In this document: in pieces, positions 1-64,000 of the stretch
How the letters are laid out: every line of letters begins with the position of its first letter
Position numbering within the stretch: the stretch's first letter is position 1
From: Minisyncoccota bacterium
GTDB lineage: Bacteria > Patescibacteriota > Minisyncoccia > Phycocordibacterales > UBA5272
DNA length: 64,000 bases
Direction: 5' to 3'
NCBI GenBank assembly: GCA_018063165.1
Contig: JAGOQU010000002.1
Span: 3,048 to 67,047 of the forward strand
Notes under the pieces: generated by a model
Told to the model about the DNA's origin: nothing
Database searches by the model: none
The model's input: the letters and a program-made list of their open reading frames with translations, nothing else
Made by a program: the position numbers and the translations under genes

Positions 1-2
1 TC

Positions 3-1205
3 TTGCCAAGCATGGGAATACTTTCCATAGCAGAATGCGCAAAAAAAGAAGGGGCATCTGCACTCTATGTCCCAAAAGGAAATGTAGCAGAAGCATCTCT
101 TATAGAAGGACTTACTGTGTATGGGTGTTCTACATTAAAAGAACTAGTTCTTCATCTTGGTGGCACAATAGAAAACGTTACAGATATTGTTACAATAGAA
201 CCAGAAAAACATACACCACTCACATACATACACCCTGATTCTTTTTTAGATTTTAAAGATGTAAGAGGTCAAGAAACAGCTAAAAGAGCTCTTGAAATAG
301 CTGCAGCAGGTGGACACAATATAGCGCTTTATGGACCACCAGGAACAGGTAAAACAATGCTAGCACGAGCATTTACTGGAATACTTCCACCACTTACACA
401 TGATCAAGCAATAGAAGTAACACGTATACATTCAATAACTCACACAAAAACTGCTGTTATTACACACCCACCTTTTAGATCACCACATCACACCTCTTCA
501 TACGTTTCACTTGTTGGAGGTGGAAGTAGTCCAAGGCCAGGCGAAGTAACACTAGCTCATCAAGGTGTTTTATTTCTTGATGAATTTCCTGAATTTGATA
601 AAAAAGTGATCGAGTCATTACGAGAACCTCTTGAAGAAGGTTCGATTACGGTTTCTAGAGCAAAAGGAACATTTCTTTTTCCGGCTTCATGTACATTAAT
701 TGCTTCAATGAATCCTTGTCCTTGTGGATATATGGGGAGCAAATTAAAAAGGTGTGTTTGTAAAGCAGGGGATATAGATAAATATGCCAGAAAATTATCT
801 GGTCCTATTATGGATAGAATAGACATTTGGGTACCAGTACTTCATATTGATTACGATACGTTGTCACATGCTCGTATAGGTGAAAAAAGTGACACAGTAA
901 GAACTCGTGTAGCTCAAGCGAGAACTTTTGCACAAAAAAGATTTACAGAAGCAGGGGATTCACATATAACAAAAAATAAAGATATGAAAGCAAAAGATAT
1001 CGATACATATATACAACTGTCCGAACAAACACTCGCTCTCATGAAAAAACTTTCCACATCATATACATTATCTCCACGAGCGTATCACAGAGTGCTTAGA
1101 CTTGCGAGAACTATTGCAGATTTAAGACAGGGAACACATATAAATGAAGCAGATATTCTAGAAGCATTTCAATATAGACCAAAACTATACCAAGATAGAA
1201 TATAA
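3..1205 (+). CDS. comM: YifB/ComM-family AAA+ ATPase (Mg-chelatase ChlI-like), 5' partial at window edge
   Basis: Walker A 'GPPGTGKTM', Walker B 'LFLDEFPEF', zinc-ribbon-like CPCG...C..C, C-terminal Mg-chelatase-like region; ORF is open at the window start. Confidence 0.8.
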   Translation: MPSMGILSIAECAKKEGASALYVPKGNVAEASLIEGLTVYGCSTLKELVLHLGGTIENVTDIVTIEPEKHTPLTYIHPDSFLDFKDVRGQETAKRALEIAAAGGHNIALYGPPGTGKTMLARAFTGILPPLTHDQAIEVTRIHSITHTKTAVITHPPFRSPHHTSSYVSLVGGGSSPRPGEVTLAHQGVLFLDEFPEFDKKVIESLREPLEEGSITVSRAKGTFLFPASCTLIASMNPCPCGYMGSKLKRCVCKAGDIDKYARKLSGPIMDRIDIWVPVLHIDYDTLSHARIGEKSDTVRTRVAQARTFAQKRFTEAGDSHITKNKDMKAKDIDTYIQLSEQTLALMKKLSTSYTLSPRAYHRVLRLARTIADLRQGTHINEADILEAFQYRPKLYQDRI

Positions 1206-1244
1206 ATACAAGCGTACCCTTACGGGTACGCTTGTATTTATTTT
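1204..1244. terminator. Bidirectional intrinsic terminator between convergent comM and the M23 peptidase
   Basis: Perfect hairpin aaatacaagcgtaccc-ttac-gggtacgcttgtattt flanked by A/T runs. Confidence 0.6.
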
Positions 1245-1262
1245 AATTAGTACACACAAACA

Positions 1263-2273
1263 TTAAAACGGATTCTTTGCTCCACGAACCTCAAAGTGAA
1301 GATGTGGACCTGTTGATCGCCCCGTGTTTCCAAGCTCTCCGATTTGTTCACCCTGATCTACTTGTTGTCCATTTTTTACCCCAACAGAACGAAGGTGGGC
1401 ATACACTGTCTGCACCCCATTATCATGACTTATAATTATCATGTTTCCGTATCCACCATTATATCCACCAACTTTTGCAACAATAACACGACCGGATGCA
1501 GATGCAAGTATTGGTGTTCCTGGTGTTGACGCTATATCTACTCCGTTATGACCATGAATACCTTGAGTTCTTCTTCCACCTACAACAGGTCTAATAAGGA
1601 AGCCGGATGGTGCTGAGTATGAATATGTATTAAGTATTTTTGTTTTAACAACACCATTTTTACTTGTAGTTGTTTTTTGAGGTTGTGCAACCATAGCTAT
1701 TTCACCATCAGGAATAAGCAATGTATCTCCTACCGCCAAATCAGTACCTTCTGTAACACCATTAAATTTAGCAATATCTTCTTTGTCTGCTTTATATTTT
1801 TTTGCCAACGAGACAATACTATCACCCTTTTTTATAGTATGTTTAATTCCAGTCATCGGTAAAATAACAAGAACATCTCCAGGAGAAATACGTTCTGACT
1901 TCATGTCATTTGCCCACATAATTGTATTTTTTGAAACATTAAAAAGTTTTGCTACGGTAACTAACGTATCTCCTTTTTTAACCTCATATACACTAATTGT
2001 ATCTGAAACAGGGAAATCTATATCTTCAGTAGAAATACGAAGAGAGCCTGTTGTCGCTTGCATCATATCTAAGTCATCAGATGAGCTTTCTCCTTCAAAG
2101 ATGGTAGAAGCTTCAACTACAGTAGGTTTAAACACATTCATTGTCTGAGAACTAACAGATTCTACATCTTCTTCTATTTCTTCTTTTACAAAAATAGCTT
2201 TTACTTTGTCGGTAAAAGCAGAAAGAGCTCCAGCATGCGCCTGTGCTGAAGAAAGAAAGAAAACACTACACAT
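1263..2273 (-). CDS. M23-family metallopeptidase with two LysM domains and an N-terminal signal peptide
   Basis: M23 motifs 'HNGVDIAS...G' and 'GNTGRSTGPHLHFEV'; LysM-like 'YEVKKGDTLVTVAKLFNV' and 'HTIKKGDSIVSLAKKY'; N-terminal hydrophobic signal. Confidence 0.8.
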   Translation of the reverse strand: MCSVFFLSSAQAHAGALSAFTDKVKAIFVKEEIEEDVESVSSQTMNVFKPTVVEASTIFEGESSSDDLDMMQATTGSLRISTEDIDFPVSDTISVYEVKKGDTLVTVAKLFNVSKNTIMWANDMKSERISPGDVLVILPMTGIKHTIKKGDSIVSLAKKYKADKEDIAKFNGVTEGTDLAVGDTLLIPDGEIAMVAQPQKTTTSKNGVVKTKILNTYSYSAPSGFLIRPVVGGRRTQGIHGHNGVDIASTPGTPILASASGRVIVAKVGGYNGGYGNMIIISHDNGVQTVYAHLRSVGVKNGQQVDQGEQIGELGNTGRSTGPHLHFEVRGAKNPF

Positions 2274-2528
2274 AAGGAAAGCTGTATATGACGTTACAAA
2301 TAAACGTTTGTTTATATCTACTACTATAAAGAAGGGTATATATTAAAAATCTATTACGATGAGAACCATTTGTAATAAATTCAGATTCCCCGTGGAAAAA
2401 CCACTGGGGAGGTACTAGATAAGTATAGCAAAAAATAGTCCTAAAAACAACAAAAAGTCTTCAAAAATACTGTGGAGAAGTCTCTTAAAAGTCCTTTTAA
2501 ATAAAGTATACTGAAATTACGTTACTTT

Positions 2529-4295
2529 ATGGGTCAACCAATTATTTCCTATTCAAAAAAAGGCTACATTTCGCCTTACAATAATCTCAGTAATGAGCTT
2601 GAAAATGGTACAAAACCTAATAATATTGGCACTTTTTCTCCTTCACAACCAAAAAAAGCTACATATAACTCTTGGACAGAAGCTTACAAAGATGCACATT
2701 TGAACTATGAAAACACACTTAAAAACAACAGAACCGGTAATAAATCTGTAGGAAAAGGTGAAATAGGACAAACAAAAGGTGTTTCTCCTGATATTGATCC
2801 AACAGGTATTGCAAATGTTACAAAATTACGACAAATGGGTTTTACTCCTGAGCAGATTATTACCTACACTAAACTTATTAAGTTTAATAGTGACAGCGTA
2901 CAGGATTTTCTAAAAAATGAAGAAGATAACACATACGTAGAAAAACCAACTGTAGAAAATGTAACAAAAACAGGGTATACAGCAAAACTTGAGCAAAAAA
3001 AAGAGGATACCTCCAAATCTGTTTCTTTTGCTCAAAAATATCGCGATCATGCAATGAAAATTGCCACAAGAACAACAAAAACTGAAAACACACAAAACAA
3101 AAAAGAAGAAGAAACACTTCAAAAAGTAAAGGAATTTATTCCAGAAAATACACCTAGGCCACCTACAAATAAAATACTTCGCGGTAAAAGTACTTCAAAT
3201 ACAACAAACAAAAAAGTTATACAGGAACCTATTGCAATAAATAAAAACAAAACAGAAGAAATTAAAACAACAGACATCCCTAATCCAGAACTAACCTCAA
3301 CTTCATTAGATACTATTTCAACTAATGAAAACATACTTTTACAAAAAGTAGTAACTCCTGTTGTAACAATAGACACAATAAAAGAAGGTGTTAGTACAGA
3401 AGAAACAATACATTCTTCAGGAACTACAGAGAATGTAGAAATTCCTACTTCAGAAAAAATCGATAAAAACCCTTTAACTATTTCACTTAATAACCAAGAA
3501 GAAGTACCTAAACCTGCAACAAATCCATTCTTAAGAAGAATGTTTACTGAGATAAGAGATACAAAAAATCCTATATCACAATCACAAGCTGAAGAATCAC
3601 CTACAGTAAAACCAATTTCTGCACCTGAAGAAACTAAGACAGCGGTAGTTGAAGTCGGTACATCACCACTCAACACTGAAAAAGTGACCGTGCTTACTCC
3701 AAACTTAATAGAACAAACAGTAGGTCAAGAAACAAGGGAGGGGAAAGTTGCCATTGTTCTTGACGTTCTTGTCAAACAAAGACTAAATAATAGCGCGGCT
3801 ATGTCTGGACCTTCAGCTACCAGTGTAAAGATTGAAGATACAACAACTACAATTCTAGAACATGTCGCACATAAAGAAACAATAACTTGGAAAGACTCTT
3901 TACGAGGTAATGAGATGACACTTTCAATTGTTGAAGATTTACAACCATCTATAGAAAAAGATTTTATAACGAAATACGTTCCCTCATATGTAGATCCAAA
4001 CAATCCTTCTTCTTGGGCTTCTATTTCTAACTTTAGTATCTACGAAATTATTCACGGTGCTGAAGCTGTCTACGGACTTAGTGATCAATCACGATCAGAA
4101 ATTAGTCATCTCATAAAACATCTTGGAGCAATAGACCAAGCTACAGATATGTCACAAGATACAAAAAAATATGGAAATGATGGTTTTGCAACATATGAAG
4201 ACTATATACTAAGTAATCAAAAAATGACTATACACGATTATTATAATGAAGTACGTAGTAGGATAGCGTCAGCAGAAAAGAAAGAACATAATTAA
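2529..4295 (+). CDS. Hypothetical protein, 588 aa, Thr/Lys/Glu/Asn-rich low-complexity, no transmembrane segment
   Basis: Long ORF with a strongly biased composition (TTKTENTQNKKEEE, TSTSLDTISTNE); no recognisable catalytic motif. Confidence 0.45.
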   Translation: MGQPIISYSKKGYISPYNNLSNELENGTKPNNIGTFSPSQPKKATYNSWTEAYKDAHLNYENTLKNNRTGNKSVGKGEIGQTKGVSPDIDPTGIANVTKLRQMGFTPEQIITYTKLIKFNSDSVQDFLKNEEDNTYVEKPTVENVTKTGYTAKLEQKKEDTSKSVSFAQKYRDHAMKIATRTTKTENTQNKKEEETLQKVKEFIPENTPRPPTNKILRGKSTSNTTNKKVIQEPIAINKNKTEEIKTTDIPNPELTSTSLDTISTNENILLQKVVTPVVTIDTIKEGVSTEETIHSSGTTENVEIPTSEKIDKNPLTISLNNQEEVPKPATNPFLRRMFTEIRDTKNPISQSQAEESPTVKPISAPEETKTAVVEVGTSPLNTEKVTVLTPNLIEQTVGQETREGKVAIVLDVLVKQRLNNSAAMSGPSATSVKIEDTTTTILEHVAHKETITWKDSLRGNEMTLSIVEDLQPSIEKDFITKYVPSYVDPNNPSSWASISNFSIYEIIHGAEAVYGLSDQSRSEISHLIKHLGAIDQATDMSQDTKKYGNDGFATYEDYILSNQKMTIHDYYNEVRSRIASAEKKEHN

Positions 4296-4304
4296 TTCTT
4301 ATAT

Positions 4305-4601
4305 ATGGATTTTACAAAACTTTACAATGATTTACCAAAAGATTTCAATCTTATAAATCTAAACAATGAAGAGAAAGAAGAGATGCTTTTTGAAATTTCA
4401 AAAACTATACAAAAGCAATTCCTGCTTGATGTATATGATCTTCTTGGTAAAGATAAGTTTGATGCGCTTCAAGCATCAGCTCAAATGGGGGATGAATTTT
4501 ATATCACAACACTTAAACATTTACTTCCAAGCTATGAAGAAGTGTTTGTTACTGCACGAATGAAAATAGTAACAGCGTTTAATAAAAATATAGCATCTTA
4601 A
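4305..4601 (+). CDS. Hypothetical small protein (98 aa)
   Basis: ORF immediately downstream of the previous gene, followed by terminator hairpin aaagggcgaaacc-gaa-ggtttcgcccttttt at 4627-4657. Confidence 0.35.
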   Translation: MDFTKLYNDLPKDFNLINLNNEEKEEMLFEISKTIQKQFLLDVYDLLGKDKFDALQASAQMGDEFYITTLKHLLPSYEEVFVTARMKIVTAFNKNIAS

Positions 4602-4626
4602 ATACATACACTGTTATATATGTGGA

Positions 4627-4657
4627 AAAGGGCGAAACCGAAGGTTTCGCCCTTTTT
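4627..4657 (+). terminator. Intrinsic terminator
   Basis: GC-rich perfect hairpin followed by a T-run. Confidence 0.6.
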
Positions 4658-4710
4658 AATCACACACACCTCACACATATGAATGTATTAGATCTGCTAT
4701 ACTACATGCC

Positions 4711-6645
4711 ATGTCACACGCACATCTCAATGAAAAACAACAAGAAGCTGTTCTTTGCACCGAAGGTCCTCTTCTTATTATTGCAGGAGCTGGTGCAGGA
4801 AAAACAAAAACAATAACTGAAAGAATTGTTGAAATAATTAAAAAAGGAACAGATCCAAGATCAATACTTGCTGTAACATTTACCAACAAAGCAGCAAAAG
4901 AAATGCGTGAACGTATTATAGGTAGATTAGAAGAGGAACATATTATAGAAAAAGAAAATCCGTACCACCCAACACCTGTTATCAAAACATTCCACTCACT
5001 TGGTCTTATGATGCTTTCAGAATACGGCGAACGAATGGGGTTACTTCGTCATCCAACCATACTTGATTCATCTGATTCACTTTCAATTATAAAAAAAGCT
5101 GTCGAACAATTAGGAATAGATCCAAAAGTTAATGACCCTTCAAAAATAAGAAGTATTATAAGTAGAGAAAAAGGTGATTTCGTAAACCAGCAGGCATACA
5201 AACAAAAAGTAGCAACAGCACAAATGGATATAGTTGCTTCTGTATGGCATCTTTATGATGAAGAATTAAAACGACAAAAAGCAGTAGACTTTGACGACCT
5301 CATAGTTCGTGCTGTACACATGCTTGAAGAACATACTGACATACGCAAACAGTATCAAGAGCGTTTCGTATATGTTCATGTTGATGAATACCAAGATACA
5401 AATGGCGCACAATATGCTTTTGTAAAATTACTTGTTAATGAAAAAAATAATAATATTTGTGCGGTTGGTGATACAGACCAAAACATTTATAGCTGGAGAG
5501 GGGCAAACATTCGTAACATTATGAATTTTGAAAAAGATTTTCCAGGAACAAAAACCATACTCCTTGAAGAAAATTACAGATCAACGGGAAATATTCTTTC
5601 TCTAGCAAATACTGCGATTAAAAAAAATACAGTACGACAAGATAAAAATCTTTTTACTTCACAAGGAGTGGGGGACAAAATAGACGTCGTTCCGTGTTGG
5701 GATGAAGGTAGTGAGTCAGAATGGCTTGCAGAAAGATGTAAAACACTTATTCAAGAAGGACAGGATCCAAAAAATATAGCAGTATTATATCGTGCCAACT
5801 TTCAATCAAGAATTTTAGAAGAGGCTTTTATTAGAGCAAATGTTACATACAATTTACTTGGTACAAAATTCTTTGAACGTAAAGAAATAAAAGACGTTAT
5901 GAGTTATCTTCGTTCTGCGGTTAATAGGCTATCTCAAGCAGATCTAAGACGCGTATTTGAAACACCAAAAAGAGGTATAGGGAAAGTAACTGTGGCAAAA
6001 ATTTTTGCAGGGGAGGACATACCAACAAGTGCAAAACTAAAGATTCAAAAAGTGTATGACTTTTTAGATATGATTATGCTAAAACTAGAAACAGAACCAC
6101 TCTCACATGTAATACAGATGATTATTGTAGACAGTGGTATGGAAAAAGAAATGCTTGAAGGTTCAAGCGAAGACAAAGAACGACTCGAGAACGCACGAGA
6201 GCTTGTATCCCTCACACTTTCATACGATCATACAGAAGGAATCAATATACTTACAACATTCCTAGAAGAAACATCACTTCAATCAGATCAAGACAATGAT
6301 ACGAAAGAAAAAAACGGCGTAAGACTTATGACAATACATGCAAGTAAAGGACTTGAATTTGATCATGTGTTTGTGGTTGGACTAGAACAAGATCTTTTCC
6401 CACACAAAAATATAGGTAACCGTAAACGAAGCAAAGAAGAGGAAGAGGAGGAGAGGAGACTTTTTTATGTTGCTGTTACACGTGCCAGAAAGCATCTCTA
6501 TTTAAGTTACGCAGAATTACGTACTATCTTTGGACAAAAACAAATTAATGCTCCAAGTGAATTTTTAGAAGATGTACCCGAAGAGTCAAAAGAATTACAC
6601 GACTTATATTATAAACAAAACGGTGGAAGTATCGTATATATTTAA
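4711..6645 (+). CDS. pcrA: ATP-dependent DNA helicase, UvrD/PcrA family
   Basis: Motif I 'AGAGAGKTKTITERI', 'VDEYQDTN', 'TIHASKGLEFDHVFV', 'YVAVTRAR', spread over a UvrD-like length. Confidence 0.85.
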   Translation: MSHAHLNEKQQEAVLCTEGPLLIIAGAGAGKTKTITERIVEIIKKGTDPRSILAVTFTNKAAKEMRERIIGRLEEEHIIEKENPYHPTPVIKTFHSLGLMMLSEYGERMGLLRHPTILDSSDSLSIIKKAVEQLGIDPKVNDPSKIRSIISREKGDFVNQQAYKQKVATAQMDIVASVWHLYDEELKRQKAVDFDDLIVRAVHMLEEHTDIRKQYQERFVYVHVDEYQDTNGAQYAFVKLLVNEKNNNICAVGDTDQNIYSWRGANIRNIMNFEKDFPGTKTILLEENYRSTGNILSLANTAIKKNTVRQDKNLFTSQGVGDKIDVVPCWDEGSESEWLAERCKTLIQEGQDPKNIAVLYRANFQSRILEEAFIRANVTYNLLGTKFFERKEIKDVMSYLRSAVNRLSQADLRRVFETPKRGIGKVTVAKIFAGEDIPTSAKLKIQKVYDFLDMIMLKLETEPLSHVIQMIIVDSGMEKEMLEGSSEDKERLENARELVSLTLSYDHTEGINILTTFLEETSLQSDQDNDTKEKNGVRLMTIHASKGLEFDHVFVVGLEQDLFPHKNIGNRKRSKEEEEEERRLFYVAVTRARKHLYLSYAELRTIFGQKQINAPSEFLEDVPEESKELHDLYYKQNGGSIVYI

Positions 6646-6699
6646 AATAACAAGATAACAGATATTGATTTTTGTCAATATATATGCTATATTTACTAT

Positions 6700-7530
6700 A
6701 TGATATATCGTGCACCAAAAAAATCTCTCGGTCAAAACTTTCTTACTTCTATTCCTGCACGTATCGCTATAGTTAATGCCGGCAATCTAACAAAAGAAGA
6801 TACAGTTCTTGAAATAGGACCAGGAAGAGGATTCCTCACTAAAGGACTTTTAGAATCTGGTGCACGTGTACTAGCTCTTGAAAAAGATAGAGAGTTAATT
6901 CCTATACTTTCCGAAACTTTTTCAAAAGAAATACAAACAGGACAATTAACACTCGTAGAAGGTGATGTGCTCACTTTTTCTCTCGAAGAATATGTTTCTA
7001 GTCTACAAACAACCTCTAAGATTACAGCAAAAAACTACAAACTTATAGCAAATATTCCTTATTATATAACAGGAGCAATACTGTCAAAATATCTTTCTAG
7101 TACATGTCAGCCATCTCACATGGTTGTTCTTATTCAAAAAGAGGTTGCTGAACGTATTGTGGCACGAGACAAAAAAGAATCTATTCTTTCTCTTGCTGTA
7201 AAAGCATACGGTGATCCAAAAATTGTATATCGTGTTAACAAAGGTAGTTTTAATCCGATTCCATCAGTAGATAGCGCTGTACTTTCTATAGAAAATATTT
7301 CACGTATTAATTTTATAAACAAAACACATGAAGAAACTTTTTTTACACTTGTAAAAGCTGGCTTTGCACATAAAAGAAAATTTACCATTTCCAATATACG
7401 CCAAACATTTCCACATATTGATTGTATATCACTCTTTAATGAATATTCTCTTTCAGAAAAAATCCGTTCTGAAGATATATCTCTTGCTGTATGGCTTTCT
7501 TTATCGAAAAAAATAGCAACTATCCAATAG
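6700..7530 (+). CDS. rsmA: 16S rRNA (adenine1518/1519-N6)-dimethyltransferase RsmA/KsgA
   Basis: 'LGQNFL', SAM motif 'VLEIGPGRGFLT', 'NIPY' motif. Confidence 0.85.
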   Translation: MIYRAPKKSLGQNFLTSIPARIAIVNAGNLTKEDTVLEIGPGRGFLTKGLLESGARVLALEKDRELIPILSETFSKEIQTGQLTLVEGDVLTFSLEEYVSSLQTTSKITAKNYKLIANIPYYITGAILSKYLSSTCQPSHMVVLIQKEVAERIVARDKKESILSLAVKAYGDPKIVYRVNKGSFNPIPSVDSAVLSIENISRINFINKTHEETFFTLVKAGFAHKRKFTISNIRQTFPHIDCISLFNEYSLSEKIRSEDISLAVWLSLSKKIATIQ

Positions 7531-8431
7531 TTCTTCTGTGTAATGAACCACGTTTCCACACAACACCTTCAAGATGATAATGATTAAACGCAAGCATGAT
7601 TCCTATAACAACGAAAAAGAATGAGTGTGATAGTTGCAGTAAAAAAGATACAGTAATAGCAAACACTGGTAAAAATATGTATATATAGTTAGTTGGTATT
7701 CTAAAAAAAGAATATAGTACATTATCTCCATATTTTTTTTGATACAACATATCATGTGTACAATAAATACAAAATGCTGACACGTCGTGAATGAAACGAA
7801 TCATAATAATTCCAATAAGAGGGTACCCCATATACACCGCTATTGAAGCAAAAATAATCGCAATACTAGTACTTCGAGGATAACTTTTATCTCTAAAAAG
7901 ATACAAACTGCTTACAGTAAATACAGTAAGAAAAAGTATTCCTATACTTTTTAATATATAAGCTATGGAAGGATATATAAAAACACCCGATTCTCCACCT
8001 ACAGAAAGAGCTACGGATACCACAGCAAGCGTTCCTACAACACTCCAAAGTAAATACATTCTGGTGTGTTTTGTATATTTTTTACAAATACCAAGCTGTT
8101 GAGAGGCAACATGATACATTGTGTACACTACAAAAAAATAAATGAGGAGTGATGGTAAAAAAAGGATAAACAATAAAAATATTCCACTTGTAAAAAGAAG
8201 GCTTTTTTTGATTTCTTTAGCATAATACGTTATATATTCTTTATTACAATATGCAACATAGGACGCGACTATATGTGGCAATCCAGCCAAAATATAATAC
8301 CAAGCAATTTCATTAAATGTTTTTGGCATTATATGTTTAAACACCCCATGTAAGATAAAAAAATCTACAAGAACAACACCAAACACAGTAATAGCAATCA
8401 TATTAACCAACTTTAATTGTTGTTCTGGCAT
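7520..8431 (-). CDS. Polytopic membrane protein, unknown function
   Basis: 303-aa ORF with about 8 hydrophobic helices. Confidence 0.45.
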   Translation of the reverse strand: MPEQQLKLVNMIAITVFGVVLVDFFILHGVFKHIMPKTFNEIAWYYILAGLPHIVASYVAYCNKEYITYYAKEIKKSLLFTSGIFLLFILFLPSLLIYFFVVYTMYHVASQQLGICKKYTKHTRMYLLWSVVGTLAVVSVALSVGGESGVFIYPSIAYILKSIGILFLTVFTVSSLYLFRDKSYPRSTSIAIIFASIAVYMGYPLIGIIMIRFIHDVSAFCIYCTHDMLYQKKYGDNVLYSFFRIPTNYIYIFLPVFAITVSFLLQLSHSFFFVVIGIMLAFNHYHLEGVVWKRGSLHRRTIG

Positions 8432-8478
8432 ATATAGTTAAAAATATACTAAAAAATCATGATAAACTTGCTCTATAC

Positions 8479-9891
8479 ATGGTAGCAACAATTTTTGAAT
8501 ATAGCTATACAATACTAACTTTTTTTGGTGTTTGGTATACAGTACGAAAAACAATACATATAGATCACTCTCTCAAAAAAAAGATTTTTTCTTGGATACT
8601 ATTTGGATTTGTGTTCAATCTATACAGTCTTTCTTGGGTGTATACCGTGTATCCTGTTCTTTGGATGAAAGAGGGGGTATTACAATTATTAAGCATCACC
8701 ACCTTACTCACACTAAGTGCTTTTACTGCAAGTGTATCTTTTGGTGTTGTTGGTTATGCTATTCATAAACATTCAAAAGAATTACTAAAACCTTTTATTT
8801 TTGCCCTCTCTCTTGTTGTTGCAGAAATAGGAAGATCGTTATTATTATCAGCACTCTATTATGGTAGTGGATCGACTATAGGACTACACTGGACAGCTGG
8901 AACTATTGGTAATGCACTTTCTACAACACCTTTTATAGAATATGCATATTTTGGTGGTACCTTTATGTTAACGGGCGTATTAGGATACATTGTGTATTGT
9001 TTTCTTTCCATAAAAAATATACAGCAATATTACAAACATATTCTTACATTATCTATACTTCTTATAGGTATTCATTATTTACTTCCTGTACATGGACCAG
9101 AAAAGCCTATCTCTGTTGCTGTTATAACAACAAATTTTACCCACAACAGCACTATATCAAAAGAATATATTGATTTATTTTTTAAAGATCAAACAAAAAC
9201 ACTCACAACAATGACACAAAGTCTTATATCTTCTTCTCCAGACATTATTGTATATCCAGAAGACACAAGATACATAGAACATCTAAGCAAAAAAGAGAAA
9301 GCTAATCTTTTTTCTCTTTTTAAAGATACAATTTTTGTAGATAGTACAACATATAAAAAACAGGCAGGTTTATCTGTATATACATTACTTTATTCACCGT
9401 CACAAGAAAAAACCCCCGGGAGAGGTAAAAAGTTTCTTATGCTTTTCAATGAATATATTCCTGTTTTTTTTAACAAATTATTTACTATGTTTATTCATGC
9501 ATATGATTTTGAAAAATATAAAGAACAACATTCATATGAAATAGGTACAGGGAAACAAAGTATTTCTTTGAACGGTATACGTATCGGCACTATTATATGT
9601 TCTGAGATTTTATCTTTTAAAACAATGTCTTCACTTCTAGAAGAAAAGCCAGATATTCTTATCTATCAATCACATTTAAGTGTTTTTCATAACAATCCTT
9701 GGTTTGTTATGCATATGAGATCTTTTACAAAAATAACTTCGGCATATATGAGAACACCTCTTATAGGTAGCTCAAACGGATCTCCTTCTTTTGTTGTTTC
9801 TCCATACGGATCTATAGTTAACACAGATAGTACAGGTTTTAATACATCACTTTATAAAGTATCAAAAGAAGGGATTTATCTCATTAAATAG
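8479..9891 (+). CDS. Apolipoprotein N-acyltransferase (Lnt)-like: N-terminal polytopic region plus C-terminal CN-hydrolase-like domain
   Basis: Multiple N-terminal transmembrane helices; C-terminal region with 'PEDTRYIEH' (Glu), 'IGTIICSEIL' (Cys) reminiscent of the nitrilase E-K-C triad. Confidence 0.4.
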   Translation: MVATIFEYSYTILTFFGVWYTVRKTIHIDHSLKKKIFSWILFGFVFNLYSLSWVYTVYPVLWMKEGVLQLLSITTLLTLSAFTASVSFGVVGYAIHKHSKELLKPFIFALSLVVAEIGRSLLLSALYYGSGSTIGLHWTAGTIGNALSTTPFIEYAYFGGTFMLTGVLGYIVYCFLSIKNIQQYYKHILTLSILLIGIHYLLPVHGPEKPISVAVITTNFTHNSTISKEYIDLFFKDQTKTLTTMTQSLISSSPDIIVYPEDTRYIEHLSKKEKANLFSLFKDTIFVDSTTYKKQAGLSVYTLLYSPSQEKTPGRGKKFLMLFNEYIPVFFNKLFTMFIHAYDFEKYKEQHSYEIGTGKQSISLNGIRIGTIICSEILSFKTMSSLLEEKPDILIYQSHLSVFHNNPWFVMHMRSFTKITSAYMRTPLIGSSNGSPSFVVSPYGSIVNTDSTGFNTSLYKVSKEGIYLIK

Positions 9892-9937
9892 GGGACAAGT
9901 ATGCACCTTCATCTTTTTATACGTTATACTATACATC

Positions 9938-10861
9938 ATGGAAACAGAACACAAAAAAATACACGAGGCGTTTCTTGTCCTTTTTTTTATTATTTTTTTA
10001 GTTGGTATTAGTTTATTCTTACCCGCAAAATGGTTTGGGGTAAAAACAAAATCATACACACCACTAGATTTACAAAAAATATCGAAACCAAAGAATCTAA
10101 ACGAAGACTCAGACAACAACGGTATTCCCGATTGGAGAGATTTAGCACTTTCAACATTAAGCACTTCAACAAAAAATACCTTAGCCTCTCAAAAAGTTGA
10201 CCCTTTGATAAAGCAAAGATTAGAAGATCCTAAGAATATAACTGCTTCTTTTTCAAAAAATATGTATATAAATTCTTCATATGTACAAAAAAATGGCAAT
10301 ATCACTGAAGAAGAAAAGAAAAAAATTATTGCCGAAACTATGAAGCAAGAGATATCCAAAATAGTTATACAAGAATATAAAGTTAACGATCTTATAATAA
10401 CTAGTTCAGATTCCATTGAATCCAAAAAAAAGTATGGTAACGCGCTAGGTTCTCTCATAAAAAAAGCAACAGTTTATGAAATAGGAGGAGGCGATGTAGA
10501 GATTTTAAAAGTATATATAGAAAAAAAAGATACATCTCTATTACAAAACTTTACTGATAAAAAAGAGAATCTTGAAGGTCTTATTAAAACAATGCTAACA
10601 ATTCCTGTACCATATTCTGCAATTCCGTATCATTTGCTTGCTCTTAATAGAATTTCTGAATACAAAACAATACTCGAAGGTTTTGAGACAACTGATTCTG
10701 ATCCAGTTCGTTCGACGATTGCATTTAACATGTATTATCCAAATATCAAAGGACTATTTTTTGCTCTTAATAACATGAGAGACTACTTTAATATAGAAAA
10801 TGTTATCTTTAAAGAAAGTGAAGCTGGTTATGTTTTTACTTCAGGGTATACTATACAATAA
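9938..10861 (+). CDS. Bitopic membrane protein (single N-terminal TM + extracytoplasmic domain), possibly a VirB8/ConB-like T4SS component
   Basis: N-terminal TM 'LVLFFIIFLVGISLFL'; position at the head of the T4SS-like cluster; no sequence motif confirms VirB8. Confidence 0.35.
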   Translation: METEHKKIHEAFLVLFFIIFLVGISLFLPAKWFGVKTKSYTPLDLQKISKPKNLNEDSDNNGIPDWRDLALSTLSTSTKNTLASQKVDPLIKQRLEDPKNITASFSKNMYINSSYVQKNGNITEEEKKKIIAETMKQEISKIVIQEYKVNDLIITSSDSIESKKKYGNALGSLIKKATVYEIGGGDVEILKVYIEKKDTSLLQNFTDKKENLEGLIKTMLTIPVPYSAIPYHLLALNRISEYKTILEGFETTDSDPVRSTIAFNMYYPNIKGLFFALNNMRDYFNIENVIFKESEAGYVFTSGYTIQ

Positions 10862-10871
10862 TTACACTATT

Positions 10872-12563
10872 ATGAAAAAAACTTTTTTTGTTATCTTATC
10901 AATATACATTTCAGTAATTTCTTTGCACAATACAACATATGCAGCTAACCAGGTAGCAGGAGCTCTAGAACCTACTCAAATAATGAACAATGTTGAACTT
11001 GGTATTATTGATTTTGCTACTGTTGACCAACTTATACAAGACACACTCCTTACCCGCAAAACAGTTATTTTAGATGTAATAGAAGCTGGGCTTATATCTT
11101 ATGCACAACAAACAGCTATTGAAGAGATTGTAGCGTGGGCTAATGGTGGTTTCAATGAGAGTGACTCACTTATTGTTTCTAATCCTGAAAAATACATATT
11201 AGGAGAAGGTAGAAAGATAGTCATGAAAAACTTACAAGATATCCCTACTGGCACAGCATTTGGTGATAGTATTTTTAGTGCTATTTTAAATAATTCAAAA
11301 GAAGTGAGCACAGCTAGTCAATTAAAAGAACTTAGTAATTCTCCTTATTTAGCAACACTACAAAAAAATACATGTGATGGTGATACTATTCTAGATATGG
11401 CTCAAAAAGCGGCAGAGTCTGAAGGAGGGTCAGAAGAGGAGATACGTGCAAACTATGACGAGTTTCATGCTAATTATTTTGACTCTTTTTGTAACAATAA
11501 TCCAAACGAAGACCCTAGCACAGCATCTAATCTAGAAGAACTTGCCAAGTATGACTCTTCTGTTTCCGGTTGGGATGGTTGGCTTATTTCAATAAACGAC
11601 AACAAATTCACACGAACACAAGAAGCTTTAAAAATAGTAGAAAACGACAAACAAAAAAAAGAGACATTCGCTACAAAAGAATTATATGATGGCCTAGGTA
11701 CACTTAGTCAAAAAGGGTGTGCAGATGATGTGACCGATATGGCTGAATGTCTTAACCCTATTATTCTTAATCCAGGAAAAGTAGTGCAAGATACTCTTTC
11801 TGCGGCAGCAAATGCACAATTAGAAAGAATTAGTAACTTAACTGGTGCAGATGGTATAGCTGCTCTTATTACAGAATTTATAACAAGCTCCCTAAAAGAA
11901 GGTCTCAATAAAACAATACAAAACAACTTACACTCATCAAATGATGAAGAGACAATAGGTTCTACAGCTCCTCCTACACAAGATTTTTTGAATAACACAG
12001 AAAAGAAAGAACAGATCACTGCACCTATATTAAAACAACTAAATTTTATACTAACAGTACTTACTGATTTAGAAAAAATAGATAATGATTTTTTATCTAG
12101 TATGATTAGTTATGAAAATCGTATACAAGACGGAAGAACTTGCTTCAACACACTTGTTATTGATTATCCATTATTAGCCAATACTACTGATGTTGTTAAT
12201 GCATACGCTTTTTATACAGAAAGACAAGGGAGGGTGGACACTGTCCGAACAGAGGCAACTAATGAAAAAATAAAAATAGGAGAAGCGAGAAGTCTTGTAA
12301 CAGAAACCCAACTAAAAATAGCGTCAACAAACTCATCCCAAGAATTAACCAATATATATAAAGAATACTCTAATGCCTATGAAGATGGAGGATATCCAAC
12401 AAATCAAATCTTAGCAAGAAGAAAAGGTGACTATCAGCAAGCTCAATCAAATGTAAGATTAGATACAGCAACATCACCTTCAGAAGGGGACATGATATTA
12501 CACGAAAAAAAGTGTAAATCATTACGATCTTCTCAGGAGCAAGGTAATGGGGGTAGTAGATAA
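10872..12563 (+). CDS. Secreted protein with signal peptide, unknown function (T4SS-cluster associated)
   Basis: Start chosen at 'MKKTFFVILSIYISVISLHNTTYAANQ' (signal peptide); the six-frame ORF extends upstream to 10800. Confidence 0.45.
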   Translation: MKKTFFVILSIYISVISLHNTTYAANQVAGALEPTQIMNNVELGIIDFATVDQLIQDTLLTRKTVILDVIEAGLISYAQQTAIEEIVAWANGGFNESDSLIVSNPEKYILGEGRKIVMKNLQDIPTGTAFGDSIFSAILNNSKEVSTASQLKELSNSPYLATLQKNTCDGDTILDMAQKAAESEGGSEEEIRANYDEFHANYFDSFCNNNPNEDPSTASNLEELAKYDSSVSGWDGWLISINDNKFTRTQEALKIVENDKQKKETFATKELYDGLGTLSQKGCADDVTDMAECLNPIILNPGKVVQDTLSAAANAQLERISNLTGADGIAALITEFITSSLKEGLNKTIQNNLHSSNDEETIGSTAPPTQDFLNNTEKKEQITAPILKQLNFILTVLTDLEKIDNDFLSSMISYENRIQDGRTCFNTLVIDYPLLANTTDVVNAYAFYTERQGRVDTVRTEATNEKIKIGEARSLVTETQLKIASTNSSQELTNIYKEYSNAYEDGGYPTNQILARRKGDYQQAQSNVRLDTATSPSEGDMILHEKKCKSLRSSQEQGNGGSR

Positions 12564-12629
12564 ATAACAACTTTTATAATTTCTTATATTCCCACTTCAT
12601 TCTTGTCTTAGTCGTGATACACTAAGAAC

Positions 12630-15188
12630 ATGAAACATACGTGGTTTTTTGGTACCCAAGTATCTATAGTAAAGTCTATCGCTTCACTAATATTCTTTTG
12701 TAGTATTATTGTTGGTTTTTTGTCTCCTGTTAAAACATCAGCTCAAACATATACAGATGGTCAACTTATATATTTAAAAGCTTATGTTGAATGTGCTAAT
12801 AGACTTGGTCCAAAATTAGCTGATCCAGCTCACGCAAATGATGATGATGTTAAACGATGTAAAATGAATCAACAGAGTGCAGGTGGGAATACCACAGCAA
12901 CAACAGACGAACTAAGAGCTGTTATTAACCAAGCTTTAACTAACGGAGATGCTGCACGCGATGAGGCAAGAAAAGTACAACAAAACGCAAGTAAATGTTC
13001 TAATATAATAACAACTTTTACAGAATGTATTGATGCTGGTTTTGCTTGGATTGTCAAACATACCTTACTTGCAATAGCAGGATGGTTACTATGGCTCACA
13101 GGAACCATGATGAACTATGCTATTGATATAGGTATACTTCAATTTTCTAAATGGGCACCTGACGCACTCTATCCTATATGGATAATTATACGTCAAATAG
13201 TTTCTCTATTTGTTGTCTTTGCAGGACTTTTTCTTGGTTTCATGTATATCATTAATAAAGGAGATGAATTCAAAAAATATATTCCTTGGGTTGTTATTTT
13301 TGCTCTTTTTGTCAATTTTTCATACCCTATTACACGTGCACTTATAGATGTATCTAATGTTATATCTTTAAATATTTATACTAGTGCTGTAGGGTCAAAC
13401 GCTCTTACTGGAAGCACTTCAATAACAGGAGAACAAACTCCTGGCGCTATCATAAGAAATAAACTAGGTCTTCAAGGTCTAGTTGATTATGCTATTAACG
13501 GTGCAAAAGAAGGCGAAGGTGTTTTAAATAAAATAGACAACACACCTTCAGCGCTTCTTGCTGTTATTTTTATTGCGTATGCTGCATGGATATTTTTTAA
13601 AGTTACCATGCTTCTTGTATCAAGAACAGCTGTACTAGTCTTCCTTATTATTGCTTCTCCTGTACTACTTGTTGATACTGTTATACCGAAACTAGGCCCA
13701 ACAGCAGCAAAACTACGTGAAATGTTCTTTCAGCAACTTTTCCTTGGACCTATTTTTACTATTATGCTTGCTATAACACTCAAATTTCTTGATGTATTTA
13801 AATCATCAGGGGCTCTTGGTGGTAGTGCGACTTTGGATACTATGTCATCTGGAACAGGATCGTCTACTATTGTAATGTTCTTCAATCTCCTAATGATGCT
13901 TGTCATGCTCAAAATAATGATAAATGTAACAGAATCAACGTCAGGAAGTGTAGGGAAGGCAATTTCTGGCGCTGTAGGCACAGTTGGGGGCTTTGCTCTT
14001 GGTGCTGCAACAGGAGGAGCTGGTCTTATAGGTCGCGCAACCATAGGAAGAGCTGCTGCAAAACTAGGGGGTAGCAAGTGGATGCAAAATAGACAAGGTG
14101 GTTTCGTAGGAAGACAGCTTGCAAATATGACAGACTCTGTTGCAAAGAGTAGTTTTGATGGACGTAATTCAAGTATAGTCCAAAGTGGAGCAAAAAGAAT
14201 GGGGCTTAGTTTAGGAATGGGAAGCAAGATGAACTATGAAATGATGCAAGAAAACAGAGCAAAAAATCTAAAAGCACATCTTGAACGAACAGGGACATAC
14301 CAACGAGACACCAAAGATGAGAACGGAATACTACGAAGAAAAGGAGATGTAGACAATAGTACAGAGTCTATAGAAGCACGTAAAAGAATTATAGAAAATT
14401 CTGGTGGTTCAAAATTCTTGTCATCAGAAGCAAATAAAGAGGCTTTAAAAAGAGACTTAGAGAAAGCTAATGTACAGTTAAGCAGGTCACAAGATGAAAA
14501 AATTGTTACGGACATAAATAATATGTCTACAGAAAACAGAGATGCTTTTGAAAAAAATATTTCTAAATATACATCTGATCCAACAATTACATCAGAGATG
14601 AAAGCTAAAATACAAAAAGCCAGAATAAATAAAATTGTTACTGATTATAAAAAACTAGAAAGAGAAGTTGATAAAGATGCATTCAGAAGAATGTATGGAT
14701 CAGAACCTTCTGATGCTGATGTTAAAGATAAGCTAGATGGTGCAGATGTTTCAAAAGCTGAAGAAACCTACAACAGTTTTGATTTGAATACAGAAAAAGG
14801 GAAAGCTGATAAAAGAGCATTTGTTGAAAAATCTACTCAGGGAGGGGTGGATGCTAATATACGCGTAAAAATAATTAACCTTGAATCTGAAAATGCTCTC
14901 AAAAAATATAAAGAAGCTGGCGGAGACAAAACATCAGCTGGAGAAAAAATATTCACTGAAGCTACTTCTGATGTCAGAGCAAAAATTACTGAATACAATA
15001 ATAATATACTAGAACAAAAAGCTAATCAACGTAACGAGAAAAAAGTTATCAACAAAGATTTGGCTGAGGCGATTGTTACTGAATTACAAAAAAATAAACA
15101 AGACCAAACACAACAAGGAGACCAAGAAGAAGAAAAAACATCTAGCAGCGCTAAAGAAAAAGAATTTAGCTGGGACTCTTTTGTATAA
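12630..15188 (+). CDS. VirB6/TrbL/ConG-like large polytopic T4SS channel protein (852 aa)
   Basis: Signal peptide, then 6 or more hydrophobic helices, a Gly-rich segment (GAVGTVGGFALGAATGGAGLIGRATIGRAAAKLGG), and a charged coiled-coil-like C-terminus. The size and architecture are those of ICEBs1 ConG / VirB6, inferred from architecture only. Confidence 0.5.
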   Translation: MKHTWFFGTQVSIVKSIASLIFFCSIIVGFLSPVKTSAQTYTDGQLIYLKAYVECANRLGPKLADPAHANDDDVKRCKMNQQSAGGNTTATTDELRAVINQALTNGDAARDEARKVQQNASKCSNIITTFTECIDAGFAWIVKHTLLAIAGWLLWLTGTMMNYAIDIGILQFSKWAPDALYPIWIIIRQIVSLFVVFAGLFLGFMYIINKGDEFKKYIPWVVIFALFVNFSYPITRALIDVSNVISLNIYTSAVGSNALTGSTSITGEQTPGAIIRNKLGLQGLVDYAINGAKEGEGVLNKIDNTPSALLAVIFIAYAAWIFFKVTMLLVSRTAVLVFLIIASPVLLVDTVIPKLGPTAAKLREMFFQQLFLGPIFTIMLAITLKFLDVFKSSGALGGSATLDTMSSGTGSSTIVMFFNLLMMLVMLKIMINVTESTSGSVGKAISGAVGTVGGFALGAATGGAGLIGRATIGRAAAKLGGSKWMQNRQGGFVGRQLANMTDSVAKSSFDGRNSSIVQSGAKRMGLSLGMGSKMNYEMMQENRAKNLKAHLERTGTYQRDTKDENGILRRKGDVDNSTESIEARKRIIENSGGSKFLSSEANKEALKRDLEKANVQLSRSQDEKIVTDINNMSTENRDAFEKNISKYTSDPTITSEMKAKIQKARINKIVTDYKKLEREVDKDAFRRMYGSEPSDADVKDKLDGADVSKAEETYNSFDLNTEKGKADKRAFVEKSTQGGVDANIRVKIINLESENALKKYKEAGGDKTSAGEKIFTEATSDVRAKITEYNNNILEQKANQRNEKKVINKDLAEAIVTELQKNKQDQTQQGDQEEEKTSSSAKEKEFSWDSFV

Positions 15189-15200
15189 TAGAAGACATAT

Positions 15201-15944
15201 ATGAACCCAACATATCTCGCACAAAACAGAAAAGAACTCTTCGAATCTTCACCTGAAGGTATAAAAAAACTTATTAAAGGTGGGGAATTACAAAAAACAG
15301 CTACATTTCTTGGAGAAAAACATAAACTTCCTATTGGTATGTATGGAAGACTTTCAAATATTATTTCTTTTGTTCTTGTAGGTGCATTACCAACAGAGTA
15401 TGTAGTAACCGCTCTTACAGATGCTATTTCTCTTACAGAAGAAGAGGCGACAGCACTAGCACAAGACCTAGAAACAGGAATATTTGAAAAGGCGAGAATG
15501 ATTACACTAGGAAAAGAAGTTAAAGAAACAACAACACTTGAATTCAAAGGACCACGTTCTCCTGATGAACTAAGAAAAGAAATAATGGATACCACTAAAC
15601 GTGAATCAGCTCTTGTTATACCTCAAACATCCGGTATTCCAAAGAAACCAACAGCAGTAACACCAGGGTCACGATCTCAACTTCTTGAACAATTGCAAAT
15701 TTTAAGTTCTATTCCAAACGATGAAGAGGTAACAGATAGACTAAAAAAAATACAAGAACAAATCAATTCAATAAAAAAAGTTGAGGAAGATAATTCTCTA
15801 CAATCAAATATAGCGCTTAAAAGTTTTATGTTTGGGGACAAAGGAAAAGAAACTGTTCCGGCTATAAAAAAAACAGCTACATATAGTGTTGCTCCTACGA
15901 GATACAACCTTGATCCTTACAGAGAAGTTCCAGAAGAAGAATAG
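15201..15944 (+). CDS. Hypothetical protein (247 aa) within the T4SS-like cluster
   Basis: ORF between the ConG-like and PrgI-like genes; one hydrophobic segment. Confidence 0.4.
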   Translation: MNPTYLAQNRKELFESSPEGIKKLIKGGELQKTATFLGEKHKLPIGMYGRLSNIISFVLVGALPTEYVVTALTDAISLTEEEATALAQDLETGIFEKARMITLGKEVKETTTLEFKGPRSPDELRKEIMDTTKRESALVIPQTSGIPKKPTAVTPGSRSQLLEQLQILSSIPNDEEVTDRLKKIQEQINSIKKVEEDNSLQSNIALKSFMFGDKGKETVPAIKKTATYSVAPTRYNLDPYREVPEEE

Positions 15945-16004
15945 TGTTTTTAAGTTACATTTTCTCTCTATACGTACAAAGAAAGTATCTGCTATACTAT
16001 CTAT

Positions 16005-16439
16005 ATGCAATTTCGAGTACCACAATTTATTGACATGGAAGATAAAATTATTGGACCTCTTACACTTAAACAGTTTGGTTATGTTGTAGGAGCAGGTGGT
16101 GTATCTTTTATTATATGGACTTTTATTCCTATTAAAATACTTGCCATTCTTCTTATTATTCCTATAGCAGGACTTTTTCTTGCTCTTGCTTTCGTTAAAC
16201 ACAACAATAGATCTTTTGGAGAATTTCTTGAAAACGCTTTTGCTTACTACACAAATCCAAAAGTATATACATGGAAACAACCAACACCAGAAGTAAATAC
16301 AAATGAAGCAAATATAGACAAAATAGTTTCTGACACGACAAAACAAATGATTATTTCAAAAACAGACAGAGACAGAATACATGATCTTTCTCTTGGCCTT
16401 GATGTACTTGATAACAATATTCCAAAAGAAGAAAAATAA
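16005..16439 (+). CDS. PrgI/ConD/VirB3-like small membrane protein
   Basis: 144 aa with two adjacent TM helices ('GYVVGAGGVSFIIWTFIPIKILAILLIIPIAGLFLALAFV'), immediately upstream of the VirB4-like ATPase as in Gram-positive conjugation loci. Confidence 0.5.
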   Translation: MQFRVPQFIDMEDKIIGPLTLKQFGYVVGAGGVSFIIWTFIPIKILAILLIIPIAGLFLALAFVKHNNRSFGEFLENAFAYYTNPKVYTWKQPTPEVNTNEANIDKIVSDTTKQMIISKTDRDRIHDLSLGLDVLDNNIPKEEK

Positions 16440-16520
16440 ATACACGCACTTCTAATCTATAACTATCAATAAACACTTTTCACCATTGGAGATACACATT
16501 TCTGTTGTATACTGAGCTAT

Positions 16521-17156
16521 ATGGCAAAAGGTATAGCAACTCAAGAATTCGTACCAATAGAAAGAGTAAGGGATGGTATTATCACTTTAAAAACAGGTGA
16601 GCTTCGTGCCGTTCTCATCACCAATTCTCTTAATCTTGCTCTTAAAAGTGAAGACGAGCAACAAGCTATACTTCTTCAGTTTCAAACATTTCTTAACTCA
16701 CTTGATTTTAATATAGAATTTTTTGTTGAATCAAGAAGACTTAATATCAAACCTTATATTGATATCCTTCAAGCAAGAAGTAAAGAAATAAAAGAAGATC
16801 TTCTAAAAATACAAATACATGAGTACATTGGTTTTATTACCAAATTCACAGAAGAAAGTAACATCATGACAAAACATTTCTTTATTACTATTCCGTATTT
16901 TCAATCAGAACAAACGTCTTCAAATGCTTCATTGTTACCTTTTGGTTCATCTTCGTCTAGTAAAAAAAATGAAGAAACAAATTTTGAAGCATCACGTATA
17001 CAATTAGAGCAAAGAATTTCTACTGTTGTTATGGGGCTTGCACGTTTCGGTCTTCGTGCTCAAAAATTAGGAACAGAAGAAGTTGTTGAACTTTTTTATA
17101 AATTATTTAATCCGAGTGAGCAAAATAGAAAAGCTCCACCAATAACACAACAATAA
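16521..17156 (+). CDS. VirB4/ConE-like ATPase, N-terminal fragment (211 aa), separated from the rest by a stop plus frame change
   Basis: 'VPIERVRDGIITLKTGELRAVLITNSLNLALKSEDEQQAILLQFQTFLNSLDFNIEF' matches the conserved N-terminal segment of Gram-positive VirB4 proteins (Tn916 Orf16/ConE type). Confidence 0.55.
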   Translation: MAKGIATQEFVPIERVRDGIITLKTGELRAVLITNSLNLALKSEDEQQAILLQFQTFLNSLDFNIEFFVESRRLNIKPYIDILQARSKEIKEDLLKIQIHEYIGFITKFTEESNIMTKHFFITIPYFQSEQTSSNASLLPFGSSSSSKKNEETNFEASRIQLEQRISTVVMGLARFGLRAQKLGTEEVVELFYKLFNPSEQNRKAPPITQQ

Positions 17157-17160
17157 CATT

Positions 17161-18984
17161 ATGGGAATTTTTGATTTTTTAAACGCCAACAAAAAAACAG
17201 ATAAACCTGTTGTTTCTCCTGTATTACCAGAACAGGTATATAAAATTGCAGAAATGCAACTAAAAGATGTTATAGCTCCAAGTGCTCTTGGTATCACTTC
17301 AAACGGTCTTAATCTTGGTACAGTTGTTGTTCGTTCTTATTTTGTTATATCATATCCACGTTATCTTACAGACAATTGGCTTTCTCCTATTATTAACCTT
17401 GATAAAGTTTTTAATGTTTCAATACACGTATCTCCACTTAACACCAGTGACGTCATGAAAACGTTTCAAAGAAAAGTTGCAGAAGTTGAAAGTCAGATTA
17501 TTACACGAGAAGAAGAGGGGAAAGTAAGAGACCCTGCTCTTGATGTAGCTTTTGAAGATCTTGAAGATCTTCGTGATGGTCTTATTCAGGCTCAAGAAAA
17601 AATGTTTGAAGTGTCTCTTTATATTTCTTTGTATGGAGAAAATGAAGAGGAGTTAGATAAAGTGGAAAATGAAATGAAAAACATACTTGAAAGTCGTCTT
17701 GTATATATCAAACCAGCTACATATCAACAAGATGTAGGTTTTCTTTCTACACTTCCATTAGGACAAGACAAGCTTGCAATAAAAAATAAAATAAACACAT
17801 CTCCTCTTTCTTCATTTTTCCCTTTTGTTTCTTCTGACCTTTCTTCAGATAAAGGTATTTTATATGGTCTTAATAGACATAACGGTAGTCTTATTCTATT
17901 TGATCGTTTTTCTTTAGAGAATTACAACTCTATCGTGTTTGCAAAATCTGGCTCTGGAAAAAGTTATTTAACAAAATTAGAAATACTACGAACACTCATG
18001 TTCGATACGGAGGTGATCATTATAGATCCAGAACGAGAATATGAATTCCTTGCAGAATCTGTAGGTGGTAGATATTTTGATATTTCTCTTACAAGTGATC
18101 ATCATATTAATCCTTTTGATCTTCCTAATCCAACTGCTGACGAATCTCCTTCTGAAGTTCTTCGTTCAAATATAGTTAATTTAGTTGGACTTTTTCGTGT
18201 TATGCTTGGAGGCCTTAGTCCAGAAGAAGATGCTATCGTTGACCAAGCTATCACCGAAACATATGCACTTAAAGATATAAATGGTGATTCTGATTTTACA
18301 AAACTAGAACCACCACTTCTTTCTGATTTTGAAATGGTATTAGGTGGTATAGATGGATCAGAAGATTTAATACAAAGACTTTCAAAATATACAAGGGGGA
18401 CATGGTCTGGTTTTATCAACAAACCTTCTAATGTTGATATCAATAAAAAACTCGTATGTTTTTCTATACGTGACATGGAAGATGAATTAAAAGCAGTGGC
18501 AATGTATATCATTACTCACTACATTTGGAATTCTGTACGTAAAAATATTAAAAAAAGACTTCTTGTTGTTGATGAAGCATGGATAATGATGAAAAACGAC
18601 GACACTGCATCGTTCTTATTTGGTCTTGCAAAACGTGGAAGAAAATACTATTTAGGTCTTGCTACTATTACGCAAGATGTTGGTGACTTCCTAAAATCAC
18701 CATATGGTCTACCTATTATTACGAACTCATCCATACAAATGCTTTTGAAGCAATCTCCTTCGTCTATCGATGTTATACAAAAAACATTCAACTTAACAGA
18801 TGAAGAGAAGTTTTTACTTCTTGAATCTGGTGTAGGTGAGGGGATATTCTTTGCAGGACTTAAACACGTAGCCATAAAAGTGGTTGCTTCATACACAGAA
18901 GATCAAATCATCACAAGTGACCCGTCTCAGCTTCTCAAAATAAAACAAATGAAGGATGAATTAGCAGAATCAAAAGGTTTATGA
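17161..18984 (+). CDS. VirB4/ConE/TraC-family T4SS ATPase, ATPase portion (607 aa)
   Basis: Walker A 'FAKSGSGKSYL', Walker B 'LLVVDEAWIMM', 'LATITQDV' motif; stop TGA overlaps the next gene's ATG. Confidence 0.8.
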   Translation: MGIFDFLNANKKTDKPVVSPVLPEQVYKIAEMQLKDVIAPSALGITSNGLNLGTVVVRSYFVISYPRYLTDNWLSPIINLDKVFNVSIHVSPLNTSDVMKTFQRKVAEVESQIITREEEGKVRDPALDVAFEDLEDLRDGLIQAQEKMFEVSLYISLYGENEEELDKVENEMKNILESRLVYIKPATYQQDVGFLSTLPLGQDKLAIKNKINTSPLSSFFPFVSSDLSSDKGILYGLNRHNGSLILFDRFSLENYNSIVFAKSGSGKSYLTKLEILRTLMFDTEVIIIDPEREYEFLAESVGGRYFDISLTSDHHINPFDLPNPTADESPSEVLRSNIVNLVGLFRVMLGGLSPEEDAIVDQAITETYALKDINGDSDFTKLEPPLLSDFEMVLGGIDGSEDLIQRLSKYTRGTWSGFINKPSNVDINKKLVCFSIRDMEDELKAVAMYIITHYIWNSVRKNIKKRLLVVDEAWIMMKNDDTASFLFGLAKRGRKYYLGLATITQDVGDFLKSPYGLPIITNSSIQMLLKQSPSSIDVIQKTFNLTDEEKFLLLESGVGEGIFFAGLKHVAIKVVASYTEDQIITSDPSQLLKIKQMKDELAESKGL

Positions 18985-19961
18985 AAATTTTTACACAAAA
19001 AATATATATTCTTTTTTCTCTACTATATGCTATATTCACAATTCATACTGCATATGCAGAACCTCAGGTAAGTTTAAGTCTTATCCCTAAAAACCCCGTA
19101 CCGTATTCTCCTCTTCTTTTACGTGTTTCAAGTTATTCTTTTGACGTAAATACTGCGATGATAACATGGAAATCGAATAATCAAATACTTGAATCAGGGT
19201 TGGGAAAAACTGAATTCACCTTACAAACAGGTGGAGTAGGGGAAGAATCTATTATCAATGTTGTTGTAGAAACAAAAACAGGAATTAGGGTAGAAAAAAG
19301 AATAAAAATTATCCCTGAATCTGTATCTCTTATATACGAAACACCAGAAAGTTATACCCCTCTTTTTTATGAAGGTCTTTCTTTACCAGGAGAACAAGCT
19401 ACTATTCGATTTACAGCATTGCCGTATATGAGTGATGGGGGATCAATCATATCACCAGAAAAAATATCTTTTTCGTGGTATGTAAATGATACTTTAGTTA
19501 AAAAAAATTCTGGTATAAGTAAACAATCTGCAATGATTCCTCTTGATATGTTAACTGAATATACTTCTGTAAAAGTAGTAGCTCGTTCAGAAAATGGTTC
19601 AGTTGCAGAAAAAACAATAAAAATATACCCACACAAAATAACACCACTTTTTTATACCCATGACGAAATACTAGGTACCGCTTATAATCAAGCATATACA
19701 AAACGACTCCAAACAACTAAAGATTTTACTATTTCTTTTGAACCATATTATCTTTCTAGTAAAAACAATACTTCTTATGATGTGGTAACTGTTTGGACAA
19801 TGGATGGTCTTCCTATTACACCACTTGGAGGAAGATTATTATCAATGAAACCAAAAGAAAATAGTTACGGATCAAAAACCCTCTCTGTTACTGTTTCAAA
19901 TACAAAAAAACGTCTACAAAAAGTAACATCGAGTATCGCTCTTATTTTTGATACTCGCTGA
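18981..19961 (+). CDS. Secreted protein with signal peptide, unknown function
   Basis: 'MKIFTQKIYILFSLLYAIFTIHTAYAEPQ' signal peptide; translationally coupled to the VirB4 gene. Confidence 0.45.
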   Translation: MKIFTQKIYILFSLLYAIFTIHTAYAEPQVSLSLIPKNPVPYSPLLLRVSSYSFDVNTAMITWKSNNQILESGLGKTEFTLQTGGVGEESIINVVVETKTGIRVEKRIKIIPESVSLIYETPESYTPLFYEGLSLPGEQATIRFTALPYMSDGGSIISPEKISFSWYVNDTLVKKNSGISKQSAMIPLDMLTEYTSVKVVARSENGSVAEKTIKIYPHKITPLFYTHDEILGTAYNQAYTKRLQTTKDFTISFEPYYLSSKNNTSYDVVTVWTMDGLPITPLGGRLLSMKPKENSYGSKTLSVTVSNTKKRLQKVTSSIALIFDTR

Positions 19962-19992
19962 GTATCTATTATTTGATATACTCTTTAGTATA

Positions 19993-20841
19993 ATGGCTCA
20001 ACCAATATCATACACAGCATTAGAAAGTGATTTTATACGATCAGTTGGAGCTGAAGCACCAACATTCTCAGATGGAACATCTCCAAGTTTTTTTACATCA
20101 TCATCTTTTTTATACGCACTCTTTTTTGTTGTTATTGTTGTAGCTGCATCATATAGATATGCACTTGCTGGTATGCTTCGTATACAAGCTACAGAAGAGG
20201 GGATACGAAAATCAAAAGAAGAGTTTACAAGAGTTACTTATGGATTACTTGGTGTATTTGGTTTATGGCTTATTTTAGCTACTGTTAATAAAGACATGCT
20301 TACTGGTGATGTTGGTCTTGGTGCTTTAAAGAGTACTATAACAAGTGCTGGTGGAGGGTATATTCCGGGGCAGACGCCGGTGACACCACCTGTTACACCA
20401 CCAAATGATCCAGAAACACCTACCGATTCAGAAAACATAAATAGAGTAAGATTAGTTACTGTTGGTATAACTGTTAATAAACCAGCTTGTGTTGGAGCAA
20501 ATACAAGTTGTACAAACCTGGCCAGAATAGATGAATCTATTCTGGTAATGCTTGAAAAATTAGCAAAAGAATGTTCTTCTTGTAAAGGAGAATTAATGGT
20601 AACAGGAGGTACAGAACCTGGACACAGCGCAACATCTAATCATACAAAAGGTAAAGCTGTTGATCTTAGTTTTAAAGAATCTCTTCTAACTTTTCTTAAA
20701 AAGAATGGAGAAAATGTTGGTAATAACACTCGATGTAATACAAAATATAAATGGGGTGGATATGTATTTTGGGATGAAGAACAAGGGTGTGATAGTGTTG
20801 GTGGTGTAAGACATTTTCATATATCTCTTACAGGAAGATAA
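19993..20841 (+). CDS. Membrane-anchored peptidoglycan hydrolase: two-TM module + Pro/Thr linker + M15 (VanY-like) peptidase domain
   Basis: Start taken at 'MAQPISY' (six-frame ORF begins at 19948); TM helices 'FLYALFFVVIVVAASY' and 'TYGLLGVFGLWLILATV'; M15 motifs 'SNHTKGKAVDLS' (SxHxxGxAxD) and C-terminal 'VRHFHIS'. Confidence 0.55.
   Translation: MAQPISYTALESDFIRSVGAEAPTFSDGTSPSFFTSSSFLYALFFVVIVVAASYRYALAGMLRIQATEEGIRKSKEEFTRVTYGLLGVFGLWLILATVNKDMLTGDVGLGALKSTITSAGGGYIPGQTPVTPPVTPPNDPETPTDSENINRVRLVTVGITVNKPACVGANTSCTNLARIDESILVMLEKLAKECSSCKGELMVTGGTEPGHSATSNHTKGKAVDLSFKESLLTFLKKNGENVGNNTRCNTKYKWGGYVFWDEEQGCDSVGGVRHFHISLTGR
20088..20388 (+). repeat. Copy 1 of a ~300-bp near-identical (~98%) direct repeat encoding the shared membrane module
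   Basis: Aligned by eye to 22279..22578; only a few substitutions (e.g. tatacgcac/tatatgcac, gttattgtt/gttatcgtt). Confidence 0.85.
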
Positions 20842-20904
20842 TTTATAGAAATAATAATCTTAATACAATATATTCTATAAAATATCTCTGCTATACTATA
20901 CTAT

Positions 20905-22191
20905 ATGAATCGTCGATTACTTTTTGCTGTAGCTTTTACACTTTTATTCGCTGTTTGTGTTATTATTTGGTTTTTTGTGTATGCAACACCTCGAACTGAA
21001 ACAACATTAGGAAAACCAGTAGATCCTTTTGCTATAAAAGAATTACCTAAAAAATTTCAATTTCTAAAATCAGAAGGTGAGATCCCTGTATCAACATCAA
21101 CAACAGAAATGACATTTGCAAAACCAGAAATACTTACACAAATCTGGAATAGACCAACAACAGGACAAACATTCATAGAAAAATCAATAGTACAAGAAAT
21201 ACAAGCAACAACAACAAAAGGAACAACAACTATTTCTATTAAAAAATTAATACAAGCTACATCAACAACACTTATGTTTGTTGATAGAATAACTGGCTAT
21301 ATATATGGATACAATAGAGAAAGCACAAAAATATACCAAATAAGTAACAGTACTATTCCTGGTATATACGATGCGTATATTTTTAATAATGGAAAACAAA
21401 TACTTTTTAGATACGAAGATACCGATACTAATACCATTGTAACAGAACTTGCCACTATACCTTCTGTTGGTGAAAAAGAAGAACCAAAATCTCTTGAAAA
21501 TAGAAAATTCCTACCAGAAGGGGTAACATCTATTGCGCTTAATTCAAAAAAAACACTTGCTTCATATCTAGTTACAAGTAACGAAGGATCTTCTATATAC
21601 ACAATAAGACCATCTACTACAGATTTTATAGCAAGTAGTCCTCATACATCTTGGAAATTATCATATAGTGGAGATGCACTCTTTGCAACAACCAAACCAT
21701 CAGCATATGTAGAAGGATATACAGTGAAAATTCCATCATTTGAATTTATTATAGGAAACAAAACAGGTTTAGAAAGTAACCCTTCAGAAAAAGGGACTTT
21801 TATATCTAGTATGTGGTCAAACACAGGATTAAAAACTTTTCTTTCATTAAATGGAAATCAAAAAGTTCTTGATATAAAAACATTATCTTCTAAATGTGCT
21901 TGGGGACAAAAAGAATTCCTTGTGTGTGCTGTTCCAAAAACACTTACAAAAAGTGTTGAAGGATTACCTGACGATTGGTTCCAAGGAAGATTTTTCTTTG
22001 ATGACTCTTTTGTAACAGTAGATACAATCACTGGTGAGATTTTACCCTTATATACTTTTGATACAACAGAAAAAGGTATCTTTGATGTAATTAATATCTC
22101 TTTATCAAAAGACAATTCTATGGTTACTTTTTTGAGAAAACAAGACTACACATTATGGTTGCTTGATACTAATCTTTTTAATGCAGAATAA
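20905..22191 (+). CDS. N-terminally anchored membrane protein (428 aa), unknown function
   Basis: N-terminal TM 'LLFAVAFTLLFAVCVIIWFFVYA', Thr-rich extracytoplasmic region. Confidence 0.45.
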   Translation: MNRRLLFAVAFTLLFAVCVIIWFFVYATPRTETTLGKPVDPFAIKELPKKFQFLKSEGEIPVSTSTTEMTFAKPEILTQIWNRPTTGQTFIEKSIVQEIQATTTKGTTTISIKKLIQATSTTLMFVDRITGYIYGYNRESTKIYQISNSTIPGIYDAYIFNNGKQILFRYEDTDTNTIVTELATIPSVGEKEEPKSLENRKFLPEGVTSIALNSKKTLASYLVTSNEGSSIYTIRPSTTDFIASSPHTSWKLSYSGDALFATTKPSAYVEGYTVKIPSFEFIIGNKTGLESNPSEKGTFISSMWSNTGLKTFLSLNGNQKVLDIKTLSSKCAWGQKEFLVCAVPKTLTKSVEGLPDDWFQGRFFFDDSFVTVDTITGEILPLYTFDTTEKGIFDVINISLSKDNSMVTFLRKQDYTLWLLDTNLFNAE

Positions 22192-22195
22192 AAAT

Positions 22196-23203
22196 ATGGA
22201 CTATCAAGCTCTTGAACCAACAATTTCTTCAAGTATAGGAGTAGAACCTGTTTCGTTTAATAATAATTCAAATGTTTCATTTTTTACATCATCATCTTTT
22301 TTATATGCACTCTTTTTTGTTGTTATCGTTGTAGCTGCATCATATAGATATGCACTTGCTGGTATGCTTCGTATACAAGCTACAGAAGAGGGGATACGAA
22401 AATCAAAAGAAGAATTTACAAGAGTTACTTATGGATTACTTGGTGTATTTGGTTTATGGCTTATTTTAGCTACTGTTAATAAAGACATGCTTACTGGTGA
22501 TGTTGGTCTTGGTGCGTTAAAGAGTACTATAACAAGTGCTGGTGGTGGGTATATTCCGGGGCAGACGCCGGTGACACCTCCTACAACAAACCCAACAACA
22601 CCACAAAACACTGAAAAATGTTTATCAGAAAATGAAACAAAATCAGCTCTTTCTTCTTCTGTAGGTATTTGTGGAAATACACGATGTACTACATTTGTTG
22701 GTTGCAATTATAAACAATATGATTCTATTATTATAGAAGAGGCAAAACGTGCAAATATAAACCCAAATCTTATTAGAGTTATTATGTGTAAAGAATCAAG
22801 AGGAAAAAAGGATGTTCAAAATAGTAAAAATAACAACGGTACTTATGATTGTGGTTTAATGCAAATAAATCAAAATAAACCTTGTGATGAAGCTTCATAC
22901 AATGTTACCAACAACATAAGAGCTGGCGCTACTTTAATAAAATCAAAATTATCAGCAGTGAGTGGGGGTGTTACATATCCAGGTATACCAGTTGAAGCTA
23001 AAATGTTTGCTTCATATGCATGTTGTGGTGGTGGAATAAATCCAAATTCAGAAAGTAACGATTGTACAACATCCAGTGGATACCCTTTCACTCCACCAAA
23101 ATGGGCTTGTCCAAAAAATCCTGGACCAACTAATGCTAATATGTGTTTTGTTCGACAAGATGTATGTGGAGCACTTGCTTGCCTTAAAGAATTAGACAGC
23201 TAA
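22196..23203 (+). CDS. Membrane-anchored lytic transglycosylase: same two-TM module as 19993..20841 + Pro/Thr linker + SLT domain
   Basis: Start taken at 'MDYQALEP'; N-terminal ~100 aa nearly identical to 19993..20841; SLT motifs 'IMCKESRG...', 'YDCGLMQIN'. Confidence 0.6.
   Translation: MDYQALEPTISSSIGVEPVSFNNNSNVSFFTSSSFLYALFFVVIVVAASYRYALAGMLRIQATEEGIRKSKEEFTRVTYGLLGVFGLWLILATVNKDMLTGDVGLGALKSTITSAGGGYIPGQTPVTPPTTNPTTPQNTEKCLSENETKSALSSSVGICGNTRCTTFVGCNYKQYDSIIIEEAKRANINPNLIRVIMCKESRGKKDVQNSKNNNGTYDCGLMQINQNKPCDEASYNVTNNIRAGATLIKSKLSAVSGGVTYPGIPVEAKMFASYACCGGGINPNSESNDCTTSSGYPFTPPKWACPKNPGPTNANMCFVRQDVCGALACLKELDS
22279..22578 (+). repeat. Copy 2 of the ~300-bp direct repeat
   Basis: See copy 1. 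It also creates identical spurious reverse-strand ORFs (20238..20438, 22429..22707). Confidence 0.85.
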
Positions 23204-23941
23204 TTATGCGTGTTTAATTTTATCTGGATGAAGATGAGCTGTTACATGTTTCATATATACATCTTGTAAATATCCAATTACATTACTTACCAACCAATAA
23301 AGACCAAGAGCAGAAGGAAGAGCAAATGCAGAAGCACCAATTATAACAGGAAGAATATACAATAATTGTATTTTCATAGATTTCATAAACTGATCTTGAA
23401 ATGTTTGTTCATCTGATCCTTTCTTTGTACCCATATCAACAGTTTGACGACGAGCAAGTGCATATGATGAAAATCCTGTTAGAACAGCTATTACTATATT
23501 ACCTTTTTCCGTTACATCAAATAACCCAAATGCAAGTGTGTGTAATGTTTCAGGAAAACTAACAAAAGAATATAGAGAAAGAGGGTCAGCTTGTAACCCT
23601 TTTGAAAAAACAAAGTATAAAGCAAAGAAAATAGGAATCTGAAGAATAACAGTAAACAAACTAGCAAAAGGATTAACTTTTTCTCGTTTATACATTTCTA
23701 TCATCATTTTTGAAGCTTCTTGTGGTTTTGTTTTTTGAAGTTCTTTAATTTTATTCATTTCTGGTTCAAGACGCTTCATTGCATACTGAGTTCTGAGCGC
23801 AGAAAGATTAAGAGGTAAAAGAAAAAATTTAACAATAAGCGTTACTATAACAATAGCTGTTCCTATATCATGAAGAGGGACAACAGTAAGAACAACAACA
23901 AGGAGGTTATAAATTGGTTCGTAAAATAATGTATGAAACAT
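23204..23941 (-). CDS. yidC: Membrane protein insertase YidC (short Gram-positive/CPR form)
   Basis: Conserved position next to rnpA; polytopic, with 'FFLLPLNLSALRTQYAMKRLEPEMNKIKE...'. Confidence 0.8.
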   Translation of the reverse strand: MFHTLFYEPIYNLLVVVLTVVPLHDIGTAIVIVTLIVKFFLLPLNLSALRTQYAMKRLEPEMNKIKELQKTKPQEASKMMIEMYKREKVNPFASLFTVILQIPIFFALYFVFSKGLQADPLSLYSFVSFPETLHTLAFGLFDVTEKGNIVIAVLTGFSSYALARRQTVDMGTKKGSDEQTFQDQFMKSMKIQLLYILPVIIGASAFALPSALGLYWLVSNVIGYLQDVYMKHVTAHLHPDKIKHA

Positions 23942-23958
23942 AAAAAATATAATTATAG

Positions 23959-24279
23959 TTATAGTGTAGCAAATGCTAGTTTAATTTCATTAGATATTTG
24001 TGTGTAAGAAGTAGAAAGTATTGTAATTTTTGGATATATAACAACTATATAGTTTTTTTCTGGTATATACATCTTTAAAGCATGATACACTTTTCTCTTA
24101 ATCCTATTTCTTTCCACCGCTTTTTTAATACGTTTTTTTGCAATAACACATGAAAAACGAGATAGAGTAGTGTTTGGTGTATATAAAGCAGCAACATCAA
24201 CAAAAGAACCACGAAATATAATCCGTGGTTTAATTCCTTTAAAATCATCTTTTGTAAGTCTTTTTGGTTTTGGAAGCAT
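23959..24279 (-). CDS. rnpA: Ribonuclease P protein component
   Basis: Basic ~106 aa; 'RNRIKRKVYHALK'; position between rpmH and yidC. Confidence 0.8.
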   Translation of the reverse strand: MLPKPKRLTKDDFKGIKPRIIFRGSFVDVAALYTPNTTLSRFSCVIAKKRIKKAVERNRIKRKVYHALKMYIPEKNYIVVIYPKITILSTSYTQISNEIKLAFATL

Positions 24280-24330
24280 ATATAAACACTTTATCTATTC
24301 TTATCTAAAATAAAAGAATAGATTTTTTAT

Positions 24331-24465
24331 CTATATAGAAAGCTTTTTACGGCCCATACTTCTACGACGTGAAATAACTCTACGTCCATCTTTTGTTGAC
24401 ATACGAACGAGAAAACCATGAGTTGTTGATCTTTTCTTTCTTTTTGGGTTATATGTTATTGACAT
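24331..24465 (-). CDS. rpmH: 50S ribosomal protein L34
   Basis: '[44 protein letters not shown]' (44 aa); the six-frame ORF extends upstream to 24531, but the internal Met gives canonical L34. Confidence 0.85.
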
Positions 24466-24660
24466 GGGAAGTATTCTACACGAAACTGTCAATAAAATCA
24501 ACTTTAAAAATAGATACTTTACTAGATACACATCACATCAAAAAATACATAAGATTACGATAATAAATAAAGAAAAAACAGTGTATACAGTTTAATATCT
24601 ATTATGCGTCATTTTGTCAAGTTGTAGAATATAAAGACACGTGTATACTAACAAGTATTT

Positions 24661-25998
24661 ATGGACTATCAACAACTTTGGAACAGTGCTTTATCCCAAA
24701 TTGAGATAGAACTCTCAAGAGTTAACTTTAATACTTGGTTCAAGAATACACGTATTATAGATTATAAAGACGGGGAAGTTACTATCGGTGTTCCTAACGA
24801 ATTTGTTAAAGACTGGCTCAATCAAAAATATCATAAATTTATACTTCGTATATTACGAACAATACACGAAAGCGTTCGTTCTGTTGTGTTTACAGTAGTA
24901 AAACCAGAAACATTACAAAAGAAAGCTCAAAACATAACAATAACAGGTCAAACCCTTCCTCTTCAAGATTTATATGTCAATAAAGATGATGGTCTTAATC
25001 CACGTTACACTTTTGAAACATTTATTGTTGGTTCTTTTAACGAAGTAGCATACGCTTGCTCTCAAGCTGTTATCAATAACCTTGGTATTGTCTATAATCC
25101 TCTTTTTGTATATGGAAATACAGGTCTTGGAAAGACACATATGATGCAAGCAATAGGGAATACTGTAAAGAAAAAATATCCAGACAGAAAAGTATTTTAC
25201 ACGTCACTTGAAAAGTTTTACATGGACTATGTAAATGCTACAAATCTTAACAAGATTAATAGTTTTAAAGAAAAATACAGAAAGTATGATGTCTTTATTA
25301 TGGACGATATTCAATTTATTAATGGAAAAGAAAGAACACAAGATGAACTCTTCCATCTCTTTAATTCTCTTTATGAAATGAATAAGCAGATTATCTTCTC
25401 CTCAGATAAACATCCAAACCTCATTGTTGGCCTAGAAGACCGTCTACGTTCACGATTTAACCAAGGAATGATAGTTGATGTAAACATCCCTCAAGTAGAG
25501 TCAAGGCTCGCAATTTTACAATCAAAAGCAAAAGAGTACAGAGAGAAAATCCCTCAAGAAGTTCTTCAATATATAGCAGAAACAATACAAGGAAATATTC
25601 GAGAACTAGAAGGGGTAATGACGTCAGTACTTGGATATATACAAATTAAACAACAAGCAATAACTCTTCTTGATGTTAAAAACCTTCTTAAAAATAGTGT
25701 ACGAGCAAAAAAGAGTATATCTATTCCTGAAATAGTAAAAATGATTGCTGATTATTATCATATTCCTGATGTGTATATTTATAACAAAACAAGACGAAAA
25801 GATGTTGTAAAACCAAGACAAATTGTCATGTATGTACTTCGTGAAGATTTTGATATTTCGTATCCAATGATAGGTGACAGATTAGGTGGACGTGACCACA
25901 CAACAGTAATACATTCATACGAAAAAATAAAAGGTATGTTAAAAGATAACCCACAACTATCACGTGAAGTTGAAGATATACGAGCAATGCTACTTTAA
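24661..25998 (+). CDS. dnaA: Chromosomal replication initiator DnaA
   Basis: AAA+ 'GNTGLGKTHMMQAIGN', Walker B 'VFIMDDIQF', C-terminal DNA-binding helix-turn-helix 'VMYVLREDFDISYPMIGDRLGGRDHTTVIHSYEKI'. Confidence 0.9.
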   Translation: MDYQQLWNSALSQIEIELSRVNFNTWFKNTRIIDYKDGEVTIGVPNEFVKDWLNQKYHKFILRILRTIHESVRSVVFTVVKPETLQKKAQNITITGQTLPLQDLYVNKDDGLNPRYTFETFIVGSFNEVAYACSQAVINNLGIVYNPLFVYGNTGLGKTHMMQAIGNTVKKKYPDRKVFYTSLEKFYMDYVNATNLNKINSFKEKYRKYDVFIMDDIQFINGKERTQDELFHLFNSLYEMNKQIIFSSDKHPNLIVGLEDRLRSRFNQGMIVDVNIPQVESRLAILQSKAKEYREKIPQEVLQYIAETIQGNIRELEGVMTSVLGYIQIKQQAITLLDVKNLLKNSVRAKKSISIPEIVKMIADYYHIPDVYIYNKTRRKDVVKPRQIVMYVLREDFDISYPMIGDRLGGRDHTTVIHSYEKIKGMLKDNPQLSREVEDIRAMLL

Positions 25999-26010
25999 TT
26001 ACATATAATA

Positions 26011-26041
26011 AAAAAATAGATACAAAAGTATCTATTTTTTA
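26011..26041 (+). terminator. Intrinsic terminator after dnaA
   Basis: aaaaaaatagatac-aaaa-gtatctattttttt. Confidence 0.5.
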
Positions 26042-26281
26042 ATAATTAATACACGCTGTGAATAACTCTGTGGATATAGTTATAACAACATAGTGATAAC
26101 ATACCACTATTTCAACACTCATATATCTTCTAGTGAATGTTATACCCAAAATCTGTACGAGAATAATTCATATAATTAAAATAACTTTCTTTAAAAGATG
26201 TTGTTATATAATAGTAAAAAATGTTTCCCACAGTATGCACAGACCTATACTTAATATTATATTTTATATATACTAGTAACT
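26042..26281. promoter_or_regulatory. Candidate oriC / DnaA-box region between dnaA and dnaN
   Basis: AT-rich ~240 bp with DnaA-box-like 9-mers one mismatch from TGTGGATAA: 'tgtgaataa' (~26058) and 'tgtggatat' (~26070). 'tttcccaca' (~26222) is a weaker match. Confidence 0.45.
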
Positions 26282-27373
26282 ATGAAATTCGAATGCAAAG
26301 GAGATGTATTTATTAAAGCAGTACAACAAGTGTCACGTGCACGTAGTAAAGTTATGTCTTCAAATTATCTTCAAGACATACATTTAGAATTAGATACTCA
26401 TTTATTAACATTACGAGCAACTAATTTAGAATTATTTTGTGAAAAGAGTATTCCTGTAAAAGGTCTTATGAATGGTTCTTGTTTATTACAAGGTGAAACA
26501 TTACTTAGAATTATTTCAACATTTCAATCAAAAGATGTAACTCTTAGTTGTGAAATTATAGATGGAGTTTTTTCTATTACAACAGAGAAAGGGGTTATAG
26601 AAATAAAAACAACTCCATATGAAGATTTTCCTACGTTACCAAAACAAGGAATAACTATAGGAACTCTTTCAAAAGAAAATATAACAATGCTTCTTAGGGA
26701 AGTTTCTTTTTGCGCTGCAACAACTGAAATCAAACCAGAAATATCTTCTGTATATGTATACACAAAAGATGATTATATTTTTTCTGTTTCAACTGATTCA
26801 TATAGGTTAGCAGAAAAGAAAATACCTAACGATAATGAGATAGAGTGTTCTTTACTTATTCCACAAAAACATATAGCAGAAATACTTCAAATAATAAACG
26901 AAGAGACACAAGATCTTGTTTTGTCTGTTAACGAAAGCATACTTTCTATTTCTTCGTCTAATTTAACATTATCCATACATACAATTACAGGGCAGTTCCC
27001 AGATTACACTCAACTTTTTCCAAAAGAATTTACAACAACTGTAGAAATTTCAAAAGAAGAACTTTCAAAAGCTCTTACTCTTACTACGTTTTTTAATGAA
27101 AAATATTCTCAAGTGGAATGTATTTTTACTGATTCAAAATGTACACTTCACAGTAAAAATGAAGCTGTTGGTCAAGTTACTCACACTATTAATGCTACTA
27201 AAAAAGGTGACGATATAGAGATGAAATATAATAATAAATATTTCTTAGATGTTTTTTCTCATATAGAAGGAGATACTCTTACGTGTATGTTTTCTACACC
27301 AAATCGTCCTATGTTTATACGTGGTGTTAAAGATATATCATTTACATATCTTTTAATGCCTTTAAATAGATAA
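26282..27373 (+). CDS. dnaN: DNA polymerase III beta sliding clamp
   Basis: Position immediately after dnaA; ~363 aa, three-domain-length clamp-like ORF. Confidence 0.8.
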   Translation: MKFECKGDVFIKAVQQVSRARSKVMSSNYLQDIHLELDTHLLTLRATNLELFCEKSIPVKGLMNGSCLLQGETLLRIISTFQSKDVTLSCEIIDGVFSITTEKGVIEIKTTPYEDFPTLPKQGITIGTLSKENITMLLREVSFCAATTEIKPEISSVYVYTKDDYIFSVSTDSYRLAEKKIPNDNEIECSLLIPQKHIAEILQIINEETQDLVLSVNESILSISSSNLTLSIHTITGQFPDYTQLFPKEFTTTVEISKEELSKALTLTTFFNEKYSQVECIFTDSKCTLHSKNEAVGQVTHTINATKKGDDIEMKYNNKYFLDVFSHIEGDTLTCMFSTPNRPMFIRGVKDISFTYLLMPLNR

Positions 27374-27405
27374 TTGTTTATAGATGGTAAATAATAGACG
27401 ATAGT

Positions 27406-27444
27406 AAAAAAATGATTCGCTTTGCGAATCATTTTTTGCTTTTT
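27406..27444 (+). terminator. Intrinsic terminator after dnaN
   Basis: aaaaaatgattcgc-ttt-gcgaatcatttttt + T-run. Confidence 0.6.
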
Positions 27445-27472
27445 AGTACTATACGTTATAAGCTTTTAAAGT

Positions 27473-27706
27473 ATGGATGAATCATTTTTTTTAAAGTACT
27501 CTCTTCAAATAAAAAAACAAAAAGATTCTAAAGAAGAGGTTTTGTTATTGATTAAAGAAAAAACAGGAATTCTTTTAGATGACAGTATGATAACTCTTTT
27601 GAAAAAAAATATTACATTTTCTGTTTCTTCTGTTATAAAACAAAAATTATTTCAAAAAGATGTCTCAGGTATACTTAAAGAAAATGGATATACTATTAAA
27701 TTGTAA
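27473..27706 (+). CDS. Hypothetical small protein (77 aa)
   Basis: Short ORF followed by terminator hairpin 27721-27760 (aaaatcgtagct-aag-agctacgatttt). Confidence 0.3.
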   Translation: MDESFFLKYSLQIKKQKDSKEEVLLLIKEKTGILLDDSMITLLKKNITFSVSSVIKQKLFQKDVSGILKENGYTIKL

Positions 27707-27765
27707 TAAATATATTAAGTAAAAATCGTAGCTAAGAGCTACGATTTTATTTATTTTTTTACAGT

Positions 27766-29952
27766 TTAATTAACTGTCGTTGTTGCTATTTCTACTCCTC
27801 CCTCATGTATTAATAACCCTTCTTGATGTGATACATTTTCACATGGTAGAGAATTTTTACTAAGCCAGTTTTGTATTCCTGTTTCCCATAATTCATACTG
27901 AGAATCATTTGTTGGGTTATTTGGATACCCATTATTTGGATTATCTTTTATAACAGAAGTAAGTATTGTGTGAATTCCTTCAGGTGAGCAGTATACACCG
28001 CGTAAAATTGGCTTAGGTGAGGTGTTTGGTAACGGATCAGGGAAATACTCAATAGATGATGTTCCTAGTGCTGTAGCCATAGCTTTATGCCAAATAGGAG
28101 CAAGTACAAGTCCAGCCACCTTTTTATTAATAGGTGAATTATCATTATTACCTCCCCACATACCGATAACTATAGATGGTGTATATCCAATAACCCATAC
28201 ATCTTTGTAATCATTTGTTGTTCCTGTTTTTGAAGCAACAGGTCTTTCACCAAAAAAAAGTGGTGAATTAGCTCCGTATGCAGGTATTTTAGCTTTTTGA
28301 TCAGATAAAACACTGGAAATAAGAGCAGTTACTGATTCTGATAGAACTTCTTTTTCATTTGGTGTAAATTTTTCAATAATTGTGTTATCTCTGTCTCGTA
28401 TTTCTAGTATTCCTTGAGGTTTATGATAAATACCATTATCTGCAAAAACACCATACGCATTTGTTAATTCAAGAAGAGTAATTTCTCCTCCACCTAAAAC
28501 CATAGATAGACCGTAACGTGATGGATCTTTAATAGTAGAAAGTCCCATAGCTTGAGAAAGGTTTACTGCATTTTGTAGTCCTGTTAAATACAGTAATTTT
28601 ACAGCAGGAATATTAAGAGATTGAGCGAGTGCATTACGAAGTGATATTGGTCCACGGAATAGTCCGTCATAATTTTCTGGCATGTAACATACTGATTCAG
28701 ACACACCTTGTCTTATTGGGTTTCCATATGCATCACATAATGTACTGAATTGTGTAGGTACATCAAATAAAACTGTTTCAGGTGTGTATCCAAGAGCAAA
28801 AGCAGCAGCGTATACAATCGGTTTAATAGATGAACCTGGTTGACGTGAAGCTGTTGTGATATTAAATTGTCCAGGTATTTCCGTATCAAAAAAATCACGA
28901 GATCCAACCATTGCAATAATTTGTCCTGTTTTCGGATCACTTGCTACAAGTGCAGCATTTCTTGCTTTAAACTTCTTTTCATTTTCAAGAGCTCCTTCTT
29001 TTACTATGGTTTCTAATTTATTTTGTAAGTCGTAATCGATAGTTGTTATAACTTTTAACCCTCCATTTTGTACAACATCTTCACCATATTTATTTTCAAG
29101 ATATTCACGTATATACATAACAAAATGAAGAGCTTTTCCACTATTTGATGCATCCCTTTCAAAAATAACACGTTCCTCTTGAGCTTGTTTCTTTTCTTGA
29201 TTTGTTATATATCCAAGTTCAAACATTCTTTGAAGCACTAAATTTTTTCTTTTTTCGAGTGCATCTGTATGTTTTCCAAAAGGGGAATAATATGTTGGTG
29301 ATTGAGGTAGTGCTGCTAGATACGCTGCTTCTGTTAAAGTAACATCTTTTGCGTGTTTGTTAAAATATGTAAGAGATGCTTCTTCAACACCATAAATAGT
29401 TCCTCCATAAGGACTTTCATTAAGATATATTTGAAGTATTGTATCTTTTGGTAATTCTTTGTCTAATTTAATTGAAAGAATAATTTCTTTAATTTTTCTT
29501 GTTATTGTTTTTTCTCGAGTAAGAAGGGCATTTTTTACAACCTGTTGATCAATAGTTGACCCTCCTTGGGTGTATCCTCCACTTGTAATATTTGCAATAA
29601 CAGCACGAAGAAAAGATGTTGGTCTAAAACCATAGTGTTCATAAAAATGAGCATCTTCTATTGATATAGTTGCTTGCTGTATATATGTACTCATTTCTGC
29701 AATAGGAACTTCTGTTCTTTTTATATTGTCGTGAATATTGTAAAGCACTATTTTTCCTGTTCTGTCGTATATTTTTGTAGAATTAGCAATATATCTATTT
29801 TCAAAATTATTAAAATCTGGGAGTTGTATTGTAGAAATCCAAACAGTAACAAGAGCAAAAGCTACAACAGCAAGAGAAATAAGTATTAAAAACAGTTCTT
29901 TTAAAAGTCTTCTTTTGAGACGTTTCTGTGGTGTACTATGATGTGTACTCAT
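27766..29952 (-). CDS. Class A penicillin-binding protein (bifunctional glycosyltransferase/transpeptidase, PBP1A)
   Basis: N-terminal TM; GT51 motifs 'IEDAHFYEHYGF', 'GGSTIDQQVVKN'; transpeptidase 'SGSSIKP' (SxxK) and 'KTGTTN' (KTG). Confidence 0.85.
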   Translation of the reverse strand: MSTHHSTPQKRLKRRLLKELFLILISLAVVAFALVTVWISTIQLPDFNNFENRYIANSTKIYDRTGKIVLYNIHDNIKRTEVPIAEMSTYIQQATISIEDAHFYEHYGFRPTSFLRAVIANITSGGYTQGGSTIDQQVVKNALLTREKTITRKIKEIILSIKLDKELPKDTILQIYLNESPYGGTIYGVEEASLTYFNKHAKDVTLTEAAYLAALPQSPTYYSPFGKHTDALEKRKNLVLQRMFELGYITNQEKKQAQEERVIFERDASNSGKALHFVMYIREYLENKYGEDVVQNGGLKVITTIDYDLQNKLETIVKEGALENEKKFKARNAALVASDPKTGQIIAMVGSRDFFDTEIPGQFNITTASRQPGSSIKPIVYAAAFALGYTPETVLFDVPTQFSTLCDAYGNPIRQGVSESVCYMPENYDGLFRGPISLRNALAQSLNIPAVKLLYLTGLQNAVNLSQAMGLSTIKDPSRYGLSMVLGGGEITLLELTNAYGVFADNGIYHKPQGILEIRDRDNTIIEKFTPNEKEVLSESVTALISSVLSDQKAKIPAYGANSPLFFGERPVASKTGTTNDYKDVWVIGYTPSIVIGMWGGNNDNSPINKKVAGLVLAPIWHKAMATALGTSSIEYFPDPLPNTSPKPILRGVYCSPEGIHTILTSVIKDNPNNGYPNNPTNDSQYELWETGIQNWLSKNSLPCENVSHQEGLLIHEGGVEIATTTVN

Positions 29953-30005
29953 ATGTATAATGGTATCACACTACTTAAATAAATCGATGGTATATGGTAG
30001 TATAA

Positions 30006-31205
30006 ATGTATATGGATAAAATCATTACTGATGAAAAAAAGATTGACGAATTACTTTCTCGTGGTGTTGAAGATATTATTGTTAAAGATGATTTAAAAGC
30101 AGCACTGCTTTCTGGAAGACAACTTAGAATTAAATTTGGTATTGATCCAACAGGAGCAAAAATACATATAGGAAGAGCTGTTCCTCTCCGTAAACTTAGA
30201 GAGTTTCAAAAGTTAGGACATCAAATTGTTCTTATTATAGGTGATTTTACTGCGCAAGTTGGGGATGCTTCTGATAAAACAGAAAAACGTCCAATGATTA
30301 CTCGTGCGGAGATTGATGAAAATTTAAAAGATTATAAAAGTCAGATTGCAAAAATACTTGATATTACAAAAACAGAATTTGTATATAATAATGATTGGTT
30401 ATCTAAATTAACTTTTGGGGAACTTACAACACTTGCTGAATGTTTTTCTGTACAACAAATGCTTGCTCGTAGAAATTTTAAAGATAGATATGAAAATGGT
30501 ACAGAAATTTCTCTTAGAGAGTTTTTATATCCAATTATGCAAGGGTATGATTCTGTAGCTGTAAAAGCAGATGTTGAAGTTGGTGGTTTTGATCAATTAT
30601 TTAATCTCAAAGCTGGTCGTATTATTCAAGAATATTATGGAATGCCAAAACAAAGCATAGTAACATTTCAAATGGTTGAAGGTACAGACGGTAGAAAAAT
30701 GTCTACATCGTGGGGGAATATAATTACTATAGTAGATGAACCGTTTGATATGTTTGGAAAAATTATGTCAGTGCACGATGATTTACTTATTAAATATTTT
30801 ATTCTTTGTACTGATGTTTCTCTTGAGGATATACAAAACATGGAAATAGAATTAAAGAATGGTGTAAATCCTAAAGATATAAAAATGCGACTTGCAACAG
30901 AATTTGTAACAATGTATCACACAGAAAAAGATGCATCACTTGCAAAAAATTCTTGGATAGAAACGTTTTCAAAAGGAGGTCTTCCAGAAAATATACAAGA
31001 AGTATCTGTTGATAAAGAAAAAGAAATTGTAGATATTCTTTTAGAAGAAGGAATAGTTGCTTCAAAAACAGAATGGAGAAGACTTGTTGATGATAAGGCT
31101 GTGAGTGATCAAGATGGTGTACATATTACCGATGTAAAAGAAAAAGTAAGAAATGTAACTCTTAAAATAGGGAAGAAAAGATTTATAAAAATAGTTGTCA
31201 TATAA
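30006..31205 (+). CDS. tyrS: Tyrosine--tRNA ligase with C-terminal S4-like domain
   Basis: Class I 'HIGR' (HIGH-like) within 'GIDPTGAKIHIGRAV', 'KMSTS' (KMSKS), C-terminal S4-like 'WRRLVDDKAVSDQDGVHITD'. TrpRS not fully excluded. Confidence 0.65.
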   Translation: MYMDKIITDEKKIDELLSRGVEDIIVKDDLKAALLSGRQLRIKFGIDPTGAKIHIGRAVPLRKLREFQKLGHQIVLIIGDFTAQVGDASDKTEKRPMITRAEIDENLKDYKSQIAKILDITKTEFVYNNDWLSKLTFGELTTLAECFSVQQMLARRNFKDRYENGTEISLREFLYPIMQGYDSVAVKADVEVGGFDQLFNLKAGRIIQEYYGMPKQSIVTFQMVEGTDGRKMSTSWGNIITIVDEPFDMFGKIMSVHDDLLIKYFILCTDVSLEDIQNMEIELKNGVNPKDIKMRLATEFVTMYHTEKDASLAKNSWIETFSKGGLPENIQEVSVDKEKEIVDILLEEGIVASKTEWRRLVDDKAVSDQDGVHITDVKEKVRNVTLKIGKKRFIKIVVI

Positions 31206-31222
31206 CAATATAAATACTATAT

Positions 31223-31254
31223 AAAAAAACGAAAACATTGTTTTCGTTTTTTTA
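31223..31254 (+). terminator. Intrinsic terminator after tyrS
   Basis: aacgaaaaca-t-tgttttcgtt + T-run. Confidence 0.6.
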
Positions 31255-31275
31255 TTTATATAGTTTGATGTACTA

Positions 31276-31458
31276 TTACCAGTATCCTTCGTCATTCGCT
31301 TGGAAGGCGATATCTATTTCATCTGGCTCTTCATCTTCTTCTGTGAATATTTCTATTTCTTCGTCAATGATAATCTCCTCTTCAAAAACAGCATCAAGTG
31401 CATCAGGGTTAATATCACCTAATTTTGTTTCGTCTTTTGGTTCTTCTTCTATTAGCAT
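31276..31458 (-). CDS. Possible small highly acidic protein (60 aa)
   Basis: 'MLIEEEPKDETKLGDINPDALDAVFEEEIIIDEEIEIFTEEDEEPDEIDIAFQANDEGYW'; may be non-coding. Confidence 0.2.
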   Translation of the reverse strand: MLIEEEPKDETKLGDINPDALDAVFEEEIIIDEEIEIFTEEDEEPDEIDIAFQANDEGYW

Positions 31459-31536
31459 ATTATAAGCAAAATACCGTTAATGTATGAAAAGATACCATCT
31501 ATTTAGAATATACGCAAGTGGAAATACACAATAACA

Positions 31537-32049
31537 TTATAAAGTTGTGTTCCAAGAATTACTTTTTCTATGAGCACTATGGGTAAGAGCTATTGCAATT
31601 GCATCTATTTCATCATCAAGAATGCCTATTTTTAAAGGTTTTCCTAATATTTTTGGAACCATAAGAGCTATATCATCTTTTGTTGCTTTACCGTATCCTG
31701 TTACCGCTAATTTTATTTGTGGCGGTGAATATTCATGTATCTTTACGTCATGAATATGTGAAAGATATATACAAATACCACGAACTTCAGCTACTGTAAT
31801 GATTGTTTTTTGATTGGTTGTAAAAAAAAGTGTTTCTATTGCAAGTTCATGAGGTTTATATTTTTTAAGAATTTTTGTGAGTTCTTCTCCTATTTCTGCA
31901 AGTCTTACTTCAAAACTTTCTTTTTTAGACGTTGTTATACATTGTGAATGTATTAAAACTTCTTTGTTTCCTTCTTTATCCAAAATGCAAATACCAAGTC
32001 TGTCAAAACCAGGGTCAATACCAAGAATGCGAATAGGGGTGTTATTCAT
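31537..32049 (-). CDS. ruvC: Holliday junction resolvase RuvC
   Basis: 'IRILGIDPGFDRLGICIL', 'ELAIETLFF' catalytic Asp/Glu pattern; start taken at MNNTPIR. Confidence 0.8.
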   Translation of the reverse strand: MNNTPIRILGIDPGFDRLGICILDKEGNKEVLIHSQCITTSKKESFEVRLAEIGEELTKILKKYKPHELAIETLFFTTNQKTIITVAEVRGICIYLSHIHDVKIHEYSPPQIKLAVTGYGKATKDDIALMVPKILGKPLKIGILDDEIDAIAIALTHSAHRKSNSWNTTL

Positions 32050-32112
32050 GATGTGTAGTATAACAAATTTTTTTATTGACAAAAAGCATATTATGATGTA
32101 GATTTATGAACG

Positions 32113-32664
32113 TTGTTCATTACAATAGAAATGGAGAAATATATGCGTAGTTTAGTTGAGTTTTTCTTTTTAGTTGATGTCTTTATTACAAATACTCTTC
32201 AAAAATTTTGTTGGTGGACAGATAAAAAATATGGTAAAGATAATGTTTGGTGGTCAAAAATAACAATAGCTATTTTTTTTCCAACAACAGAAACAATTGC
32301 ATCTTATTTTTTTTGGCCAAATGAAAATAATACGTCAATGGGTGCTGTTTTTATTACCTTCTTTTTATTTGCATGGATTATTTCATATTTTTTTTATTTT
32401 TTCTCATCTTCAACAAGATCAATAGTTGAAAACGCAAAAGAAATCCCAAACAAAAATAAGACAGATTTCTTTGTTCTTGTTTTTAAAGGAAGTATATTGT
32501 TTGCGTCTATATTTTTTTCTGTATTCCCTATGGTAGGTTTACTAAATCCTAATAGTACAACAGCTTTTGTTTTCCCATTTTTTCTATCAGCAGAGTTAGT
32601 TCTCTATTTTCTTTGTACAGAGATTAGGCCTACTATTAAAACATGTTGGGTTGTAAAAAAATAA
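32113..32664 (+). CDS. Polytopic membrane protein, unknown
   Basis: 183 aa, 4-5 hydrophobic helices; terminator hairpin at 32707-32746. Confidence 0.4.
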   Translation: MFITIEMEKYMRSLVEFFFLVDVFITNTLQKFCWWTDKKYGKDNVWWSKITIAIFFPTTETIASYFFWPNENNTSMGAVFITFFLFAWIISYFFYFFSSSTRSIVENAKEIPNKNKTDFFVLVFKGSILFASIFFSVFPMVGLLNPNSTTAFVFPFFLSAELVLYFLCTEIRPTIKTCWVVKK

Positions 32665-32751
32665 AAGGTTACAGTTTGTACCTCAAAAAAACTGAATGCT
32701 GTAAATAAAAACAGCAACAATATATAGCATTTGTTGCTGTTTTTTTGATCC

Positions 32752-33735
32752 TTATTTTTTGAAATAGTGTATTGCTTTTTCTGTAGCTTTTCTACCTCGT
32801 GGTGTGCGTTCTATCATTCCTATTTGTAGAAGATATGGTTCAGTAACGTCCGCTATAGTTGCTTCTTCTTCACCTGTAGCTGCAGCAAGAGTGCTTATAC
32901 CAACAGGTCCACCATGAAACACATTAACAAGCGATTCAAGAACCATTCTTTCAGAAATACCTATACCAAATTCATCTATTTCAAGGAGTGATAAAGATGT
33001 GTCTATTACTTCTCTATCAATAAGTGCTTTATGCACCTGAGCATAATCTCGAGCTCGTTTTAAATAATAATTTGCAATACGTGGTGTGAATCGTGAACGT
33101 TTTGCTATCTCAAGTGCTGCATCGTGCGGGATTGATATACCTAATACTGTTGCACTATTTTTAACAATAGTTGCTATTTCGTCTTCATTATAATATTGAA
33201 GTCTATATGTTCCACCAGAAAAGCGTGATCTAAGTGGGCTTGAAAGAAGAGATATACGTGTTGTTGCTCCTATAAGAGTAAAAGGTGGTAAGTCTAATTG
33301 TATTGTTCTTGCAGATGGTCCTTTACCGATTACGATATCAAGTTTTCCTGATTCCATTGCTGGGTAGAGTACTTCTTCTATCATTTTGTTTAAACGATGT
33401 ATTTCATCGATAAAAAGAATATCACCAGGGGAGAGGTTGGTTAATATTGCAGCAAGATCACCGACTTTCATAATAGCTGGTCCTGAAGAAAGTTTTAAAT
33501 TAGCATTTAATTCTTTTGCTATAAGATGGGCTAGAGTAGTTTTTCCAAGTCCTGGCGGACCATACAATAGTATGTGTTCAGGAGGTGTATTACGCTCCTT
33601 TGCAGCGGTAAGAAGTATATGTAAATTCTTTTTAATAACTTCTTGACCTATATAATCAGAAAATTTTTCAGGTCTAAGAGTACTGTCTAAATGGCGTGTT
33701 TCTTCAAGGGTAATAATTGGGTCGTGTGCTTGCAT
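32752..33735 (-). CDS. ruvB: Holliday junction branch-migration helicase RuvB
   Basis: 'LLYGPPGLGKTTLAHLIAKEL', 'ILFIDEIHRLN', winged-helix C-terminus. Confidence 0.9.
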   Translation of the reverse strand: MQAHDPIITLEETRHLDSTLRPEKFSDYIGQEVIKKNLHILLTAAKERNTPPEHILLYGPPGLGKTTLAHLIAKELNANLKLSSGPAIMKVGDLAAILTNLSPGDILFIDEIHRLNKMIEEVLYPAMESGKLDIVIGKGPSARTIQLDLPPFTLIGATTRISLLSSPLRSRFSGGTYRLQYYNEDEIATIVKNSATVLGISIPHDAALEIAKRSRFTPRIANYYLKRARDYAQVHKALIDREVIDTSLSLLEIDEFGIGISERMVLESLVNVFHGGPVGISTLAAATGEEEATIADVTEPYLLQIGMIERTPRGRKATEKAIHYFKK

Positions 33736-34089
33736 AATAAGGGTCTTTAGGAAATATTTGACAAAAGTTTTTTATGTGATATAATTGATATAGTTTATAC
33801 AGATTTTGTCAATACGCTTTATCTGTATAACTATTTGTCAGAACGTATATATCTCTAAACAATCGGGATTTATCTCATATTCTAAGTCGAAGGACAGTCT
33901 GGTTATACTTGTTATATACTGTGCTTATCCTTACGGAGGAATATTCTTCACCAAGGGGTTGCTTAGAGGTATATGTGTTTTTGCGAATATAATAAACGTT
34001 TGTAATATATAGACCTTTTAAAGGGTCTATATTTTTTTATAGTAAGAATATTACTTACTATAAATATACAGAATACTAAAAAAGTATTA

Positions 34090-35793
34090 CTATAGTTCTG
34101 CGTACAAATCAACCGCACGAGAAACTTCTTCAAAAGATGTTAATCCTTCTAACACTTTTAGTATAGCATCTTCACGTAAGCTTGGTATTCCTTGATTTTT
34201 TGAAGCATTTACAATTTCTCGTTCGCTTGGATTTGTAATTAATATGGTTTCTATTGCAGAATTCATAACAACAGCTTCAAAAATACCAATACGACCACTA
34301 TATCCTGTACCTCCACAATGTTCACATCCTACAGCATGAAAAATAGTGTAATTAGTTTTAGGAACATGTGAAAGCATTGATTCTTCTTTTTTTGATATTT
34401 TCATGTCACCTAATATATTAGTGATAACCCTTGATTCTTTTTCATTTGTTTCATATACAGCTTTACATTCATTACATAACTTTCTTACAAGTCGTTGTGC
34501 GATGGCAAGAGAGAGGGCACTTGCAATCACTTTTGCATTAACGCCTAAATCAATAAGTCGAGGTATAGTTCCTGCGGCTGTATTTGTGTGCAGTGTTGAA
34601 AATACAAGGTGACCAGTAAGAGCAGCATTGATTGCTACTTTTGCAGTGTCTTCATCTCGTATTTCTCCAACCATGATTACGTCAGGATCTTGTCGTAACG
34701 CAGCACGTAACCCTGATACGAACGTATACCCTTTTTTAATATCAACTTGTGTCTGTGTGATACCTTCAAGATGATATTCTATTGGGTCTTCTATGGTTAT
34801 TATTTTAATTTCTTCTGAATAAGTAGTGTGAAGAAATGCATAGAGGGTGGTAGTTTTTCCACTTCCTGTAGGGCCTGTTGTTAAAATAACTCCATTTGGT
34901 TTACCGAGTGCATAATCGATAGTTTCGCGTAATTTTTTTGGAAATGCTATTTTACTCAAATCTGTTACTGCATTTCTTGGATCAAGTAATCTCATAACAA
35001 AATTCTCACCATAATTACCAGGAATAATAGATACACGTATATCAACCTCTGCTTCACCTAAATTAATACTAAATCTACCATCTTGTGCGTTTGCACTAGT
35101 AGAAAGTTTTAATCCACTTAATAATTTAAATCTACTTGTAATATTTTTAAGATCGTTAAAATCAATAAATGCAATATCTTCAAGAATACCATTTAAACGA
35201 TATCGTACACGCACCTTTTTTTCTTCAGGTTCTATGTGTATATCACTTGCATTAAATTTTAATGCACCAGCCATAATTAATTCTATGATACGTGTTGTTT
35301 TGTAGAGTATTGCTGATTTAGTTAACTCATCAAAAACATTTGTGAGTTGTTCTACATTAGAAAACCGGCTCATAAGTGTTGTCATTTTTTCTGGTGTAAG
35401 CTCAAGCATTCCATTTTCAACTTTTTGCCCAGCATGTAAATCTGCATAACGTGAATACACATGTTGAAGCGATGCATGAGAACACATAAAAAGAAGTATT
35501 TCGTAATGTTGTTCTTCTAGTGGTTTAACAATACTTTCTAGCTTTTCATTTTCAGGAGAAAGTGTAGCAATATATAGTTTTTTACCAACGGTTTTAAAAG
35601 CAGCAACACCTGCCCCTCTTGATTCTTCCTCTTTAAGTAAAAGCATTGCATCTGGTTCTGGTGCTATTCCACGAAGATCAATATAAGGGAGATTATATTT
35701 ATCAGAGAGTATTTTTACTAATGATTCCTCTTCCTCCTTTCGTAAATCTTCAAGTTCTAGTTTTTGTTTTTCGTCATTAAAAATAATCGTCAT
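34090..35793 (-). CDS. Type IV pilus assembly / type II secretion ATPase, PilB/GspE family
   Basis: Walker A 'GPTGSGKTTTLYA', 'VIMVGEIRD', His-box, tetracysteine 'CNECK...CEHCGGTGY'; start taken at MTIIFNDEKQ (the ORF extends to 35850). Confidence 0.8.
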   Translation of the reverse strand: MTIIFNDEKQKLELEDLRKEEEESLVKILSDKYNLPYIDLRGIAPEPDAMLLLKEEESRGAGVAAFKTVGKKLYIATLSPENEKLESIVKPLEEQHYEILLFMCSHASLQHVYSRYADLHAGQKVENGMLELTPEKMTTLMSRFSNVEQLTNVFDELTKSAILYKTTRIIELIMAGALKFNASDIHIEPEEKKVRVRYRLNGILEDIAFIDFNDLKNITSRFKLLSGLKLSTSANAQDGRFSINLGEAEVDIRVSIIPGNYGENFVMRLLDPRNAVTDLSKIAFPKKLRETIDYALGKPNGVILTTGPTGSGKTTTLYAFLHTTYSEEIKIITIEDPIEYHLEGITQTQVDIKKGYTFVSGLRAALRQDPDVIMVGEIRDEDTAKVAINAALTGHLVFSTLHTNTAAGTIPRLIDLGVNAKVIASALSLAIAQRLVRKLCNECKAVYETNEKESRVITNILGDMKISKKEESMLSHVPKTNYTIFHAVGCEHCGGTGYSGRIGIFEAVVMNSAIETILITNPSEREIVNASKNQGIPSLREDAILKVLEGLTSFEEVSRAVDLYAEL

Positions 35794-35856
35794 ACTAGTA
35801 GTATATAAGGCATATGACGAAGGTGATAGTGGATAGGGGTTTAAAAACAAATAAAA

Positions 35857-37119
35857 TCAAGAAAGTCTTTTTTGTAATTCTTCACGAGTTACCGTCGCGT
35901 CGTCCCATATTTCCTTTGTTCCAGAAGGTCCCATAATATAAGGATCTGTTCCTTTACCTGTAATAAGTATAGTATCACCAGTTTTTGCAAGAGAGATAGC
36001 GTGTGCTATAGCTTGTCTTCTGTCGACTATGATATGTGGTGTATGTGTAGTAACTCCAGAAGCAACTTCATTGATTATTTTAAGAGGGTCTTCATCATAA
36101 GGGTCTTCGTTAGTAATAATAATTTCATTACAATACTCATCTGCTATTTTTCCAAGTACAGGTCTTTTCCACCCATCACGTCCACCACCAGTAGAACCAA
36201 GTACTGCTATTTTTCTAGATGAATCGAATGTTTCATATAGTTTTCGAAGTGAATCATCTGTATGTGCGTAATCAACAATAACTGTAAAATCTTGACCACA
36301 TTCTATTTTTTCAACTCTTCCACGTATAAGAGAAAGTGACTCGATACCTTTTTTTGATTCATTGATACTTAAACCAAGTTCTTGAGCGAGTGATAATGCA
36401 GCAAGTGCGTTTGATATATTGAATTTTCCAGGAAGAGGTATAACTATAATATTTCCTTTGTAATCAATAATACTTGAATCACTTGTTTCAGAAATAATGC
36501 GAACATGTTTAAGAGAATAACCAATATTTTTTTCTATAGGTTGGGTAAGAAATGAATATGCGTGTTCGTTATCAATATTTGCAATAGAAAGGCGTATAGG
36601 TTTTTTACTCTTTGAAAGATGTTTAACAAGACGAAGCTTTGCCTTTTTATATTTTTCAAAAGAACCATGACTTTCTATATGTTCTGGAGATAAATTAGTA
36701 AAAATAAGAGCATCCATCTCAACACCAGTATGACGGAAAAAGCGAGCACCTTCTGAAGTCATTTCAATAATTGCATATTCGCAACCAGCATCTACTGCGT
36801 CACGAAGAAATTTTTGTGTAAAAAATCTCCCTGGCATTGTCATTTTAAATTTATTTGGACGAGTAGTGTCTCCAACTTTAAAACGTATTGTTGAAAGTAT
36901 CGCTGTTTTCTTTCCCGCACCTTCAAGTGCTGCGCTTACGAATTCTGTGGTAGACGATTTTCCTTTTGTTCCTGTGATACCTATAACATAGATATGTCTT
37001 GATGGTTTACGATAAATAATAGTACCCAATAAAGCAAGGGTAAAATGATAATACGGTTGAAGTGCTTTATAGACTTTTCTCGGTATTATCTTTTCTGTTG
37101 TGCGTAGTATTTTTTCCAT
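35857..37119 (-). CDS. Mur ligase family protein (MurE/MurT-like, short N-terminus)
   Basis: 'GITGTKGKSSTTE' P-loop, 'EMTSEGARFFR', 'FTNLSPEHIESHGSFEKYKKAK'. Confidence 0.6.
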   Translation of the reverse strand: MEKILRTTEKIIPRKVYKALQPYYHFTLALLGTIIYRKPSRHIYVIGITGTKGKSSTTEFVSAALEGAGKKTAILSTIRFKVGDTTRPNKFKMTMPGRFFTQKFLRDAVDAGCEYAIIEMTSEGARFFRHTGVEMDALIFTNLSPEHIESHGSFEKYKKAKLRLVKHLSKSKKPIRLSIANIDNEHAYSFLTQPIEKNIGYSLKHVRIISETSDSSIIDYKGNIIVIPLPGKFNISNALAALSLAQELGLSINESKKGIESLSLIRGRVEKIECGQDFTVIVDYAHTDDSLRKLYETFDSSRKIAVLGSTGGGRDGWKRPVLGKIADEYCNEIIITNEDPYDEDPLKIINEVASGVTTHTPHIIVDRRQAIAHAISLAKTGDTILITGKGTDPYIMGPSGTKEIWDDATVTREELQKRLS

Positions 37120-37120
37120 G

Positions 37121-37681
37121 TTATTGAAGTTGTTGTAATGCTTCTTTAATAAGTGTGCTTGTTGTTTTTCCTTCAGTGTGTAATTCTTTTATTGCATGTT
37201 GAATTTCTTTTGCAGAATAACCTAGTGTTTCTAGTGCTAGTTTTACTTCAAAAGTAGAGTCATCCTCTTCTTCTCCAAGAAGATGAGATAATTTTCCTTT
37301 TAATTCAATAATTATTTTTTCTGCAGTTTTTTTACCTACACCTGGTGTACTTGAAAGTGCTCCTGCGTCTCCATTTTCTACAGCATGAGCTATAGAAGAC
37401 GGAGAATGAACAGAAAGCATAGAGAGTGCACTTTTTGGTCCTATACCAGAAACACTTGTTAATTTTTCAAATAAAAATAAGTCGTGCTCATCTTTAAAAC
37501 CAAATAACGTTATTTGATCTTCTCGTACATGTGTATGTATATGAATTGAAAGCTCTTCATTTACAGAAAGAGAGAGTAATAAGGGGAGTGGTGCAAGTAT
37601 TTTGTAGCCAACACCACCTACGTCTAATAGTAGTATATTTTCTTTAACTATGAGCACTTTACCGCGAAGAAATCCAATCAT
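37121..37681 (-). CDS. ruvA: Holliday junction DNA helicase RuvA
   Basis: 'MIGFLRGKV', HhH 'VSGIGPKSALSMLS' and 'TPGVGKKTAEKII'. Confidence 0.8.
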   Translation of the reverse strand: MIGFLRGKVLIVKENILLLDVGGVGYKILAPLPLLLSLSVNEELSIHIHTHVREDQITLFGFKDEHDLFLFEKLTSVSGIGPKSALSMLSVHSPSSIAHAVENGDAGALSSTPGVGKKTAEKIIIELKGKLSHLLGEEEDDSTFEVKLALETLGYSAKEIQHAIKELHTEGKTTSTLIKEALQQLQ

Positions 37682-37688
37682 AAATATA

Positions 37689-38051
37689 TTAAAAAGAAAG
37701 AGCTATATAAAGAACTAATCCAATAAAAACAATAACGGAAGCAAATATTATTATACTAAAAAAAGAAAGTGTGTTTTTTACTAGATTAGAATTAACTTCT
37801 TGATTAGTATCTTGAAATTTTTTATTAATAATTTTTGAAGCTATTATTATAGGTATAATTGTTATAAAAAAGAATATTTCAAAAAGGTAAGATAAAAAGT
37901 CAAATATAGTTGTATTTTCATTTCCTGGTTTAATAAAACCATTCTTGAAAAGAATATCAAATATAGGAAAAACAGAAATTCCTCCAATAATCATTATTAG
38001 TATAAAACTAGAATAAAGTAAGTTTTTTCTTTTTTGTTGTTTGTTTTCCAT
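37689..38051 (-). CDS. Small membrane protein (120 aa)
   Basis: 3-4 hydrophobic helices. Confidence 0.35.
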   Translation of the reverse strand: MENKQQKRKNLLYSSFILIMIIGGISVFPIFDILFKNGFIKPGNENTTIFDFLSYLFEIFFFITIIPIIIASKIINKKFQDTNQEVNSNLVKNTLSFFSIIIFASVIVFIGLVLYIALSF

Positions 38052-38339
38052 ATTTAATTATTAATATAAAGTATATCATTATTTATAGTGATAGTATTAG
38101 TATTTAGAGTCTATTTTTGTCAGGATTATGTTTCTTATATAAAGTTTTTTTATTATTAGGTTATTAATATAAAGGGTTTTTATGAATAATTTATTTTATG
38201 ATTTGTTTTAAACTATAAGTTTAGGTGTTTTAGGGGTTAGTATAAAATCTTCATTAAAGAAATTTTAAAATCTTTTATAGAATATTACCCTTGAAAAGAG
38301 TCTTCTGTTGTGGTATAGTGATACACACAAATAAAAGAT

Positions 38340-38609
38340 ATGGCAATTACAAAAAATGCAAAAAGAGGAGTACGTGTAAGCGAAAGAAAGAGAGTTGTTA
38401 ATGACAAACTTCGTCGCACACTAAAAGAAGCAGTAAAAACCGTTCGTAAGGACGTTATTGCAAAAGATAAAAAAGCTACAAAAACTGATTTATCTCTAGC
38501 TTTTAAAGCTCTTGATAAAGCAGCAAAGCGTGGAACAATAAAGAAGGGTACAGCTGACCGTAAGAAGTCACGTTTAGCTAAAGCTGTAGCAAAACTAGAC
38601 ACGAAGTAG
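38340..38609 (+). CDS. rpsT: 30S ribosomal protein S20
   Basis: Basic 89 aa, 'KNAKRGVRVSERKRVVNDKLRRTLKEAVK...'. Confidence 0.85.
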   Translation: MAITKNAKRGVRVSERKRVVNDKLRRTLKEAVKTVRKDVIAKDKKATKTDLSLAFKALDKAAKRGTIKKGTADRKKSRLAKAVAKLDTK

Positions 38610-38642
38610 TTTAAAAACACCACATAGTTGTGTGGTGAGTAT

Positions 38643-38714
38643 GCTCTCGTAGTTCAATGGATAGAATTCAAGTTTGCGGTACTTGCGATGCAGGTTCGAT
38701 TCCTGCCGAGAGCA
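38643..38714 (+). tRNA. tRNA, manual fold gives anticodon GCG (Arg); identity needs tRNAscan confirmation
   Basis: Acceptor GCTCTCG/CGAGAGC, anticodon stem CAAGT/ACTTG with loop TTGCGGT, T-arm CAGGTTCGATTCCTG. Confidence 0.65.
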
Positions 38715-38758
38715 CAAATACAAAACAACGACACCAAAGTGTCGTTGTTTTGTATTTG
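38715..38758 (+). terminator. Long perfect hairpin immediately 3' of the tRNA
   Basis: caaatacaaaacaacgacac-caaa-gtgtcgttgttttgtatttg (20-bp stem). Confidence 0.6.
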
Positions 38759-38856
38759 TGATCGAGAGAAAGCCAACTACTTGGCTTTCGTGTAAGAATC
38801 GAATAGGGGTCGAGGAGTCTCCTGTTTTATGTATTCATAAAACGAGACGAGGTGAC

Positions 38857-38872
38857 CGATTCCTGCCGAGAG
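38857..38872 (+). repeat. Direct copy of the tRNA 3' end (cgattcctgccgagag), ~160 bp downstream of the original at 38697..38712
   Basis: 16/16 nt identity; the similarity extends into the following 'acaaatacaaa'. Confidence 0.75.
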
Positions 38873-38909
38873 ACAAAATACAAATAACTTACTTTTAACA
38901 GTAGGGGTT

Positions 38910-39509
38910 TTAATCGTTGTTTTTCTTTGAATTATTTTCTTTCTGATCAATGTACCTTCTGAGTAGGAAGCTTCCAGTTTTGCCAAGTATATTAATTCCT
39001 CCGATGATTACTATTGCAGTAGCAATAATACCAAACTCATAACGTTTAACTTTACCGAGTATTTCTTCTAATAAATCACCAAACATATATCCTGCTCCAC
39101 CTACAACAATAACCCATACAATGGCAGCCAAAAAATTCCAAAATATAAACTTTTTAACCGGTAATGATGACATACCTAATCCAAAAGGAATTACGTGTCT
39201 AAACCCATACATGAACCGTAAAGCAAAAGCTGTTACTTCTGGTTTTGCATGGATAACTTTAAGTGGCTTACCCATATATTTTCTAAACCATTCATATTTA
39301 TGCATGAGTTTGTGACCTTTGTATCTTCCAAGTAAAAACCATGCCATATCACCGGTTACAGCACCTAAAAATGCAGCTATAAAAAGAGGTGTGATGGATA
39401 AGTAACCTTCGTATACAGCAAATCCTCCTAGAATAAGAACGCTTTCACCTTCAAATATTGAAACAAAAAAAACAGCAAGATATCCATATGTGATAATAAG
39501 TTGAATCAT
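38910..39509 (-). CDS. DedA/SNARE-associated family membrane protein
   Basis: 'VFFVSIFEGESVLILGGFAV' DedA signature, ~200 aa polytopic. Confidence 0.65.
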   Translation of the reverse strand: MIQLIITYGYLAVFFVSIFEGESVLILGGFAVYEGYLSITPLFIAAFLGAVTGDMAWFLLGRYKGHKLMHKYEWFRKYMGKPLKVIHAKPEVTAFALRFMYGFRHVIPFGLGMSSLPVKKFIFWNFLAAIVWVIVVGGAGYMFGDLLEEILGKVKRYEFGIIATAIVIIGGINILGKTGSFLLRRYIDQKENNSKKNND

Positions 39510-39542
39510 ATTAAGTGAGGTGATTTTATAAACATAATTATA

Positions 39543-41984
39543 TTAACTATTTTCAGTAGAATGTAAGTAAGGAATTTTCTTACTTAATATCTTCTTGTAT
39601 ACATAATCAGCAATTAAAATAATAAAACCAAGAAGAATGAGAGTAAAGACCAGTATGAGGTCTAAATCTGTTGTATGAAGAAGTCTATTTCCAATAGGTG
39701 AATAAATACTGCCAATCAAGACCAACGCTTCGAAACATACTGCAAATGTGATAAACATATTACTAAAAATAGAATATGTATTTATTGTGTCATAATTTTT
39801 TCTTACATTGAAAGCATGGAGCCAGATACCAACAGAAAAAAGAAGAATAAGTGCGGTTCTAACTTCTTCAATTGGTATACGATTTTTAAGAACAAACATA
39901 ACTGAAATAGAGATAAAACCTAATGTTAAACCAGAAACAAGAATTCTGTATATATCGTAACGATTAAGAAGTCCTCCTTTATACCGTTTAAATGTATATG
40001 ACGCATATTTTTCTTCAGGATTTTCTGTTGCTATTGCTACGTCAAGTAATCCCGCTGTAACAAAGTTAAGCCATAAAATCTGAACAGGTAAAAGTGGAAG
40101 TGGTTGATTAAGAATTGATGAACCTATAATTAAAACAAGAACACCTGAAGCTGAAGTCATTAAAAATACAAGTGCTTTTCTTATGTTTTCTGCAACTGTT
40201 CGTGCTTGAAAAATTGCTAGAACAATATCTGAAAAGTCATCATTGAGAAGTACAAGATCTGATGCTTCACGAGCCACGTCTGTCCCAGATTTACCCATAG
40301 ATATTCCAATGTCTGCAAGCGATAGAGCTGGGCCATCATTAACACCATCACCTGTCATTGCGACAACTTCACCTTTTTCTTGAAGTAATGAAACAATCCT
40401 TTCTTTGTTTGATGGTGTTACACGTGCAATAACTTTAATTAATTCTATTTTATTTTTAATTTCCTCATCAGTAAAATTATCTAATTCTTGTCCTGTAAGA
40501 CAAATATCTTGTTCTGAACTAAGAATACCAACCTCATGAGCTACATGCTTTGCTGTGAGAATGTTGTCACCAGTCATCATGATGATCTTAATACCTGTTT
40601 TTTTACAGTTAGATATTGATTCTTTTACTTCTTCTCGTATTTTATCTTCAAAAATAACAAGAGAAAGAGGTAATACATTTTCTGTTGAAAATTCCTCTTG
40701 TTCGTCTAGTAATTTGAATCCAACAAAAAGAACTCTGTATCCTTCTTTTGCATATTTATCAACACCTGGATGGTTAATTTTAAATACTTCACTTGCACCT
40801 TTATAGAGATGTAAAAACTTCCCATTATAACTGTATTCTTTCGCATTAAATTTAGACTCACTTGTAAAAGGTCTTTCTTTAGTTTCTTTATAAATAAATT
40901 CTTTAGATAAGAAAGACTCCATGACAATTTCAAGGACATCACCATTTTTTTTACCAGCTATATTTTTAATATCAAGACTGTGATAAATAAGTGAATCTTT
41001 TTCTTCTTGAGAAAAAGTTGATGTGTCTATATATATAATTTCTTTAACAGAAACATCACCATAGGTAAGTGTTCCTGTTTTGTCAGTACAAATGGTAGAA
41101 ACAGATGCGAGTGTTGCACCTGAAGGAAGATTGCGTAACAGTGCACGTGCCTTACTAATTTGGAGAGCTCCAATAGAAAGAACAACAGTAATGACAATTG
41201 GTAGGCCTTCTGGAATAACAGCTACACCCATTGCAGCGATTGTTTTTATGGTTGTTATAAATGATAAATCTCTATACATTGCAATAAGGAAAAAGATTAA
41301 AGAAGACACACCTAAAACAATAAGAAGAGTGAAAGAGAAAGAAGATATTTTCTTTTGAAGTTCAAGTATTTTATTTTTGTTTTTATCCATGTCTAATGCA
41401 AGTGTTCCAATCATTGTACTGTGTCCAACTTTTTCTACTTTTATAAATCCTTTTCCTGATACAACAACTGTACTTTTATATACAATTTCATCTTTATTTT
41501 CTTTAATAACAGGAAGCGATTCACCGTTAATACTACTCTCGTTAATTCCAAGATAATCTGAAGATATAACAATACCGTCTGCAGGAACAACATCTCCAGG
41601 TTCAAGATATACAACATCATCAACAGTTATATCAGAAGTGTGAACAGAAGTAAGTTTACCGTCCCGAATAACTTTTGTTTTTGGTTGAGAAAGTTTTTTG
41701 AGGGCAGACACAGCATTGTTTGCTCTATATTCTTGTATTGTTCCAACAAGAGCGTTAACAACAAGGACGCTAAAAATAACAATAGCATCCGTGTATTCTT
41801 TAGTTATTGTTGATATTAAAGCAACAAATAAAAGAATATAAACAAAAGGACTTTTAAACTGTTTTAAAAAAAGAATAAAAATAGTCTCTTTATTTTTTTC
41901 ATGGAGAGTGTTTTTACCATATAGACTTAGATTTTCTGAAGCTTCTTTTTGGGAAAGTCCAGATAGTTGAATTTCCTTTTGCAT
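39543..41984 (-). CDS. P-type cation-transporting ATPase (type II, Ca2+/Mg2+-like)
   Basis: 'CTDKTGTLT' phosphorylation motif, 'MTGDN', 'TGDGVNDGPAL', 10 TM arrangement. Confidence 0.85.
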   Translation of the reverse strand: MQKEIQLSGLSQKEASENLSLYGKNTLHEKNKETIFILFLKQFKSPFVYILLFVALISTITKEYTDAIVIFSVLVVNALVGTIQEYRANNAVSALKKLSQPKTKVIRDGKLTSVHTSDITVDDVVYLEPGDVVPADGIVISSDYLGINESSINGESLPVIKENKDEIVYKSTVVVSGKGFIKVEKVGHSTMIGTLALDMDKNKNKILELQKKISSFSFTLLIVLGVSSLIFFLIAMYRDLSFITTIKTIAAMGVAVIPEGLPIVITVVLSIGALQISKARALLRNLPSGATLASVSTICTDKTGTLTYGDVSVKEIIYIDTSTFSQEEKDSLIYHSLDIKNIAGKKNGDVLEIVMESFLSKEFIYKETKERPFTSESKFNAKEYSYNGKFLHLYKGASEVFKINHPGVDKYAKEGYRVLFVGFKLLDEQEEFSTENVLPLSLVIFEDKIREEVKESISNCKKTGIKIIMMTGDNILTAKHVAHEVGILSSEQDICLTGQELDNFTDEEIKNKIELIKVIARVTPSNKERIVSLLQEKGEVVAMTGDGVNDGPALSLADIGISMGKSGTDVAREASDLVLLNDDFSDIVLAIFQARTVAENIRKALVFLMTSASGVLVLIIGSSILNQPLPLLPVQILWLNFVTAGLLDVAIATENPEEKYASYTFKRYKGGLLNRYDIYRILVSGLTLGFISISVMFVLKNRIPIEEVRTALILLFSVGIWLHAFNVRKNYDTINTYSIFSNMFITFAVCFEALVLIGSIYSPIGNRLLHTTDLDLILVFTLILLGFIILIADYVYKKILSKKIPYLHSTENS

Positions 41985-42082
41985 AATAGAGAATATTTTA
42001 ATTATAGCAAAGAAAAGAAATTCTTATTTGTTATTTTTTAAGTAATGTACTTATCTGTTTTATTTAAGTAAAATTAAAACGA

Positions 42083-43211
42083 CTAACGGATAGCATTTTG
42101 AAGTATGGATTTTATTTGTTCGTTTACTAGTTCTGGATCTAATAATTTTCTTAACGCATTTATTTGTTTCGGTAAAATAGATTGACCGCATAATTCTTTG
42201 ATTCTTTCCGTAACAAGTGGAATATCTTTAAAAGATATTACCATATTAGATAATCCTACTTTATTTAGAATTTCAGAACACCCCATTGTTTCACTTACTA
42301 AAACAGGAATACCAAGACATACTGCTTCCATAGGAACATTACCAAAAGTTTCAAAATGAGAAGGGGATATTATCAAACCTTGGGATAAATAAAACCTCTT
42401 AATTCCTAATGTGTCCATTGGAGGTAATACAGTGACTGTTTTTGGTATTTTTTTCTCTATATTCGATACAAAAAAAACATTCATGGTCCCATTTTTGCTG
42501 TAAAAGTTTTTTATGGATTTCAAAAAAAGTATCAAAATTTTTAATGTAGGTATATCTTCCAACTCCAGCAATTCTTCTGGAAACACTAAAATCAACAGAA
42601 ACATCACTAAGAAAATCTTTATTTACAGCATTCGGTATAACGTATGTTTTTGCGGTTAAATGTTTATGAAATAATTCCTCAACAGTAGTCTTACATATTT
42701 TTGAAGGAAATATTATTTTTTTTGCTCTTTTAATAATACTTAACTCCATTAGATAAAAAAGTTTTCTATCTTTTTCTTTATAATGTTCAACTTCTTTTGT
42801 CAGGATTCCTGAGTACCAAAGAACGATAGGAATACCAGCTTTTTTGGCTGCGACAGAAAGTATCCAAGGAATGTAATAGGTGCCACTAATAAGAAATACA
42901 TCAGGTTTTGTTTCTTTTAAAATTAAATATACATCATTAATAACATCAGAAAAATAAGATTCTAAATCTTTTAAAATATTTGATGAATCAAGTGCTTCTT
43001 TTAAATTATAATTATGAATATTAATAATATTATGATCAAACAGAGCTGGGTTAAGCTGTCTAAAAATTACTGGTCCTTTCATAACACGTCGAGCATTTAT
43101 TTCAATTGCCACTGTTTGAATGTCTTGACCATAAATATGTTTAATAAAACTAAGATTAGAAGCCGTAATTCCTCCAAGAAACTCGCGAGAAACATTGATA
43201 GCAATTTTCAT
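42083..43211 (-). pseudogene. Family-1 glycosyltransferase split by a frameshift (N-terminal ORF 42399..43211, C-terminal ORF 42083..42607)
   Basis: C-terminal ORF carries the GT1 motif 'SHFETFGNVPMEAVCLGIPVLV'; the two ORFs overlap by ~209 nt in different frames. Confidence 0.5.
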
Positions 43212-43325
43212 AATAACTATAATTCTACCATTTTTAAACTATTTATTATAGAAATTTTATGAGATATTAGAACCTAAAGTACAAATACAAAAATGACACC
43301 ATGTAGTGTCATTTTTGTATTTTGA

Positions 43326-43620
43326 GTTATAAAGACTACTTATTGAGTGGTAACAAAAGTACCATTTAGATTCCAAATACTTACATTACCTTGTAAATCA
43401 GTAGCTACTATAACATAGTAATACTGAGTATTAGGAGAAAGGTTGTTTATAATAACTTGTTGTGATTGACGTGCAACTGAATCATTTGTAACAGAATAAC
43501 CATTTTTTGAACCAAAACCTACTTAGTTAATATCTCCTTCATTCATAGTTATTAGTCCTGAATTATAAAATACTTTTGCGGAAGCTAGTCATTTGTATTC
43601 CATGTAAAAGTAACAGCGGT
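43326..43620 (-). pseudogene. Remnant of a fibronectin-type-III-like domain protein gene
   Basis: Reverse-strand translation reads '...NNLSPNTQYYYVIVATDLQGNVSIWNLNGTFVTTQ*' but the region has in-frame stops upstream, and no ORF of 60 aa or more is present. Confidence 0.3.
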
Positions 43621-43689
43621 ATTTCTTACATATCTAGTTACATTAAAATTTGAAAGAATTTTCCTCTATTTTTCGTATATACTAGTGGT

Positions 43690-44256
43690 GTGCTTCATAT
43701 AACAACTCTCACAGATGAAGAATTGGCAAAACAAAGTGTTTTAGACACACTGTGTTTTGGTGAGCTTGTTGAAAGATATGATACTGTTTTACTTCGTTAT
43801 GTGATGAGACGTTCTCATGCTACAAAAGAAGATGCTGAAGATATAGTTCAAAATAGTTTTATTAAAATGTATCGTAACATTAATGATTTTGATCCTTCTT
43901 TAAAATTTTCTTCATGGGCATATCGTATTACTCATAATGAGCTTATTGACTGGTATCGTAAACAAAAAAGTAGACCGCAGATAAGTATTTCTAGTGGAGA
44001 TGAGGATGTTTTTTCTTCTATTGCAGGGGATATAAATATAGAAAAAGAAGCAATAGAACAAGAAACAAAAAAAGAAATTAAAAAAGTGGTAGAAACATTA
44101 GATCCAAAATATCAAGAAGTAGTCATGTTACGTTTTTTTGAAGAAAAAAGTTATGACGAAATAGCAGATATTTTACAAATTCCATCCGGTACAGTTGCTA
44201 TACGATTATCACGTGCAAAAAAGATTTTAGAAGAAAGTTTACAACCTTATTCATAA
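43690..44256 (+). CDS. ECF-type RNA polymerase sigma-70 family factor
   Basis: Region 2 'DIVQNSFIKMYRNINDFDP...FSSWAYRITHNELIDWYRKQ', region 4 'VVMLRFFEEKSYDEIADILQIPSGTVAIRLSRAKKIL'. Confidence 0.8.
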   Translation: MLHITTLTDEELAKQSVLDTLCFGELVERYDTVLLRYVMRRSHATKEDAEDIVQNSFIKMYRNINDFDPSLKFSSWAYRITHNELIDWYRKQKSRPQISISSGDEDVFSSIAGDINIEKEAIEQETKKEIKKVVETLDPKYQEVVMLRFFEEKSYDEIADILQIPSGTVAIRLSRAKKILEESLQPYS

Positions 44257-44263
44257 AATATAT

Positions 44264-45103
44264 ATGAATACAAAGATTTCACAAACAATTTTACATAAAA
44301 TAGAGAAAGAAAATATTAAACCAAAAGCAAGATGGTATTTTGTGCTTGAACATGGAATACTCTGGGTTCCAGGTATTCTTGTTACATTACTCGGAGCTGT
44401 TGCTGTAGCAGGTATAGTATATGCAGTAATGCATTCTGGTTGGGAATATAATGAATTTGTATATAAAACAAAAGTAGATTTTTTAATTGCTACTACTCCA
44501 TTTTTATGGGTGATTTCTTTTGCCCTTTTTAACTCTCTTATTGTTAAAGCTTTACGTACTACTCATTTGGGGTACAGGATGTCTGCTAAAAAAATAATTA
44601 TAGGAAGCTTTACTACAAGTATTATTCTTGGATGTTCTGTATATGTATTTGATGAAAAGTTTGAAGTAGATAGTCTTATACGTTATCCTGTACATATAAG
44701 AGAAAAAGGTGTTTGGTCTTCTCCGGAACAAGGAAGAATGTCTGGTATAGTAGAAAAGAAATATGAAAAAGCTTTACTTGTAAGAGATTTTGAAAATAGA
44801 CTTTGGATTGTTGATATGTCTGGTTTTGGTTCAACAACATTTCCTTTTGTAGAAGAAGGAAAAAGTATACGAGTTCTTGGTACAACTACAGAAAATGTAT
44901 CAATAAATACTGACGTTAATAAAGAATATTCTTTTGTTGCATGTGCTCTATTTCCTTGGGAAATAGGAGGTAGAATGCATAAGCAGATACCACCTAAAGG
45001 TGAATTTAATAAACCAAAATTTCGTTTAAATAATCAAAACCCAGATTGTGAAAGTATTTTAGAAGAAATGAAAGGAAAAGTAAGAATGAGTGAAAGAAAG
45101 TAA
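44264..45103 (+). CDS. Membrane protein, candidate anti-sigma factor (by position only)
   Basis: Immediately downstream of the ECF sigma gene; several TM helices. Confidence 0.35.
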   Translation: MNTKISQTILHKIEKENIKPKARWYFVLEHGILWVPGILVTLLGAVAVAGIVYAVMHSGWEYNEFVYKTKVDFLIATTPFLWVISFALFNSLIVKALRTTHLGYRMSAKKIIIGSFTTSIILGCSVYVFDEKFEVDSLIRYPVHIREKGVWSSPEQGRMSGIVEKKYEKALLVRDFENRLWIVDMSGFGSTTFPFVEEGKSIRVLGTTTENVSINTDVNKEYSFVACALFPWEIGGRMHKQIPPKGEFNKPKFRLNNQNPDCESILEEMKGKVRMSERK

Positions 45104-45190
45104 AAGATGTCTTCGTAGTACTAGATGTTAACAGGGAGGCAGATTATGAATGATGTTAACATTTATTAACTATAATTCTACACACTCAAT

Positions 45191-45862
45191 ATGAAATCAA
45201 AACGTAAACATTTTCTCGCTTTATCACTCGCAAGTATTGGAGCTATTGGTGCATTTGCTTCGGTAAGTGCTGCATCGATACAATCAGGTTTAACAAATAA
45301 AGACAGAGACGAAGTAAGAACAGCTATTAAGCAGGCTGTAACAGCAGGTGACTATCAGGCATATCTTGCAACCACTAAAGAATATAAAATTGGTGTACCT
45401 GTTTTAACAGAATCTCAATTTTCAGTAATGGTGCAAGCACATAAACTTAGAGCATTAGGTGATAATGCAGGTGCAAAAAAATTACTAGATGATGCAAAAA
45501 TAACACCACCACAATCAAAAGAAGGAAATGGTGGAATGGGTTCAAAGCTTGGAAAAAGAAAAGATATGACAGCTTTTACAGATACACAGAAAACAGTAAT
45601 GAGACAAGCTCTTCTATTAAGAAAGGAGGGTAAAACAACAGAAGCAGATACTCTCCTTAAAAATGCTGGAATAAATACTCCTTTTCATAAAGGAGGAAAA
45701 GGAGGAGAAGGAATGAAAACATTTATGAGTGGTTTAACTGATACTCAGAAAGCGATAATGGATCAAGCTCACACACTTATGGAAAACGGAAAGAAAGATG
45801 AAGCTAGTGTTCTTATAAAAAATGCAGGCATAACACTTCCTCTTAGATCACAACTACAATAA
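45191..45862 (+). CDS. Secreted protein with internal tandem repeats
   Basis: Signal peptide; repeated units '...TDTQK.VM.QA..L...GK..EA..LLKNAGI.TP'. Confidence 0.45.
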   Translation: MKSKRKHFLALSLASIGAIGAFASVSAASIQSGLTNKDRDEVRTAIKQAVTAGDYQAYLATTKEYKIGVPVLTESQFSVMVQAHKLRALGDNAGAKKLLDDAKITPPQSKEGNGGMGSKLGKRKDMTAFTDTQKTVMRQALLLRKEGKTTEADTLLKNAGINTPFHKGGKGGEGMKTFMSGLTDTQKAIMDQAHTLMENGKKDEASVLIKNAGITLPLRSQLQ

Positions 45863-45907
45863 CATACATACATTAAATTGTATTTGTTCATATAGTATTT
45901 CTATCTT

Positions 45908-45941
45908 AAAAAAATACCAGTCATAACGACTGGTATTTTTA
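45908..45941. terminator. Bidirectional terminator hairpin
   Basis: aaaaataccagtc-ataa-cgactggtattttt. Confidence 0.55.
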
Positions 45942-46499
45942 TTATGTAAACATTTTCGTAAGTTCCGTGAGACATTCTGGTAGCTTTGTAAAACCAGCAC
46001 TACCGTTTAAATGTTTACCTTCATGAATAACAACCAAATCACAGTGTAATTTTTCTGCCAAGAATCCAGCATTTTGAATTGGTACAACAGGATCATCATC
46101 ACCATGAATAATTGCAAATCTAGATACTTTTGTATTTATTACATCAAAATTAATTGGTGTATTAAGAAAATGAGTAACTTTTTCATTTGTTGTTTTTTCA
46201 GCTGGACCAGACACAAGCACAGCTCCTTTAATGTGTATACCTTCTTTCATGGTTTCAAGATATTTAAGAATAGTAGGTACGCCAAGACTATGTCCAACCA
46301 AAAATAGTTCATCTTCTTGATTACGTTCTACATGTCTTTCTATTTCTTCAATCCATTCTGATAAAACAGGTGCCCCATGTTTTGGCATTGAAAGTGCACA
46401 TGCATAGACATCAATTTTTTGTAGTTCACTCATAAGCCAAGGTCTCCATCCACCATTAGGTGTTCCTTCTAGTCCATGAATAATAAATACTTTTTTCAT
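45942..46499 (-). CDS. Alpha/beta hydrolase, YdeN/RBBP9-like serine hydrolase
   Basis: 'VFIIHGLEG', nucleophile elbow 'LVGHSLGV', ~185 aa. Confidence 0.6.
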   Translation of the reverse strand: MKKVFIIHGLEGTPNGGWRPWLMSELQKIDVYACALSMPKHGAPVLSEWIEEIERHVERNQEDELFLVGHSLGVPTILKYLETMKEGIHIKGAVLVSGPAEKTTNEKVTHFLNTPINFDVINTKVSRFAIIHGDDDPVVPIQNAGFLAEKLHCDLVVIHEGKHLNGSAGFTKLPECLTELTKMFT

Positions 46500-46513
46500 A
46501 TTAGGGTAGTATT

Positions 46514-46777
46514 TTAAATTAAGCTAATTAAGAATACCCCAACAACTAAAACTAACAACCACATAAAAATAGTATTTTCAAATTTTAATAAGAGTAAACC
46601 CCAAAAATAAAACAAAATGGAGGATATTAAAGAACTAATAACAATAGCCAGAAAACTTTTTTTAGAAGAAAGGCTTGTTACTATAGATAAGATAAAAAAG
46701 AAAAAAGAAAGATATCTAACACCTTTCTCATCATGAATAAATTTCATAATAGCACCCATAAAAATAAGTAAAAACAT
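46514..46777 (-). CDS. Small membrane protein (87 aa)
   Basis: Three hydrophobic helices. Confidence 0.3.
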   Translation of the reverse strand: MFLLIFMGAIMKFIHDEKGVRYLSFFFFILSIVTSLSSKKSFLAIVISSLISSILFYFWGLLLLKFENTIFMWLLVLVVGVFLISLI

Positions 46778-46898
46778 GATTTTAAAATTAAGTTACAAGA
46801 ATTTTTAAATAAGTAGTTTAATTGTAACATGAATCATTTTTAATAAGAGATACTAAATTTGTAGAAAATGTAGCATTATTATTTGTTGTAAAAATGTG

Positions 46899-47045
46899 AG
46901 ATTCGATTACAAAAGCAATCACTTCGTTCGAGAAGTTTTCGCATTTGTTCAAGTCCAAGACATAACCTTGCTAGGTTAGAACCGAATCTGCTGATTCGCC
47001 TATTCGAATCTCACACGAAAGTGACGCAGGTCACTTGCTTTCTAC
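46899..47045. repeat. tRNA-T-arm-derived palindromic repeat and GCAG-loop hairpin module
   Basis: Inverted copies 'gtgagattcga' (46899) and 'tcgaatctcac' (47003), which match the T-arm of nearby tRNAs. Internal segment 'caagtccaagacataacc...' homologous to 56128-56225 with compensatory changes. Hairpin aagtgac-gcag-gtcactt. Confidence 0.6.
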
Positions 47046-47177
47046 TTCTTCACTGTCAAAATAAAAATAGAGTAAGAAGCTCTGTTTTTATTTTGATGCA
47101 GGCACTGTGGGACGAAATTGGAATATTGCTATACATGAATAACACACCATAAAAACTTATCATTGTTTATATATAAA

Positions 47178-47798
47178 TTAAAGAAGTCTAGATATTGTAT
47201 TATAAATACTAGTTTCTATAACATCTATAATATTTCGCCTCAAAGATTTTTTCTTCTTTAATACATCAAAAATGATATGAATTCTTGTTTCATTACTTCT
47301 GTTTTCAACGTGATGCATTTTTTTATTATCAAACCACCAGAGTTCTCCAGTGTTATAGATTTGATTCTCACTTCCACAAAAATTAATACTGTTGTTTGTT
47401 TTTAAAACAAGATGATACCTGTCTCTTGTAAGGTAGTATGAGCCTTCATCTATATGTGGCTTAACATTAGAATTACCATCTAATGTGACTATCATCACTC
47501 GTTCAAGTTGACCACCAAGTTCCTTTTCAAAAATTTTTAATAGACTAATTGTTTTTGTAAAATATGGAGCATTTTGTGGAACAGTAATTATATTCCCTGA
47601 ATTTCTATAATATTCTACAGTATTATCTTTTCTATTAATCTTATGCTCCCTTAAACTAACATGTTTTGTGTTCTCGTGATATGAAATATTTTTTGAGCGA
47701 ACATTACTCCATGTGTTTTTTTCTAGAAAATTAGAAAGTTCTAAGAGTGTCGTGGATACGTCTACATCCTTTTTTATTAATTTAAAATTTTGTTTCAT
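47178..47798 (-). CDS. Aspartyl/asparaginyl beta-hydroxylase-like 2OG-Fe(II) oxygenase (cupin fold)
   Basis: 'KPHIDEG' (HxD) and downstream 'HHVEN' His; length and spacing fit the Asp_Arg_Hydrox family. Confidence 0.45.
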   Translation of the reverse strand: MKQNFKLIKKDVDVSTTLLELSNFLEKNTWSNVRSKNISYHENTKHVSLREHKINRKDNTVEYYRNSGNIITVPQNAPYFTKTISLLKIFEKELGGQLERVMIVTLDGNSNVKPHIDEGSYYLTRDRYHLVLKTNNSINFCGSENQIYNTGELWWFDNKKMHHVENRSNETRIHIIFDVLKKKKSLRRNIIDVIETSIYNTISRLL

Positions 47799-47825
47799 TT
47801 TATAATTCTAGTGTATACTTATTGT

Positions 47826-47957
47826 ATGAATGATACCACTAAAAATAGAACTAAAAAAATACTGATTTACTTATTGTACGCAGTTTTATCGTGCTTCTAT
47901 TTTTTTCTTGGTTATGGATTTGTAGGCAGTATGATGGGTATTGGACAAGGTGATTAA
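47826..47957 (+). CDS. Possible small TM peptide (43 aa)
   Basis: 'MNDTTKNRTKKILIYLLYAVLSCFYFFLGYGFVGSMMGIGQGD'; below the ORF-track threshold, speculative. Confidence 0.2.
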   Translation: MNDTTKNRTKKILIYLLYAVLSCFYFFLGYGFVGSMMGIGQGD

Positions 47958-47962
47958 ACACT

Positions 47963-48121
47963 ATGATTAAAAATGCTCTTAAATTTATAGGCGTTAACGT
48001 TATTCTACTCGTTGTCTTTTTCTTATTAGGTGGACTCTCAGCTTTTTTAGTGTTGCAAAAACAAATTATTCACCAAAAGATACTAGTGACTCCACTCACA
48101 TCAACCAGCACTACTGATTAA
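47963..48121 (+). CDS. Possible small TM peptide (52 aa)
   Basis: 'MIKNALKFIGVNVILLVVFFLLGGLSAFLVLQKQ...'; speculative. Confidence 0.2.
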   Translation: MIKNALKFIGVNVILLVVFFLLGGLSAFLVLQKQIIHQKILVTPLTSTSTTD

Positions 48122-48202
48122 ACAAAATAACCACCGATTTTGGTGGTTATTTCTATGTGTGTTGCGGAGGCATATTCATAGTCGCGAGTACGTTCCTGAA
48201 TT
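48121..48202 (+). repeat. Repeat R1 copy A (hairpin aaataaccacc-gatttt-ggtggttattt + ~50 nt), followed by a ~95-bp insertion absent from copy B
   Basis: Aligned by eye to 50961..51040, with 3-4 substitutions over ~80 bp. Confidence 0.8.
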
Positions 48203-48299
48203 AGCAAATTCATGTCTTAGACCGATTTCTTAGATTGTAATCAATCTTCAATTAGCAAATTGACCTATCGGGTTTGAAATCGCAATCTTGTGGACTCCT
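48203..48299 (+). mobile_element. ~95-bp insertion/MITE-like element interrupting R1 copy A
   Basis: Copy B reads 'gtacgctccttgaaatgcactgcgcaaa' contiguously. Copy A has 'gtacgttcct|gaattagcaaatt...gtggac|tccttgaaatgcactgcgcaaa', with internal duplicated 'aattagcaaatt' and possible 'tcct' target duplication. Confidence 0.5.
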
Positions 48300-48387
48300 T
48301 GAAATGCACTGCGCAAATTATAGTCGCTCGATTACGAACTCCTTAATTTGTGGGGACTTTGGGACGAAGTTGGAATTTTAATTAATC

Positions 48388-48933
48388 TTAAACAAATCTA
48401 ACTCTTTTAGCTTCTTCCAAAAGAAACAATGTCCTTCTTGTTATAAAACTATCCTTTTGATTTTTAAGACATCTTATGGCTTCTTCTAAAGATAGCCATA
48501 CAACAGTAAGACCATCATGAACATCCTCTTTTGTAAACTGGGGGTTATTTTTTTCTCCATCAACATCAGCAGTAAAGCAATAGTTGAACTGAACCCTTCT
48601 TTTATTGAACTCATTACCAATTCCTCGTTCTTCTATAGTTCCTAATTCTTGAATATTTTTAATCTTACAACCGGTTTCTTCTAACGCTTCACGAATAAGA
48701 GCATCTTCAATTAGTTCACCTTCATCAATTCCACCACCGATTATAGAATATCTAAATGTATCATTGCCTTCATTAACAGCCCCTAATGCAACATTTCCTT
48801 CTGTATCAAAAATAACAATGCGAGTAGTTCTACGAGACTTTAGATATTCACTTTCTGGTGTTATTTCATTATTTGGATAAATATCTCTTTCTATTAAAGT
48901 TAAAATGGTTTTCATGTTATTTTTTAAATTCAC
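48388..48933 (-). CDS. NUDIX hydrolase
   Basis: NUDIX box 'GGGIDEGELIEDALIREALEETGCKI'. Confidence 0.8.
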   Translation of the reverse strand: MNLKNNMKTILTLIERDIYPNNEITPESEYLKSRRTTRIVIFDTEGNVALGAVNEGNDTFRYSIIGGGIDEGELIEDALIREALEETGCKIKNIQELGTIEERGIGNEFNKRRVQFNYCFTADVDGEKNNPQFTKEDVHDGLTVVWLSLEEAIRCLKNQKDSFITRRTLFLLEEAKRVRFV

Positions 48934-49447
48934 TCTTTAATTTACTATATATTAAGACGTCATAATATTTATTACCAATCTTCTTATCATCTCTTAATGT
49001 TCCTTCATATATAAACCCATTCTTTTCTGCTAATTTCTTAGATCTTTCATTATAAGAATATGTGCCATACTGCAATCTGTGTAATTTAAATTTTGTAAAA
49101 GCTGTTTTACATAAAAAATTTAACGCTTCTGACCCATAACCATTACCCCAAAATTCTTCCTTAATAGATAATGAAATCTTTGCGCTATTATTTTTCTTAT
49201 CAAATCTGTTTATGCTACATCTACCAATATATTCTTTATTTTTATTGAGAATTAAAAAAGTTGCTCTATTACCAATCTTTTCTTCTTTAATAATCTTTTT
49301 ATGATCTTCTAGATATTTTTTAAAAGTTAAATAATCAAATTCCTTCTTTAAAGTTCCGGATGAAAAATATATAACATTTTCTTCAAGGTTATCAAAACAT
49401 AATCTTGCATCTTTTAATTCTAATGGCTTAAAAGTTAATTTATACAT
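48917..49447 (-). CDS. GNAT-family N-acetyltransferase (RimJ/RimL-like)
   Basis: 'EEFWGNGYGSEALNFLCKTAF' acetyl-CoA binding motif; overlaps the NUDIX gene by 17 nt, suggesting an operon. Confidence 0.75.
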   Translation of the reverse strand: MYKLTFKPLELKDARLCFDNLEENVIYFSSGTLKKEFDYLTFKKYLEDHKKIIKEEKIGNRATFLILNKNKEYIGRCSINRFDKKNNSAKISLSIKEEFWGNGYGSEALNFLCKTAFTKFKLHRLQYGTYSYNERSKKLAEKNGFIYEGTLRDDKKIGNKYYDVLIYSKLKSEFKK

Positions 49448-49470
49448 AATTTTTTATTTTATACTAAAAA

Positions 49471-50013
49471 TTAAATCTCAATAATATACTTTTTATGCAA
49501 AACGATAGGCAAACCACTCTTAGACGCCTTGTCTATCGTGTCTTGAGTTCCTGTACTGTTATTAACTTGAAAAGCATACACTTCATCTGAGATCTTTACT
49601 TCCTCATCATGACGGTCATTATAATGATCTTGTGTGATAATATCATTTGGCATTTCAGATAAAGATTCAGGATTAGCATCTTTTATTTTTTGAAGAAGCT
49701 TTTCAAGGTTATTAACATTTTCTGTAGTAATTGGTGCTATTGTCCAATTAGTGTGATAGTCATACACATAACTCTTAAACATTGCTGGAATAATAACTTT
49801 TAATCGTGAAGCATCAGGATATAGCCTCATTGCTTCATCCATAGCAAAGTAATCCACCCCTGTAGCTCCACCTGTTACGATTCCATCGCCACGAGAAAGT
49901 ACTTCCCGAGTTGCTTCACGAACATCATTCTCAACTTCTTGATTTGTAAGTTTCCAAGTTCCTGTAAATAGTATCCATTTCATAGTTACTATTTTAACAT
50001 GGTATGGGTTCAT
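49471..50013 (-). CDS. SLOG/DprA-LOG-like Rossmann-fold nucleotide-binding protein
   Basis: 'VTGGATGVDYFAMDEA' glycine-rich motif reminiscent of DprA/LOG/YpsA (SLOG) families; assignment tentative. Confidence 0.35.
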   Translation of the reverse strand: MNPYHVKIVTMKWILFTGTWKLTNQEVENDVREATREVLSRGDGIVTGGATGVDYFAMDEAMRLYPDASRLKVIIPAMFKSYVYDYHTNWTIAPITTENVNNLEKLLQKIKDANPESLSEMPNDIITQDHYNDRHDEEVKISDEVYAFQVNNSTGTQDTIDKASKSGLPIVLHKKYIIEI

Positions 50014-50195
50014 TGTATAAAATTTTTCTGTAAATGACTGCCCCGTTTAAACTACATGTTTATATGCAATATATAAATGAAAATTGAAAATTGTATTGGA
50101 GCAACACATAATTTTCTAGATTGAAAACTACTCTTTAGTTTCTTGTTTGAGTTAAAATAAAAACAAAAACCGCTAACGCAGTTTTTGCGTAGCGG

Positions 50196-50489
50196 TTATT
50201 TAAGCCGTTCAATGGGGATGTTCACGTCATTGAGACACGCAACGGATACACCAGCAGTAACAAGGGTGTTAGGTGGGTAAAGTTTGAATGTTCCAAGAGA
50301 CCGACGAATCAACCTTTCAAGGTCCTGTGTTTGACCTTCGATAAAAACATTGGAAATGTGCTCAAGCGTAGGTGTCGAGATTTCTGAGGTCTCTTTTTTT
50401 ACGTACCGTAAATAAGAATCAGGGTTTTTGGTATCAAGAACCGTAGATATTTTAGCAATACATAATTGCCGTTTCTCTCTATCCTTCAT
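50196..50489 (-). CDS. Hypothetical protein (97 aa), second gene of a two-gene pair
   Basis: ORF; terminator hairpin overlapping the stop (50168-50198). Confidence 0.35.
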   Translation of the reverse strand: MKDREKRQLCIAKISTVLDTKNPDSYLRYVKKETSEISTPTLEHISNVFIEGQTQDLERLIRRSLGTFKLYPPNTLVTAGVSVACLNDVNIPIERLK

Positions 50490-50510
50490 TAGACGCTCCT
50501 AAGTTGAGAA

Positions 50511-50735
50511 TTATTTACTTGTATTTCGATATGAACCACCACGATAGCGGTTGTAACGTTTTGCATAGTAGGGAACTTTGGTTGTTTCGACTCTGCAACA
50601 CATTTGCTGAGGAACGAAAATTTTAGAAATTTGACCAAGAAGTTTTTCCTCCTGAATTGAATTGAATTCCTCAAAATCTGAGGATAAGTAAGCAGCTACA
50701 GTTGGGGTATGGCTGACAACAGTAAGAGTACACAC
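50511..50735 (-). CDS. Hypothetical small basic protein (74 aa), first gene of the pair
   Basis: ORF 22 nt upstream of the previous gene; C-terminus Arg/Tyr-rich. Confidence 0.3.
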   Translation of the reverse strand: MCTLTVVSHTPTVAAYLSSDFEEFNSIQEEKLLGQISKIFVPQQMCCRVETTKVPYYAKRYNRYRGGSYRNTSK

Positions 50736-50960
50736 CTTTTTATTTCCTTAAGTTAAAAGAGCCACTTCCTGAAAGAGATTTTTAGTATCTTTAAGGATGT
50801 TACAAGTATACACGAAATACATATTTTGTCAAGTATCACCATTGACGACTTGTAAATTAAGTGTTTTCGTGTTAGTGTCCTCTGTAATGGATAAAAACCA
50901 TTAAAAACTCATATTCATTCTGTAAGAACAGAACTGAGAAACAATACAAGTACCGAGAAA

Positions 50961-51040
50961 TAACCACCGATTTTGGTGGTTATTTTTATGTGTGTTGCGG
51001 AGGCATATTCATAGTCGCGAGTACGCTCCTTGAAATGCAC
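50961..51040 (+). repeat. Repeat R1 copy B
   Basis: See copy A; together they bracket ~2.8 kb. Confidence 0.8.
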
Positions 51041-51079
51041 TGCGCAAAATATGTCTTTTGTTTACAAAAGACTATTTTG

Positions 51080-51170
51080 CGGAGAATGTGAGATTCGAAC
51101 TCACGGGCCTAATAAAAGGCCGACGGTTTAGTAAACCGTTGATTTAAGCCACTCATCCAATTCTCCTGTA
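51080..51170 (-). tRNA. Type-II (long variable arm) Ser-like tRNA with atypical anticodon arm; manual fold gives anticodon ACU
   Basis: Minus-strand fold: acceptor GGAGAAT/ATTCTCC, T-arm GTGAGTTCGAATCTCAC, variable arm CGGCCTTTTATTAGGCCCG, anticodon arm ACGGT-TTACTAA-ACCGT that is part of a perfect palindrome ACGGTTTA-C-TAAACCGT. Confidence 0.5.
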
Positions 51171-51224
51171 CAAGCAATAATACCAAAATAAATAGCTTTA
51201 GTCACTGTTTTATAAAAAAACTTT

Positions 51225-51572
51225 TTATTTTGAAAGTGTGCCTATTCTGAGTTCTTGTAATAAAGATTGAGCTTCTCCTTTTGTGTGTTTTCTTTCACTT
51301 GTAAACATGGTGGTTGCATCATGTCCACAACCACGAAGTATTTCTGGGTTATGTTTTCCAGAAGCTATGAAAGATGTTGCATCGATAACAGAAGAATCTA
51401 TCGCTATCCAACAATCTTCTTTTGTAGCATGTTTTGCTACTTCTTCTAAGGTAAAGGTTTTGTTGTTTGTTGTTGTATTTGTAGTAACAGTAGTTGTTTG
51501 TTTTCTTAGTGTAAAAAACATAGTAATACTAATAATGATTACAATAAGTATAACGAGCATTGTTTTATTCAT
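51225..51572 (-). CDS. Membrane-anchored cytochrome b5-like domain protein (HPGG replaced by GKHNPE)
   Basis: 'TLEEVAKHATKEDCWIAIDSSVIDATSFI...GCGHDATTMFTSERKH...LLQELRIGTL' follows the cyt-b5 domain pattern; N-terminal TM. Confidence 0.45.
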   Translation of the reverse strand: MNKTMLVILIVIIISITMFFTLRKQTTTVTTNTTTNNKTFTLEEVAKHATKEDCWIAIDSSVIDATSFIASGKHNPEILRGCGHDATTMFTSERKHTKGEAQSLLQELRIGTLSK

Positions 51573-51678
51573 ATACTGGAGTATACGAATAGTTTGTTAT
51601 TTTTCTTTCATATACTATATATAAAGTAAATATAGTATATAATGGTGTGTAACTTATTAGATATAGTATTTAAAATGT

Positions 51679-52686
51679 ATGAATAAACATAAAATTCTAG
51701 CCATAATAATGGCAGGGGGTATAGCTTTAACAGGAATATATGTTTCTTTTGCTGAAGAAAATGACGAACTTTCTTTTGATTTAAAGTTTGGACAAAGGGG
51801 AACACAAATTACTAAACTTCAAGATTTTCTTATAGAAAAGGGATATCTTAACACAAATTCTACAGGGTATTTTGGAAGAATGACTGCAAACGCCGTAGCT
51901 CGTTATCAAAAAGAAAATAACTTAGATTCTGTTGGTCGTGTCGGCCCACTTACACGTAAAGCTATGAATAAAGACATGCGAACTTTAAAAGAATTTAAGA
52001 AAAAAGGAGATGACCACTCTACACAAAATTCTCTTGATGTAGATGGTGTATATTCAGGAACACTTCCTTGTGCATCATGTTCTGGAATAGAGACAACACT
52101 TGAACTTAACAAAGGAACGTACACTCTTGTTGAAAAGTATCTAAAGAGTGACACTCTTGTATCTACTACAACAGGTTCGTTTACTTGGAAAGATAAAAAT
52201 GTAATCCAATTAACCGGTATAGCAACCGGAACACGATCGGTAATGTATAAAGTTGGTGAAAATACAATAACACAGCTTAATATGGATGGTAATATGGTTA
52301 CAGGAGAAACTGCTCCTTTCTATACGTTAAAGAAAGTTGTTGCGACAGGGTATTTTGTTGAAGATAAGAAGTGGAAAATGGTAGAACTTGAAGGAAAACC
52401 AATAACTGGTTCTGTTGAGACGTATTACATAGTGCTTCACTCAAAAGAGAAAAGATTAGAAACAAAAGCGGGATGTAATCAAATGGGTGGTATGTATACA
52501 TTAGATGGATATAGATTCAAAACATCAGGAGTATTTTCTACAATGATGGCATGTGAGAATATGAATGATGAGCAAGCATTTTCAAAAGTATTAGAACTTG
52601 CTGATAACATTTCATATTCTGAAACTAACCTATCTTTCAACAAAGCTAGAATGGCTCCACTTGCGAGATTTGAACTAGTGAAGTAA
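51679..52686 (+). CDS. Peptidoglycan-binding domain + NlpE-N-like + META/HslJ-like domain protein
   Basis: PG_binding_1 pattern 'GTQITKLQDFLIEKGYLN...GYFGRMTANAVARYQKENNLDSVGRVGPLT'; 'LPCASCSGIETTLEL' NlpE-like. Confidence 0.55.
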   Translation: MNKHKILAIIMAGGIALTGIYVSFAEENDELSFDLKFGQRGTQITKLQDFLIEKGYLNTNSTGYFGRMTANAVARYQKENNLDSVGRVGPLTRKAMNKDMRTLKEFKKKGDDHSTQNSLDVDGVYSGTLPCASCSGIETTLELNKGTYTLVEKYLKSDTLVSTTTGSFTWKDKNVIQLTGIATGTRSVMYKVGENTITQLNMDGNMVTGETAPFYTLKKVVATGYFVEDKKWKMVELEGKPITGSVETYYIVLHSKEKRLETKAGCNQMGGMYTLDGYRFKTSGVFSTMMACENMNDEQAFSKVLELADNISYSETNLSFNKARMAPLARFELVK

Positions 52687-52708
52687 TTTGAAGTTTCTTG
52701 TTTAAAAG

Positions 52709-52740
52709 AAAAACAGAGCTTGAATGCTCTGTTTTTCTTT
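52709..52740 (+). terminator. Terminator hairpin
   Basis: aaaaacagagc-ttgaat-gctctgttttt. Confidence 0.55.
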
Positions 52741-52745
52741 TGATG

Positions 52746-52832
52746 CGGAGGAGGTGAGATTCGAACTCACGGTCCGATTACTCAGACTCCTGTTTTCAAG
52801 ACAGGTGCAATCGACCACTCTGCCACTCCTCC
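52746..52832 (-). tRNA. tRNA-Ser (anticodon TGA), type II
   Basis: Minus-strand fold: GGAGGAGTGGCAGAGTGG..., anticodon arm CCTGT-CTTGAAA-ACAGG, long variable arm, T-arm GTGAGTTCGAATCTCAC. Confidence 0.75.
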
Positions 52833-52919
52833 ATATTATTATCGATTGATACCTATTCTAACATACATATTTTGTTTTTTAAAGGTATCACTATATACTA
52901 GTATGATTACAATAAATAT

Positions 52920-53978
52920 ATGCAAAAAGAAGTACATACTACTACATTGCTTAGTGTCATAAAATATAAATATGCCCCATTTTTTATAATAGTACTATCT
53001 GGTATTATTTTTGGTGCCGGATATATAACATCTTCTTTAATTACTGAAGATAAATACCAAGATTTTTTGAGTAATTTTAAGAACATCCGTGAAGATACAT
53101 CAAAATATACGTTTATTAACCCACTCGTTGGTAACATAAGTGCACCAGCGACAGATGTTGGTATATATACAGATATTAAAGAAGATATAGATTCTTATTT
53201 GGAAAAACAAAAGAAAAAAGGTGAATTGTTTAATTATTCTTTTTATTTTAGAGATTTGAATTCTGGTCTTTGGTTTGGTTCTAACGAATTAGAATCTTTT
53301 TTTCCTGCTAGTTTATTTAAATTACCTATTGCTCTTGCAGCATACAAACAAACAGAAGATAAGCCTGGTTTCATTAATACAATGGTTGTATATACAGAGG
53401 ATATAGCAAAAAGAAATGAGGTAGTACAAATAAATGCAGTGAGTACTCTTACTATAGGGAAAGCATATTCAATAGAGTATCTAATAGAAAGAATGTTAAT
53501 TGACTCTGATAACGGAGCAAAAGATTTAATACTTTCTGTTCTTGATATGAAATATTTTGATGATCTTTTTCAGACTGTATCTTTTGTTGATTATAATACA
53601 GATAATAAGTATTCACTTTCTTCTTGTAAATATTCTTTGTTTCTAAGAGTTCTTTATGGGTCATCGTATGTTAATGAAACACATTCAGAACTTATTATGT
53701 CTTTACTAACTAAAAGTGAATATAAAGATGGTTTGGTAGGAGGTATACCAGGTTCTGTTAAGGTAGCTCATAAGTTTGGTACGTATCAGTTTGATGAAGA
53801 GGAAAAAGGTGTAACAGTTTCTTCAAGACAGTTACATGATTGTGGTGTTGTGTACCATTTAGAAAATCCATATGTTATTTGTTTCATGACAAAAGGAAAA
53901 GATCTTGAAACGTTACAAAAAATAATTGGACATATTTCTTCCTTAGTATATCAATATCAATCAGAAGGAGATCATTAA
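52920..53978 (+). CDS. Beta-lactamase class A-like / penicillin-binding serine hydrolase fold protein
   Basis: 'ASLFK' (SxxK), 'DSDN' (SDN), 'HKFGT' (K[T/F]G); N-terminal TM. Confidence 0.55.
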   Translation: MQKEVHTTTLLSVIKYKYAPFFIIVLSGIIFGAGYITSSLITEDKYQDFLSNFKNIREDTSKYTFINPLVGNISAPATDVGIYTDIKEDIDSYLEKQKKKGELFNYSFYFRDLNSGLWFGSNELESFFPASLFKLPIALAAYKQTEDKPGFINTMVVYTEDIAKRNEVVQINAVSTLTIGKAYSIEYLIERMLIDSDNGAKDLILSVLDMKYFDDLFQTVSFVDYNTDNKYSLSSCKYSLFLRVLYGSSYVNETHSELIMSLLTKSEYKDGLVGGIPGSVKVAHKFGTYQFDEEEKGVTVSSRQLHDCGVVYHLENPYVICFMTKGKDLETLQKIIGHISSLVYQYQSEGDH

Positions 53979-53986
53979 ATATATAT

Positions 53987-54448
53987 ATGAAATATCTTGG
54001 TTTAGATTTTGGTTCTAAAAAAGTTGGATTTGCTCAGTCAGATGATGAAGGAAGACTTGCTTTTCCTCTCATGATTGCACCAAATGATACTTCTTTGTTA
54101 AAAGATACACTTGAACTTATTCGTGAAATGAAGTTTTCTGTTGTTGTAATAGGGGAGAGTGTTGATGGTAATGGAACATTAAATCCAATAGCAAAAGAAG
54201 CTAGAGCTTTTGGTGCAAAAATTGAAAATGGAATAGATGTTATTGTAAAATTTGAAAAGGAGTGGTATTCGACAGTGGAAGCTCGTAAACAACCTGGTAA
54301 TGAAGGTAATCATGAAGTTGACGATCAAGCCGCTGCTATTGTTCTTCAAAGATATCTTGATAAGATTAACGGTCCACAAATATCTGAAGAAACATTTGGT
54401 GATGAAGAAGATTTGGATGAAGTAGAACAAACTTCTGATTCTTGGTAA
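53987..54448 (+). CDS. ruvX: YqgF/RuvX-like Holliday-junction-resolvase-family nuclease
   Basis: 'YLGLDFGSKKVGFAQSDDEGRLAFPL', 'VVVIGESVDGNG' RNase H-fold pattern. Confidence 0.7.
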   Translation: MKYLGLDFGSKKVGFAQSDDEGRLAFPLMIAPNDTSLLKDTLELIREMKFSVVVIGESVDGNGTLNPIAKEARAFGAKIENGIDVIVKFEKEWYSTVEARKQPGNEGNHEVDDQAAAIVLQRYLDKINGPQISEETFGDEEDLDEVEQTSDSW

Positions 54449-54458
54449 TATAGTATAT

Positions 54459-54839
54459 ATGGATAATAAAGATACACAAGATAATAAAAGCGTTGTTAAT
54501 GAAACAGAAAAAGAATATATAACTATTGATGATTTTGTAAAAATTGATATCAGAGTAGGGGAGGTGCTTTCTGTTTCTGTTGTTGAAGGTGCTGATAAAT
54601 TATATATTCTTTCTGTTGATTTAGGTGAAGAAAAACCAAGACAAATCCTTTCAGGTATTAGAGAATTTATAGAGAGTGTAGACCTTGTTGGAAAACAGTT
54701 TCCATTTATTACAAATTTAGCACCTCGTATGTTAAGGGGGCATGAATCACAAGGGATGATATTAGCAGGAAGTGACGAACATGGTTTAGCTCTTTTTAAT
54801 CCTTCTAAAACACTTAAAAACGGAACAAGACTTAGATAG
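54459..54839 (+). CDS. tRNA-binding (EMAP/Myf/CsaA-like) domain protein
   Basis: 'DFVKIDIRVGEVLSV...KLYILSVDLGEE..RQILSGI...FITNLAPRMLRGHESQGMILA'. Confidence 0.7.
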   Translation: MDNKDTQDNKSVVNETEKEYITIDDFVKIDIRVGEVLSVSVVEGADKLYILSVDLGEEKPRQILSGIREFIESVDLVGKQFPFITNLAPRMLRGHESQGMILAGSDEHGLALFNPSKTLKNGTRLR

Positions 54840-54869
54840 AAAACAAAAAAAGATTAAAAATCTTTATTT

Positions 54870-55469
54870 TTGATATGGTATGATTACACTATGATACAAA
54901 AGTTAGTTTCTTGGACAGAGGCATTCGCTAAACACAAACACAATGAATTATATTTATTTGCTGTAGCTTTTACAGAATCTTCTTTTTTTCTTATACCTCC
55001 TGATGTTCTTATTATAGCCATTCTTTCACATGGTATAAAAGTTTCTTGGCTTCGTATAGCGTCTATTTCAACCGTTGGATCAGTTCTGGGAGGTATTTTT
55101 GGATACTTAATAGGAAGTTTTTTTTATACACATATAGGAGAACCTGTCGTTGTTATGTATGGTCTTCAGGAAGAAGTGCTGTATGTTGGTGAACAGTTCA
55201 AAAAAAATGCTTTCCTTTCTATTTTAGTAGCTGCTTTTACTCCTATTCCTTATAAAGTCTTCACTATTTCTGCTGGTCTTTTTTCACTTAATTTATTTAC
55301 ATTTATTGGTGCGTCAATTGTTGGTCGTGGTGCTCGTTTTTTTCTGGTAGCTTTTTTAGCAGATAGATACGGAGAGAAAACAAAAGAGTTTATAGTAAAA
55401 AAATTTGATGCTGTCTTTTTTGTTATAGGTATATTAATTCTTTTTTTACTTTATTTTGTTAATAAGTAG
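54870..55469 (+). CDS. DedA/YqaA-family membrane protein
   Basis: 'LFAVAFTESSFFLIPPDVLIIAIL'. Confidence 0.6.
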   Translation: MIWYDYTMIQKLVSWTEAFAKHKHNELYLFAVAFTESSFFLIPPDVLIIAILSHGIKVSWLRIASISTVGSVLGGIFGYLIGSFFYTHIGEPVVVMYGLQEEVLYVGEQFKKNAFLSILVAAFTPIPYKVFTISAGLFSLNLFTFIGASIVGRGARFFLVAFLADRYGEKTKEFIVKKFDAVFFVIGILILFLLYFVNK

Positions 55470-55483
55470 AGTATACTTTCTAT

Positions 55484-55717
55484 ATGAATCACCACATATG
55501 TATACATGATGAATATAGTACTTTTGATGGAGAGTTTGTACCTATTGGAAAACAACTTATTGAAAAAGATATAACGCAAGCTATTAATGAAGTGCTTGAT
55601 ATGATTGTTCACAAAATTGGAAAAGGGAATGTGGTTGTTTGTGGAAAAGGTGATGCAAAAAGAATGTTAGGTAGAAAACTCGAAGATAGATTAGGGAGAA
55701 AAGTGGAGTACGAATAA
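55484..55717 (+). CDS. Hypothetical small protein (77 aa)
   Basis: ORF only. Confidence 0.3.
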   Translation: MNHHICIHDEYSTFDGEFVPIGKQLIEKDITQAINEVLDMIVHKIGKGNVVVCGKGDAKRMLGRKLEDRLGRKVEYE

Positions 55718-55754
55718 AACAAAATACGTTTTATTTAAATAGTTTTTTGTAGAT

Positions 55755-55772
55755 GTGCCCTCGCGTGGAATC
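55755..55772 (+). repeat. Direct copy of the tRNA-Arg(TCT) 3' end (gtgccctcgcgtggaatc), ~145 bp beyond the gene
   Basis: 18/18 nt identical to 55919..55936. Confidence 0.75.
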
Positions 55773-55869
55773 TGTCACAAATCTGCCTCGCTTTGCTCGA
55801 AGCAGATTCGCGATCCCGTATTCGCTTCCACCGTAAGTGACGAAGGTCACTTACTTTCTGTTGACATTG

Positions 55870-55917
55870 TTAATATAAAAAGTACCCACTGATTACAGTC
55901 GGTACTTTTTATATTAA
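55870..55917. terminator. Long perfect hairpin adjacent to the tRNA-Arg(TCT) 3' end
   Basis: ttaatataaaaagtacc-(14 nt)-ggtactttttatattaa. Confidence 0.55.
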
Positions 55918-55919
55918 TG

Positions 55920-55991
55920 TGCCCTCGCGTGGAATCGAACCACGAATAACGGCTTAGAAGTCCGCAGTTATATCCATTTAACTACAAGGGC
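55920..55991 (-). tRNA. tRNA, manual fold gives anticodon TCT (Arg); weak 27:43/31:39 pairs
   Basis: Minus-strand: GCCCTTG-TA-GTTA...TAAC-T-GCGGA-CTTCTAA-GCCGT-...CGTGGTTCGATTCCACG-CGAGGGC-A. Confidence 0.6.
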
Positions 55992-56127
55992 GTAAAGCAC
56001 AGTATATATACTATCAGAAATTTTAAAAAGAGGCGAGAAGTATAGTAAGTACACCTTGTTGTTTTATCGGAATCGGTCACGTAAACAATTTTTGATTACA
56101 AAAAATAGAAGTCTACCCTTGATTCCA

Positions 56128-56225
56128 AGTCCAAGACATAACTTTACTAAGTTAGAATTGAACTTGCTAGTTCTCCGCATTCGAATCCTCACGTACGACA
56201 CGCAGGTGTCGTACTTATTTCCCAC
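56128..56225. repeat. Structured repeat module homologous to 46951-47045
   Basis: Shared 'caagtccaagacataac'; three consecutive hairpins with compensatory changes relative to the 46.9-kb copy (aacc..ggtt vs aact..agtt; gaatc-tgct-gattc vs gaact-tgct-agttc; N9-gcag-N9'). Confidence 0.6.
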
Positions 56226-56274
56226 TAAAATACAAAAACAGAATCATTTGATTCTGTTTTTGTATTTTAGTGGG
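56221..56274. terminator. 26-bp perfect hairpin overlapping the tRNA-Val 3' end
   Basis: cccactaaaatacaaaaacagaatca-tt-tgattctgtttttgtattttagtggg. Confidence 0.6.
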
Positions 56275-56343
56275 AAATAGAGGATTCGAACCTCTGACCT
56301 TCGCTGTGTAAAAGCGCTGCTCTACCAACTGAGCTAATCTCCC
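56271..56343 (-). tRNA. tRNA-Val (anticodon TAC)
   Basis: Minus-strand: GGGAGATTAGCTCAGTTGGTAGAGC..., loop TTTACAC, T-arm GAGGTTCGAATCCTC. Confidence 0.7.
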
Positions 56344-56439
56344 TTATGAATATAATACTATCACATCTTTGTATATTTACACAAGTCATCTAAGATGTTC
56401 TTATTAGTAAAAAAGTCATGTTTCTGCTAGTATGGTCTT

Positions 56440-57174
56440 ATGAAATTCCCAATTCTTTTTGAGAACAAGCACGCTGTTATTATTAATAAGCCAGCGGGTA
56501 TTATTGTGCATCCAGATGAAAGACAAGAAGAATACACTGTTGCAGAATGGGTGAAAGAAACCTACGGTGCTTTAGGGGTTGGTGAAATTGGTAGAGAAGG
56601 TGTTGTGCATAGACTAGATAGAAACACCACAGGTGTACTTGTGTTGGCAAAAGATAATATTGCATACACAACATTTAAAAAACAATTTAGAGATCATACA
56701 GCCCGCAAAGTATACAGAGCTATTGTAGAAGGACATATTAGACATGACACAGGAATGATTAGTCTTCCTATAGCGCGAGCTAAAAGTGATTTTCGTAAAA
56801 GAACAACGGTAGATATGTTTTCACAAGATCAACGAGGAGAAGAAAGAGATGCAATTACACGATATAAAGTTCTTGAGAGGGTAACAGCTTCAAATGGTCA
56901 ACATTATTCTTATGTTGAATGTTATCCTTTAACTGGCCGAACACATCAAATAAGGGCGCATTTTCGAGGTATTCGTCATCCTATTATAGGAGATGATCTC
57001 TATGGGTCTTTTAAGGGCAAAGATATGGCTCCTAGATCTATGCTTCATGCTTATTCTATTACAATAGACATTCCAAATGAGAACGAAGGTAAAACTAATG
57101 AAACAATTCTTGCAGAAATTCCTAAAGATTTTAAAGATACCTTAAAAGCTCTTACTTTTAGTTTCAAATCCTAA
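56440..57174 (+). CDS. RluA-family pseudouridine synthase
   Basis: Catalytic 'HRLDRNTTGVLVLAKD'. Confidence 0.85.
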   Translation: MKFPILFENKHAVIINKPAGIIVHPDERQEEYTVAEWVKETYGALGVGEIGREGVVHRLDRNTTGVLVLAKDNIAYTTFKKQFRDHTARKVYRAIVEGHIRHDTGMISLPIARAKSDFRKRTTVDMFSQDQRGEERDAITRYKVLERVTASNGQHYSYVECYPLTGRTHQIRAHFRGIRHPIIGDDLYGSFKGKDMAPRSMLHAYSITIDIPNENEGKTNETILAEIPKDFKDTLKALTFSFKS

Positions 57175-57279
57175 AAAATCAATAAAATCTGTATTTTGAA
57201 GATAGTTTCATAGGGAATAGTTTAAATCTCTTGCGAAATATCATTTTTTATGATATTATCTCTCTACTAAGATATTTCT

Positions 57280-57708
57280 ATGAAAACAACGATTACTTTT
57301 ACACCAGTTGATATTGAAGCCCGCAAATCATTAGATTTTTCATCTGGTGATGTTGTTCGTGTATGGAACAAGATTAAAGAAGCTGATGGAAAGACACGTC
57401 TTCAGGCTTTTGAAGGTATGGTTCTTGCTCGTAAGCATGGTACAGAAATAGGGGCCACATTTACTATTCGTCGTGTTGCTTCAGGTGTTGGGGTTGAACG
57501 TGTATTTCCACTTTTTGGTGTAATGATTGATAAAATAGAAATTGTTCGTCGTGCTCGTACACGTCGTAGTAAACTTTACTATGTTCGCGACAAAGCTCTT
57601 CGTGATGTACGTCGTAAGCTTAAGAAAGATACTCGTGTTGTTAAGAAAGGAAGTACAACAACAATGGAGGCTGTTGTAGAAGAAATTTCAGAAGAAGTAA
57701 CAGCATAA
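57280..57708 (+). CDS. rplS: 50S ribosomal protein L19
   Basis: 'FSSGDVVRVWNKIKEADGKTRLQAFEGMVLARKHGTEIGATFTIRRVASGVGVERVFPL'. Confidence 0.85.
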   Translation: MKTTITFTPVDIEARKSLDFSSGDVVRVWNKIKEADGKTRLQAFEGMVLARKHGTEIGATFTIRRVASGVGVERVFPLFGVMIDKIEIVRRARTRRSKLYYVRDKALRDVRRKLKKDTRVVKKGSTTTMEAVVEEISEEVTA

Positions 57709-57710
57709 TA

Positions 57711-57747
57711 AAAAAACCTCAATCAGAAACGATTGAGGTTTTTTTTA
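57711..57747 (+). terminator. Intrinsic terminator after rplS
   Basis: aaacctcaatc-agaaac-gattgaggttt + T-run. Confidence 0.6.
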
Positions 57748-57919
57748 TTTTGTTTGATTTACTAGATGAGCTAATAATATCGGGAATTGGTCATCAAATA
57801 TACATAATACGAAATAGGAGGACTTGATCACAAAGTCTATTTTGATTACAAAAATATAGGACTTTGCGATCCCTACTCAAGTCCATATAAAAGTGATAGA
57901 AGAACTAACAATATCGGGA

Positions 57920-57992
57920 CTTGGTCACCTCGTCTCGTTTCAGGATTATCTGAAACAGTAGACTCCTCGACCCCTATTCAAGTCCTCACGCA
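57920..57992. repeat. Structured repeat module, inverted homolog of 38795-38856
   Basis: Reverse complement reads 'gaataggggtcgaggagtctactg-tttcag..ctgaaa-cgagacgaggtgacc' versus 38801 'gaataggggtcgaggagtctcctg-ttttatg..cataaaa-cgagacgaggtgacc' (the hairpin stem differs, with compensatory changes). Confidence 0.6.
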
Positions 57993-58014
57993 TGACACGC
58001 AGGTGTCATGCTTC

Positions 58015-58074
58015 CTGGGCACCAATGTAAAAAAGCAACATCATTTGATGTTGCTTTTTTACATTGGTGCCCAG
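58015..58074. terminator. 29-bp perfect hairpin incorporating the tRNA-Leu 3' end
   Basis: ctgggcaccaatgtaaaaaagcaacatca-tt-tgatgttgcttttttacattggtgcccag. Confidence 0.6.
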
Positions 58075-58151
58075 GAGAGGACTTGAACCTCCATGCCGTT
58101 GCCAGCGCTACCACCTCAAGGTAGTGCGTCTACCAGTTTCGCCACCTGGGC
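58065..58151 (-). tRNA. tRNA-Leu (anticodon GAG), type II, with genomically encoded CCA
   Basis: Minus-strand: GCCCAGGTGGCGAAACTGGTAGACGCA-CTACC-TTGAGGT-GGTAG-variable arm-GGAGGTTCAAGTCCTCT-CCTGGGC-A-CCA. Confidence 0.7.
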
Positions 58152-58243
58152 ATATATACTTTTTCTCCTTCGTGAGGTACTTAAAATACTACCATAAAAA
58201 CAAGAAAAATAAAATGGCTTCATTTAAGAAGCCATTTAACTAC

Positions 58244-58693
58244 TTAATACAAATCTTTGAAAGTGACTTTGTATAAAAGCATTGTTTTTTCACCTAAGTG
58301 AAGAATTTTAAGAGAACCGTATTCATTTTTAAAATGAATATACGGTATAAGCGCAAATGTTAATAATTTGTATTTTTCTTGCGATTCAAGATAATAACTG
58401 ATCAATTCATCAGGTTGCATGAACATGGGTTTACCGGAATTACTGAGATTAATTGCCGTATCTTTTTCAGAAAAATTTCTTTTTTGTAATGCTGTTAAAG
58501 CAAAACCCGAAGAAATAGAATATTCTACTTGTTGATATGGTTTATCATGAAAAGAATATGAATAGTTTTTTTCTGTTTGTTTTTCGATAAGCGAATAGTC
58601 TATGTAAAGACTGTTTTCGGCAAAAACGAGTGCTGGGTTTATGGTAAGAATTACAGAAAAAATAACAAAAAAGAGGGATCTGAATACTTGCAT
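58244..58693 (-). CDS. Secreted hypothetical protein (149 aa)
   Basis: Signal peptide 'MQVFRSLFFVIFSVILTINPALVFA'. Confidence 0.4.
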   Translation of the reverse strand: MQVFRSLFFVIFSVILTINPALVFAENSLYIDYSLIEKQTEKNYSYSFHDKPYQQVEYSISSGFALTALQKRNFSEKDTAINLSNSGKPMFMQPDELISYYLESQEKYKLLTFALIPYIHFKNEYGSLKILHLGEKTMLLYKVTFKDLY

Positions 58694-58959
58694 TATGTAT
58701 CTCCTTTTGTGGTGGTTGTGATATTTAAAAAGAACAGAACTTTATACTAGCACTTTGCTTAGTATAAAGCACTCTTCAAAAAAATAGAAATATGTGTTAG
58801 AGTAAAGACCTGATTCTGTGGTCCACACATGGAATTAGCGTTTCCTAATCCTTCTATTTAGAAGTGTATTATTTGTTAGGAATTTAGATGAGATTTTACT
58901 TCCTGTGTTTTGTGTAATGAAAGTAAATTCTCACTCAGAATATAACTGAGAATTAAGAT

Positions 58960-59032
58960 GGTGCCTATAGTGTAATGGTTAGCACTAGGGTTTGTGGAAC
59001 CCTCAGTTCGGGTTCAAATCCCGATAGGCACA
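58960..59032 (+). tRNA. tRNA-His (anticodon GTG) with extra 5' G
   Basis: G-GTGCCTA...anticodon arm AGGGT-TTGTGGA-ACCCT, T-arm CGGGTTCAAATCCCG, acceptor TAGGCAC-A. Confidence 0.7.
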
Positions 59033-59080
59033 CACGTGAAAAAAGACAGCTTTGGCTGTCTTTTTTCGTGTGTGCCTATC
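59023..59080 (+). terminator. Long hairpin incorporating the tRNA-His 3' end
   Basis: gataggcacacacgtgaaaaaagacagc-tttg-gctgtcttttttcgtgtgtgcctatc. Confidence 0.55.
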
Positions 59081-59398
59081 GAGTAACAAAACCAAAGTTT
59101 TGTTGCGTGGATTTGAAGCGAAAAAGTGGCTACGAAATAACTACAAAGAAAAGCTGAACCCCTGACTTTTCTTTGTAATTATTTTGTCACTTTTTCTGGG
59201 GGTCGAGGAGCAATGTTTTTATTGAGCACAAAATGTGAAAAGAGAAACATGTGCGAGGTGACCAAATCCCGATTGAATTTTACACCAGAAACCTCCTTAT
59301 CAAAAAAAAGGGTTTAGTTCTCACATTTTGGTACCCTTTAGAGAATTACAGAGGAGATTGGAACTGTACAATAATTTTATTCTGAGTATAATAAAATC
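59033..59398 (+). repeat. Cassette-array structured repeat unit U1 (between tRNA-His and the cupin gene)
   Basis: Contains the inverted tRNA-His 3' copy 'gtgtgcctatc...ggatttgaa', the 'ctacgaaa' box, a covarying hairpin, the 'tgggggtcgagg...gaggtgaccaaatcccgat' module and a promoter-like box at 59341-59392. Confidence 0.6.
59341..59392 (+). promoter_or_regulatory. Conserved promoter-like box upstream of the cupin gene
   Basis: 'gagaattacagaggagattggaactgtacaat', shared with 62206-62238; -35-like ttacag, -10-like tacaat; second 'tataat' at 59387. Confidence 0.4.
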
Positions 59399-59785
59399 AT
59401 GAAAGGATATATTATAAATATTGAAGAAGAGACATTAAAAAATACAGATTATAGACGTGTTTTATATACAAGTAAACACAGCCAGCTTGTACTCATGTGT
59501 GTTATGCCGGGTGATGAAATTGGTGAAGAGATCCATCACTTAGATCAATTTATTCGTTTTGAAGAAGGTGAAGGAAAAGTTATTTTTGATGGTGTCGAAT
59601 ATGGTGTTTCTGCTGATATGGCTGTTGTTATTCCACAAGGTATGAAACATAATGTTATAAATACGAGCACTGTACCACTTAAACTTTACAGCATTTACTC
59701 TCCACCTGAGCATAAAGATGGCATAGTTGAAAAAACAAAAGCAGACGAAGTTGAAGAACATTTTGATGGAGTGACTACAGAGTAA
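59399..59785 (+). CDS. Cupin-domain protein (128 aa)
   Basis: 'PGDEIGEEIHHLDQFIRFEEGEGKV...AVVIPQGMKHNVINTS' two-motif cupin pattern. Confidence 0.7.
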   Translation: MKGYIINIEEETLKNTDYRRVLYTSKHSQLVLMCVMPGDEIGEEIHHLDQFIRFEEGEGKVIFDGVEYGVSADMAVVIPQGMKHNVINTSTVPLKLYSIYSPPEHKDGIVEKTKADEVEEHFDGVTTE

Positions 59786-60105
59786 AGTAATTTATATTCT
59801 TATTATCTGAGTTCTAACCTCATCTACGACAGTACACACGTGAAAATAGACGGCTTCGGCCGTCTATTTTCGTGTGTGCCTATCAGTAATAATGTCCAAA
59901 CATTGTTACGTGGGATTTGAACGAAACGTCGGTCTACGAAAATGAGATGTAAAAATTGGGTGCAGTATTTTTAGATTTCATTTTTGTCGACGTTTCCCGG
60001 GGTCGAGACTTTGAGACTTTGTTTGAGTCGCAAGACGAAAAAGAAAGTCCAAAGTGGTGACCAAATATCCCGATAGGCATACTAAAGGTGTATACTTGAT
60101 TTATA
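59786..60105 (+). repeat. Cassette-array structured repeat unit U2
   Basis: Box A 'tgagttctaacctcatctacgacagtacac' (59808-59837), hairpin H1, 'gtgtgcctatcag', H2 'taataatgtccaaacattgtta', 'gggatttgaacgaaacgtcggtctacgaaa', H3, 'cccggggtcgag', H4, 'ggtgaccaaatatcccgataggca'. Confidence 0.65.
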
Positions 60106-60398
60106 TGAAAACTTTAAAAACATTTATAATTGTTTCTATTCTTACACTTGGGATGACCACATCAGTTTTTGCGGCTTGGTGGAACCCTTTTACGTGGTTT
60201 CAAAAGAAAGTTGTACCAACACAACAAGTAAAACAAAATACAGTACCGATAAATTTAACCAAAGAGGTAGCGTCAAGTACTAATATTTTAACTAAAAATT
60301 CCAACGCCCAAGTTAAGCAGGCATTTAATTTAAAAAAATTTGGAATATCTTTTGAGTACCCAAATAGTATCTTAGATATAAATATAAAGCCGAACTAA
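60106..60398 (+). CDS. Small secreted/anchored protein with conserved 'AAWWNPFTWFQKKV' N-terminal motif
   Basis: Start taken at 'MKTLKTFIIVSILTLG' (the ORF track begins at 60054 inside the repeat); paralogous N-terminus to 61141..61962. Confidence 0.45.
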
Positions 60399-60440
60399 CT
60401 TCCACTTCAGGGTGATGAGAGTGGATTATCAGAAAGTGTT

Positions 60441-60857
60441 TTGATTACGGAGAATACTATCTCTAGCCCGAGCGAAGGAAATATTAAATATGGAAATAAT
60501 TTTACTTTAGGGGTAAATATTACCATGAGTGGAGATATTGAGTTTGCTAAAAAATCTACCGAAATGAAAAGAATAGTCATTGATAACCCTAATCTAGAGG
60601 TATATTTAACGTTAGAAAATCCTGAAATAAATAACAGAGTTATCTACCACATTTATGACACTAAGAGAAACTGGCATATGTACATTACCTCTAGTTACAG
60701 TATTGATAATACTAAATTGTCGTCAGATCAAATTTCCTATACAAGAAATGTTTATAAAGAATCCATTAAATCAATATTACCAATTATAAATAGTATTAAA
60801 AATACCAATAATGTTGTATATCCTATTGGTACCAAGCTTAAAGCCGGAGGGGTTTAG
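60441..60857 (+). CDS. Hypothetical protein (138 aa)
   Basis: ORF only. Confidence 0.4.
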   Translation: MITENTISSPSEGNIKYGNNFTLGVNITMSGDIEFAKKSTEMKRIVIDNPNLEVYLTLENPEINNRVIYHIYDTKRNWHMYITSSYSIDNTKLSSDQISYTRNVYKESIKSILPIINSIKNTNNVVYPIGTKLKAGGV

Positions 60858-61140
60858 AATTTAAACTACAACAATAGATGTGAGTATTGTGCGGGTTGTT
60901 TTTCATTTGGTATGCCTATCAGTAATAATGTCCAAACATTGTTACGTGGGATTTGAACGAAACGTCGGTCTACGAAATTATTATTCAAAAATTGAGTGCA
61001 GTATTTTTGAATAATATTTTTGTCACTTTTTCTGGAGGGCGAGGAGCAATGTTTTTATTGAGCACTAAGTACGAAAAGAAAAACATATGCGAGGTGACCA
61101 AATCATAAATGAGTTATTTAAAATGGTATACTGTATCAAT
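60858..61140 (+). repeat. Cassette-array structured repeat unit U3 (5'-truncated: box A and the left arm of H1 missing)
   Basis: 'ttttcatttggtatgcctatcagtaataatgtccaaacattgttacgtgggatttgaacgaaacgtcggtctacgaaa', then covarying hairpin aattattattcaaaaa...tttttgaataatattt, 'ggagggcgaggagcaatg...gaggtgaccaaat'. Confidence 0.6.
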
Positions 61141-61962
61141 ATGAAAATAATAAAAACATTCACCATTATTTCTGTTCTCACCATCGGTATTACTCAATCA
61201 GCTTTTGCTTTATGGTGGAACCCATTTACGTGGTTTCAGAAGAAGGTGATATCAGTACAGCAAGTGCAACAAAATAACACAAATACTCATGTTCAGAATG
61301 TTTCGAGTACATTAAATGAATCTCTCTCTACAGATAATACAAGACCAGATAATGAAGTTAGTTTTAAAATTATCAAATGTAATCCAAAAACATATGATGA
61401 AAATTATTTCATTAAAGAAAAACCTTGCGTATCTGATGTTAATTCTATTGATAAAGAAAGAGAATTTAAAGCTTCAAAAATAATCAAAGAAATTGAACCA
61501 GAAGGATCGCCTTGGAGGGAGGGGGTGACGCTTTATGTTTCTGATGAGAGATATCAGTTGCTTAACGTCAACTTTGGTCCAAAAATTGGATATATAGTCG
61601 TTGATACTGTTAATAATAAAGTTTCAGATCGTTTAGTGTTTAGGGGCTCTGATTTTGTTCATAAGGATAATAAAAGAATTATTTTTACTTCAGGTCTTCG
61701 TTCTAATCCCTCAGTTTCATTAATGCAATATATATATGGAACAGAAAAACTTGTTACAATAAAGGATTCAGAAATAGTGGAACCAAAAACATATCTCGAT
61801 GGACAATCTTTAGAAACTGATAATGGAATAAAAGTTCTGGCATCATCTACTGATTCTATAACACTTGGTATCTATGATAAAAATGAAGCTATTAAAAAAC
61901 CAGAAATATATTGGGTGTCATATAAGCAAATAGGGACAAAAGTTATTGATTTGAATAAATAA
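61141..61962 (+). CDS. Secreted protein (274 aa), paralog of 60106..60398 at its N-terminus
   Basis: Start at 'MKIIKTFTIISVLTIGITQSAFALWWNPFTWFQKKV'. Confidence 0.5.
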   Translation: MKIIKTFTIISVLTIGITQSAFALWWNPFTWFQKKVISVQQVQQNNTNTHVQNVSSTLNESLSTDNTRPDNEVSFKIIKCNPKTYDENYFIKEKPCVSDVNSIDKEREFKASKIIKEIEPEGSPWREGVTLYVSDERYQLLNVNFGPKIGYIVVDTVNNKVSDRLVFRGSDFVHKDNKRIIFTSGLRSNPSVSLMQYIYGTEKLVTIKDSEIVEPKTYLDGQSLETDNGIKVLASSTDSITLGIYDKNEAIKKPEIYWVSYKQIGTKVIDLNK

Positions 61963-62244
61963 TTTGAGTTCTAATCCCGTCTACGACAGTACACAATTTT
62001 AACAAAAGACATAAACTAACAGTTTGTGTCTTTTGTTTTAAAAATTGTAGTGCCTATCGGGATTTGAACCGCGGACCGCAAGTTACGATCAGCAACTGAA
62101 GGTTTCGAGCCTAGCAAGGCGAGAGGCAAATCCCATTAAATGGTTTGAATAAAATCTCTTTATTAAACGGGGGGATTTTTAATCACAACTTTTACATACC
62201 TAATCGAGAATTACAAACGAGGTTGGAACTGGTATAATGTACTA
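61963..62244 (+). repeat. Cassette-array structured repeat unit U4
   Basis: Box A 'tgagttctaatcccgtctacgacagtacac', hairpin, then uninterrupted inverted tRNA-His 3' copy 'gtgcctatcgggatttgaacc' (21/21), and the promoter-like box 62206-62238. Confidence 0.6.
62206..62238 (+). promoter_or_regulatory. Promoter-like box upstream of the HIT gene
   Basis: -35 'ttacaa' (62211-62216), 16-nt spacer, extended -10 'tggtataat' (62230-62238). Confidence 0.45.
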
Positions 62245-62742
62245 ATGTCAAATTATGAAGCTACAACAAAAGAAGGTAAGTGTGTTTTTTGTGGAATAGT
62301 TACTGGAACGATTCCGGTTGCAGGTAAGTTTTGGGAGAATGATGAGTTTATGGCATTTTTAGCTATAGATCCAAATACAGAGGGTTTTACATGTGTAATA
62401 CCAAAAGAACATTATGGGAGTGATGTATTAAAAATGCCTGACGAGGTATTATCGAGATTTGTAATCGCTTCAAAAGAAGTTGTTCAATTACTAGAAAAAT
62501 ATTTTACAGATGTAGGTCGTGTTGGCCTTATGATGGAGGGGACAGGAATTGATCATGCTCATATCAAGTTAGCCCCATTTCATGGTACAGAAAATTTAAA
62601 GGATGGAGGTTGGCAACAATATCTAAGTGGTAAAGAATTTTGGTTTGATAAGTATGAAGGATGGATTTGTTCTGGCGGTGGGCCAAAAGCTGATCCAGAG
62701 AAATTAAAAATTCTTGCTGAGGGAATTAGAAAAGTTAGTTAG
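62245..62742 (+). CDS. HIT (histidine triad) family hydrolase
   Basis: 'CVFCGIV' zinc-like N-terminus and HIT motif 'GIDHAHIKL'. Confidence 0.7.
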   Translation: MSNYEATTKEGKCVFCGIVTGTIPVAGKFWENDEFMAFLAIDPNTEGFTCVIPKEHYGSDVLKMPDEVLSRFVIASKEVVQLLEKYFTDVGRVGLMMEGTGIDHAHIKLAPFHGTENLKDGGWQQYLSGKEFWFDKYEGWICSGGGPKADPEKLKILAEGIRKVS

Positions 62743-63047
62743 TTGAGTTCTAATCCCGTCTACGACAGTACACCAAATGTAAAATCGCCGTTTAGGCGAT
62801 TTTTCATTTGGTGTACCTATCAGTAATAATGTCTAAACATTGTTACGTGGGATTTGAACGAAACGTCGGTCTACGAAAATGAGATGTAAAAATTGGGTGC
62901 AGTATTTTTAGATTTCATTTTTGTCGACGTTTCCCGGGGTCGAGGTTAAGAGGTTTTGTTTGAATCCAGAGGACGAAAAAGAAAACCCTTAACGGTGACC
63001 AAATCCTGACGAACTTTTTTAAATAACAGATGGTATACTATTTAAAT
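62743..63047 (+). repeat. Cassette-array structured repeat unit U5
   Basis: Box A; H1 (different sequence from U2 but same flanks); ~110 bp identical to U2 (H2 through H3 to 'cccggggtcgag'); H4 with a compensatory stem (gttaagagg...cccttaac vs U2 actttg...caaagt); 'ggtgaccaaatcc'. Confidence 0.65.
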
Positions 63048-63953
63048 ATGAAAAAAATAATTTTATCAGTTTCTATACTTCTTTCTTGCTGTTTTAATCT
63101 TTATGCTGAAAATGCATCTACTACAGACAAGGAAAAAGTGATGGAAAAAATGGAAATATTTGATAAAGCAATCAATCAAGGGGATGTATCGAAAGTACAG
63201 TCACTTATTTCTTCTAGTAACACTAATTTACAAATAGCAGTTAAAGATAGAATTAGATATCCAATCAAGTTCAATTTTTACGTTAGTTCTGCTGATGAAG
63301 ATGTTCAAGCAATTAGTCCAAACGTATTTAAATATGTAGGAGCTTTCGATGCAAAAACAGACGAGATAGAAATAAAAAATTTCCCTGTTTATTTTACTTT
63401 TGAAAAAACAACAAATGGAGAATTTTTTATTGTTGATACTGACTTTGTTGATAAATTAAATTCAGGTCCAGGAGATGTTGTTAACGAAGTATTTTCACAA
63501 GCAAATATTCAAGATGTTGATAATTTTTTTAAAAATTCAAAACATTTTTTAGTTATTTTTATACTACTTATATTTTTTTGGCTCTTCATGTTTAATGATT
63601 GTCTAAAAAGAGATTTTGAAAATAAATGGCTATGGGTATTATCTTTTATAATAGGAAGTATAGCAACTGCATTTTTGTATTACTTCACAATTAAGAAAAA
63701 GGATATTGATCAAAATAGTTCAAGTAAACAAGATTTAAAAAATATTTCAAGTGAAGAAGGCTTAACAGTTAAGGAAAAAACAGTTTTAATATTTTTAAGT
63801 TTATTTATTCTTGGTTTACCTGGTGCTATTATGTACTATGTTTGGCGTAAAAAGTATCCAACAAAAGCAGAACAAGCAAAGCATATTTCGAGAGTAACGC
63901 TTTTCATTCTGTTTGTTATTTCTATTTTTATTCTAATAAAAATAAGCCCTTAG
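63048..63953 (+). CDS. Membrane protein with signal peptide and C-terminal TM helices (302 aa)
   Basis: Start at 'MKKIILSVSILLSCCFNLYA'; C-terminal hydrophobic helices. Confidence 0.45.
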   Translation: MKKIILSVSILLSCCFNLYAENASTTDKEKVMEKMEIFDKAINQGDVSKVQSLISSSNTNLQIAVKDRIRYPIKFNFYVSSADEDVQAISPNVFKYVGAFDAKTDEIEIKNFPVYFTFEKTTNGEFFIVDTDFVDKLNSGPGDVVNEVFSQANIQDVDNFFKNSKHFLVIFILLIFFWLFMFNDCLKRDFENKWLWVLSFIIGSIATAFLYYFTIKKKDIDQNSSSKQDLKNISSEEGLTVKEKTVLIFLSLFILGLPGAIMYYVWRKKYPTKAEQAKHISRVTLFILFVISIFILIKISP

Positions 63954-64000
63954 AGGAATTTAAGAAGATGAAGCTATCCCAATTCTAACCCCGTCCAAGA
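63954..64000 (+). repeat. Start of a further repeat unit (U6, truncated by the window end)
   Basis: 'ccaattctaaccccgtccaaga' resembles box A (ttctaa[ct]ccc[ga]tc). Confidence 0.4.

Follow-up and report, generated by a model that had tools for sequence, protein, structure and literature searches.

A putative type IV secretion system beside the replication origin of a Paceibacteria genome, with peptidoglycan hydrolases that carry pilin-type hairpins

Gene cluster beside the putative origin

[quoted passage not shown] Inspection of the open reading frames in the window, by which we mean the whole 64,000-nucleotide stretch of DNA analysed, places eleven closely packed, co-directional genes at 9938–23203, here numbered g01 to g11 and all on the + strand. 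The reading frames assigned here by a first-pass annotation are all present on that strand with the coordinates given below, and its gene list was incomplete, having left out 15201–15944, 16521–17156 and 20905–22191. The cluster adjoins yidC (23204–23941; PF02096, E=7e-38), rnpA (23959–24279; PF00825, E=2e-11) and rpmH (24331–24465; L34 sequence seen), which together fill 23204–24465 on the − strand, followed on the + strand by dnaA (24661–25998; Bac_DnaA, E=1e-62) and dnaN (26282–27373). This last pair (24661–27373) marks a putative origin region, bearing out the origin-adjacent placement first proposed. Two DnaA boxes with one mismatch each lie at 26057–26077, and such boxes are not enriched across the window. 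The other flank holds ksgA, pcrA/uvrD and an lnt-like gene, and the GC content of the cluster (0.32–0.35) matches that of its flanks. A ComM/YifB-like ATPase is encoded at the left edge of the window. Transmembrane (TM) segments and topologies were assigned by hydropathy, and the related loci referred to throughout are the best 80 of 557 tblastn-confirmed VirB4 matches in species-representative genomes.

[quoted passage not shown] It matches NF045971 (conju_CD1110) of NCBIfam over model positions 183–733 with E=4.7e-113 and 379 bits (cut-off 325), matches P-loop_TraG of Pfam with E=1.4e-24, and carries the Walker A motif GSGKS and the Walker B motif DEAW; the NCBIfam match and the taxonomy labels of its close homologues suggest that it belongs to the Patescibacteria VirB4 clade. 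The earlier call of a VirB4 ATPase therefore stands for the ATPase family, which exceeds its curated cut-off, but not for a single gene: the motor is, by its sequence, split, with a TrsD-like VirB4 N-terminal domain of 211 residues in a separate ORF, g06 (16521–17156), whose stop codon lies 4 nt ahead of the g07 ATG. The matches of g06 are partial, to the N-terminal part of the VirB4 model NF045975 (positions 104–233, E=2.4e-9) and to NF045971 (positions 2–162, E=8.6e-7), both under the curated cut-offs, and to TrsD NF041427 (E=2e-6, 27.7 bits against a cut-off of 200); an N-domain of this type forms its own ORF in 77 related loci. Upstream, g05 (16005–16439) encodes a protein with two neighbouring TM segments and homologues in 75 related loci, and the PrgI/VirB3-like identity proposed for it is upheld by PF12666 (PrgI) with E=8.4e-13 and 49.1 bits (cut-off 27).

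The candidate for the VirB6-type channel subunit is g03 (12630–15188), an 852-residue polytopic protein of the 'extended VirB6' type, with six TM segments after a hydrophobic N-terminal one, a conserved core at about residues 120–530 and a hydrophilic C-terminal tail of about 330 residues. The VirB6 call of the first-pass annotation gained nothing from any profile search: neither g03 nor its 28 homologues (29 family members) match Pfam or NCBIfam, a sequence-profile search of the PDB with g03 returned no match, and hhalign against PrgH of pCF10 was not significant. It did gain a weak but specific fold match. When an AlphaFold2 model of g03 (mean pLDDT 61) was compared by Foldseek with 350,542 PDB chains, TrwI/VirB6 of R388 occupied ranks 1–4 and 7, the best match having E=0.068, a probability of 0.99 and a TM-score of 0.46. 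From its topology, this fold match and its position relative to the prgI and prgJ counterparts, which is that of prgH, we infer that g03 may be a VirB6-type channel subunit. R388 is a diderm MPF-T system, and its TrwI/VirB6 (PDB 7o3v, 8rtd), although it ranks first in the PDB by structural match to the membrane core of g03, is only 11–13% identical; g03 is about three times longer, adding an N-terminal extracytoplasmic region as well as the tail.

Five of the eleven genes encode conserved envelope or accessory proteins to which no family could be assigned. The bitopic protein g01 (9938–10861; 307 residues) has a single N-terminal TM segment at residues 11–29 and homologues in the equivalent place in 31 related loci, and g10 (20905–22191; 428 residues), also bitopic and encoded between two hydrolase genes, has one at residues 5–23 and is conserved in 53 related loci. 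Neither has a match in Pfam, NCBIfam or PDB-profile searches, and neither aligns significantly with PrgL of pCF10 by hhalign, so that g10 is a counterpart of PrgL by position only; these searches of g01 and g10 identified no VirB8-like component. The products of g02 (10872–12563, automatic ORF start 10800; about 563 residues) and g08 (18981–19961; 326 residues) have signal-peptide-like N-termini, which, with the TM segment of g01, agrees with the topologies previously proposed for the three. The Cys-rich g02 has seven cysteines invariant in 16 homologues and no match in Pfam, NCBIfam or the PDB; g08 lies directly 3' of virB4 in 74 related loci, has no family match in Pfam or NCBIfam and gives PDB profile matches at chance level only. 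Finally, g04 (15201–15944; 247 residues), which has no convincing TM segment, recurs in 36 related loci at 33–68% identity with an invariant C-terminal motif, and found no match in Pfam, NCBIfam or further profile searches.

Hydrolases and their pilin-type hairpins

Two genes downstream of virB4 encode predicted membrane-anchored peptidoglycan hydrolases, each built from a pilin-type two-TM hairpin, a linker and a C-terminal enzymatic domain. In g11 (22196–23203, automatic ORF start 22163) that domain is a VirB1-like SLT lytic transglycosylase (PF01464, E=2.7e-10), and the best NCBIfam match, under its cut-off, is the conjugal transfer protein TrbN (E=6e-6). In g09 (19993–20841, automatic ORF start 19948) a Gly/Pro/Thr linker leads to a LAS/M15-like zinc peptidase domain, for which Pfam gives no significant match (M15_3/M15_4 at E of about 0.15). 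The pair of hydrolases named in the first-pass annotation is thus secured for g11 by its SLT domain and suggested for g09 by a zinc-peptidase motif, SxHxxGxAxD...HxH, weak M15 and VanY matches and a fold match. The C-domain of g09 has an invariant H..H-x6-D...E...H-x-H pattern; hhalign against VanY aligned the zinc motif alone (E=0.039), and the AlphaFold2 model of the domain (pLDDT about 90) has as its top BFVD match a Hedgehog/LAS-type Microviridae protein annotated 'Sonic hedgehog' (E=6.8e-4).

The hairpin of g09 spans about residues 30–100 and is encoded by the reference copy of a 300-nt direct repeat (family D1; 20089–20388, + strand), whose second copy, 98% identical (22280–22579, + strand), encodes the hairpin of g11. 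By BLASTP, g11 and g09 match at 106 of 133 residues (80%), with a hairpin stretch of about 100 residues identical. Across 14 related genomes the two repeat copies are 86–100% identical within a genome compared with a mean of 66% between genomes, a pattern indicating that gene conversion keeps the copies of a genome alike. The g09-family profile matches the PF18895 (T4SS_pilin) region of protein P0156 (26 bits) and of slot proteins in related loci L043–L078, several of which themselves exceed the Pfam cut-off for PF18895. Within 10 kb of virB4, in the window and the best 80 of 557 loci, T4SS_pilin-type modules occur only in proteins of 243–882 residues, and up to 37 of 82 such proteins carry a cell-wall-active Pfam domain (SLT in 21, VanY in 9, NlpC/P60 in 2, YkuD in 2, and Amidase_2, Amidase_5 and M15 in 1 each). 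We infer that the hairpins at the N-termini are VirB2/T4SS_pilin modules in divergent form, which would dock the hydrolases to the machine's extracellular part or build them into it.

Inheritance and proposed function

VirB4 is 70–90% identical across the best 80 of 557 loci, whose labels are essentially all CPR/Patescibacteria or unclassified. In 42 of the 44 related Paceibacteria loci with enough flanking DNA, dnaA lies 3.4–7.3 kb downstream of virB4, and the cluster is syntenic, together with both housekeeping flanks, in dozens of species-level genomes. VirB4 identity correlates with that of DnaA, YidC and DnaN (rho 0.88–0.89), and at deep divergence VirB4 is the more conserved. ORF and profile searches confirmed, within the window, the previously noted absence of a relaxase, a coupling protein (T4CP) and an integrase; a T4CP could still be present in the rest of the genome. 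No tRNA lies near the cluster, the nearest being more than 15 kb away. These sequence comparisons indicate that the cluster is a core chromosomal locus, vertically inherited, and not an integrative and conjugative element (ICE).

The contrary reading, that this is the mating-pair-formation module of an ICEBs1/Tn916-like element, either still active, its relaxase, T4CP and integrase lying beyond the window, or decaying, draws on a component set and order like those of Gram-positive conjugation modules, on a best VirB4 match to a conjugal-transfer ATPase family and on T4CP genes often lying far from virB4 (PMC12102498). We regard it as highly improbable and largely refuted. A complete element contiguous with the cluster, which would have overturned the first annotation, is excluded by the housekeeping genes on both sides, which accompany the cluster in dozens of species-level genomes; the co-divergence of VirB4 with DnaA, YidC and DnaN, the lack of integrase and relaxase in the window, of a nearby tRNA target and of a compositional shift, and the rarity of relaxases in Patescibacteria (103 of about 3,000 genomes; PMC12102498) also speak against it, and the strong conservation of VirB4 at deep divergence argues against decay.

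It is very likely, in our judgement, that the locus is the chromosomal, vertically inherited kind of T4SS typical of Patescibacteria, derived from the MPF-FATA machinery of monoderm conjugation and repurposed; the purpose that it now serves is probably not conjugation. Our working model draws on the named families and on genetics in Saccharibacteria, which belong to a different class (Saccharimonadia). VirB4/TrsD, held by PrgI at the VirB6-like translocon, would drive the building of a channel across the envelope or of a short pilus, and the hydrolases would open the peptidoglycan of the cell itself or of its host; the structure would work at the episymbiont–host interface in protein export or macromolecule exchange. 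The system would not transfer its own DNA, because relaxase, coupling protein and oriT are absent beside the cluster.

The same components might instead form a surface structure that breaches walls, in which VirB4 assembles the pilin-hairpin proteins, the fused hydrolases attack host peptidoglycan and there is no dedicated cytoplasmic substrate. The restriction of pilin-type modules to large proteins, many with cell-wall-active domains, the homogenised paralogous hairpins and the lack of a T4CP for substrate recruitment would fit such an apparatus. However, T4SSs ordinarily include membrane-anchored hydrolases such as PrgK, CwlT and VirB1, which work on the wall of the producing cell, and an anchoring hairpin does not have to polymerise. 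Pilus formation and host-wall activity are putative here, and the rest of the genome may hold genes for stand-alone pilins; we think this reading unlikely. Less likely still is a DNA-uptake machine like the ComB T4SS of Helicobacter or the archaeal Ced system, taking up host or environmental DNA for nucleotides or transformation. In its favour are the absence of relaxase and T4CP, as in ComB, a weak partial NCBIfam match of VirB4 to CedB (E=2e-11, 43 bits; cut-off 700), the absence of nucleotide synthesis in Patescibacteria reported in PMC12102498, a 2026 preprint suggesting that T4SS-like tubes are linked to acquisition of host nucleic acid (RNA), and the ComM/YifB-like ATPase at the left edge. 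Yet the CedB match spans the generic ATPase core only, and Pfam and NCBIfam recognise no DNA-binding or DNA-processing component in the cluster. The T4SS of Southlakia is essential for epibiotic growth (PMC10633639), whereas competence there needs type IV pili and ComEC, and deletion of comEC ends transformation but not viability, as PMC12857230 describes. Of the two roles put forward in the first-pass annotation, host interaction is the better supported, because the literature on this cultivated relative gives reason to doubt that ComEC-dependent uptake of DNA is what makes the T4SS essential (PMC12857230, citing Wang 2023).

Comparison with known type IV secretion systems

The gene order parallels prgH-prgI-prgJ-prgK-prgL of pCF10 (Prg/Pcf; Enterococcus faecalis), the MPF-FATA prototype: VirB6-like protein, PrgI, VirB4, hydrolase and bitopic protein. 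Both have a monoderm architecture without an outer-membrane core, and the pCF10 VirB4 belongs to the same NCBIfam family (CD1110) as g07. Unlike the locus, pCF10 is plasmid-borne, lacks a pilin and encodes a T4CP (PcfC), a relaxase (PcfG) together with accessory factors, an adhesin (PrgB) and surface exclusion functions. It makes VirB4 as a single polypeptide and its hydrolase, PrgK, as a single multi-domain protein, whereas the locus has a split VirB4 and a pair of hydrolases; by hhalign, g03 shows no sequence similarity to PrgH, nor g10 or g01 to PrgL. The Con system of ICEBs1 (ConB–ConG, CwlT; Bacillus subtilis), likened by general description, has a large polytopic VirB6-like ConG, a two-TM VirB3-like ConD and the VirB4 ConE. 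Its membrane-anchored hydrolase CwlT combines glycosidase and peptidase activity in one protein, whereas the locus divides these over two genes. ICEBs1 can excise, and carries an integrase, a relaxase (NicK), a T4CP (ConQ) and a tRNA attachment site; the locus has no counterpart of any of these within the window. In the Trs systems of pGO1/pSK41 (Staphylococcus aureus), an MPF-FATA subclass, a TrsD-type homologue of the VirB4 N-terminus lies just upstream of the ATPase, as here (PMC12102498), although the TrsD match at the locus falls far under the NCBIfam cut-off (27.7 versus 200 bits), Trs serves plasmid conjugation and has both a relaxase and a T4CP, and the TrsD-bearing subclass is reported in PMC12102498 to lack a VirB6 homologue.

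The closest comparator is the Patescibacteria-clade T4SS (Quinonero-Coronel et al. 2025, Microb Genom, PMC12102498), including SEML1_0006-0019 of Southlakia epibionticum (Wang et al. 2023, Cell, PMC10633639). According to PMC12102498, the VirB4 clade of Patescibacteria falls within MPF-FATA, virB4 is accompanied by genes for TrsD, PrgI, VirB6, VirB1 and VirB2-like proteins, relaxases hardly occur, and in Paceibacteria dnaA, dnaN, rnpA, ksgA and rpmH are found near virB4, the same genes that neighbour the locus. The locus shares with these systems a VirB4 with MPF-FATA roots, preceded by a TrsD-like domain in an ORF of its own, PrgI/VirB3, a VirB6 candidate, peptidoglycan hydrolases directly downstream and VirB2/T4SS_pilin-type modules, and likewise has no relaxase or adjacent T4CP. 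The monoderm-type T4SS next to the origin proposed in the first-pass annotation thus agrees both with the PrgI, VirB4 CD1110 and SLT profiles and with published accounts (PMC12102498, PMC10633639, PMC12857230). Because such systems, including the missing relaxase and the origin-proximal position, were already described between 2023 and 2025 (Wang 2023; Quinonero-Coronel 2025), only the fusion of VirB2/T4SS_pilin-type hairpins to cell-wall-active domains, interchangeable across relatives, is possibly new; the main text of PMC12102498, supplements aside, makes no mention of it. Published Patescibacteria systems are described with stand-alone VirB2-like pilins and with pilin arrays of 2–11 genes, mainly in Saccharimonadia and Microgenomatia, the pilins of an array having an average identity of about 25%, whereas at this locus and the best 80 of 557 the pilin-type modules all sit within larger proteins, fused to hydrolases wherever Pfam recognises the C-terminal part, and the hairpin copies of each genome are near-identical.

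Core components of the secretion cluster

The cluster consists of eleven forward-strand open reading frames (ORFs; here g01 to g11) between 9938 and 23203, separated by tiny gaps or overlapping, in a window that is AT-rich (GC about 0.32) and uniform in base composition. [quoted passage not shown] The PrgI/VirB3-type protein (g05, 16005-16439, +), with two transmembrane (TM) segments, matches PF12666 above its gathering score (49.1 bits against a cut-off of 27, E=8.4e-13), which secures an assignment for which profile support had been sought, and its gene adjoins the VirB4 genes as expected of a VirB3/PrgI partner. The VirB4 ATPase (g07, 17161-18984, +) is assigned to the Gram-positive CD1110 family, scoring 379 bits with NF045971 (cut-off 325; E=4.7e-113), and has intact Walker motifs, with GSGKS and DEAW readable in its sequence. 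The 211-aa product of g06 (16521-17156, +) matches TrsD and the N-terminal 160-230 positions of VirB4 models at E=2e-9 to 2e-6, below curated cut-offs. Because g06 covers positions 2-162 of the CD1110 model and g07 positions 183-733, with a stop codon and 4 nt between them, VirB4 is split over two genes; the split is kept in 77 related loci, where the g06 homologue is a separate ORF. This first piece corresponds to the component called TrsD in Patescibacteria T4SSs, as described in the main text of a recent survey (PMC12102498).

The last gene of the cluster, g11 (22163-23203, +), encodes an SLT lytic transglycosylase (PF01464, E=2.7e-10). A 428-aa bitopic protein (g10, 20905-22191) is encoded between it and the other hydrolase gene, g09. 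The original gene list thus stands in outline and was incomplete, lacking g10, the TrsD-like ORF and a 247-aa ORF at 15201-15944 (g04). A promoter and terminator scan found fewer promoter-like sites than in shuffled sequence and was uninformative.

Searches of Pfam and NCBIfam, also at E up to 10, returned nothing for g01, g02, g03, g04, g08 or g10, and family-alignment profiles of these six and of g09 gave only chance-level matches against all PDB sequences. The products of g01, g02, g08 and g10 are bitopic or secreted and conserved in 23-74 loci. Two of them, the bitopic g01 and g10, are candidates for the role of VirB8, which has an NTF2-like domain; neither has a Pfam, NCBIfam or PDB-profile match, and their hhalign comparisons with PrgL of pCF10 were not significant.

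The label 'VirB6/ConG-like', given earlier to the 852-aa product of g03, fares differently by sequence and by structure. Sequence profiles do not support it: g03 has no Pfam or NCBIfam match, nor do 28 homologues in a Pfam scan; recurrent weak TrbL/VirB6 matches, sought with Pfam in the 29 family members, were absent; precomputed Pfam assignments were empty for 120 homologues; the family profile reached only chance level against all PDB sequences; and hhalign against pCF10 PrgH was not significant. Topology, position and fold comparison favour it. The protein has a hydrophobic segment at its N-terminus, then six TM segments, and a hydrophilic tail of about 330 aa that shows little conservation, and its place relative to prgI and virB4 mirrors that of prgH in pCF10. 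An AlphaFold2 (AF2) model of its conserved core is of middling confidence (mean pLDDT 61); in a Foldseek search of 350,542 PDB chains, R388 TrwI/VirB6 occupied ranks 1-4 and 7, the best match being weak (E=0.068, probability 0.99, TM 0.46). On balance, we lean towards g03 being a VirB6-type subunit.

The g03 and g07 products are identical to GenBank proteins MBP6948456 and MBP6948460. The database names are 'DUF87 domain-containing protein' for VirB4 and 'hypothetical protein' for g03 and g09; with names this uninformative, a T4SS can be missed wherever annotation is trusted.

Genomic setting and the question of an integrative element

Downstream, the cluster ends at yidC (-), rnpA (-) and rpmH (-), followed by dnaA (+), the neighbours previously named, and by dnaN (+). 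Upstream lie lnt-like, membrane-protein, ksgA and pcrA/uvrD genes, two unknowns, an M23/LysM peptidase and a YifB/ComM-like AAA ATPase, the last (3-1205, +) cut by the window's left edge. Upstream of pcrA are a 588-aa low-complexity protein rich in Thr, Asn and Glu (2529-4295, +) and a 98-aa protein (4305-4601, +), neither with a family match. We describe the cluster as next to the origin because of the rpmH/dnaA-dnaN arrangement, as DnaA-box-like 9-mers show no enrichment over the window as a whole. Two one-mismatch DnaA boxes, 12 nt apart, are found in the dnaA-dnaN intergenic region (26057-26077, -).

This setting is widely shared. When each GTDB species was scanned through a single genome, with confirmation by tblastn, at least 557 matches to the g07 VirB4 were obtained; identity is 70-90% in the best 80 of these (L001-L080), essentially all of which carry a CPR/Patescibacteria label or are unclassified. 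The gene order on either side is repeated across these 80 loci, and among the 44 with at least 8 kb of sequence downstream of virB4, dnaA follows on the same strand at 3.4-7.3 kb in all but two (42/44). VirB4 identity tracks that of DnaA, DnaN and YidC (Spearman 0.88-0.89), with deeply diverged loci showing 70-74% identity in VirB4 against 41-58% in DnaA. At L050 (15314-15784, -) and comparable loci, a jag/KhpB-like KH-R3H gene stands between the T4SS locus and yidC.

These comparisons bear directly on whether the cluster is an integrative and conjugative element (ICE) or the remnant of one. The ORFs of the 64-kb window include no relaxase, coupling protein or integrase, as had been stated on first inspection; as a check for coupling proteins, every window ORF of at least 400 aa is either otherwise assigned or lacks an NTPase match. 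The only Rfam matches in the window are tRNAs, the closest at 38.6 kb, and the flanks consist of conserved housekeeping genes with no integrase, so that no complete ICE adjoins the cluster. Synteny over dozens of species and co-divergence with core genes lead us to reject both forms of the idea and, on these sequence comparisons, an ICE reading is effectively excluded in favour of a resident chromosomal locus.

Two further window features were noted. A tRNA-Ser gene (51079-51166, -) carries the anticodon ACT, its loop TTACTAA being read straight from the sequence; the tRNA-Ser for AGY codons usually has GCT, and bacteria seldom have an unmodified A34 except in tRNA-Arg(ACG). A PilB/GspE-type T2SSE ATPase (34090-35850, -; E=6e-117) is encoded beside murE and ruvA/ruvB-like genes, and further pilus genes are absent from its vicinity. 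This ATPase and the YifB/ComM-like one are both connected with type IV pili and competence, a separate essential system in the literature.

Pilin-type hairpins joined to wall hydrolases

The proposal of two membrane-anchored peptidoglycan hydrolases proved right, with the SLT domain of g11 certain and the g09 product (19993-20841) probably a LAS/M15-like peptidase at the level of motif and fold. A Pfam scan of g09 gave no significant match. Its family has invariant residues H, H-x6-D, E and H-x-H in an SxHxxGxAxD context, which we take to be the zinc-site signature of VanY/M15 (LAS) peptidases. Pfam M15_3 and M15_4 match this motif weakly (E about 0.15), and hhalign against the bona fide VanY domain of a related locus aligned the motif alone (E=0.039). 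In the AF2 model the C-terminal domain is confident (pLDDT about 90), and the best match among viral structures (BFVD) is a Microviridae protein annotated 'Sonic hedgehog' (E=6.8e-4, probability 1.0), a LAS fold. When the complete g09 model was compared with the PDB by Foldseek, histidine kinases dominated the matches; we judged them spurious, the product of a helical hairpin combined with an alpha/beta domain. At the position of g09 in related genomes, hereafter the slot, the protein contains an unambiguous domain, either VanY (E about 1e-11) or Amidase_2 (E about 1e-17). The slot ORF directly follows the g08 homologue, at about 12.8 kb in most of L001-L080.

The two hydrolases, at 19993-20841 and, within the g11 ORF, 22196-23203, resemble each other at the N-terminus over about 130 residues (80% identity in BLASTP), a segment comprising a two-TM hairpin with a K/R-rich loop and then a Gly/Pro/Thr linker. 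The hairpin-coding DNA forms a 300-nt direct repeat on the forward strand (20089-20388 in g09 and 22280-22579 in g11) whose copies are 98% identical. Across 14 related genomes, drawn from loci L001-L027, the copies are 86-100% identical within a genome, whereas between genomes identity averages 66% (57-83%). This excess of within-genome identity, restricted to the 5' portion of two genes that are unrelated elsewhere, indicates that the hairpin copies have been homogenized by recurrent gene conversion, to judge from the sequence comparisons.

The hairpins themselves have no direct Pfam match, PF18895 included. Family profiles nevertheless place them among T4SS pilins, as the g09-family profile matches exactly the PF18895 (T4SS_pilin) region of P0156, a distant full-length homologue, and also that region in slot proteins of the more distant loci L043-L078. 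Four slot proteins of distant loci pass Pfam's own T4SS_pilin cut-off, some also matching TrbC/VirB2, and a joint profile recovers proteins annotated as CPR pilins, with E between 1e-18 and 1e-26. By these profiles a VirB2/T4SS_pilin module is present near virB4, solely as a fusion: every pilin-type module of the window, and every one located at most 10 kb from virB4 across all 80 loci, lies inside a protein of 243-882 aa, and we found no stand-alone pilin in the same range. Among the 82 pilin-module proteins, Pfam detects SLT domains in 21, VanY in nine, NlpC/P60 and YkuD in two each, and Amidase_2, Amidase_5 and Peptidase_M15 in one each, and it looks as if C-terminal domains have been swapped on a constant pilin module across species. 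Some of these proteins also carry N-terminal TIG domains. The more distant Paceibacteria group to which L050 and comparable loci belong (VirB4 about 71% identical) lacks the second, SLT hydrolase, and there an Amidase_2 fusion replaces the M15-like one.

The possibility that these fusions are artefacts of ORF calling was considered and rejected: g09 is annotated in GenBank as one protein of 282 aa, and the SLT-type homologues of g11, which match the hairpin, are likewise one protein each, about 325-350 aa long. On a conservative reading, the pilin-derived hairpin would anchor VirB1-like hydrolases in the membrane, docked to the machine. A bolder and, in our estimate, improbable alternative is a 'hydrolase-armed' pilus or stalk, in which the VirB4/VirB6 machine would pull the hairpins out of the membrane and build them into a structure whose interchangeable peptidoglycan-degrading heads would face the host wall and open it; if true, this would be the logic of polymorphic effectors built on a pilin. 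Pilin-hydrolase fusions with gene conversion and domain swapping offer a concrete, testable handle on how the machine might engage the wall of a host cell.

Proposed working and relation to the published system

A large part of bacterial diversity belongs to the Patescibacteria, whose members live attached to other microbes. Among the few machines that might underlie this dependence is the conserved T4SS of the group, which proved essential in the only species subjected to genetic tests. Here, the sequence supports a two-piece VirB4 motor, a VirB3-type partner and two wall hydrolases, with conservation comparable to that of core replication genes. Around these, g03 would form a VirB6-type translocon, while g01, g02, g08 and g10 would form the extracytoplasmic part of the channel or stalk, and one of the bitopic proteins (g01 or g10) may fill the VirB8 role. 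The assembled machine would act at host-cell contact, in protein export or macromolecule exchange and not in conjugation.

This picture agrees closely with published work. Southlakia epibionticum cannot grow epibiotically without an unusual T4SS (Wang et al. 2023, PMC10633639); it is encoded by SEML1_0006-0019, just past the start of the genome numbering, and is Gram-positive-like, with pilins present and without relaxase and coupling protein (PMC10633639). As reported in the main text of their survey, Quinonero-Coronel et al. 2025 found VirB4 in 2,417 of 3,035 genomes, mostly in one monophyletic clade inside MPF-FATA, with TrsD (the most abundant T4SS accessory in Patescibacteria), PrgI/VirB3, VirB6, VirB1 and VirB2-like genes near virB4 and relaxases in only 103 genomes (PMC12102498). 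The same text describes dnaA, dnaN, rnpA, ksgA and rpmH as adjoining virB4 in Paceibacteria (PMC12102498), and the window's own position, with all five nearby, fits that report. According to a 2025 review, deletion of comEC removes competence and leaves cells viable, so the essential role of the T4SS is not ComEC-dependent DNA uptake (PMC12857230). A 2026 preprint describes tubular structures, possibly T4SS pili, where a parasite meets its host, and proposes that host RNA serves as food.

The view taken on first inspection, that such channels are suspected to serve host interaction or DNA uptake rather than conjugation, is thus supported, more so for host interaction, and reproduces current opinion (PMC10633639, PMC12102498, PMC12857230). 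Pilin-hydrolase fusions are not mentioned in the main text of the survey (PMC12102498), and targeted literature searching found no account of them; together with their concerted evolution, they may be the sole elements here that go beyond the literature. In all its main points, which were already known, the window is an ordinary member of the published system. It adds nothing fundamental to that system, of which it is a clean and complete Paceibacteria example, as conserved as the neighbouring replication genes.

What the first reader, a model, noticed from the sequence alone, without database searches (positions are those of the whole stretch)
19993..23203. Two cell-wall hydrolases share a near-identical 300-bp membrane module but carry different catalytic domains (M15 peptidase vs SLT)
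Nucleotides 20088-20388 and 22279-22578 are ~98% identical and encode the same two-TM-helix module ('FFTSSSFLYALFFVVIVVAASYRYALAGMLRIQATEEGIRKSKEEFTRVTYGLLGVFGLWLILATVNKDMLTGDVGLGALKSTITSAGGGYIPGQTPVTPP'). The N-termini before it and the domains after it (VanY-like 'SNHTKGKAVDLS' vs SLT 'GLMQIN') are unrelated. This indicates recent gene conversion or domain shuffling of a T4SS-associated anchoring module, functionally like a CwlT muramidase/peptidase split into two genes. The module's helix-loop-helix topology also resembles VirB2/TrbC pilins, which is speculative.
Basis: seen in the sequence. Interest (0 to 1): 0.65.

Follow-up and report, generated by a model that had tools for sequence, protein, structure and literature searches.

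The report
Pilin-anchored wall hydrolase pair, homogenised module
Two cell-wall-cutting enzymes in the type IV secretion gene cluster of an ultra-small (Patescibacteria) bacterium each begin with the same pilin-like membrane module. Gene conversion keeps the two copies almost identical at the DNA level, and this holds in every related genome that has the pair.

Summary
Positions 20089-20391 and 22280-22582 are a 303-nt direct repeat with 6 mismatches, all synonymous. The repeat lies inside gene A (19993-20841) and gene B (22196-23203).

The shared module is a divergent VirB2-like T4SS pilin of family PF18895 (hhalign 99.2%, E 4e-19), not a generic anchor. Gene B carries an SLT lytic transglycosylase domain. 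Gene A carries a zinc peptidase domain of the LAS / hedgehog-DD-peptidase (M15-like) type, with invariant H-x6-D, E and H-x-H. It scores below Pfam cut-offs.

Both architectures are old and syntenic. They sit in a chromosomal T4SS operon (PrgI, split VirB4, orf326, A, orf428, B) next to yidC-rnpA-dnaA in Paceibacteria. In 18 of 18 related loci with two module genes, the module DNA is 88-100% identical within the genome. Between genomes, modules are only about 45% identical at the protein level. This is concerted evolution by gene conversion, not recent shuffling and not an assembly artefact.

Relatives fuse the same pilin module to VanY, NlpC/P60, amidase, YkuD or SLT domains.

The most likely function is a VirB1-type wall-opening activity, split into a glycosidase and a peptidase and built into the T4SS through the pilin module. 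The function is inferred, not shown.

The parts
16005..16439 (+). PrgI / VirB3-like T4SS membrane protein
   Evidence: Pfam PF12666 PrgI, E 8.4e-13. Found at the same position in L001 and L011.
16521..17156 (+). TraC-like N-terminal domain of VirB4, encoded as a separate ORF
   Evidence: The orthologues in L001 and L011 carry PF26593 TraC-like. It lies directly upstream of the P-loop ORF.
17161..18984 (+). VirB4-type T4SS ATPase (P-loop part)
   Evidence: Pfam P-loop_TraG 1.4e-24, AAA_10 and DUF87. It is 78-91% identical to orthologues in 80 Patescibacteria loci.
18981..19961 (+). orf326: conserved secreted or membrane protein of the cluster, family unknown
   Evidence: Hydrophobic N-terminus. 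Syntenic in L001, L011, L012 and L020. No Pfam, NCBIfam or PDB hit.
19993..20841 (+). Gene A (282 aa): pilin-like module + Pro/Thr linker + LAS (M15-like) zinc peptidase domain
   Evidence: ORF. About 40 representative clusters share this architecture. The AF2 model has pLDDT 82.
19993..20088 (+). Diverged N-terminal tail of A (32 aa, acidic, Y-x-A-L-E motif), outside the conversion tract
   Evidence: Alignments. L10 and E11 are nearly invariant in the family.
20089..20391 (+). Repeat copy 1 (conversion tract). It encodes two hydrophobic helices with a basic loop between them (VirB2-like pilin hairpin) plus the start of the linker.
   Evidence: AF2 helices 33-64 and 68-98 have pLDDT above 90. 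hhalign to PF18895 pilins gives 99.15%, E 4e-19.
20425..20838 (+). LAS / hedgehog-DD-peptidase-like (M15-like) catalytic domain of A. Putative Zn and catalytic residues are H217, D224, E262, H274 and H276.
   Evidence: These columns are invariant in 34 sequences. Pfam Peptidase_M15_4 gives only E 0.16. The BFVD top hit is a hedgehog-like fold, E 2e-3, prob 1.0. A profile search hits hedgehog N-domains at the Zn motif with E about 1.
20905..22191 (+). orf428: conserved membrane-anchored protein between A and B, family unknown
   Evidence: N-terminal hydrophobic helix. Syntenic in L001, L011 and L012; absent in L020. No Pfam, NCBIfam or PDB hit.
22196..23203 (+). Gene B (335 aa): pilin-like module + linker + SLT lytic transglycosylase, Cys-rich
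   Evidence: ORF. About 10 representative clusters share this architecture. Alignment A11.
22280..22582 (+). Repeat copy 2 (conversion tract)
   Evidence: There are 6 synonymous differences from copy 1.
22727..23035 (+). SLT (GH23) domain of B. Catalytic Glu E200 lies in MCKES, and GLMQIN is present.
   Evidence: Pfam PF01464, E 2.7e-10, 40.3 bits against a cut-off of 21.3. E200, C219-Q223 and Y274 are invariant. The best NCBIfam hits are TrbN and IagB, both far below cut-off.
23204..23941 (-). yidC, which marks the end of the T4SS operon. It is followed by rnpA, rpmH, dnaA (24661-25998) and dnaN, so this is the origin region.
   Evidence: Pfam results and ORFs. L001 and L011 have the same layout.

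Best explanation
Genes A and B are two old paralogues in a chromosomal, origin-proximal type IV secretion operon of a Paceibacteria (Patescibacteria/CPR) bacterium.

Each protein is a complete VirB2-like T4SS pilin: an acidic N-tail, helix 1, a basic loop and helix 2. The inferred topology has the N- and C-termini outside the cell. A Pro/Thr linker extends the pilin to an extracytoplasmic peptidoglycan hydrolase. In A this is a LAS / M15-like zinc peptidase. In B it is an SLT lytic transglycosylase.

Shown:
- the repeat itself;
- the homology of the module to PF18895 pilins;
- the SLT domain, and the conserved metal and catalytic residues of A;
- the conservation of both architectures and of the gene order;
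- the fact that within each genome the two modules are nearly identical in DNA, while orthologous modules in other species have diverged to about 45% protein identity.

The last point means recurrent intrachromosomal gene conversion between direct repeats 2.2 kb apart. Tract ends fall near the domain borders and differ between lineages. Purifying selection acts on both copies.

Inferred: the pilin module docks both enzymes into the same site of the T4SS, the site where VirB2 normally engages VirB6, VirB3 and VirB4. The glycan-cutting and peptide-cutting activities together would then open the cell wall exactly where the machine assembles. This would be a VirB1 / PrgK / CwlT-like function split over two pilin-anchored proteins. 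Homogenisation keeps the two modules interchangeable for that shared docking or co-assembly.
For: Repeat and its synonymous-only differences.

Pilin homology:
- The module profile retrieves 97 proteins from 1.84 billion. The 10 weak, short hits scanned all match PF18895, 7 of them at or above its gathering score.
- 6 of 34 A-type proteins, 11 of 61 module proteins and 39 of 62 locus ORFs hit PF18895.
- hhalign of A4 against a pilin alignment gives 99.15%, E 4e-19 over 85 columns.
- A stand-alone-pilin HMM hits only A and B in the window, at 1.9e-21 and 3.3e-20.

Structure: the AF2 model has a helical hairpin at residues 33-98, a disordered linker at 111-139 and an alpha/beta domain at 145-282.

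Catalytic domains.

Old architectures and synteny next to yidC and dnaA.

Concerted evolution:
- 18 of 18 loci with two module genes have tracts of 236-820 nt at 88-100% identity.
- In 11 of 11 genomes the own-genome paralogue is the nearest neighbour (83-97%), against 29-62% for the best module from another genome. One search shows the same pattern.

Complementary cargo pairs in relatives: NlpC/P60 with a lysozyme-like domain, SLT with Amidase_2, YkuD with SLT, and also VanY.

Literature context: patescibacterial T4SS lie near dnaA, have VirB2-like pilins and, in Paceibacteria, VirB1 homologues associated with VirB4 (PMC12102498). The T4SS and its pilins are essential in Southlakia (PMC10633639).
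Against: - Neither window protein reaches any Pfam pilin or M15 threshold on its own. The assignments rest on family-level profiles.
- The pilin set used for hhalign was itself recruited by the module profile, although it was confirmed independently by Pfam.
- There is no signal peptide in front of the module, so the N-out topology is inferred from charge distribution only.
- Some relatives have only one of the two genes (L012, L020, L022), so the pair is not obligatory.
- 100% identity in some MAGs may be inflated by assembler bubble-popping.
- Nothing shows that the hydrolases act on the cell's own wall rather than on a host's wall.
- Homogenisation could be selectively neutral.
Confidence: 0.7

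Rival explanations
1. Armed pilus or effector reading. The modules are true polymerising pilins, and the hydrolase domains are displayed along or at the tip of a T4SS pilus, or delivered at the contact site. Their role would be to breach the cell wall of the host bacterium on which this epibiont lives, not the cell's own wall.
For: - A and B are the only pilin-like genes in the 64-kb window.
- The fusion starts exactly where stand-alone pilins end.
- The cargo domains are highly diverse on a constant N-terminal module (VanY, SLT, NlpC/P60, amidase, YkuD). This resembles polymorphic effectors (own knowledge).
- The patescibacterial T4SS lacks a relaxase and coupling protein and is essential for epibiotic growth (PMC10633639, PMC12102498).
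Against: - No immunity-like gene is evident.
- A 140-200 aa domain on every subunit would crowd a VirB2-type filament (own knowledge of F- and T-pilus structures).
- There is no evidence that any pilus exists in this clade.
- VirB1-type self-wall remodelling is the established role of T4SS-linked hydrolases.
Confidence: 0.18
2. Precursor reading. A and B are cleaved after the module (conserved N-x-D-L-L-x-G-D-V-x-L-x-x-L end). Both genes would then yield the same mature pilin plus two different free hydrolases, and identity of the modules would be selected so that the pilus or stalk is a homopolymer.
For: - The module equals a whole pilin, followed by a disordered linker.
- C-terminal processing of TrbC/VirB2 pilins is established (own knowledge).
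- The protein sequence of the two modules is identical.
Against: - No protease gene or recognisable cleavage motif was identified.
- The conversion tracts do not end at a fixed position.
- The idea is purely inferential.
Confidence: 0.07
3. Generic anchor with neutral homogenisation. The two-helix module merely tethers two housekeeping wall hydrolases to the membrane. Conversion happens simply because two similar sequences lie 2 kb apart, with no role in T4SS assembly.
For: - Conversion needs no selective reason.
- Some genomes lack one of the genes.
- The window proteins miss Pfam pilin thresholds.
Against: - Profile-profile and HMM evidence ties the module to PF18895.
- The genes are always in the VirB4 operon.
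- The window encodes other, unrelated wall hydrolases elsewhere, for example M23-LysM at 1263-2273.
Confidence: 0.04
4. Assembly artefact, or independent very recent duplication or domain shuffling in this genome only.
For: MAG assemblies can mis-join or collapse repeats, and the sharp boundaries would fit a recent insertion.
Against: - The same repeat lies in the same two genes, with the same spacing of about 2.2 kb, in 18 independent assemblies from different projects.
- Several assemblies have resolved differences between the copies: 6 in the window, 17 in L001, 33 in L018.
- The differences are synonymous.
- Both architectures are conserved across species.
Confidence: 0.01

Closest known systems
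VirB1 / TrbN / IagB-type specialised lytic transglycosylases of secretion systems
   Same: B has an SLT (GH23) domain with the E-S catalytic motif, and it is encoded in a T4SS operon next to VirB4. Its best NCBIfam hits are TrbN and IagB. PMC12102498 notes that VirB1 homologues are associated with VirB4 in Paceibacteria.
   Different: B is anchored by an N-terminal VirB2-like pilin module instead of being a soluble periplasmic protein. It is Cys-rich and is paired with a second pilin-anchored hydrolase. It scores far below the TrbN cut-off (26.5 bits against 246).
Bifunctional wall hydrolases of Gram-positive conjugation systems (PrgK of pCF10, TraG of pIP501, CwlT of ICEBs1)
   Same: It belongs to a monoderm-type (MPF-FATA-like) T4SS. 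It is membrane-tethered and combines a glycan-strand cleaver with a peptide cleaver. These enzymes are presumed to open the wall for the channel (PMC12102498, refs 72-76 therein).
   Different: - The two activities are on two polypeptides, not one.
- The peptidase is LAS / M15-like here, rather than CHAP or NlpC/P60. NlpC/P60, amidase, VanY or YkuD occur in relatives.
- The anchor is a pilin hairpin.
- The anchors are homogenised by gene conversion.
VirB2/TrbC-like pilins of Patescibacteria (Pfam PF18895 T4SS_pilin; pilin arrays of Southlakia epibionticum and Nanosynbacter)
   Same: The fold and family of the module are the same, as is its location next to VirB4 and PrgI. [quoted passage not shown]
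   Different: - The described arrays are stand-alone, sequence-divergent pilins (mean 25%, maximum 54% identity; PMC12102498). Here the pilin parts are 88-100% identical in DNA.
- Each pilin here carries an enzyme.
- In this subclade there is no signal peptide, and the Y-x-x-L-E motif sits at the very N-terminus.
Segmental concerted evolution of bacterial paralogues (e.g. Helicobacter pylori babA/babB, Salmonella tufA/tufB; own knowledge)
   Same: Paralogues in one genome share near-identical segments with sharp borders, while orthologues diverge. Synonymous sites are homogenised too.
   Different: The homogenised segment is a T4SS pilin domain, and the non-converted parts are unrelated catalytic domains. 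Only two copies exist. There is no sign of silent cassettes or phase variation.

Membership tests
PF18895 T4SS_pilin / VirB2-TrbC-like pilins | Significant match of the protein itself to the Pfam model | tested here: not met
   Neither window module gives a hit at E up to 10, and the full proteins give none at 0.1.
PF18895 T4SS_pilin / VirB2-TrbC-like pilins | Family-level homology (profile-profile, and relatives that reach the model) | tested here: met
   - hhalign gives 99.15%, E 4e-19 over 85 columns.
- A stand-alone pilin HMM hits A at 1.9e-21 and B at 3.3e-20.
- 39 of 62 syntenic module ORFs hit PF18895 at E 1e-3 or better.
- All 10 weak hits of the module profile that were scanned match PF18895, 7 of them at or above its gathering score.
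PF18895 T4SS_pilin / VirB2-TrbC-like pilins | Two hydrophobic helices joined by a short basic loop | tested here: met
   AF2 helices 33-64 and 68-98 have pLDDT above 90. The loop is RIQATEEGIRKSKEEFTR.
PF18895 T4SS_pilin / VirB2-TrbC-like pilins | Encoded in a T4SS cluster with VirB3 and VirB4 | tested here: met
   PrgI, a TraC-like ORF and VirB4 lie directly upstream. The layout is syntenic in 80 loci.
PF18895 T4SS_pilin / VirB2-TrbC-like pilins | Cleavable leader peptide and polymerisation into a pilus | not testable with these tools
   No hydrophobic leader precedes the module in A or B, by inspection. More distant relatives do have a signal peptide plus an N-domain. Assembly cannot be tested in silico here.
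SLT lytic transglycosylase (PF01464, GH23) | Score above the Pfam gathering threshold | tested here: met
   40.3 bits against 21.3, E 2.7e-10, residues 189-291 of the ORF.
SLT lytic transglycosylase (PF01464, GH23) | Catalytic Glu (E-S), GLMQ and the downstream Tyr motif conserved | tested here: met
   E200, G220-Q223 and Y274 are invariant in 12 B-type sequences.
Peptidase M15 / LAS (hedgehog-DD-peptidase fold) | Zinc site H-x6-D ... H-x-H, with S-x-H-x-x-G-x-A-x-D | tested here: met
   SNHTKGKAVD and HFH are present. H217, D224, E262, H274 and H276 are invariant in 34 sequences.
Peptidase M15 / LAS (hedgehog-DD-peptidase fold) | Score above the cut-off of a Pfam M15 model | tested here: not met
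   - Peptidase_M15_4 gives E 0.16, 13 bits against 25.
- One relative hits Peptidase_M15_3 at E 0.12.
- There are no PHROG or NCBIfam hits.
- The wider family carries no Pfam domain.
Peptidase M15 / LAS (hedgehog-DD-peptidase fold) | Fold similarity to a LAS or hedgehog N-domain | tested here: inconclusive
   - The BFVD top hit is annotated as a sonic-hedgehog-like fold: E 2.1e-3, prob 1.00, 115 columns, TMt 0.42.
- Profile A9 hits 20 hedgehog N-domains at E about 1, aligned on the Zn motif.
- Foldseek against PDB on the whole model was uninformative.
Bifunctional Gram-positive T4SS hydrolase (PrgK / TraG-pIP501 / CwlT type) | Glycosidase and peptidase domains in one polypeptide | tested here: not met
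   A and B are separate genes 2.2 kb apart. No module ORF with both domain types was seen among the A/B-type loci.
Concerted evolution by gene conversion | Paralogues closer within genomes than orthologues between genomes, including at synonymous sites, with discrete tracts | tested here: met
   - 18 of 18 loci show 88-100% DNA identity in the module.
- In 11 of 11 genomes the own paralogue is the nearest neighbour.
- The differences are mostly synonymous.
- Tract borders vary from lineage to lineage.

The most novel reading that the evidence does not exclude
In this Paceibacteria clade the only T4SS pilins are enzyme-bearing. The secretion system would then build a short pilus or stalk whose subunits each carry a peptidoglycan hydrolase. 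That would make it an enzymatically armed conjugative-type filament that drills through the wall of the host bacterium, or through both walls at the contact site. Gene conversion would be selected because all subunits must co-polymerise. The constant pilin module with swappable wall-degrading cargo would be a new delivery principle, analogous to polymorphic toxins.
Probability: 0.2. Interest if true: 0.85.

Novelty: new variant of a known kind. Interest (0 to 1): 0.62.

Why it matters
Patescibacterial T4SSs are widespread, sit next to the replication origin, lack DNA-transfer proteins, and are essential for the epibiotic lifestyle in the one system tested. What they do is open. This locus shows three things for a large Paceibacteria clade.

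- The VirB2-like pilin and the wall-degrading (VirB1-like) functions are physically fused.
- They come as glycosidase plus peptidase pairs.
- The pilin parts of a pair are kept identical by gene conversion, while the rest of each gene and the orthologues diverge.

This gives concrete, testable hypotheses. One is a shared docking or co-polymerisation site. The other is a wall-breaching role at the machine. It also flags a blind spot. Whole-protein identity (about 52% for A against B) hides the mosaic, and standard Pfam thresholds miss both the pilin and the peptidase in these proteins.

Tried and rejected
**Searches that returned little or nothing**
- A single-sequence AF2 model of A was useless (pLDDT 45).
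- The word-indexed homologue search found only 3 fragments with the module and nothing with the A catalytic domain alone.
- PDB sequence searches with A, with profile A4, with orf428 and with orf326 gave no significant hits.
- Foldseek against PDB on the two-domain model returned only histidine kinases at E above 0.1. This is a spurious hairpin-plus-alpha/beta resemblance.
- PHROGs gave nothing for the A family.
- The search for related loci with alignments A4 and A5 failed because no sufficiently conserved stretch exists.
- The module alignment A2 found nothing in GTDB genomes and only two short metagenome contigs.
- The exact protein A is not in the gene-position index.

**Ideas tested and dropped**
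- Hypervariable surface module: dropped. VirB4 and DnaA are simply very conserved, and the module diverges about as fast as orf326, orf428 and RnpA.
- GC-biased gene conversion signature: not seen (GC and GC3 of tracts against the rest, P = 0.2-0.3).
- A stand-alone pilin elsewhere in the window: none found.
- A single fused bifunctional hydrolase in relatives: none seen.

**Literature**
- Searches found no description of pilin-hydrolase fusions or of homogenised pilin modules. The library is incomplete.


Full report
**Observation**

The region holds two same-strand genes. Gene A runs from ATG 19993 to 20841 (282 aa). Gene B runs from ATG 22196 to 23203 (335 aa). A 428-aa ORF separates them.

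The repeat finder finds one outstanding direct repeat, 20089-20388 vs 22280-22579, at 98% identity. All other repeats in an 8-kb frame are 38 nt or shorter and 63-83% identical. Alignment and a script put the tract at 303 nt, or 101 codons (20089-20391 vs 22280-22582). It has six mismatches, and every one is a synonymous third-position change. With an expected synonymous fraction of 0.25, this has P of about 2e-4. Identity collapses abruptly at both ends.

One correction is needed. The 28-32 residues upstream of the tract are not unrelated. They are diverged homologues carrying a family-wide Y-x-[A/P]-L-E motif.

**Context**

The genes close an operon made of these parts:
- several uncharacterised secreted or polytopic proteins (9938-15944);
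- PrgI/VirB3 (16005-16439);
- a TraC-like N-domain ORF (16521-17156);
- a VirB4 ATPase (17161-18984);
- orf326, gene A, orf428 and gene B.

The operon abuts yidC, rnpA, rpmH, dnaA and dnaN. GC content is about 32%.

A VirB4-based scan of species-representative genomes returned 80 syntenic loci. All come from Patescibacteria MAGs, mostly labelled Paceibacterota, Nomurabacteria or Parcubacteria. This matches the published picture of an MPF-FATA-like, relaxase-less T4SS near dnaA in Patescibacteria, with VirB1 homologues associated with VirB4 specifically in Paceibacteria (PMC12102498). In Southlakia the T4SS and its pilins are essential (PMC10633639).

**What the shared module is**

A profile of the module, searched against 1.84 billion representative proteins, returned 97 hits.
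- The strong hits are 260-340-aa proteins with the module at residues 1-120.
- The weak hits are 115-200-aa proteins. All ten that I scanned match Pfam PF18895 T4SS_pilin, and seven of them reach or exceed its gathering score.

Further support comes from several directions:
- PF18895 is the only recurrent Pfam family among module proteins: 11 of 61, 6 of 34 and 39 of 62.
- hhalign of the A-type alignment against a stand-alone pilin alignment gives 99.15% probability and E 4e-19 over 85 columns, covering the whole hairpin.
- An HMM of stand-alone pilins hits A and B (1.9e-21 and 3.3e-20) and nothing else in the 64-kb window.
- AF2 with a 34-sequence alignment (pLDDT 82) shows two long helices (33-64 and 68-98), a disordered linker (111-139) and an alpha/beta domain (145-282).

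The window proteins themselves do not reach any Pfam pilin threshold. Membership is therefore established at family level only. The acidic N-tail and basic inter-helix loop suggest an N-out/C-out topology, as in VirB2. This is inference.

**The catalytic domains**

Gene B has a bona fide SLT domain: 40.3 bits against a cut-off of 21.3. Its Glu (MCKES), GLMQ and Tyr are invariant. Its best NCBIfam hits are TrbN and IagB, far below cut-off.

The C-terminal domain of gene A has a perfect S-x-H-x-x-G-x-A-x-D plus H-x-H signature. H217, D224, E262, H274 and H276 are invariant across 34 sequences. However, it scores only 13 bits on Peptidase_M15_4.

A profile search shows that it belongs to a Pfam-less family. 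That family is also present in actinobacteria and, oddly, in rotifers, collembola and nematodes. A broadened profile weakly hits 20 hedgehog N-domains exactly at the zinc motif (E about 1). The top BFVD structural match of the model is a hedgehog-like fold (E 2e-3, prob 1.0).

I call it a LAS / hedgehog-DD-peptidase (M15-like) zinc peptidase. Membership of any curated M15 family is not demonstrated.

**Old architectures, young modules**

About 40 representative clusters share A's architecture, and about 10 share B's. Syntenic loci L001 and L011 have both genes in the same order next to yidC and dnaA. Recent domain shuffling is therefore excluded.

Yet the module DNA is nearly identical within each genome. 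In L001 the tract is 354 nt at 95%. In L011 it is 307 nt at 100%. In all 18 loci that carry two module genes, the tract is 236-820 nt at 88-100% identity, and 16 of 18 are at 95% or higher.

In 11 of 11 genomes with A plus B, the nearest relative of each module is its own-genome paralogue (83-97% aa). The best module from any other genome is only 29-62% identical. Between-genome A-A and B-B identities have medians of 45-47% (one search shows the same pattern).

Where differences exist they are mostly synonymous, so both copies are under purifying selection. Tract borders differ from lineage to lineage.

This is the signature of recurrent gene conversion (concerted evolution). Purifying selection alone would not homogenise synonymous sites. 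An assembly artefact would not recur in 18 independent assemblies, several of which have resolved SNPs between the copies. One caveat applies: exact 100% values in some MAGs may be inflated by bubble-popping.

The module is not hypervariable. It diverges about as fast as orf326, orf428 and RnpA, while VirB4 and DnaA are simply very conserved. No GC-bias signature of conversion was found.

**Generality of the fusion**

In more distant Paceibacteria (VirB4 about 71% identical), the gene or genes after VirB4 and orf326 encode four elements in order: a signal peptide, a variable N-domain, a Y-x-L-L-A-P-L-P motif with the same pilin module, and then other wall enzymes.

A Pfam tally of 62 such ORFs gives:
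- T4SS_pilin 39;
- VanY 9;
- SLT 7, plus SLT_2 3, SLT_3 1 and SLT_4 1;
- NlpC/P60 5;
- Amidase_2 2;
- Peptidase_M15_4 2;
- Amidase_5 2;
- YkuD 1.

Of the five more distant pairs, three have Pfam hits for both cargo domains and each couples a glycan cleaver with a peptide or amide cleaver (SLT + Amidase_2 in L073; YkuD + SLT in L049) or has NlpC/P60 opposite a lysozyme-like domain judged by eye (L064, L075). No single bifunctional fusion was seen.

**Mechanism proposed**

- Shown: the anatomy, the homologies and the concerted evolution.
- Inferred: the pilin module inserts N-out/C-out and enters the T4SS at the site normally used by VirB2. The tethered SLT and LAS peptidase then open the peptidoglycan locally, which is a VirB1-like role.
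- Inferred: conversion, possibly favoured by selection, keeps the two modules interchangeable for that shared site.
- Alternatives that the data do not exclude: a hydrolase-decorated pilus or contact-site weapon against the host wall; proteolytic release of one common mature pilin plus two free enzymes; a neutral anchor.

**Relation to the literature**

[quoted passage not shown] It treats VirB1 and VirB2 as separate components.

The A/B pair is 52% identical over full length, yet identical in the pilin part. Whole-protein comparison and Pfam thresholds would therefore hide this mosaic. That is my inference.

I found no paper describing pilin-hydrolase fusions or homogenised T4SS pilin modules. 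The searchable library is incomplete.

**Verdict**

The finding is real and extends well beyond this window. It is a new variant of known kinds (T4SS wall hydrolases, and VirB2-like pilins of Patescibacteria), with a clear and reproducible case of segmental concerted evolution. Function remains inferred.

Noticed in passing
window 16521-17156 and 17161-18984; L001 6394-7044 and 7047-8870; L011 4344-4979 and 4985-6799: VirB4 is consistently split into a TraC-like N-domain ORF and a separate P-loop ORF, 4-5 nt apart. The split is conserved across species, so it is not a frameshift error.
   Followed up: partly
L020 12767-13783 (JAQBRF010000002.1); L012 7487-9773 (JAIPIK010000015.1): L020 has a single module+SLT gene in A's slot and lacks both the A catalytic domain and orf428. 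This is what a deletion between the two direct repeats would leave. L012, the closest relative of the window, has A and orf428 but no B. The pair is therefore not obligatory.
   Followed up: partly
window 20425-20838 (A catalytic domain) and hits P0128-P0216: The A-type zinc-peptidase domain belongs to a family without any Pfam annotation. The family also occurs in Streptomyces, Nonomuraea and Kitasatospora, and in rotifers (Adineta), collembola (Folsomia, Allacma) and a nematode. Its TGGTE-x-GH...SH-x-x-G-x-A-V-D motif is strikingly hedgehog-like.
   Followed up: partly
L001 9854-9926: A 7-nt tandem repeat (TAGCGTT), about 10 copies, lies in the intergenic spacer just upstream of gene A's orthologue. 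It is absent from the window.
   Followed up: no
L064 13267-14024 vs 16420-17177; L075 12798-13617 vs 14266-15085: In some distant relatives the identical tract is 758-820 nt. It covers the signal peptide and/or most of the N-terminal extracellular domain as well as the pilin module, so only the C-terminal enzymes differ.
   Followed up: partly
P0001-P0003; L005; L017: Many short metagenome contigs carrying the module end within it or just after it. This is consistent with assemblies breaking at this repeat, and the family is probably under-represented in MAGs for that reason.
   Followed up: no
window 9938-15944: The upstream part of the operon has no hit in Pfam or NCBIfam. It comprises orf307, a secreted orf587, an 852-aa polytopic membrane protein with a long charged C-terminal tail, and orf247. 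The 852-aa protein is VirB6-like by position only. These proteins evolve fast (22-73% identity to relatives).
   Followed up: partly
window 1263-2273 (- strand): A separate LysM + Peptidase_M23 wall hydrolase is encoded 18 kb upstream, outside the T4SS operon and without the pilin module.
   Followed up: no

Follow-up and report, generated by a model that had tools for sequence, protein, structure and literature searches.

Long hairpins at tRNA 3' ends join a terminator to the arm of a conserved element that copies the tRNA tail

The long hairpins behind the tRNA genes of the window, i.e., the whole 64,000-nt stretch of DNA that was analysed, are composite structures. In each of them, the inner part is a terminator, and a conserved element supplies its left arm as the outer part. 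The element is 100-250 nt long, lies behind tRNA genes, and repeats the tail of the tRNA that it follows in both inverted and direct orientation. Its anatomy, its family, its association with tRNAs, the matching of its arms to the local tRNA, and its insertion polymorphism are documented here. The hairpins are best explained, and probably correctly so, as terminator hairpins fused to the arm of a small inserted element that copies the tRNA tail. The element is uncatalogued, i.e., it has no matching Rfam family, and no description of it was found in the literature searched.

Seven tRNA genes were located in the window by ARAGORN and Rfam, at the places where the sequence-only reading had put them. 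The hairpins that it had described 3' of five of these genes were confirmed, and the stems of tRNA-Leu, tRNA-Val, and tRNA-His hold 10-12 nt of the tRNA tail. The five hairpins are as follows.

tRNA-Leu hairpin, arms 58013-58043 and 58046-58076: 31 of 31 bp perfect, 12 tRNA nt inside, -54.4 kcal/mol, z -14.7.
tRNA-Val hairpin, arms 56216-56246 and 56249-56279: 31 of 31 bp perfect, 10 tRNA nt inside, -43.5 kcal/mol, z -14.4.
tRNA-His hairpin, 59023-59080: 12 and 14 bp with a 2-nt bulge between them, about 11 tRNA nt inside, -45.1 kcal/mol, z -11.7.
tRNA-Arg(GCG) hairpin, 38710-38763, + strand (tRNA 38643-38715): hairpin 1 of this locus, a terminator-type stem of 22 bp perfect (25 bp with one mismatch), beginning in the final 2-5 tRNA nt, -35.1 kcal/mol.
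tRNA-Arg(TCT) hairpin, 55870-55917: 17 bp perfect plus an inner 4-bp stem, beginning 2 nt past the tRNA, -26.5 kcal/mol.

The folding energies ranged from -26 to -54 kcal/mol (z -10 to -15), and no dinucleotide shuffle equalled the energy of any of the five hairpins. The longest stems had been given as 29 bp and were corrected to 31 bp (Leu and Val). The stem of tRNA-His had been called perfect, which the bulge contradicts. The tRNA at 51080 was thought to have only a short hairpin; this tRNA-Ser(ACT) (51079-51166) has a near-perfect one of about 17 bp at 51043-51082, which includes its final 2-3 nt. The hairpin of tRNA-Ser(TGA) at 52704-52741 is, as had been read, a terminator common to two convergent genes. 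Long hairpins embedding a tRNA end recur in other genomes, i.e., 31 bp at a tRNA-Trp (L056) and 29 bp at a tRNA-Asp (L119).

The inner part of the hairpins is a terminator of the usual type in this genome, Rho-independent and bidirectional, with an A-tract, a short GC-containing stem, and a T-tract. The outer part of the stem exists because the next item on the strand is the left arm of the element, i.e., the inverted tRNA 3' end. The element was found 3' of all five hairpins. Its unit runs in the order of tRNA tail (S), spacer with terminator hairpin (R), inverted S, scaffold, and direct S, and R measures from about 45 nt up to several kb of accessory genes. The inverted S is often split by a second hairpin (hairpin 2) with the loop CCTGCG, after which comes the inverted T-loop. 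The scaffold is made of the junction CGAAA with an optional hairpin, GGGGTCGAG, a variable hairpin, and GGTGAC, followed by direct S. The right arm, 60-200 nt beyond the left arm, is a direct copy of the same tRNA tail. The arm ends read GGAYTYGAA and CRADTCC, and both arms have their inner ends within TTCGAA, which is self-complementary. About 12 copies were recognized in the window. The covariance model placed 7-8 copies there, all between 38 and 63 kb, and GAATAGGGGTCGAGGAGTC and AACGAGACGAGGTGACC occur twice each in the window versus about zero by chance. The copies are as follows.

38764-38875, + strand: element E1 of tRNA-Arg(GCG) (covariance-model match 38790-38868, E 9e-5), with hairpin 2 at 38770-38789, inverted T-loop GAATCGAAT ending at 38804, scaffold GGGGTCGAGGAG-hairpin-CGAGGTGAC at 38806-38856, and right arm CGATTCCTGCCGAGAGACA at 38857-38875, a direct copy of the tRNA-Arg tail.
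46890-47100, - strand: degenerate copy without an adjoining tRNA (covariance-model match 46894-47016, E 0.17), with terminator, hairpin 2 (CCTGCG loop), and GTG-TGAGATTCGAAT ... CGAATCTCA.
55754-55917, - strand: hairpin 1 (55870-55917) and element E2 of tRNA-Arg(TCT) (55919-55991), with hairpin 2 at 55833-55854, type-B scaffold GGGATCGCGA-hairpin-TTGTGAC at 55774-55817, and right arm AGATTCCACGCGAGGGCACA at 55754-55773, identical to the tRNA-Arg(TCT) tail at 18 of 19 positions.
56069-56279, - strand: hairpin 1 (56216-56279) and element E3 of tRNA-Val (56270-56343), with hairpin 2 at 56193-56214, GTGAGGATTCGAAT at 56179-56192, and a degenerate scaffold ending GTGAC/CGATTCC at 56069-56080.
57778-58076, - strand: element of tRNA-Leu (58065-58151; covariance-model match 57912-57990, E 3e-5), with hairpin 1 at 58013-58076, hairpin 2 at 57991-58010, and two to three tandem scaffold units (57917-57990, 57817-57889, and a remnant near 57780).
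59023-59273, + strand: hairpin 1 (59023-59080) and element E5 of tRNA-His (58961-59033; covariance-model match 59104-59274, E 1e-7), with hairpin 2 at 59083-59106, GTGGATTTGAAG at 59107-59118 followed by a long hairpin a, scaffold core from 59199, GGTGAC at 59257-59262, and right arm CAAATCCCGAT at 59263-59273.
59811-60082, + strand: E6, His-type module without tRNA (covariance-model match 59908-60075, E 2e-6), with a tRNA-tail-like piece S* at 59811-59838, hairpin 1 at 59835-59878, inverted His tail GTGTGCCTATC, hairpin 2, scaffold, and right arm CAAATATCCCGATAGGCATAC.
60905-61105, + strand: E7, His-type module, partly decayed (covariance-model match 60944-61110, E 0.07), with TGCCTATC, hairpin 2, GTGGGATTTGAAC, then GCGAGGTGAC/CAAATC.
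61968-62138, + strand: E8, variant module (covariance-model match 62055-62138, E 0.008), with S*, a hairpin, an exact 21-nt inverted tRNA-His tail GTGCCTATCGGGATTTGAACC (62050-62070), a variant scaffold, and GGCAAATCCC.
62747-63010, + strand: E9, His-type module (covariance-model match 62845-63011, 40.7 bits, E 3e-8), with S*, hairpin 1 at 62770-62814, hairpin 2, scaffold core from 62936, and GGTGAC/CAAATCCTGAC.

Three roles had been offered for the long stems, i.e., recombination sites, processing signals, or footprints of tRNA-templated elements. The third fits, as the distal arm belongs to a conserved element, of which it forms the left arm. The whole element, rather than the hairpin by itself, could plausibly be a recombination site. 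The elements also produce false long ORF starts, e.g., at 60054 and 61087.

The arms follow the tRNA beside which they lie. The right arm was identical to the local tRNA tail at 19 of 19 positions in 32 of 72 elements, and at 17 or more of the 19 in 40 of 72 (null mean 10). An inverted copy of the acceptor was exact in 13 elements and matched at 7 or more of 8 positions in 23 (null 0.3% and 5.4%). About one third of the right arms agree with the tRNA in the T-loop and T-stem part alone, which may reflect decay or a different crossover point. Many left arms are no longer complementary to the acceptor strand. As the arms track the tRNA at hand, the attachment site is in effect programmable.

The two arms derived from S are predicted to pair, on the tRNA-sense strand, in a long helix (P1) ending in a conserved three-way junction. 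P1 covaries, with 145 cells altered on both sides, which 0 of 500 shuffles matched. The sense strand folds better than the antisense strand in 43 of 45 elements, with 126 versus 47 G-U pairs. Nucleotides of the junction are invariant, and covariation is also seen in the hairpins.

The element has the features of an insertion, i.e., it is present or absent at orthologous tRNAs, changes subtype, forms tandem arrays, and has a growing R. The comparison of orthologous tRNAs among relatives revealed filled and empty tRNA-His sites and subtype differences. In the syntenic relative L031 the tRNA-His site is empty, the window, L111, L125, and L132 have it filled, and the right arm of L132 with its flank is collinear with the empty site. 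The orthologous tRNA-Arg(TCT), tRNA-Arg(GCG), and tRNA-Leu carry differing subtypes in the window, L031, and L047. In L031, the spacer next to the orthologous tRNA-Val has altered in concert on the two hairpin arms. Tandem arrays were found in L047, L112, and L056. Versions with cargo were found in L010 (GmrSD), L130, L132, L135, and the window at 59-63 kb, and the Pfam matches of the cargo were GmrSD, cupin, HIT, and nucleotidyltransferase. In L010, an exact repeat of the tRNA 3' part lies 2 kb downstream. L014 and L021 reciprocally carry arms of the "other" tRNA-Ser type. At first sight these arms put the crossover at the tRNA end and not in the T-loop; recombination between elements also fits, which is an extra assumption, i.e., that elements at two loci recombined.

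The family extends to other bacteria. Genome contigs scanned for the pattern yielded about 50 real matches in Patescibacteria, Burkholderiales, Bdellovibrionales, and Hydrogenedentota. In metagenomes, 31 of 31 matches look real; they lie on low- to mid-GC contigs and mostly adjoin a tRNA. Copies are carried by Cupriavidus sp. EM10 and C. metallidurans CH34, and a direct repeat of about 75 nt in CH34 runs from S through the terminator into the start of the left arm. CH34 has the element around NC_007974.2 1,180,700-1,181,100 and behind tRNA-Leu(CAG). The covariance model gave 109 matches in 99 loci. A same-strand tRNA lies within 300 nt upstream in 81 of the 109, with a median spacer of 58 nt and 15 amino-acid types. 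In the window, 5 of the 7 tRNAs are decorated; in the fetched loci, a biased sample, 79 of 127 are.

No recombinase, transposase, or reverse transcriptase was found in or near any element. A motif scan of the window ORFs detected no tyrosine-recombinase or other recombinase motif, and neither an integrase nor a pseudogene of one was seen in about 100 loci. When 471 neighbouring ORFs were clustered all against all, the only clusters were syntenic housekeeping ones, and no neighbour protein recurred. Rfam 15 recognized only tRNAs in the window, and the scaffold had no Rfam match at E up to 10 (window 55.6-59.5 kb) or at E up to 1 (seven loci including Burkholderiales). The Burkholderiales element had no BLAST match in phages, and in plasmids it matched Cupriavidus chromids only. 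The supplements of the CH34 transcriptome paper held no entry at the element coordinates.

Several identities were rejected. The consensus features of hammerhead, HDV-like, twister, pistol, and hatchet ribozymes, k-turn, T-box, and retron ncRNA were compared by eye and misfit the conserved nucleotides. A primer-binding site does not agree with an inverted copy that tracks the gene sequence and has no CCA complement where CCA is unencoded, nor with repeats that extend to nucleotides beyond the tRNA. A phage origin of the window was dismissed, as megablast returned nothing and the genes are chromosomal housekeeping genes. Viral contigs gave three matches, all by chance within one high-GC coding sequence.

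The insertion of the element may be pictured by analogy. The CTX phage (IMEX) has a folded single-stranded attP with two inverted dif-like sites about 90 nt apart and is integrated by host XerCD. In a similar way, a small circular or folded single-stranded intermediate would integrate at the tRNA gene end. The helix of S and inverted S would mimic the double-stranded 3' end of the tRNA gene, and a recombination activity acting in trans could use this folded helix as XerCD uses the attP hairpin. One strand exchange at the tRNA end would then give the order S - R - inverted S - scaffold - S. The CTX-like step is suggested by the architecture. The terminator lies between the tRNA and the scaffold, and therefore transcription of the scaffold is unexplained if it acts as RNA. 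If it acts as DNA, its strong conservation across phyla would need a conserved partner, and none was found. Simple site-specific integration does not explain arms matched to more than 15 different tRNAs.

A wider proposal is tentative and somewhat doubtful. The elements may form a protein-less mobile cassette system anchored on tRNA genes and undescribed before. A folded single-stranded attachment site (or self-processing RNA) would be used by a universal host activity, and the closing helix of its three-way junction would imitate the double-stranded 3' end of a tRNA gene. The smallest inserts would measure about 45 nt and the largest several kb, made up of accessory or defence genes, with integron-like arrays, across Patescibacteria and Burkholderiales.

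A functional tRNA-like structured RNA, made by read-through from the tRNA gene or from its own promoter, is an unlikely alternative. P1 and the invariant 5-bp helix GGUCG:UGACC would stack like an acceptor stem on a T-stem. The RNA could serve RNase P, RNase Z, the CCA-adding enzyme, or T-arm modifiers as substrate or decoy, and its complementarity to the tRNA tail could regulate or assist 3' maturation. The preference for folding and the G-U excess on the tRNA-sense strand, the invariant junction with covarying hairpins, and the large share of decorated tRNAs in reduced genomes (in a biased sample) agree with it. So does the topology of a T-stem on an acceptor-like helix, in which GGGGUC-GAGG can be read from the sequence as resembling a variable loop and 5' T-stem strand. 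However, almost all copies have an intrinsic terminator before the scaffold, many left arms have lost their complementarity to the acceptor strand, and there is no Rfam family. Presence and absence, subtype turnover, tandem arrays, and tRNA-distant copies behind cargo are also unexpected for a dedicated maturation factor.

An origin without dedicated machinery is still less probable. The units would arise where replication switches templates, at the terminator palindrome and at TTCGAA, the palindromic core of the T-loop; homologous recombination after DNA uptake would spread them with the tRNA gene and right arm as homology, and quasi-palindrome correction would keep the arms perfect. The succession S, inverted S, S is indeed that of an inverted triplication, and the inner arm ends lie in TTCGAA. 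The concerted difference of the hairpin 1 arms between the window and L031, the CH34 repeat, which resembles a tandem duplication, and the lack of any associated protein found are in line with it. However, it explains neither the strand-specific folding nor the invariant central scaffold (GGGGTCGAG ... GGTGAC, CGAAA, CCTGCG loop) from Saccharibacteria to Cupriavidus.

Generic bidirectional Rho-independent terminators alone, with the length coming from AT-rich pairing of A-tract and T-tract, are very improbable as the full account. All five tRNA hairpins consist of a GC-containing stem-loop and then a T-run, as intrinsic terminators do, and the same form, AAATACAAAA-stem-TTTTGTATTT, was found 3' of non-tRNA genes at 1202-1241, 43283-43322, and 52704-52741. 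The generic terminators of the genome fold at -20 to -28 kcal/mol with perfect stems of 18 bp or less, i.e., 18, 17, 16, 15, and 14 bp for the non-tRNA terminators of the 64 kb. Both Arg hairpins lie in or near this range, and therefore the objection that the hairpins are generic is half borne out. However, in a census of perfect stems over the whole 64 kb, the top three (31, 31, and 22 bp) were all at tRNA 3' ends. A terminator stem is expected to come from the spacer only, and those of tRNA-Val, tRNA-Leu, and tRNA-His do not; their extra 10-12 bp are the inverted tRNA tail, which is needless for termination. The inverted copy also pairs with the direct copy downstream, and the element is conserved in other phyla. 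For these three tRNAs, the generic reading is largely refuted. The claim that the stems exceed what a terminator needs thus stands for Leu, Val, and His and not for the two Arg hairpins. As to whether the same hairpins follow non-tRNA genes, the core does, while the embedded tRNA tail occurs only beside tRNAs or elements.

Direct repeats of tRNA 3' ends around foreign DNA are a hallmark of integrase-driven islands. Decayed islands or prophages of this kind, i.e., attL and attR with the interior deleted as in cis-mobilisable elements, would account for such repeats and for the accessory and defence cargo, but there is hardly any chance that they are the source, as about 100 loci lack an integrase or its pseudogene, viral contigs gave no real match, and random decay would not keep the same 60-150-nt scaffold and inverted att copy in many phyla.

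The small inserted element fused to a terminator explains the odd long palindromes at tRNA ends, for which Rfam has no entry. If this is true, then in many bacteria a large share of the tRNA genes is decorated by an unannotated structured non-coding module. Accessory and defence genes brought in by a module that lacks its own integrase would be a new route to tRNA-gene genomic islands, in ultra-small Patescibacteria and in the tractable model C. metallidurans CH34.

Compared with known systems, the inner 12-20 bp with A-tract, GC-containing stem, short loop, and T-tract at a gene 3' end are those of intrinsic terminators, whereas the stems of the element run into the acceptor 3' strand of the tRNA and reach 31 bp and -54 kcal/mol. 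As MITEs and REPINs, the units are short, non-coding, and multi-copy, with inverted terminal arms and a hairpin fold. However, their arms vary with the neighbouring tRNA, their position is fixed 3' of tRNA genes, the duplication measures 19 to about 75 nt, and no related transposase or RAYT was found.

As in integrons, imperfect palindromes, whose ends are conserved and whose middle varies, lie between promoter-bearing or single-gene cassettes, in an array that has one primary site as its anchor, here tRNA-His at 59-63 kb. However, there is no IntI, attI, or Pc, and the array head is tRNA-His. The attC boxes R'' RYYYAAC and R' GTTRRRY are absent, and the arms reproduce 10-20 nt of the primary site.

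In tRNA-targeting integrative elements, as here (19-nt identity in 32 of 72), direct copies of the tRNA 3' part flank the insert, and therefore the tRNA stays intact. Filled and empty sites, tandem arrays, and accessory cargo are also common to both. The present element differs in minimal units of about 170 nt, in a structured scaffold with an inverted att copy by the distal repeat, and in that no element-adjacent integrase was found.

The comparison with the CTX phage and other IMEX has differences as well. The target is a tRNA gene end and clearly not dif, the arms vary by tRNA, the "loop" is a conserved three-way junction, and Xer-type binding sites are not recognisable. What is shared is an inverted S, a 60-150-nt scaffold, and a direct S in every unit at one insert end, together with a target duplicated at the ends, tandem arrays, no recombinase of the element, and a one-strand folding preference. 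A single strand exchange as in IMEX would predict the order S - R - inverted S - loop - S, which is that of the unit behind these tRNA genes.

The hairpins at the 3' ends of the tRNA genes consist of an ordinary terminator and one arm of an unusual, widespread element. Seven tRNAs were found in the window, with ARAGORN and Rfam concordant. The long hairpins that a sequence-only reading had placed directly at the 3' ends of five of them were confirmed by folding energies, z-scores, shuffles, and a census of all perfect stems, i.e.,

tRNA-Leu: stem of 31 bp, -54.4 kcal/mol, last 12 tRNA nt in the stem
tRNA-Val: stem of 31 bp, -43.5 kcal/mol, last 10 tRNA nt in the stem
tRNA-His: stem of 12+14 bp, -45.1 kcal/mol, last ~11 tRNA nt in the stem
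tRNA-Arg(GCG): stem of 22 bp, -35.1 kcal/mol
tRNA-Arg(TCT): stem of 17(+4) bp, -26.5 kcal/mol

The z-scores ranged from -10 to -15, none of the five hairpins was matched by any shuffle's fold, and the three longest perfect stems of the entire 64 kb were at tRNA ends. Together with its hairpin, tRNA-Ser(ACT), a type-II tRNA whose anticodon is unusual, occupies 51043-51166 (- strand). It had been credited with only a short hairpin, which is actually a near-perfect one of ~17 bp including the last 2-3 tRNA nt. The 11-mer GCGTACTCGCG, ~40 nt beyond this hairpin, is also present within the Arg(TCT) element of the fetched locus L031.

The window is a bacterial chromosome segment of 32% GC that encodes a MurE-like ligase, RuvA, RluD, RplS, YqgF, DnaA/DnaN, and a type IV secretion-like cluster, and no phage match to it was found. 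The nearest fetched relatives were Candidatus Saccharibacteria assemblies; L031 and another locus, L111, were syntenic with the window and showed 71-75% DNA identity across rluD-rplS. The dnaA and dnaN genes are placed at 24661-27373, and the cumulative GC skew has a low plateau at 8-20 kb and a steady rise from ~30 kb. Therefore, a replication origin is probably within the window. Element orientation tracks tRNA orientation, not replication direction.

Non-tRNA genes terminate in A-tract/stem/T-tract palindromes of the same form, frequently sharing AAATACAAAA...TTTTGTATTT shoulders, with perfect stems of 14-18 bp and -20 to -28 kcal/mol (1202-1241, 43283-43322, 52704-52741, and others). Because of these palindromes, the alternative that the same hairpins follow non-tRNA genes holds for one half, i.e., the hairpin core, which is a generic intrinsic terminator. 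It fails for the other half, since the distinctive part is an outer extension mirroring the tRNA tail, special to the tRNA hairpins. Both Arg hairpins showed little beyond the generic range. Two identical hairpins with an 11-bp stem, AAATAACCACC gatttt GGTGGTTATTT, were also found at 48125-48152 and 50958-50985, enclosing a ~2.8-kb segment with small GNAT/NUDIX-like genes. They are possibly a terminator that was duplicated, or else mark both ends of a further insertion.

By aligning the regions downstream of the five tRNAs, the element was resolved in the following order.

Part 1: acceptor 3' strand, inverted copy
Part 2: second hairpin of 8-9 bp, loop CCTGCG in Val, Leu, and a tRNA-less copy at 47 kb
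Part 3: GTG
Part 4: T-stem 3' strand and T-loop, inverted copy (e.g., GAGGATTCGAAT)
Part 5: scaffold, GGGGTCGAG(GAG) - variable hairpin - (CGAG)GTGAC
Part 6: tRNA sequence from T-loop C56 on, direct copy

Scaffold segments of 19 nt and 17 nt were identical in the Arg(GCG) and Leu units (chance expectation ~0). The distal arm of the hairpin in the sequence-only reading is the left arm of this conserved element, and it is complementary to the tRNA tail because it is complementary to the right arm, a duplicate of that tail. Of the origins proposed there, a footprint of tRNA-templated elements was thus borne out. Copies without a tRNA were located as follows.

59.8-60.1 kb: tRNA-less copy
60.9-61.1 kb: tRNA-less copy
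62.0-62.1 kb: tRNA-less copy
62.7-63.0 kb: tRNA-less copy
46.9-47.1 kb: tRNA-less copy (46890-47100, - strand), degenerate, with terminator, CCTGCG-loop hairpin, and inverted and direct T-loop arms, behind a protein gene

The two arms pair as a helix, P1, on the tRNA-sense strand, with support from covariation; 145 cells were altered on both sides, which was equalled by 0 of 500 shuffles. P1 terminates at a three-way junction, in which CGAAA is unpaired and GCGAAGC-type loops are frequent in an optional hairpin. The variable hairpin is borne by an invariant 5-bp helix, GGUCG:UGACC, which directly abuts the P1 3' strand with no spacer. In 43 of 45 units, folding was more favourable for the sense strand than for the complementary one, and G-U pairs were more numerous in it (126 vs 47); the predicted folds therefore suggest that this strand exists single-stranded, as RNA or as DNA. 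Among the families of Rfam 15, no match to the element was found.

Judged by comparison of loci, the element behaves as an insertion. In L031, the native terminator and the next promoter directly follow tRNA-His, i.e., an empty site, whereas the element intervenes there in the window, L111, L125, and L132. The right arm and flank of L132 are collinear with the empty site. Orthologous tRNAs carried different subtypes (Arg(TCT) in the window vs L031; Arg(GCG) in the window vs L047), and the scaffold at tRNA-Trp of L056 showed 94% identity to the window Arg(GCG) unit. Tandem units were found in L047, L112, L056, and at the window tRNA-Leu. Genes can be placed between tRNA and left arm, e.g., a GmrSD restriction enzyme in L010, and cargo of 0.9-4.3 kb was found in L130, L132, and L135. 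No recombinase or other recurrent protein accompanying the elements was found among the neighbouring genes of the fetched loci and the window. In two Burkholderiales MAGs (L014 and L021), a tRNA-Ser(CGA) element has tRNA-Ser(GCT)-type arms and a tRNA-Ser(GCT) element a CGA-type right arm, a reciprocity suggestive of recombination between the elements of two tRNA loci.

The tRNA-His array (58961-63100) is integron-like, with five His-type modules, at 59.0, 59.8, 60.9, 62.0, and 62.8 kb, by which the following genes are separated.

59399-59785: cupin cassette
~60.1-60.9 and 61.1-62.0 kb: secreted-protein cassettes
62245-62742: HIT cassette
from 63030: membrane-protein gene

The L132 array is organised likewise, and L031 has one variant module only. 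A tRNA-tail-like piece, GAGTTCTAATCCCGTCTACGACAGTACAC, precedes the first hairpin in every non-first module of His arrays (window 59811-59838, 61968-61995, and 62747-62774; L132 8031 and 10520; L031 ~4130; L076). Its position corresponds to that of the real tail in the first module, but it is unpaired with the left arm. Mechanical starts of the ORFs 60054-60398 (GTG 60054) and 61087-61962 (ATG 61087) fall inside scaffolds; the true starts are probably downstream ATGAAAA... codons (~60105 and ~61135) after a TATACT-like box.

We infer a single strand exchange between the end of a tRNA gene and a molecule, circular or folded, whose tail copy (S) is paired to inverted S; the crossover may fall at the T-loop or at the tRNA end. 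With R as the spacer and terminator hairpin, or cargo, the predicted product would be S - R - inverted S - scaffold - S, the order found. In CTX phage, a folded attP hairpin is acted on by host XerCD, and by analogy the same logic may be proposed for the element. Such an exchange is consistent with tandem arrays, strand-specific folding, and variable cargo, and with elements that carry no enzyme of their own. Three other explanations remain, i.e., that the element is a functional tRNA-like RNA; that replication switched template at the terminator and at the palindromic T-loop TTCGAA, with later spread through homologous recombination; and that the units are decayed classical islands. Both arms of the Val hairpin changed in concert between the window and L031, which shows active maintenance of the palindrome by selection or templated correction.

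A degenerate scaffold pattern was scanned over GTDB species representatives, in which high-GC matches inside ORFs were taken as chance. At least ~50 genuine instances were among the matches listed, in Saccharibacteria, Paceibacterota, Dojkabacteria, Kaiser-, Moran-, Taylor-, and Nomurabacteria, Burkholderiales, Bdellovibrionales, and Hydrogenedentota. With a stricter pattern, 31 matches came from metagenomes, every one on a low- to mid-GC contig and most adjoining a tRNA; no genuine copy of the element was found in IMG/VR. A covariance model, for which 33 units were used, gave 109 matches at E < 0.001 in 99 loci; for 81 of the 109, a same-strand tRNA ended ≤300 nt upstream, at a median spacer of 58 nt. 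Decorated tRNAs, of 15 amino-acid types, were 79 of the 127 assessable, a share biased because loci were picked for carrying the element. Among 72 non-redundant units, 32 had a right arm that agreed with their own tRNA at all 19 nt, and 40 had one that agreed at 17 nt or more (cross-locus null mean 10). The inverted acceptor copy was perfect in 13 units and reached 7/8 or better in 23 (chance 0.3% and 5.4%); therefore, the long tRNA-embedding hairpin belongs to only a subset of the family. It was also found at tRNA-Trp of L056 (31 bp, 10 tRNA nt) and tRNA-Asp of L119 (29 bp).

By BLAST, the element was located downstream of tRNA-Leu(CAG) in two chromids, those of Cupriavidus sp. EM10 (L123) and C. 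metallidurans CH34 (L155, NC_007974.2, 1,180,827-1,180,950). These copies are a minimal version with the scaffold GGGGTCGCGCATGGGTGAC, in cultured, genetically tractable hosts; in CH34, a direct repeat of ~75 nt covers tRNA tail, terminator, and left-arm start. The element merits direct experiments, for which CH34 is the easiest host.

No published description was found in the literature searched, which is weak evidence for novelty, and the element is apparently uncatalogued. It does not qualify as a MITE, because its arms are variable. Integrons have similar arrays, but IntI, attI, and attC boxes are absent here. tRNA-targeting integrative elements share the direct repeats, but not their defining integrase. 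IMEX elements have similarly paired inverted att copies, whereas the target here is not dif. With intrinsic terminators, the hairpin core is shared.
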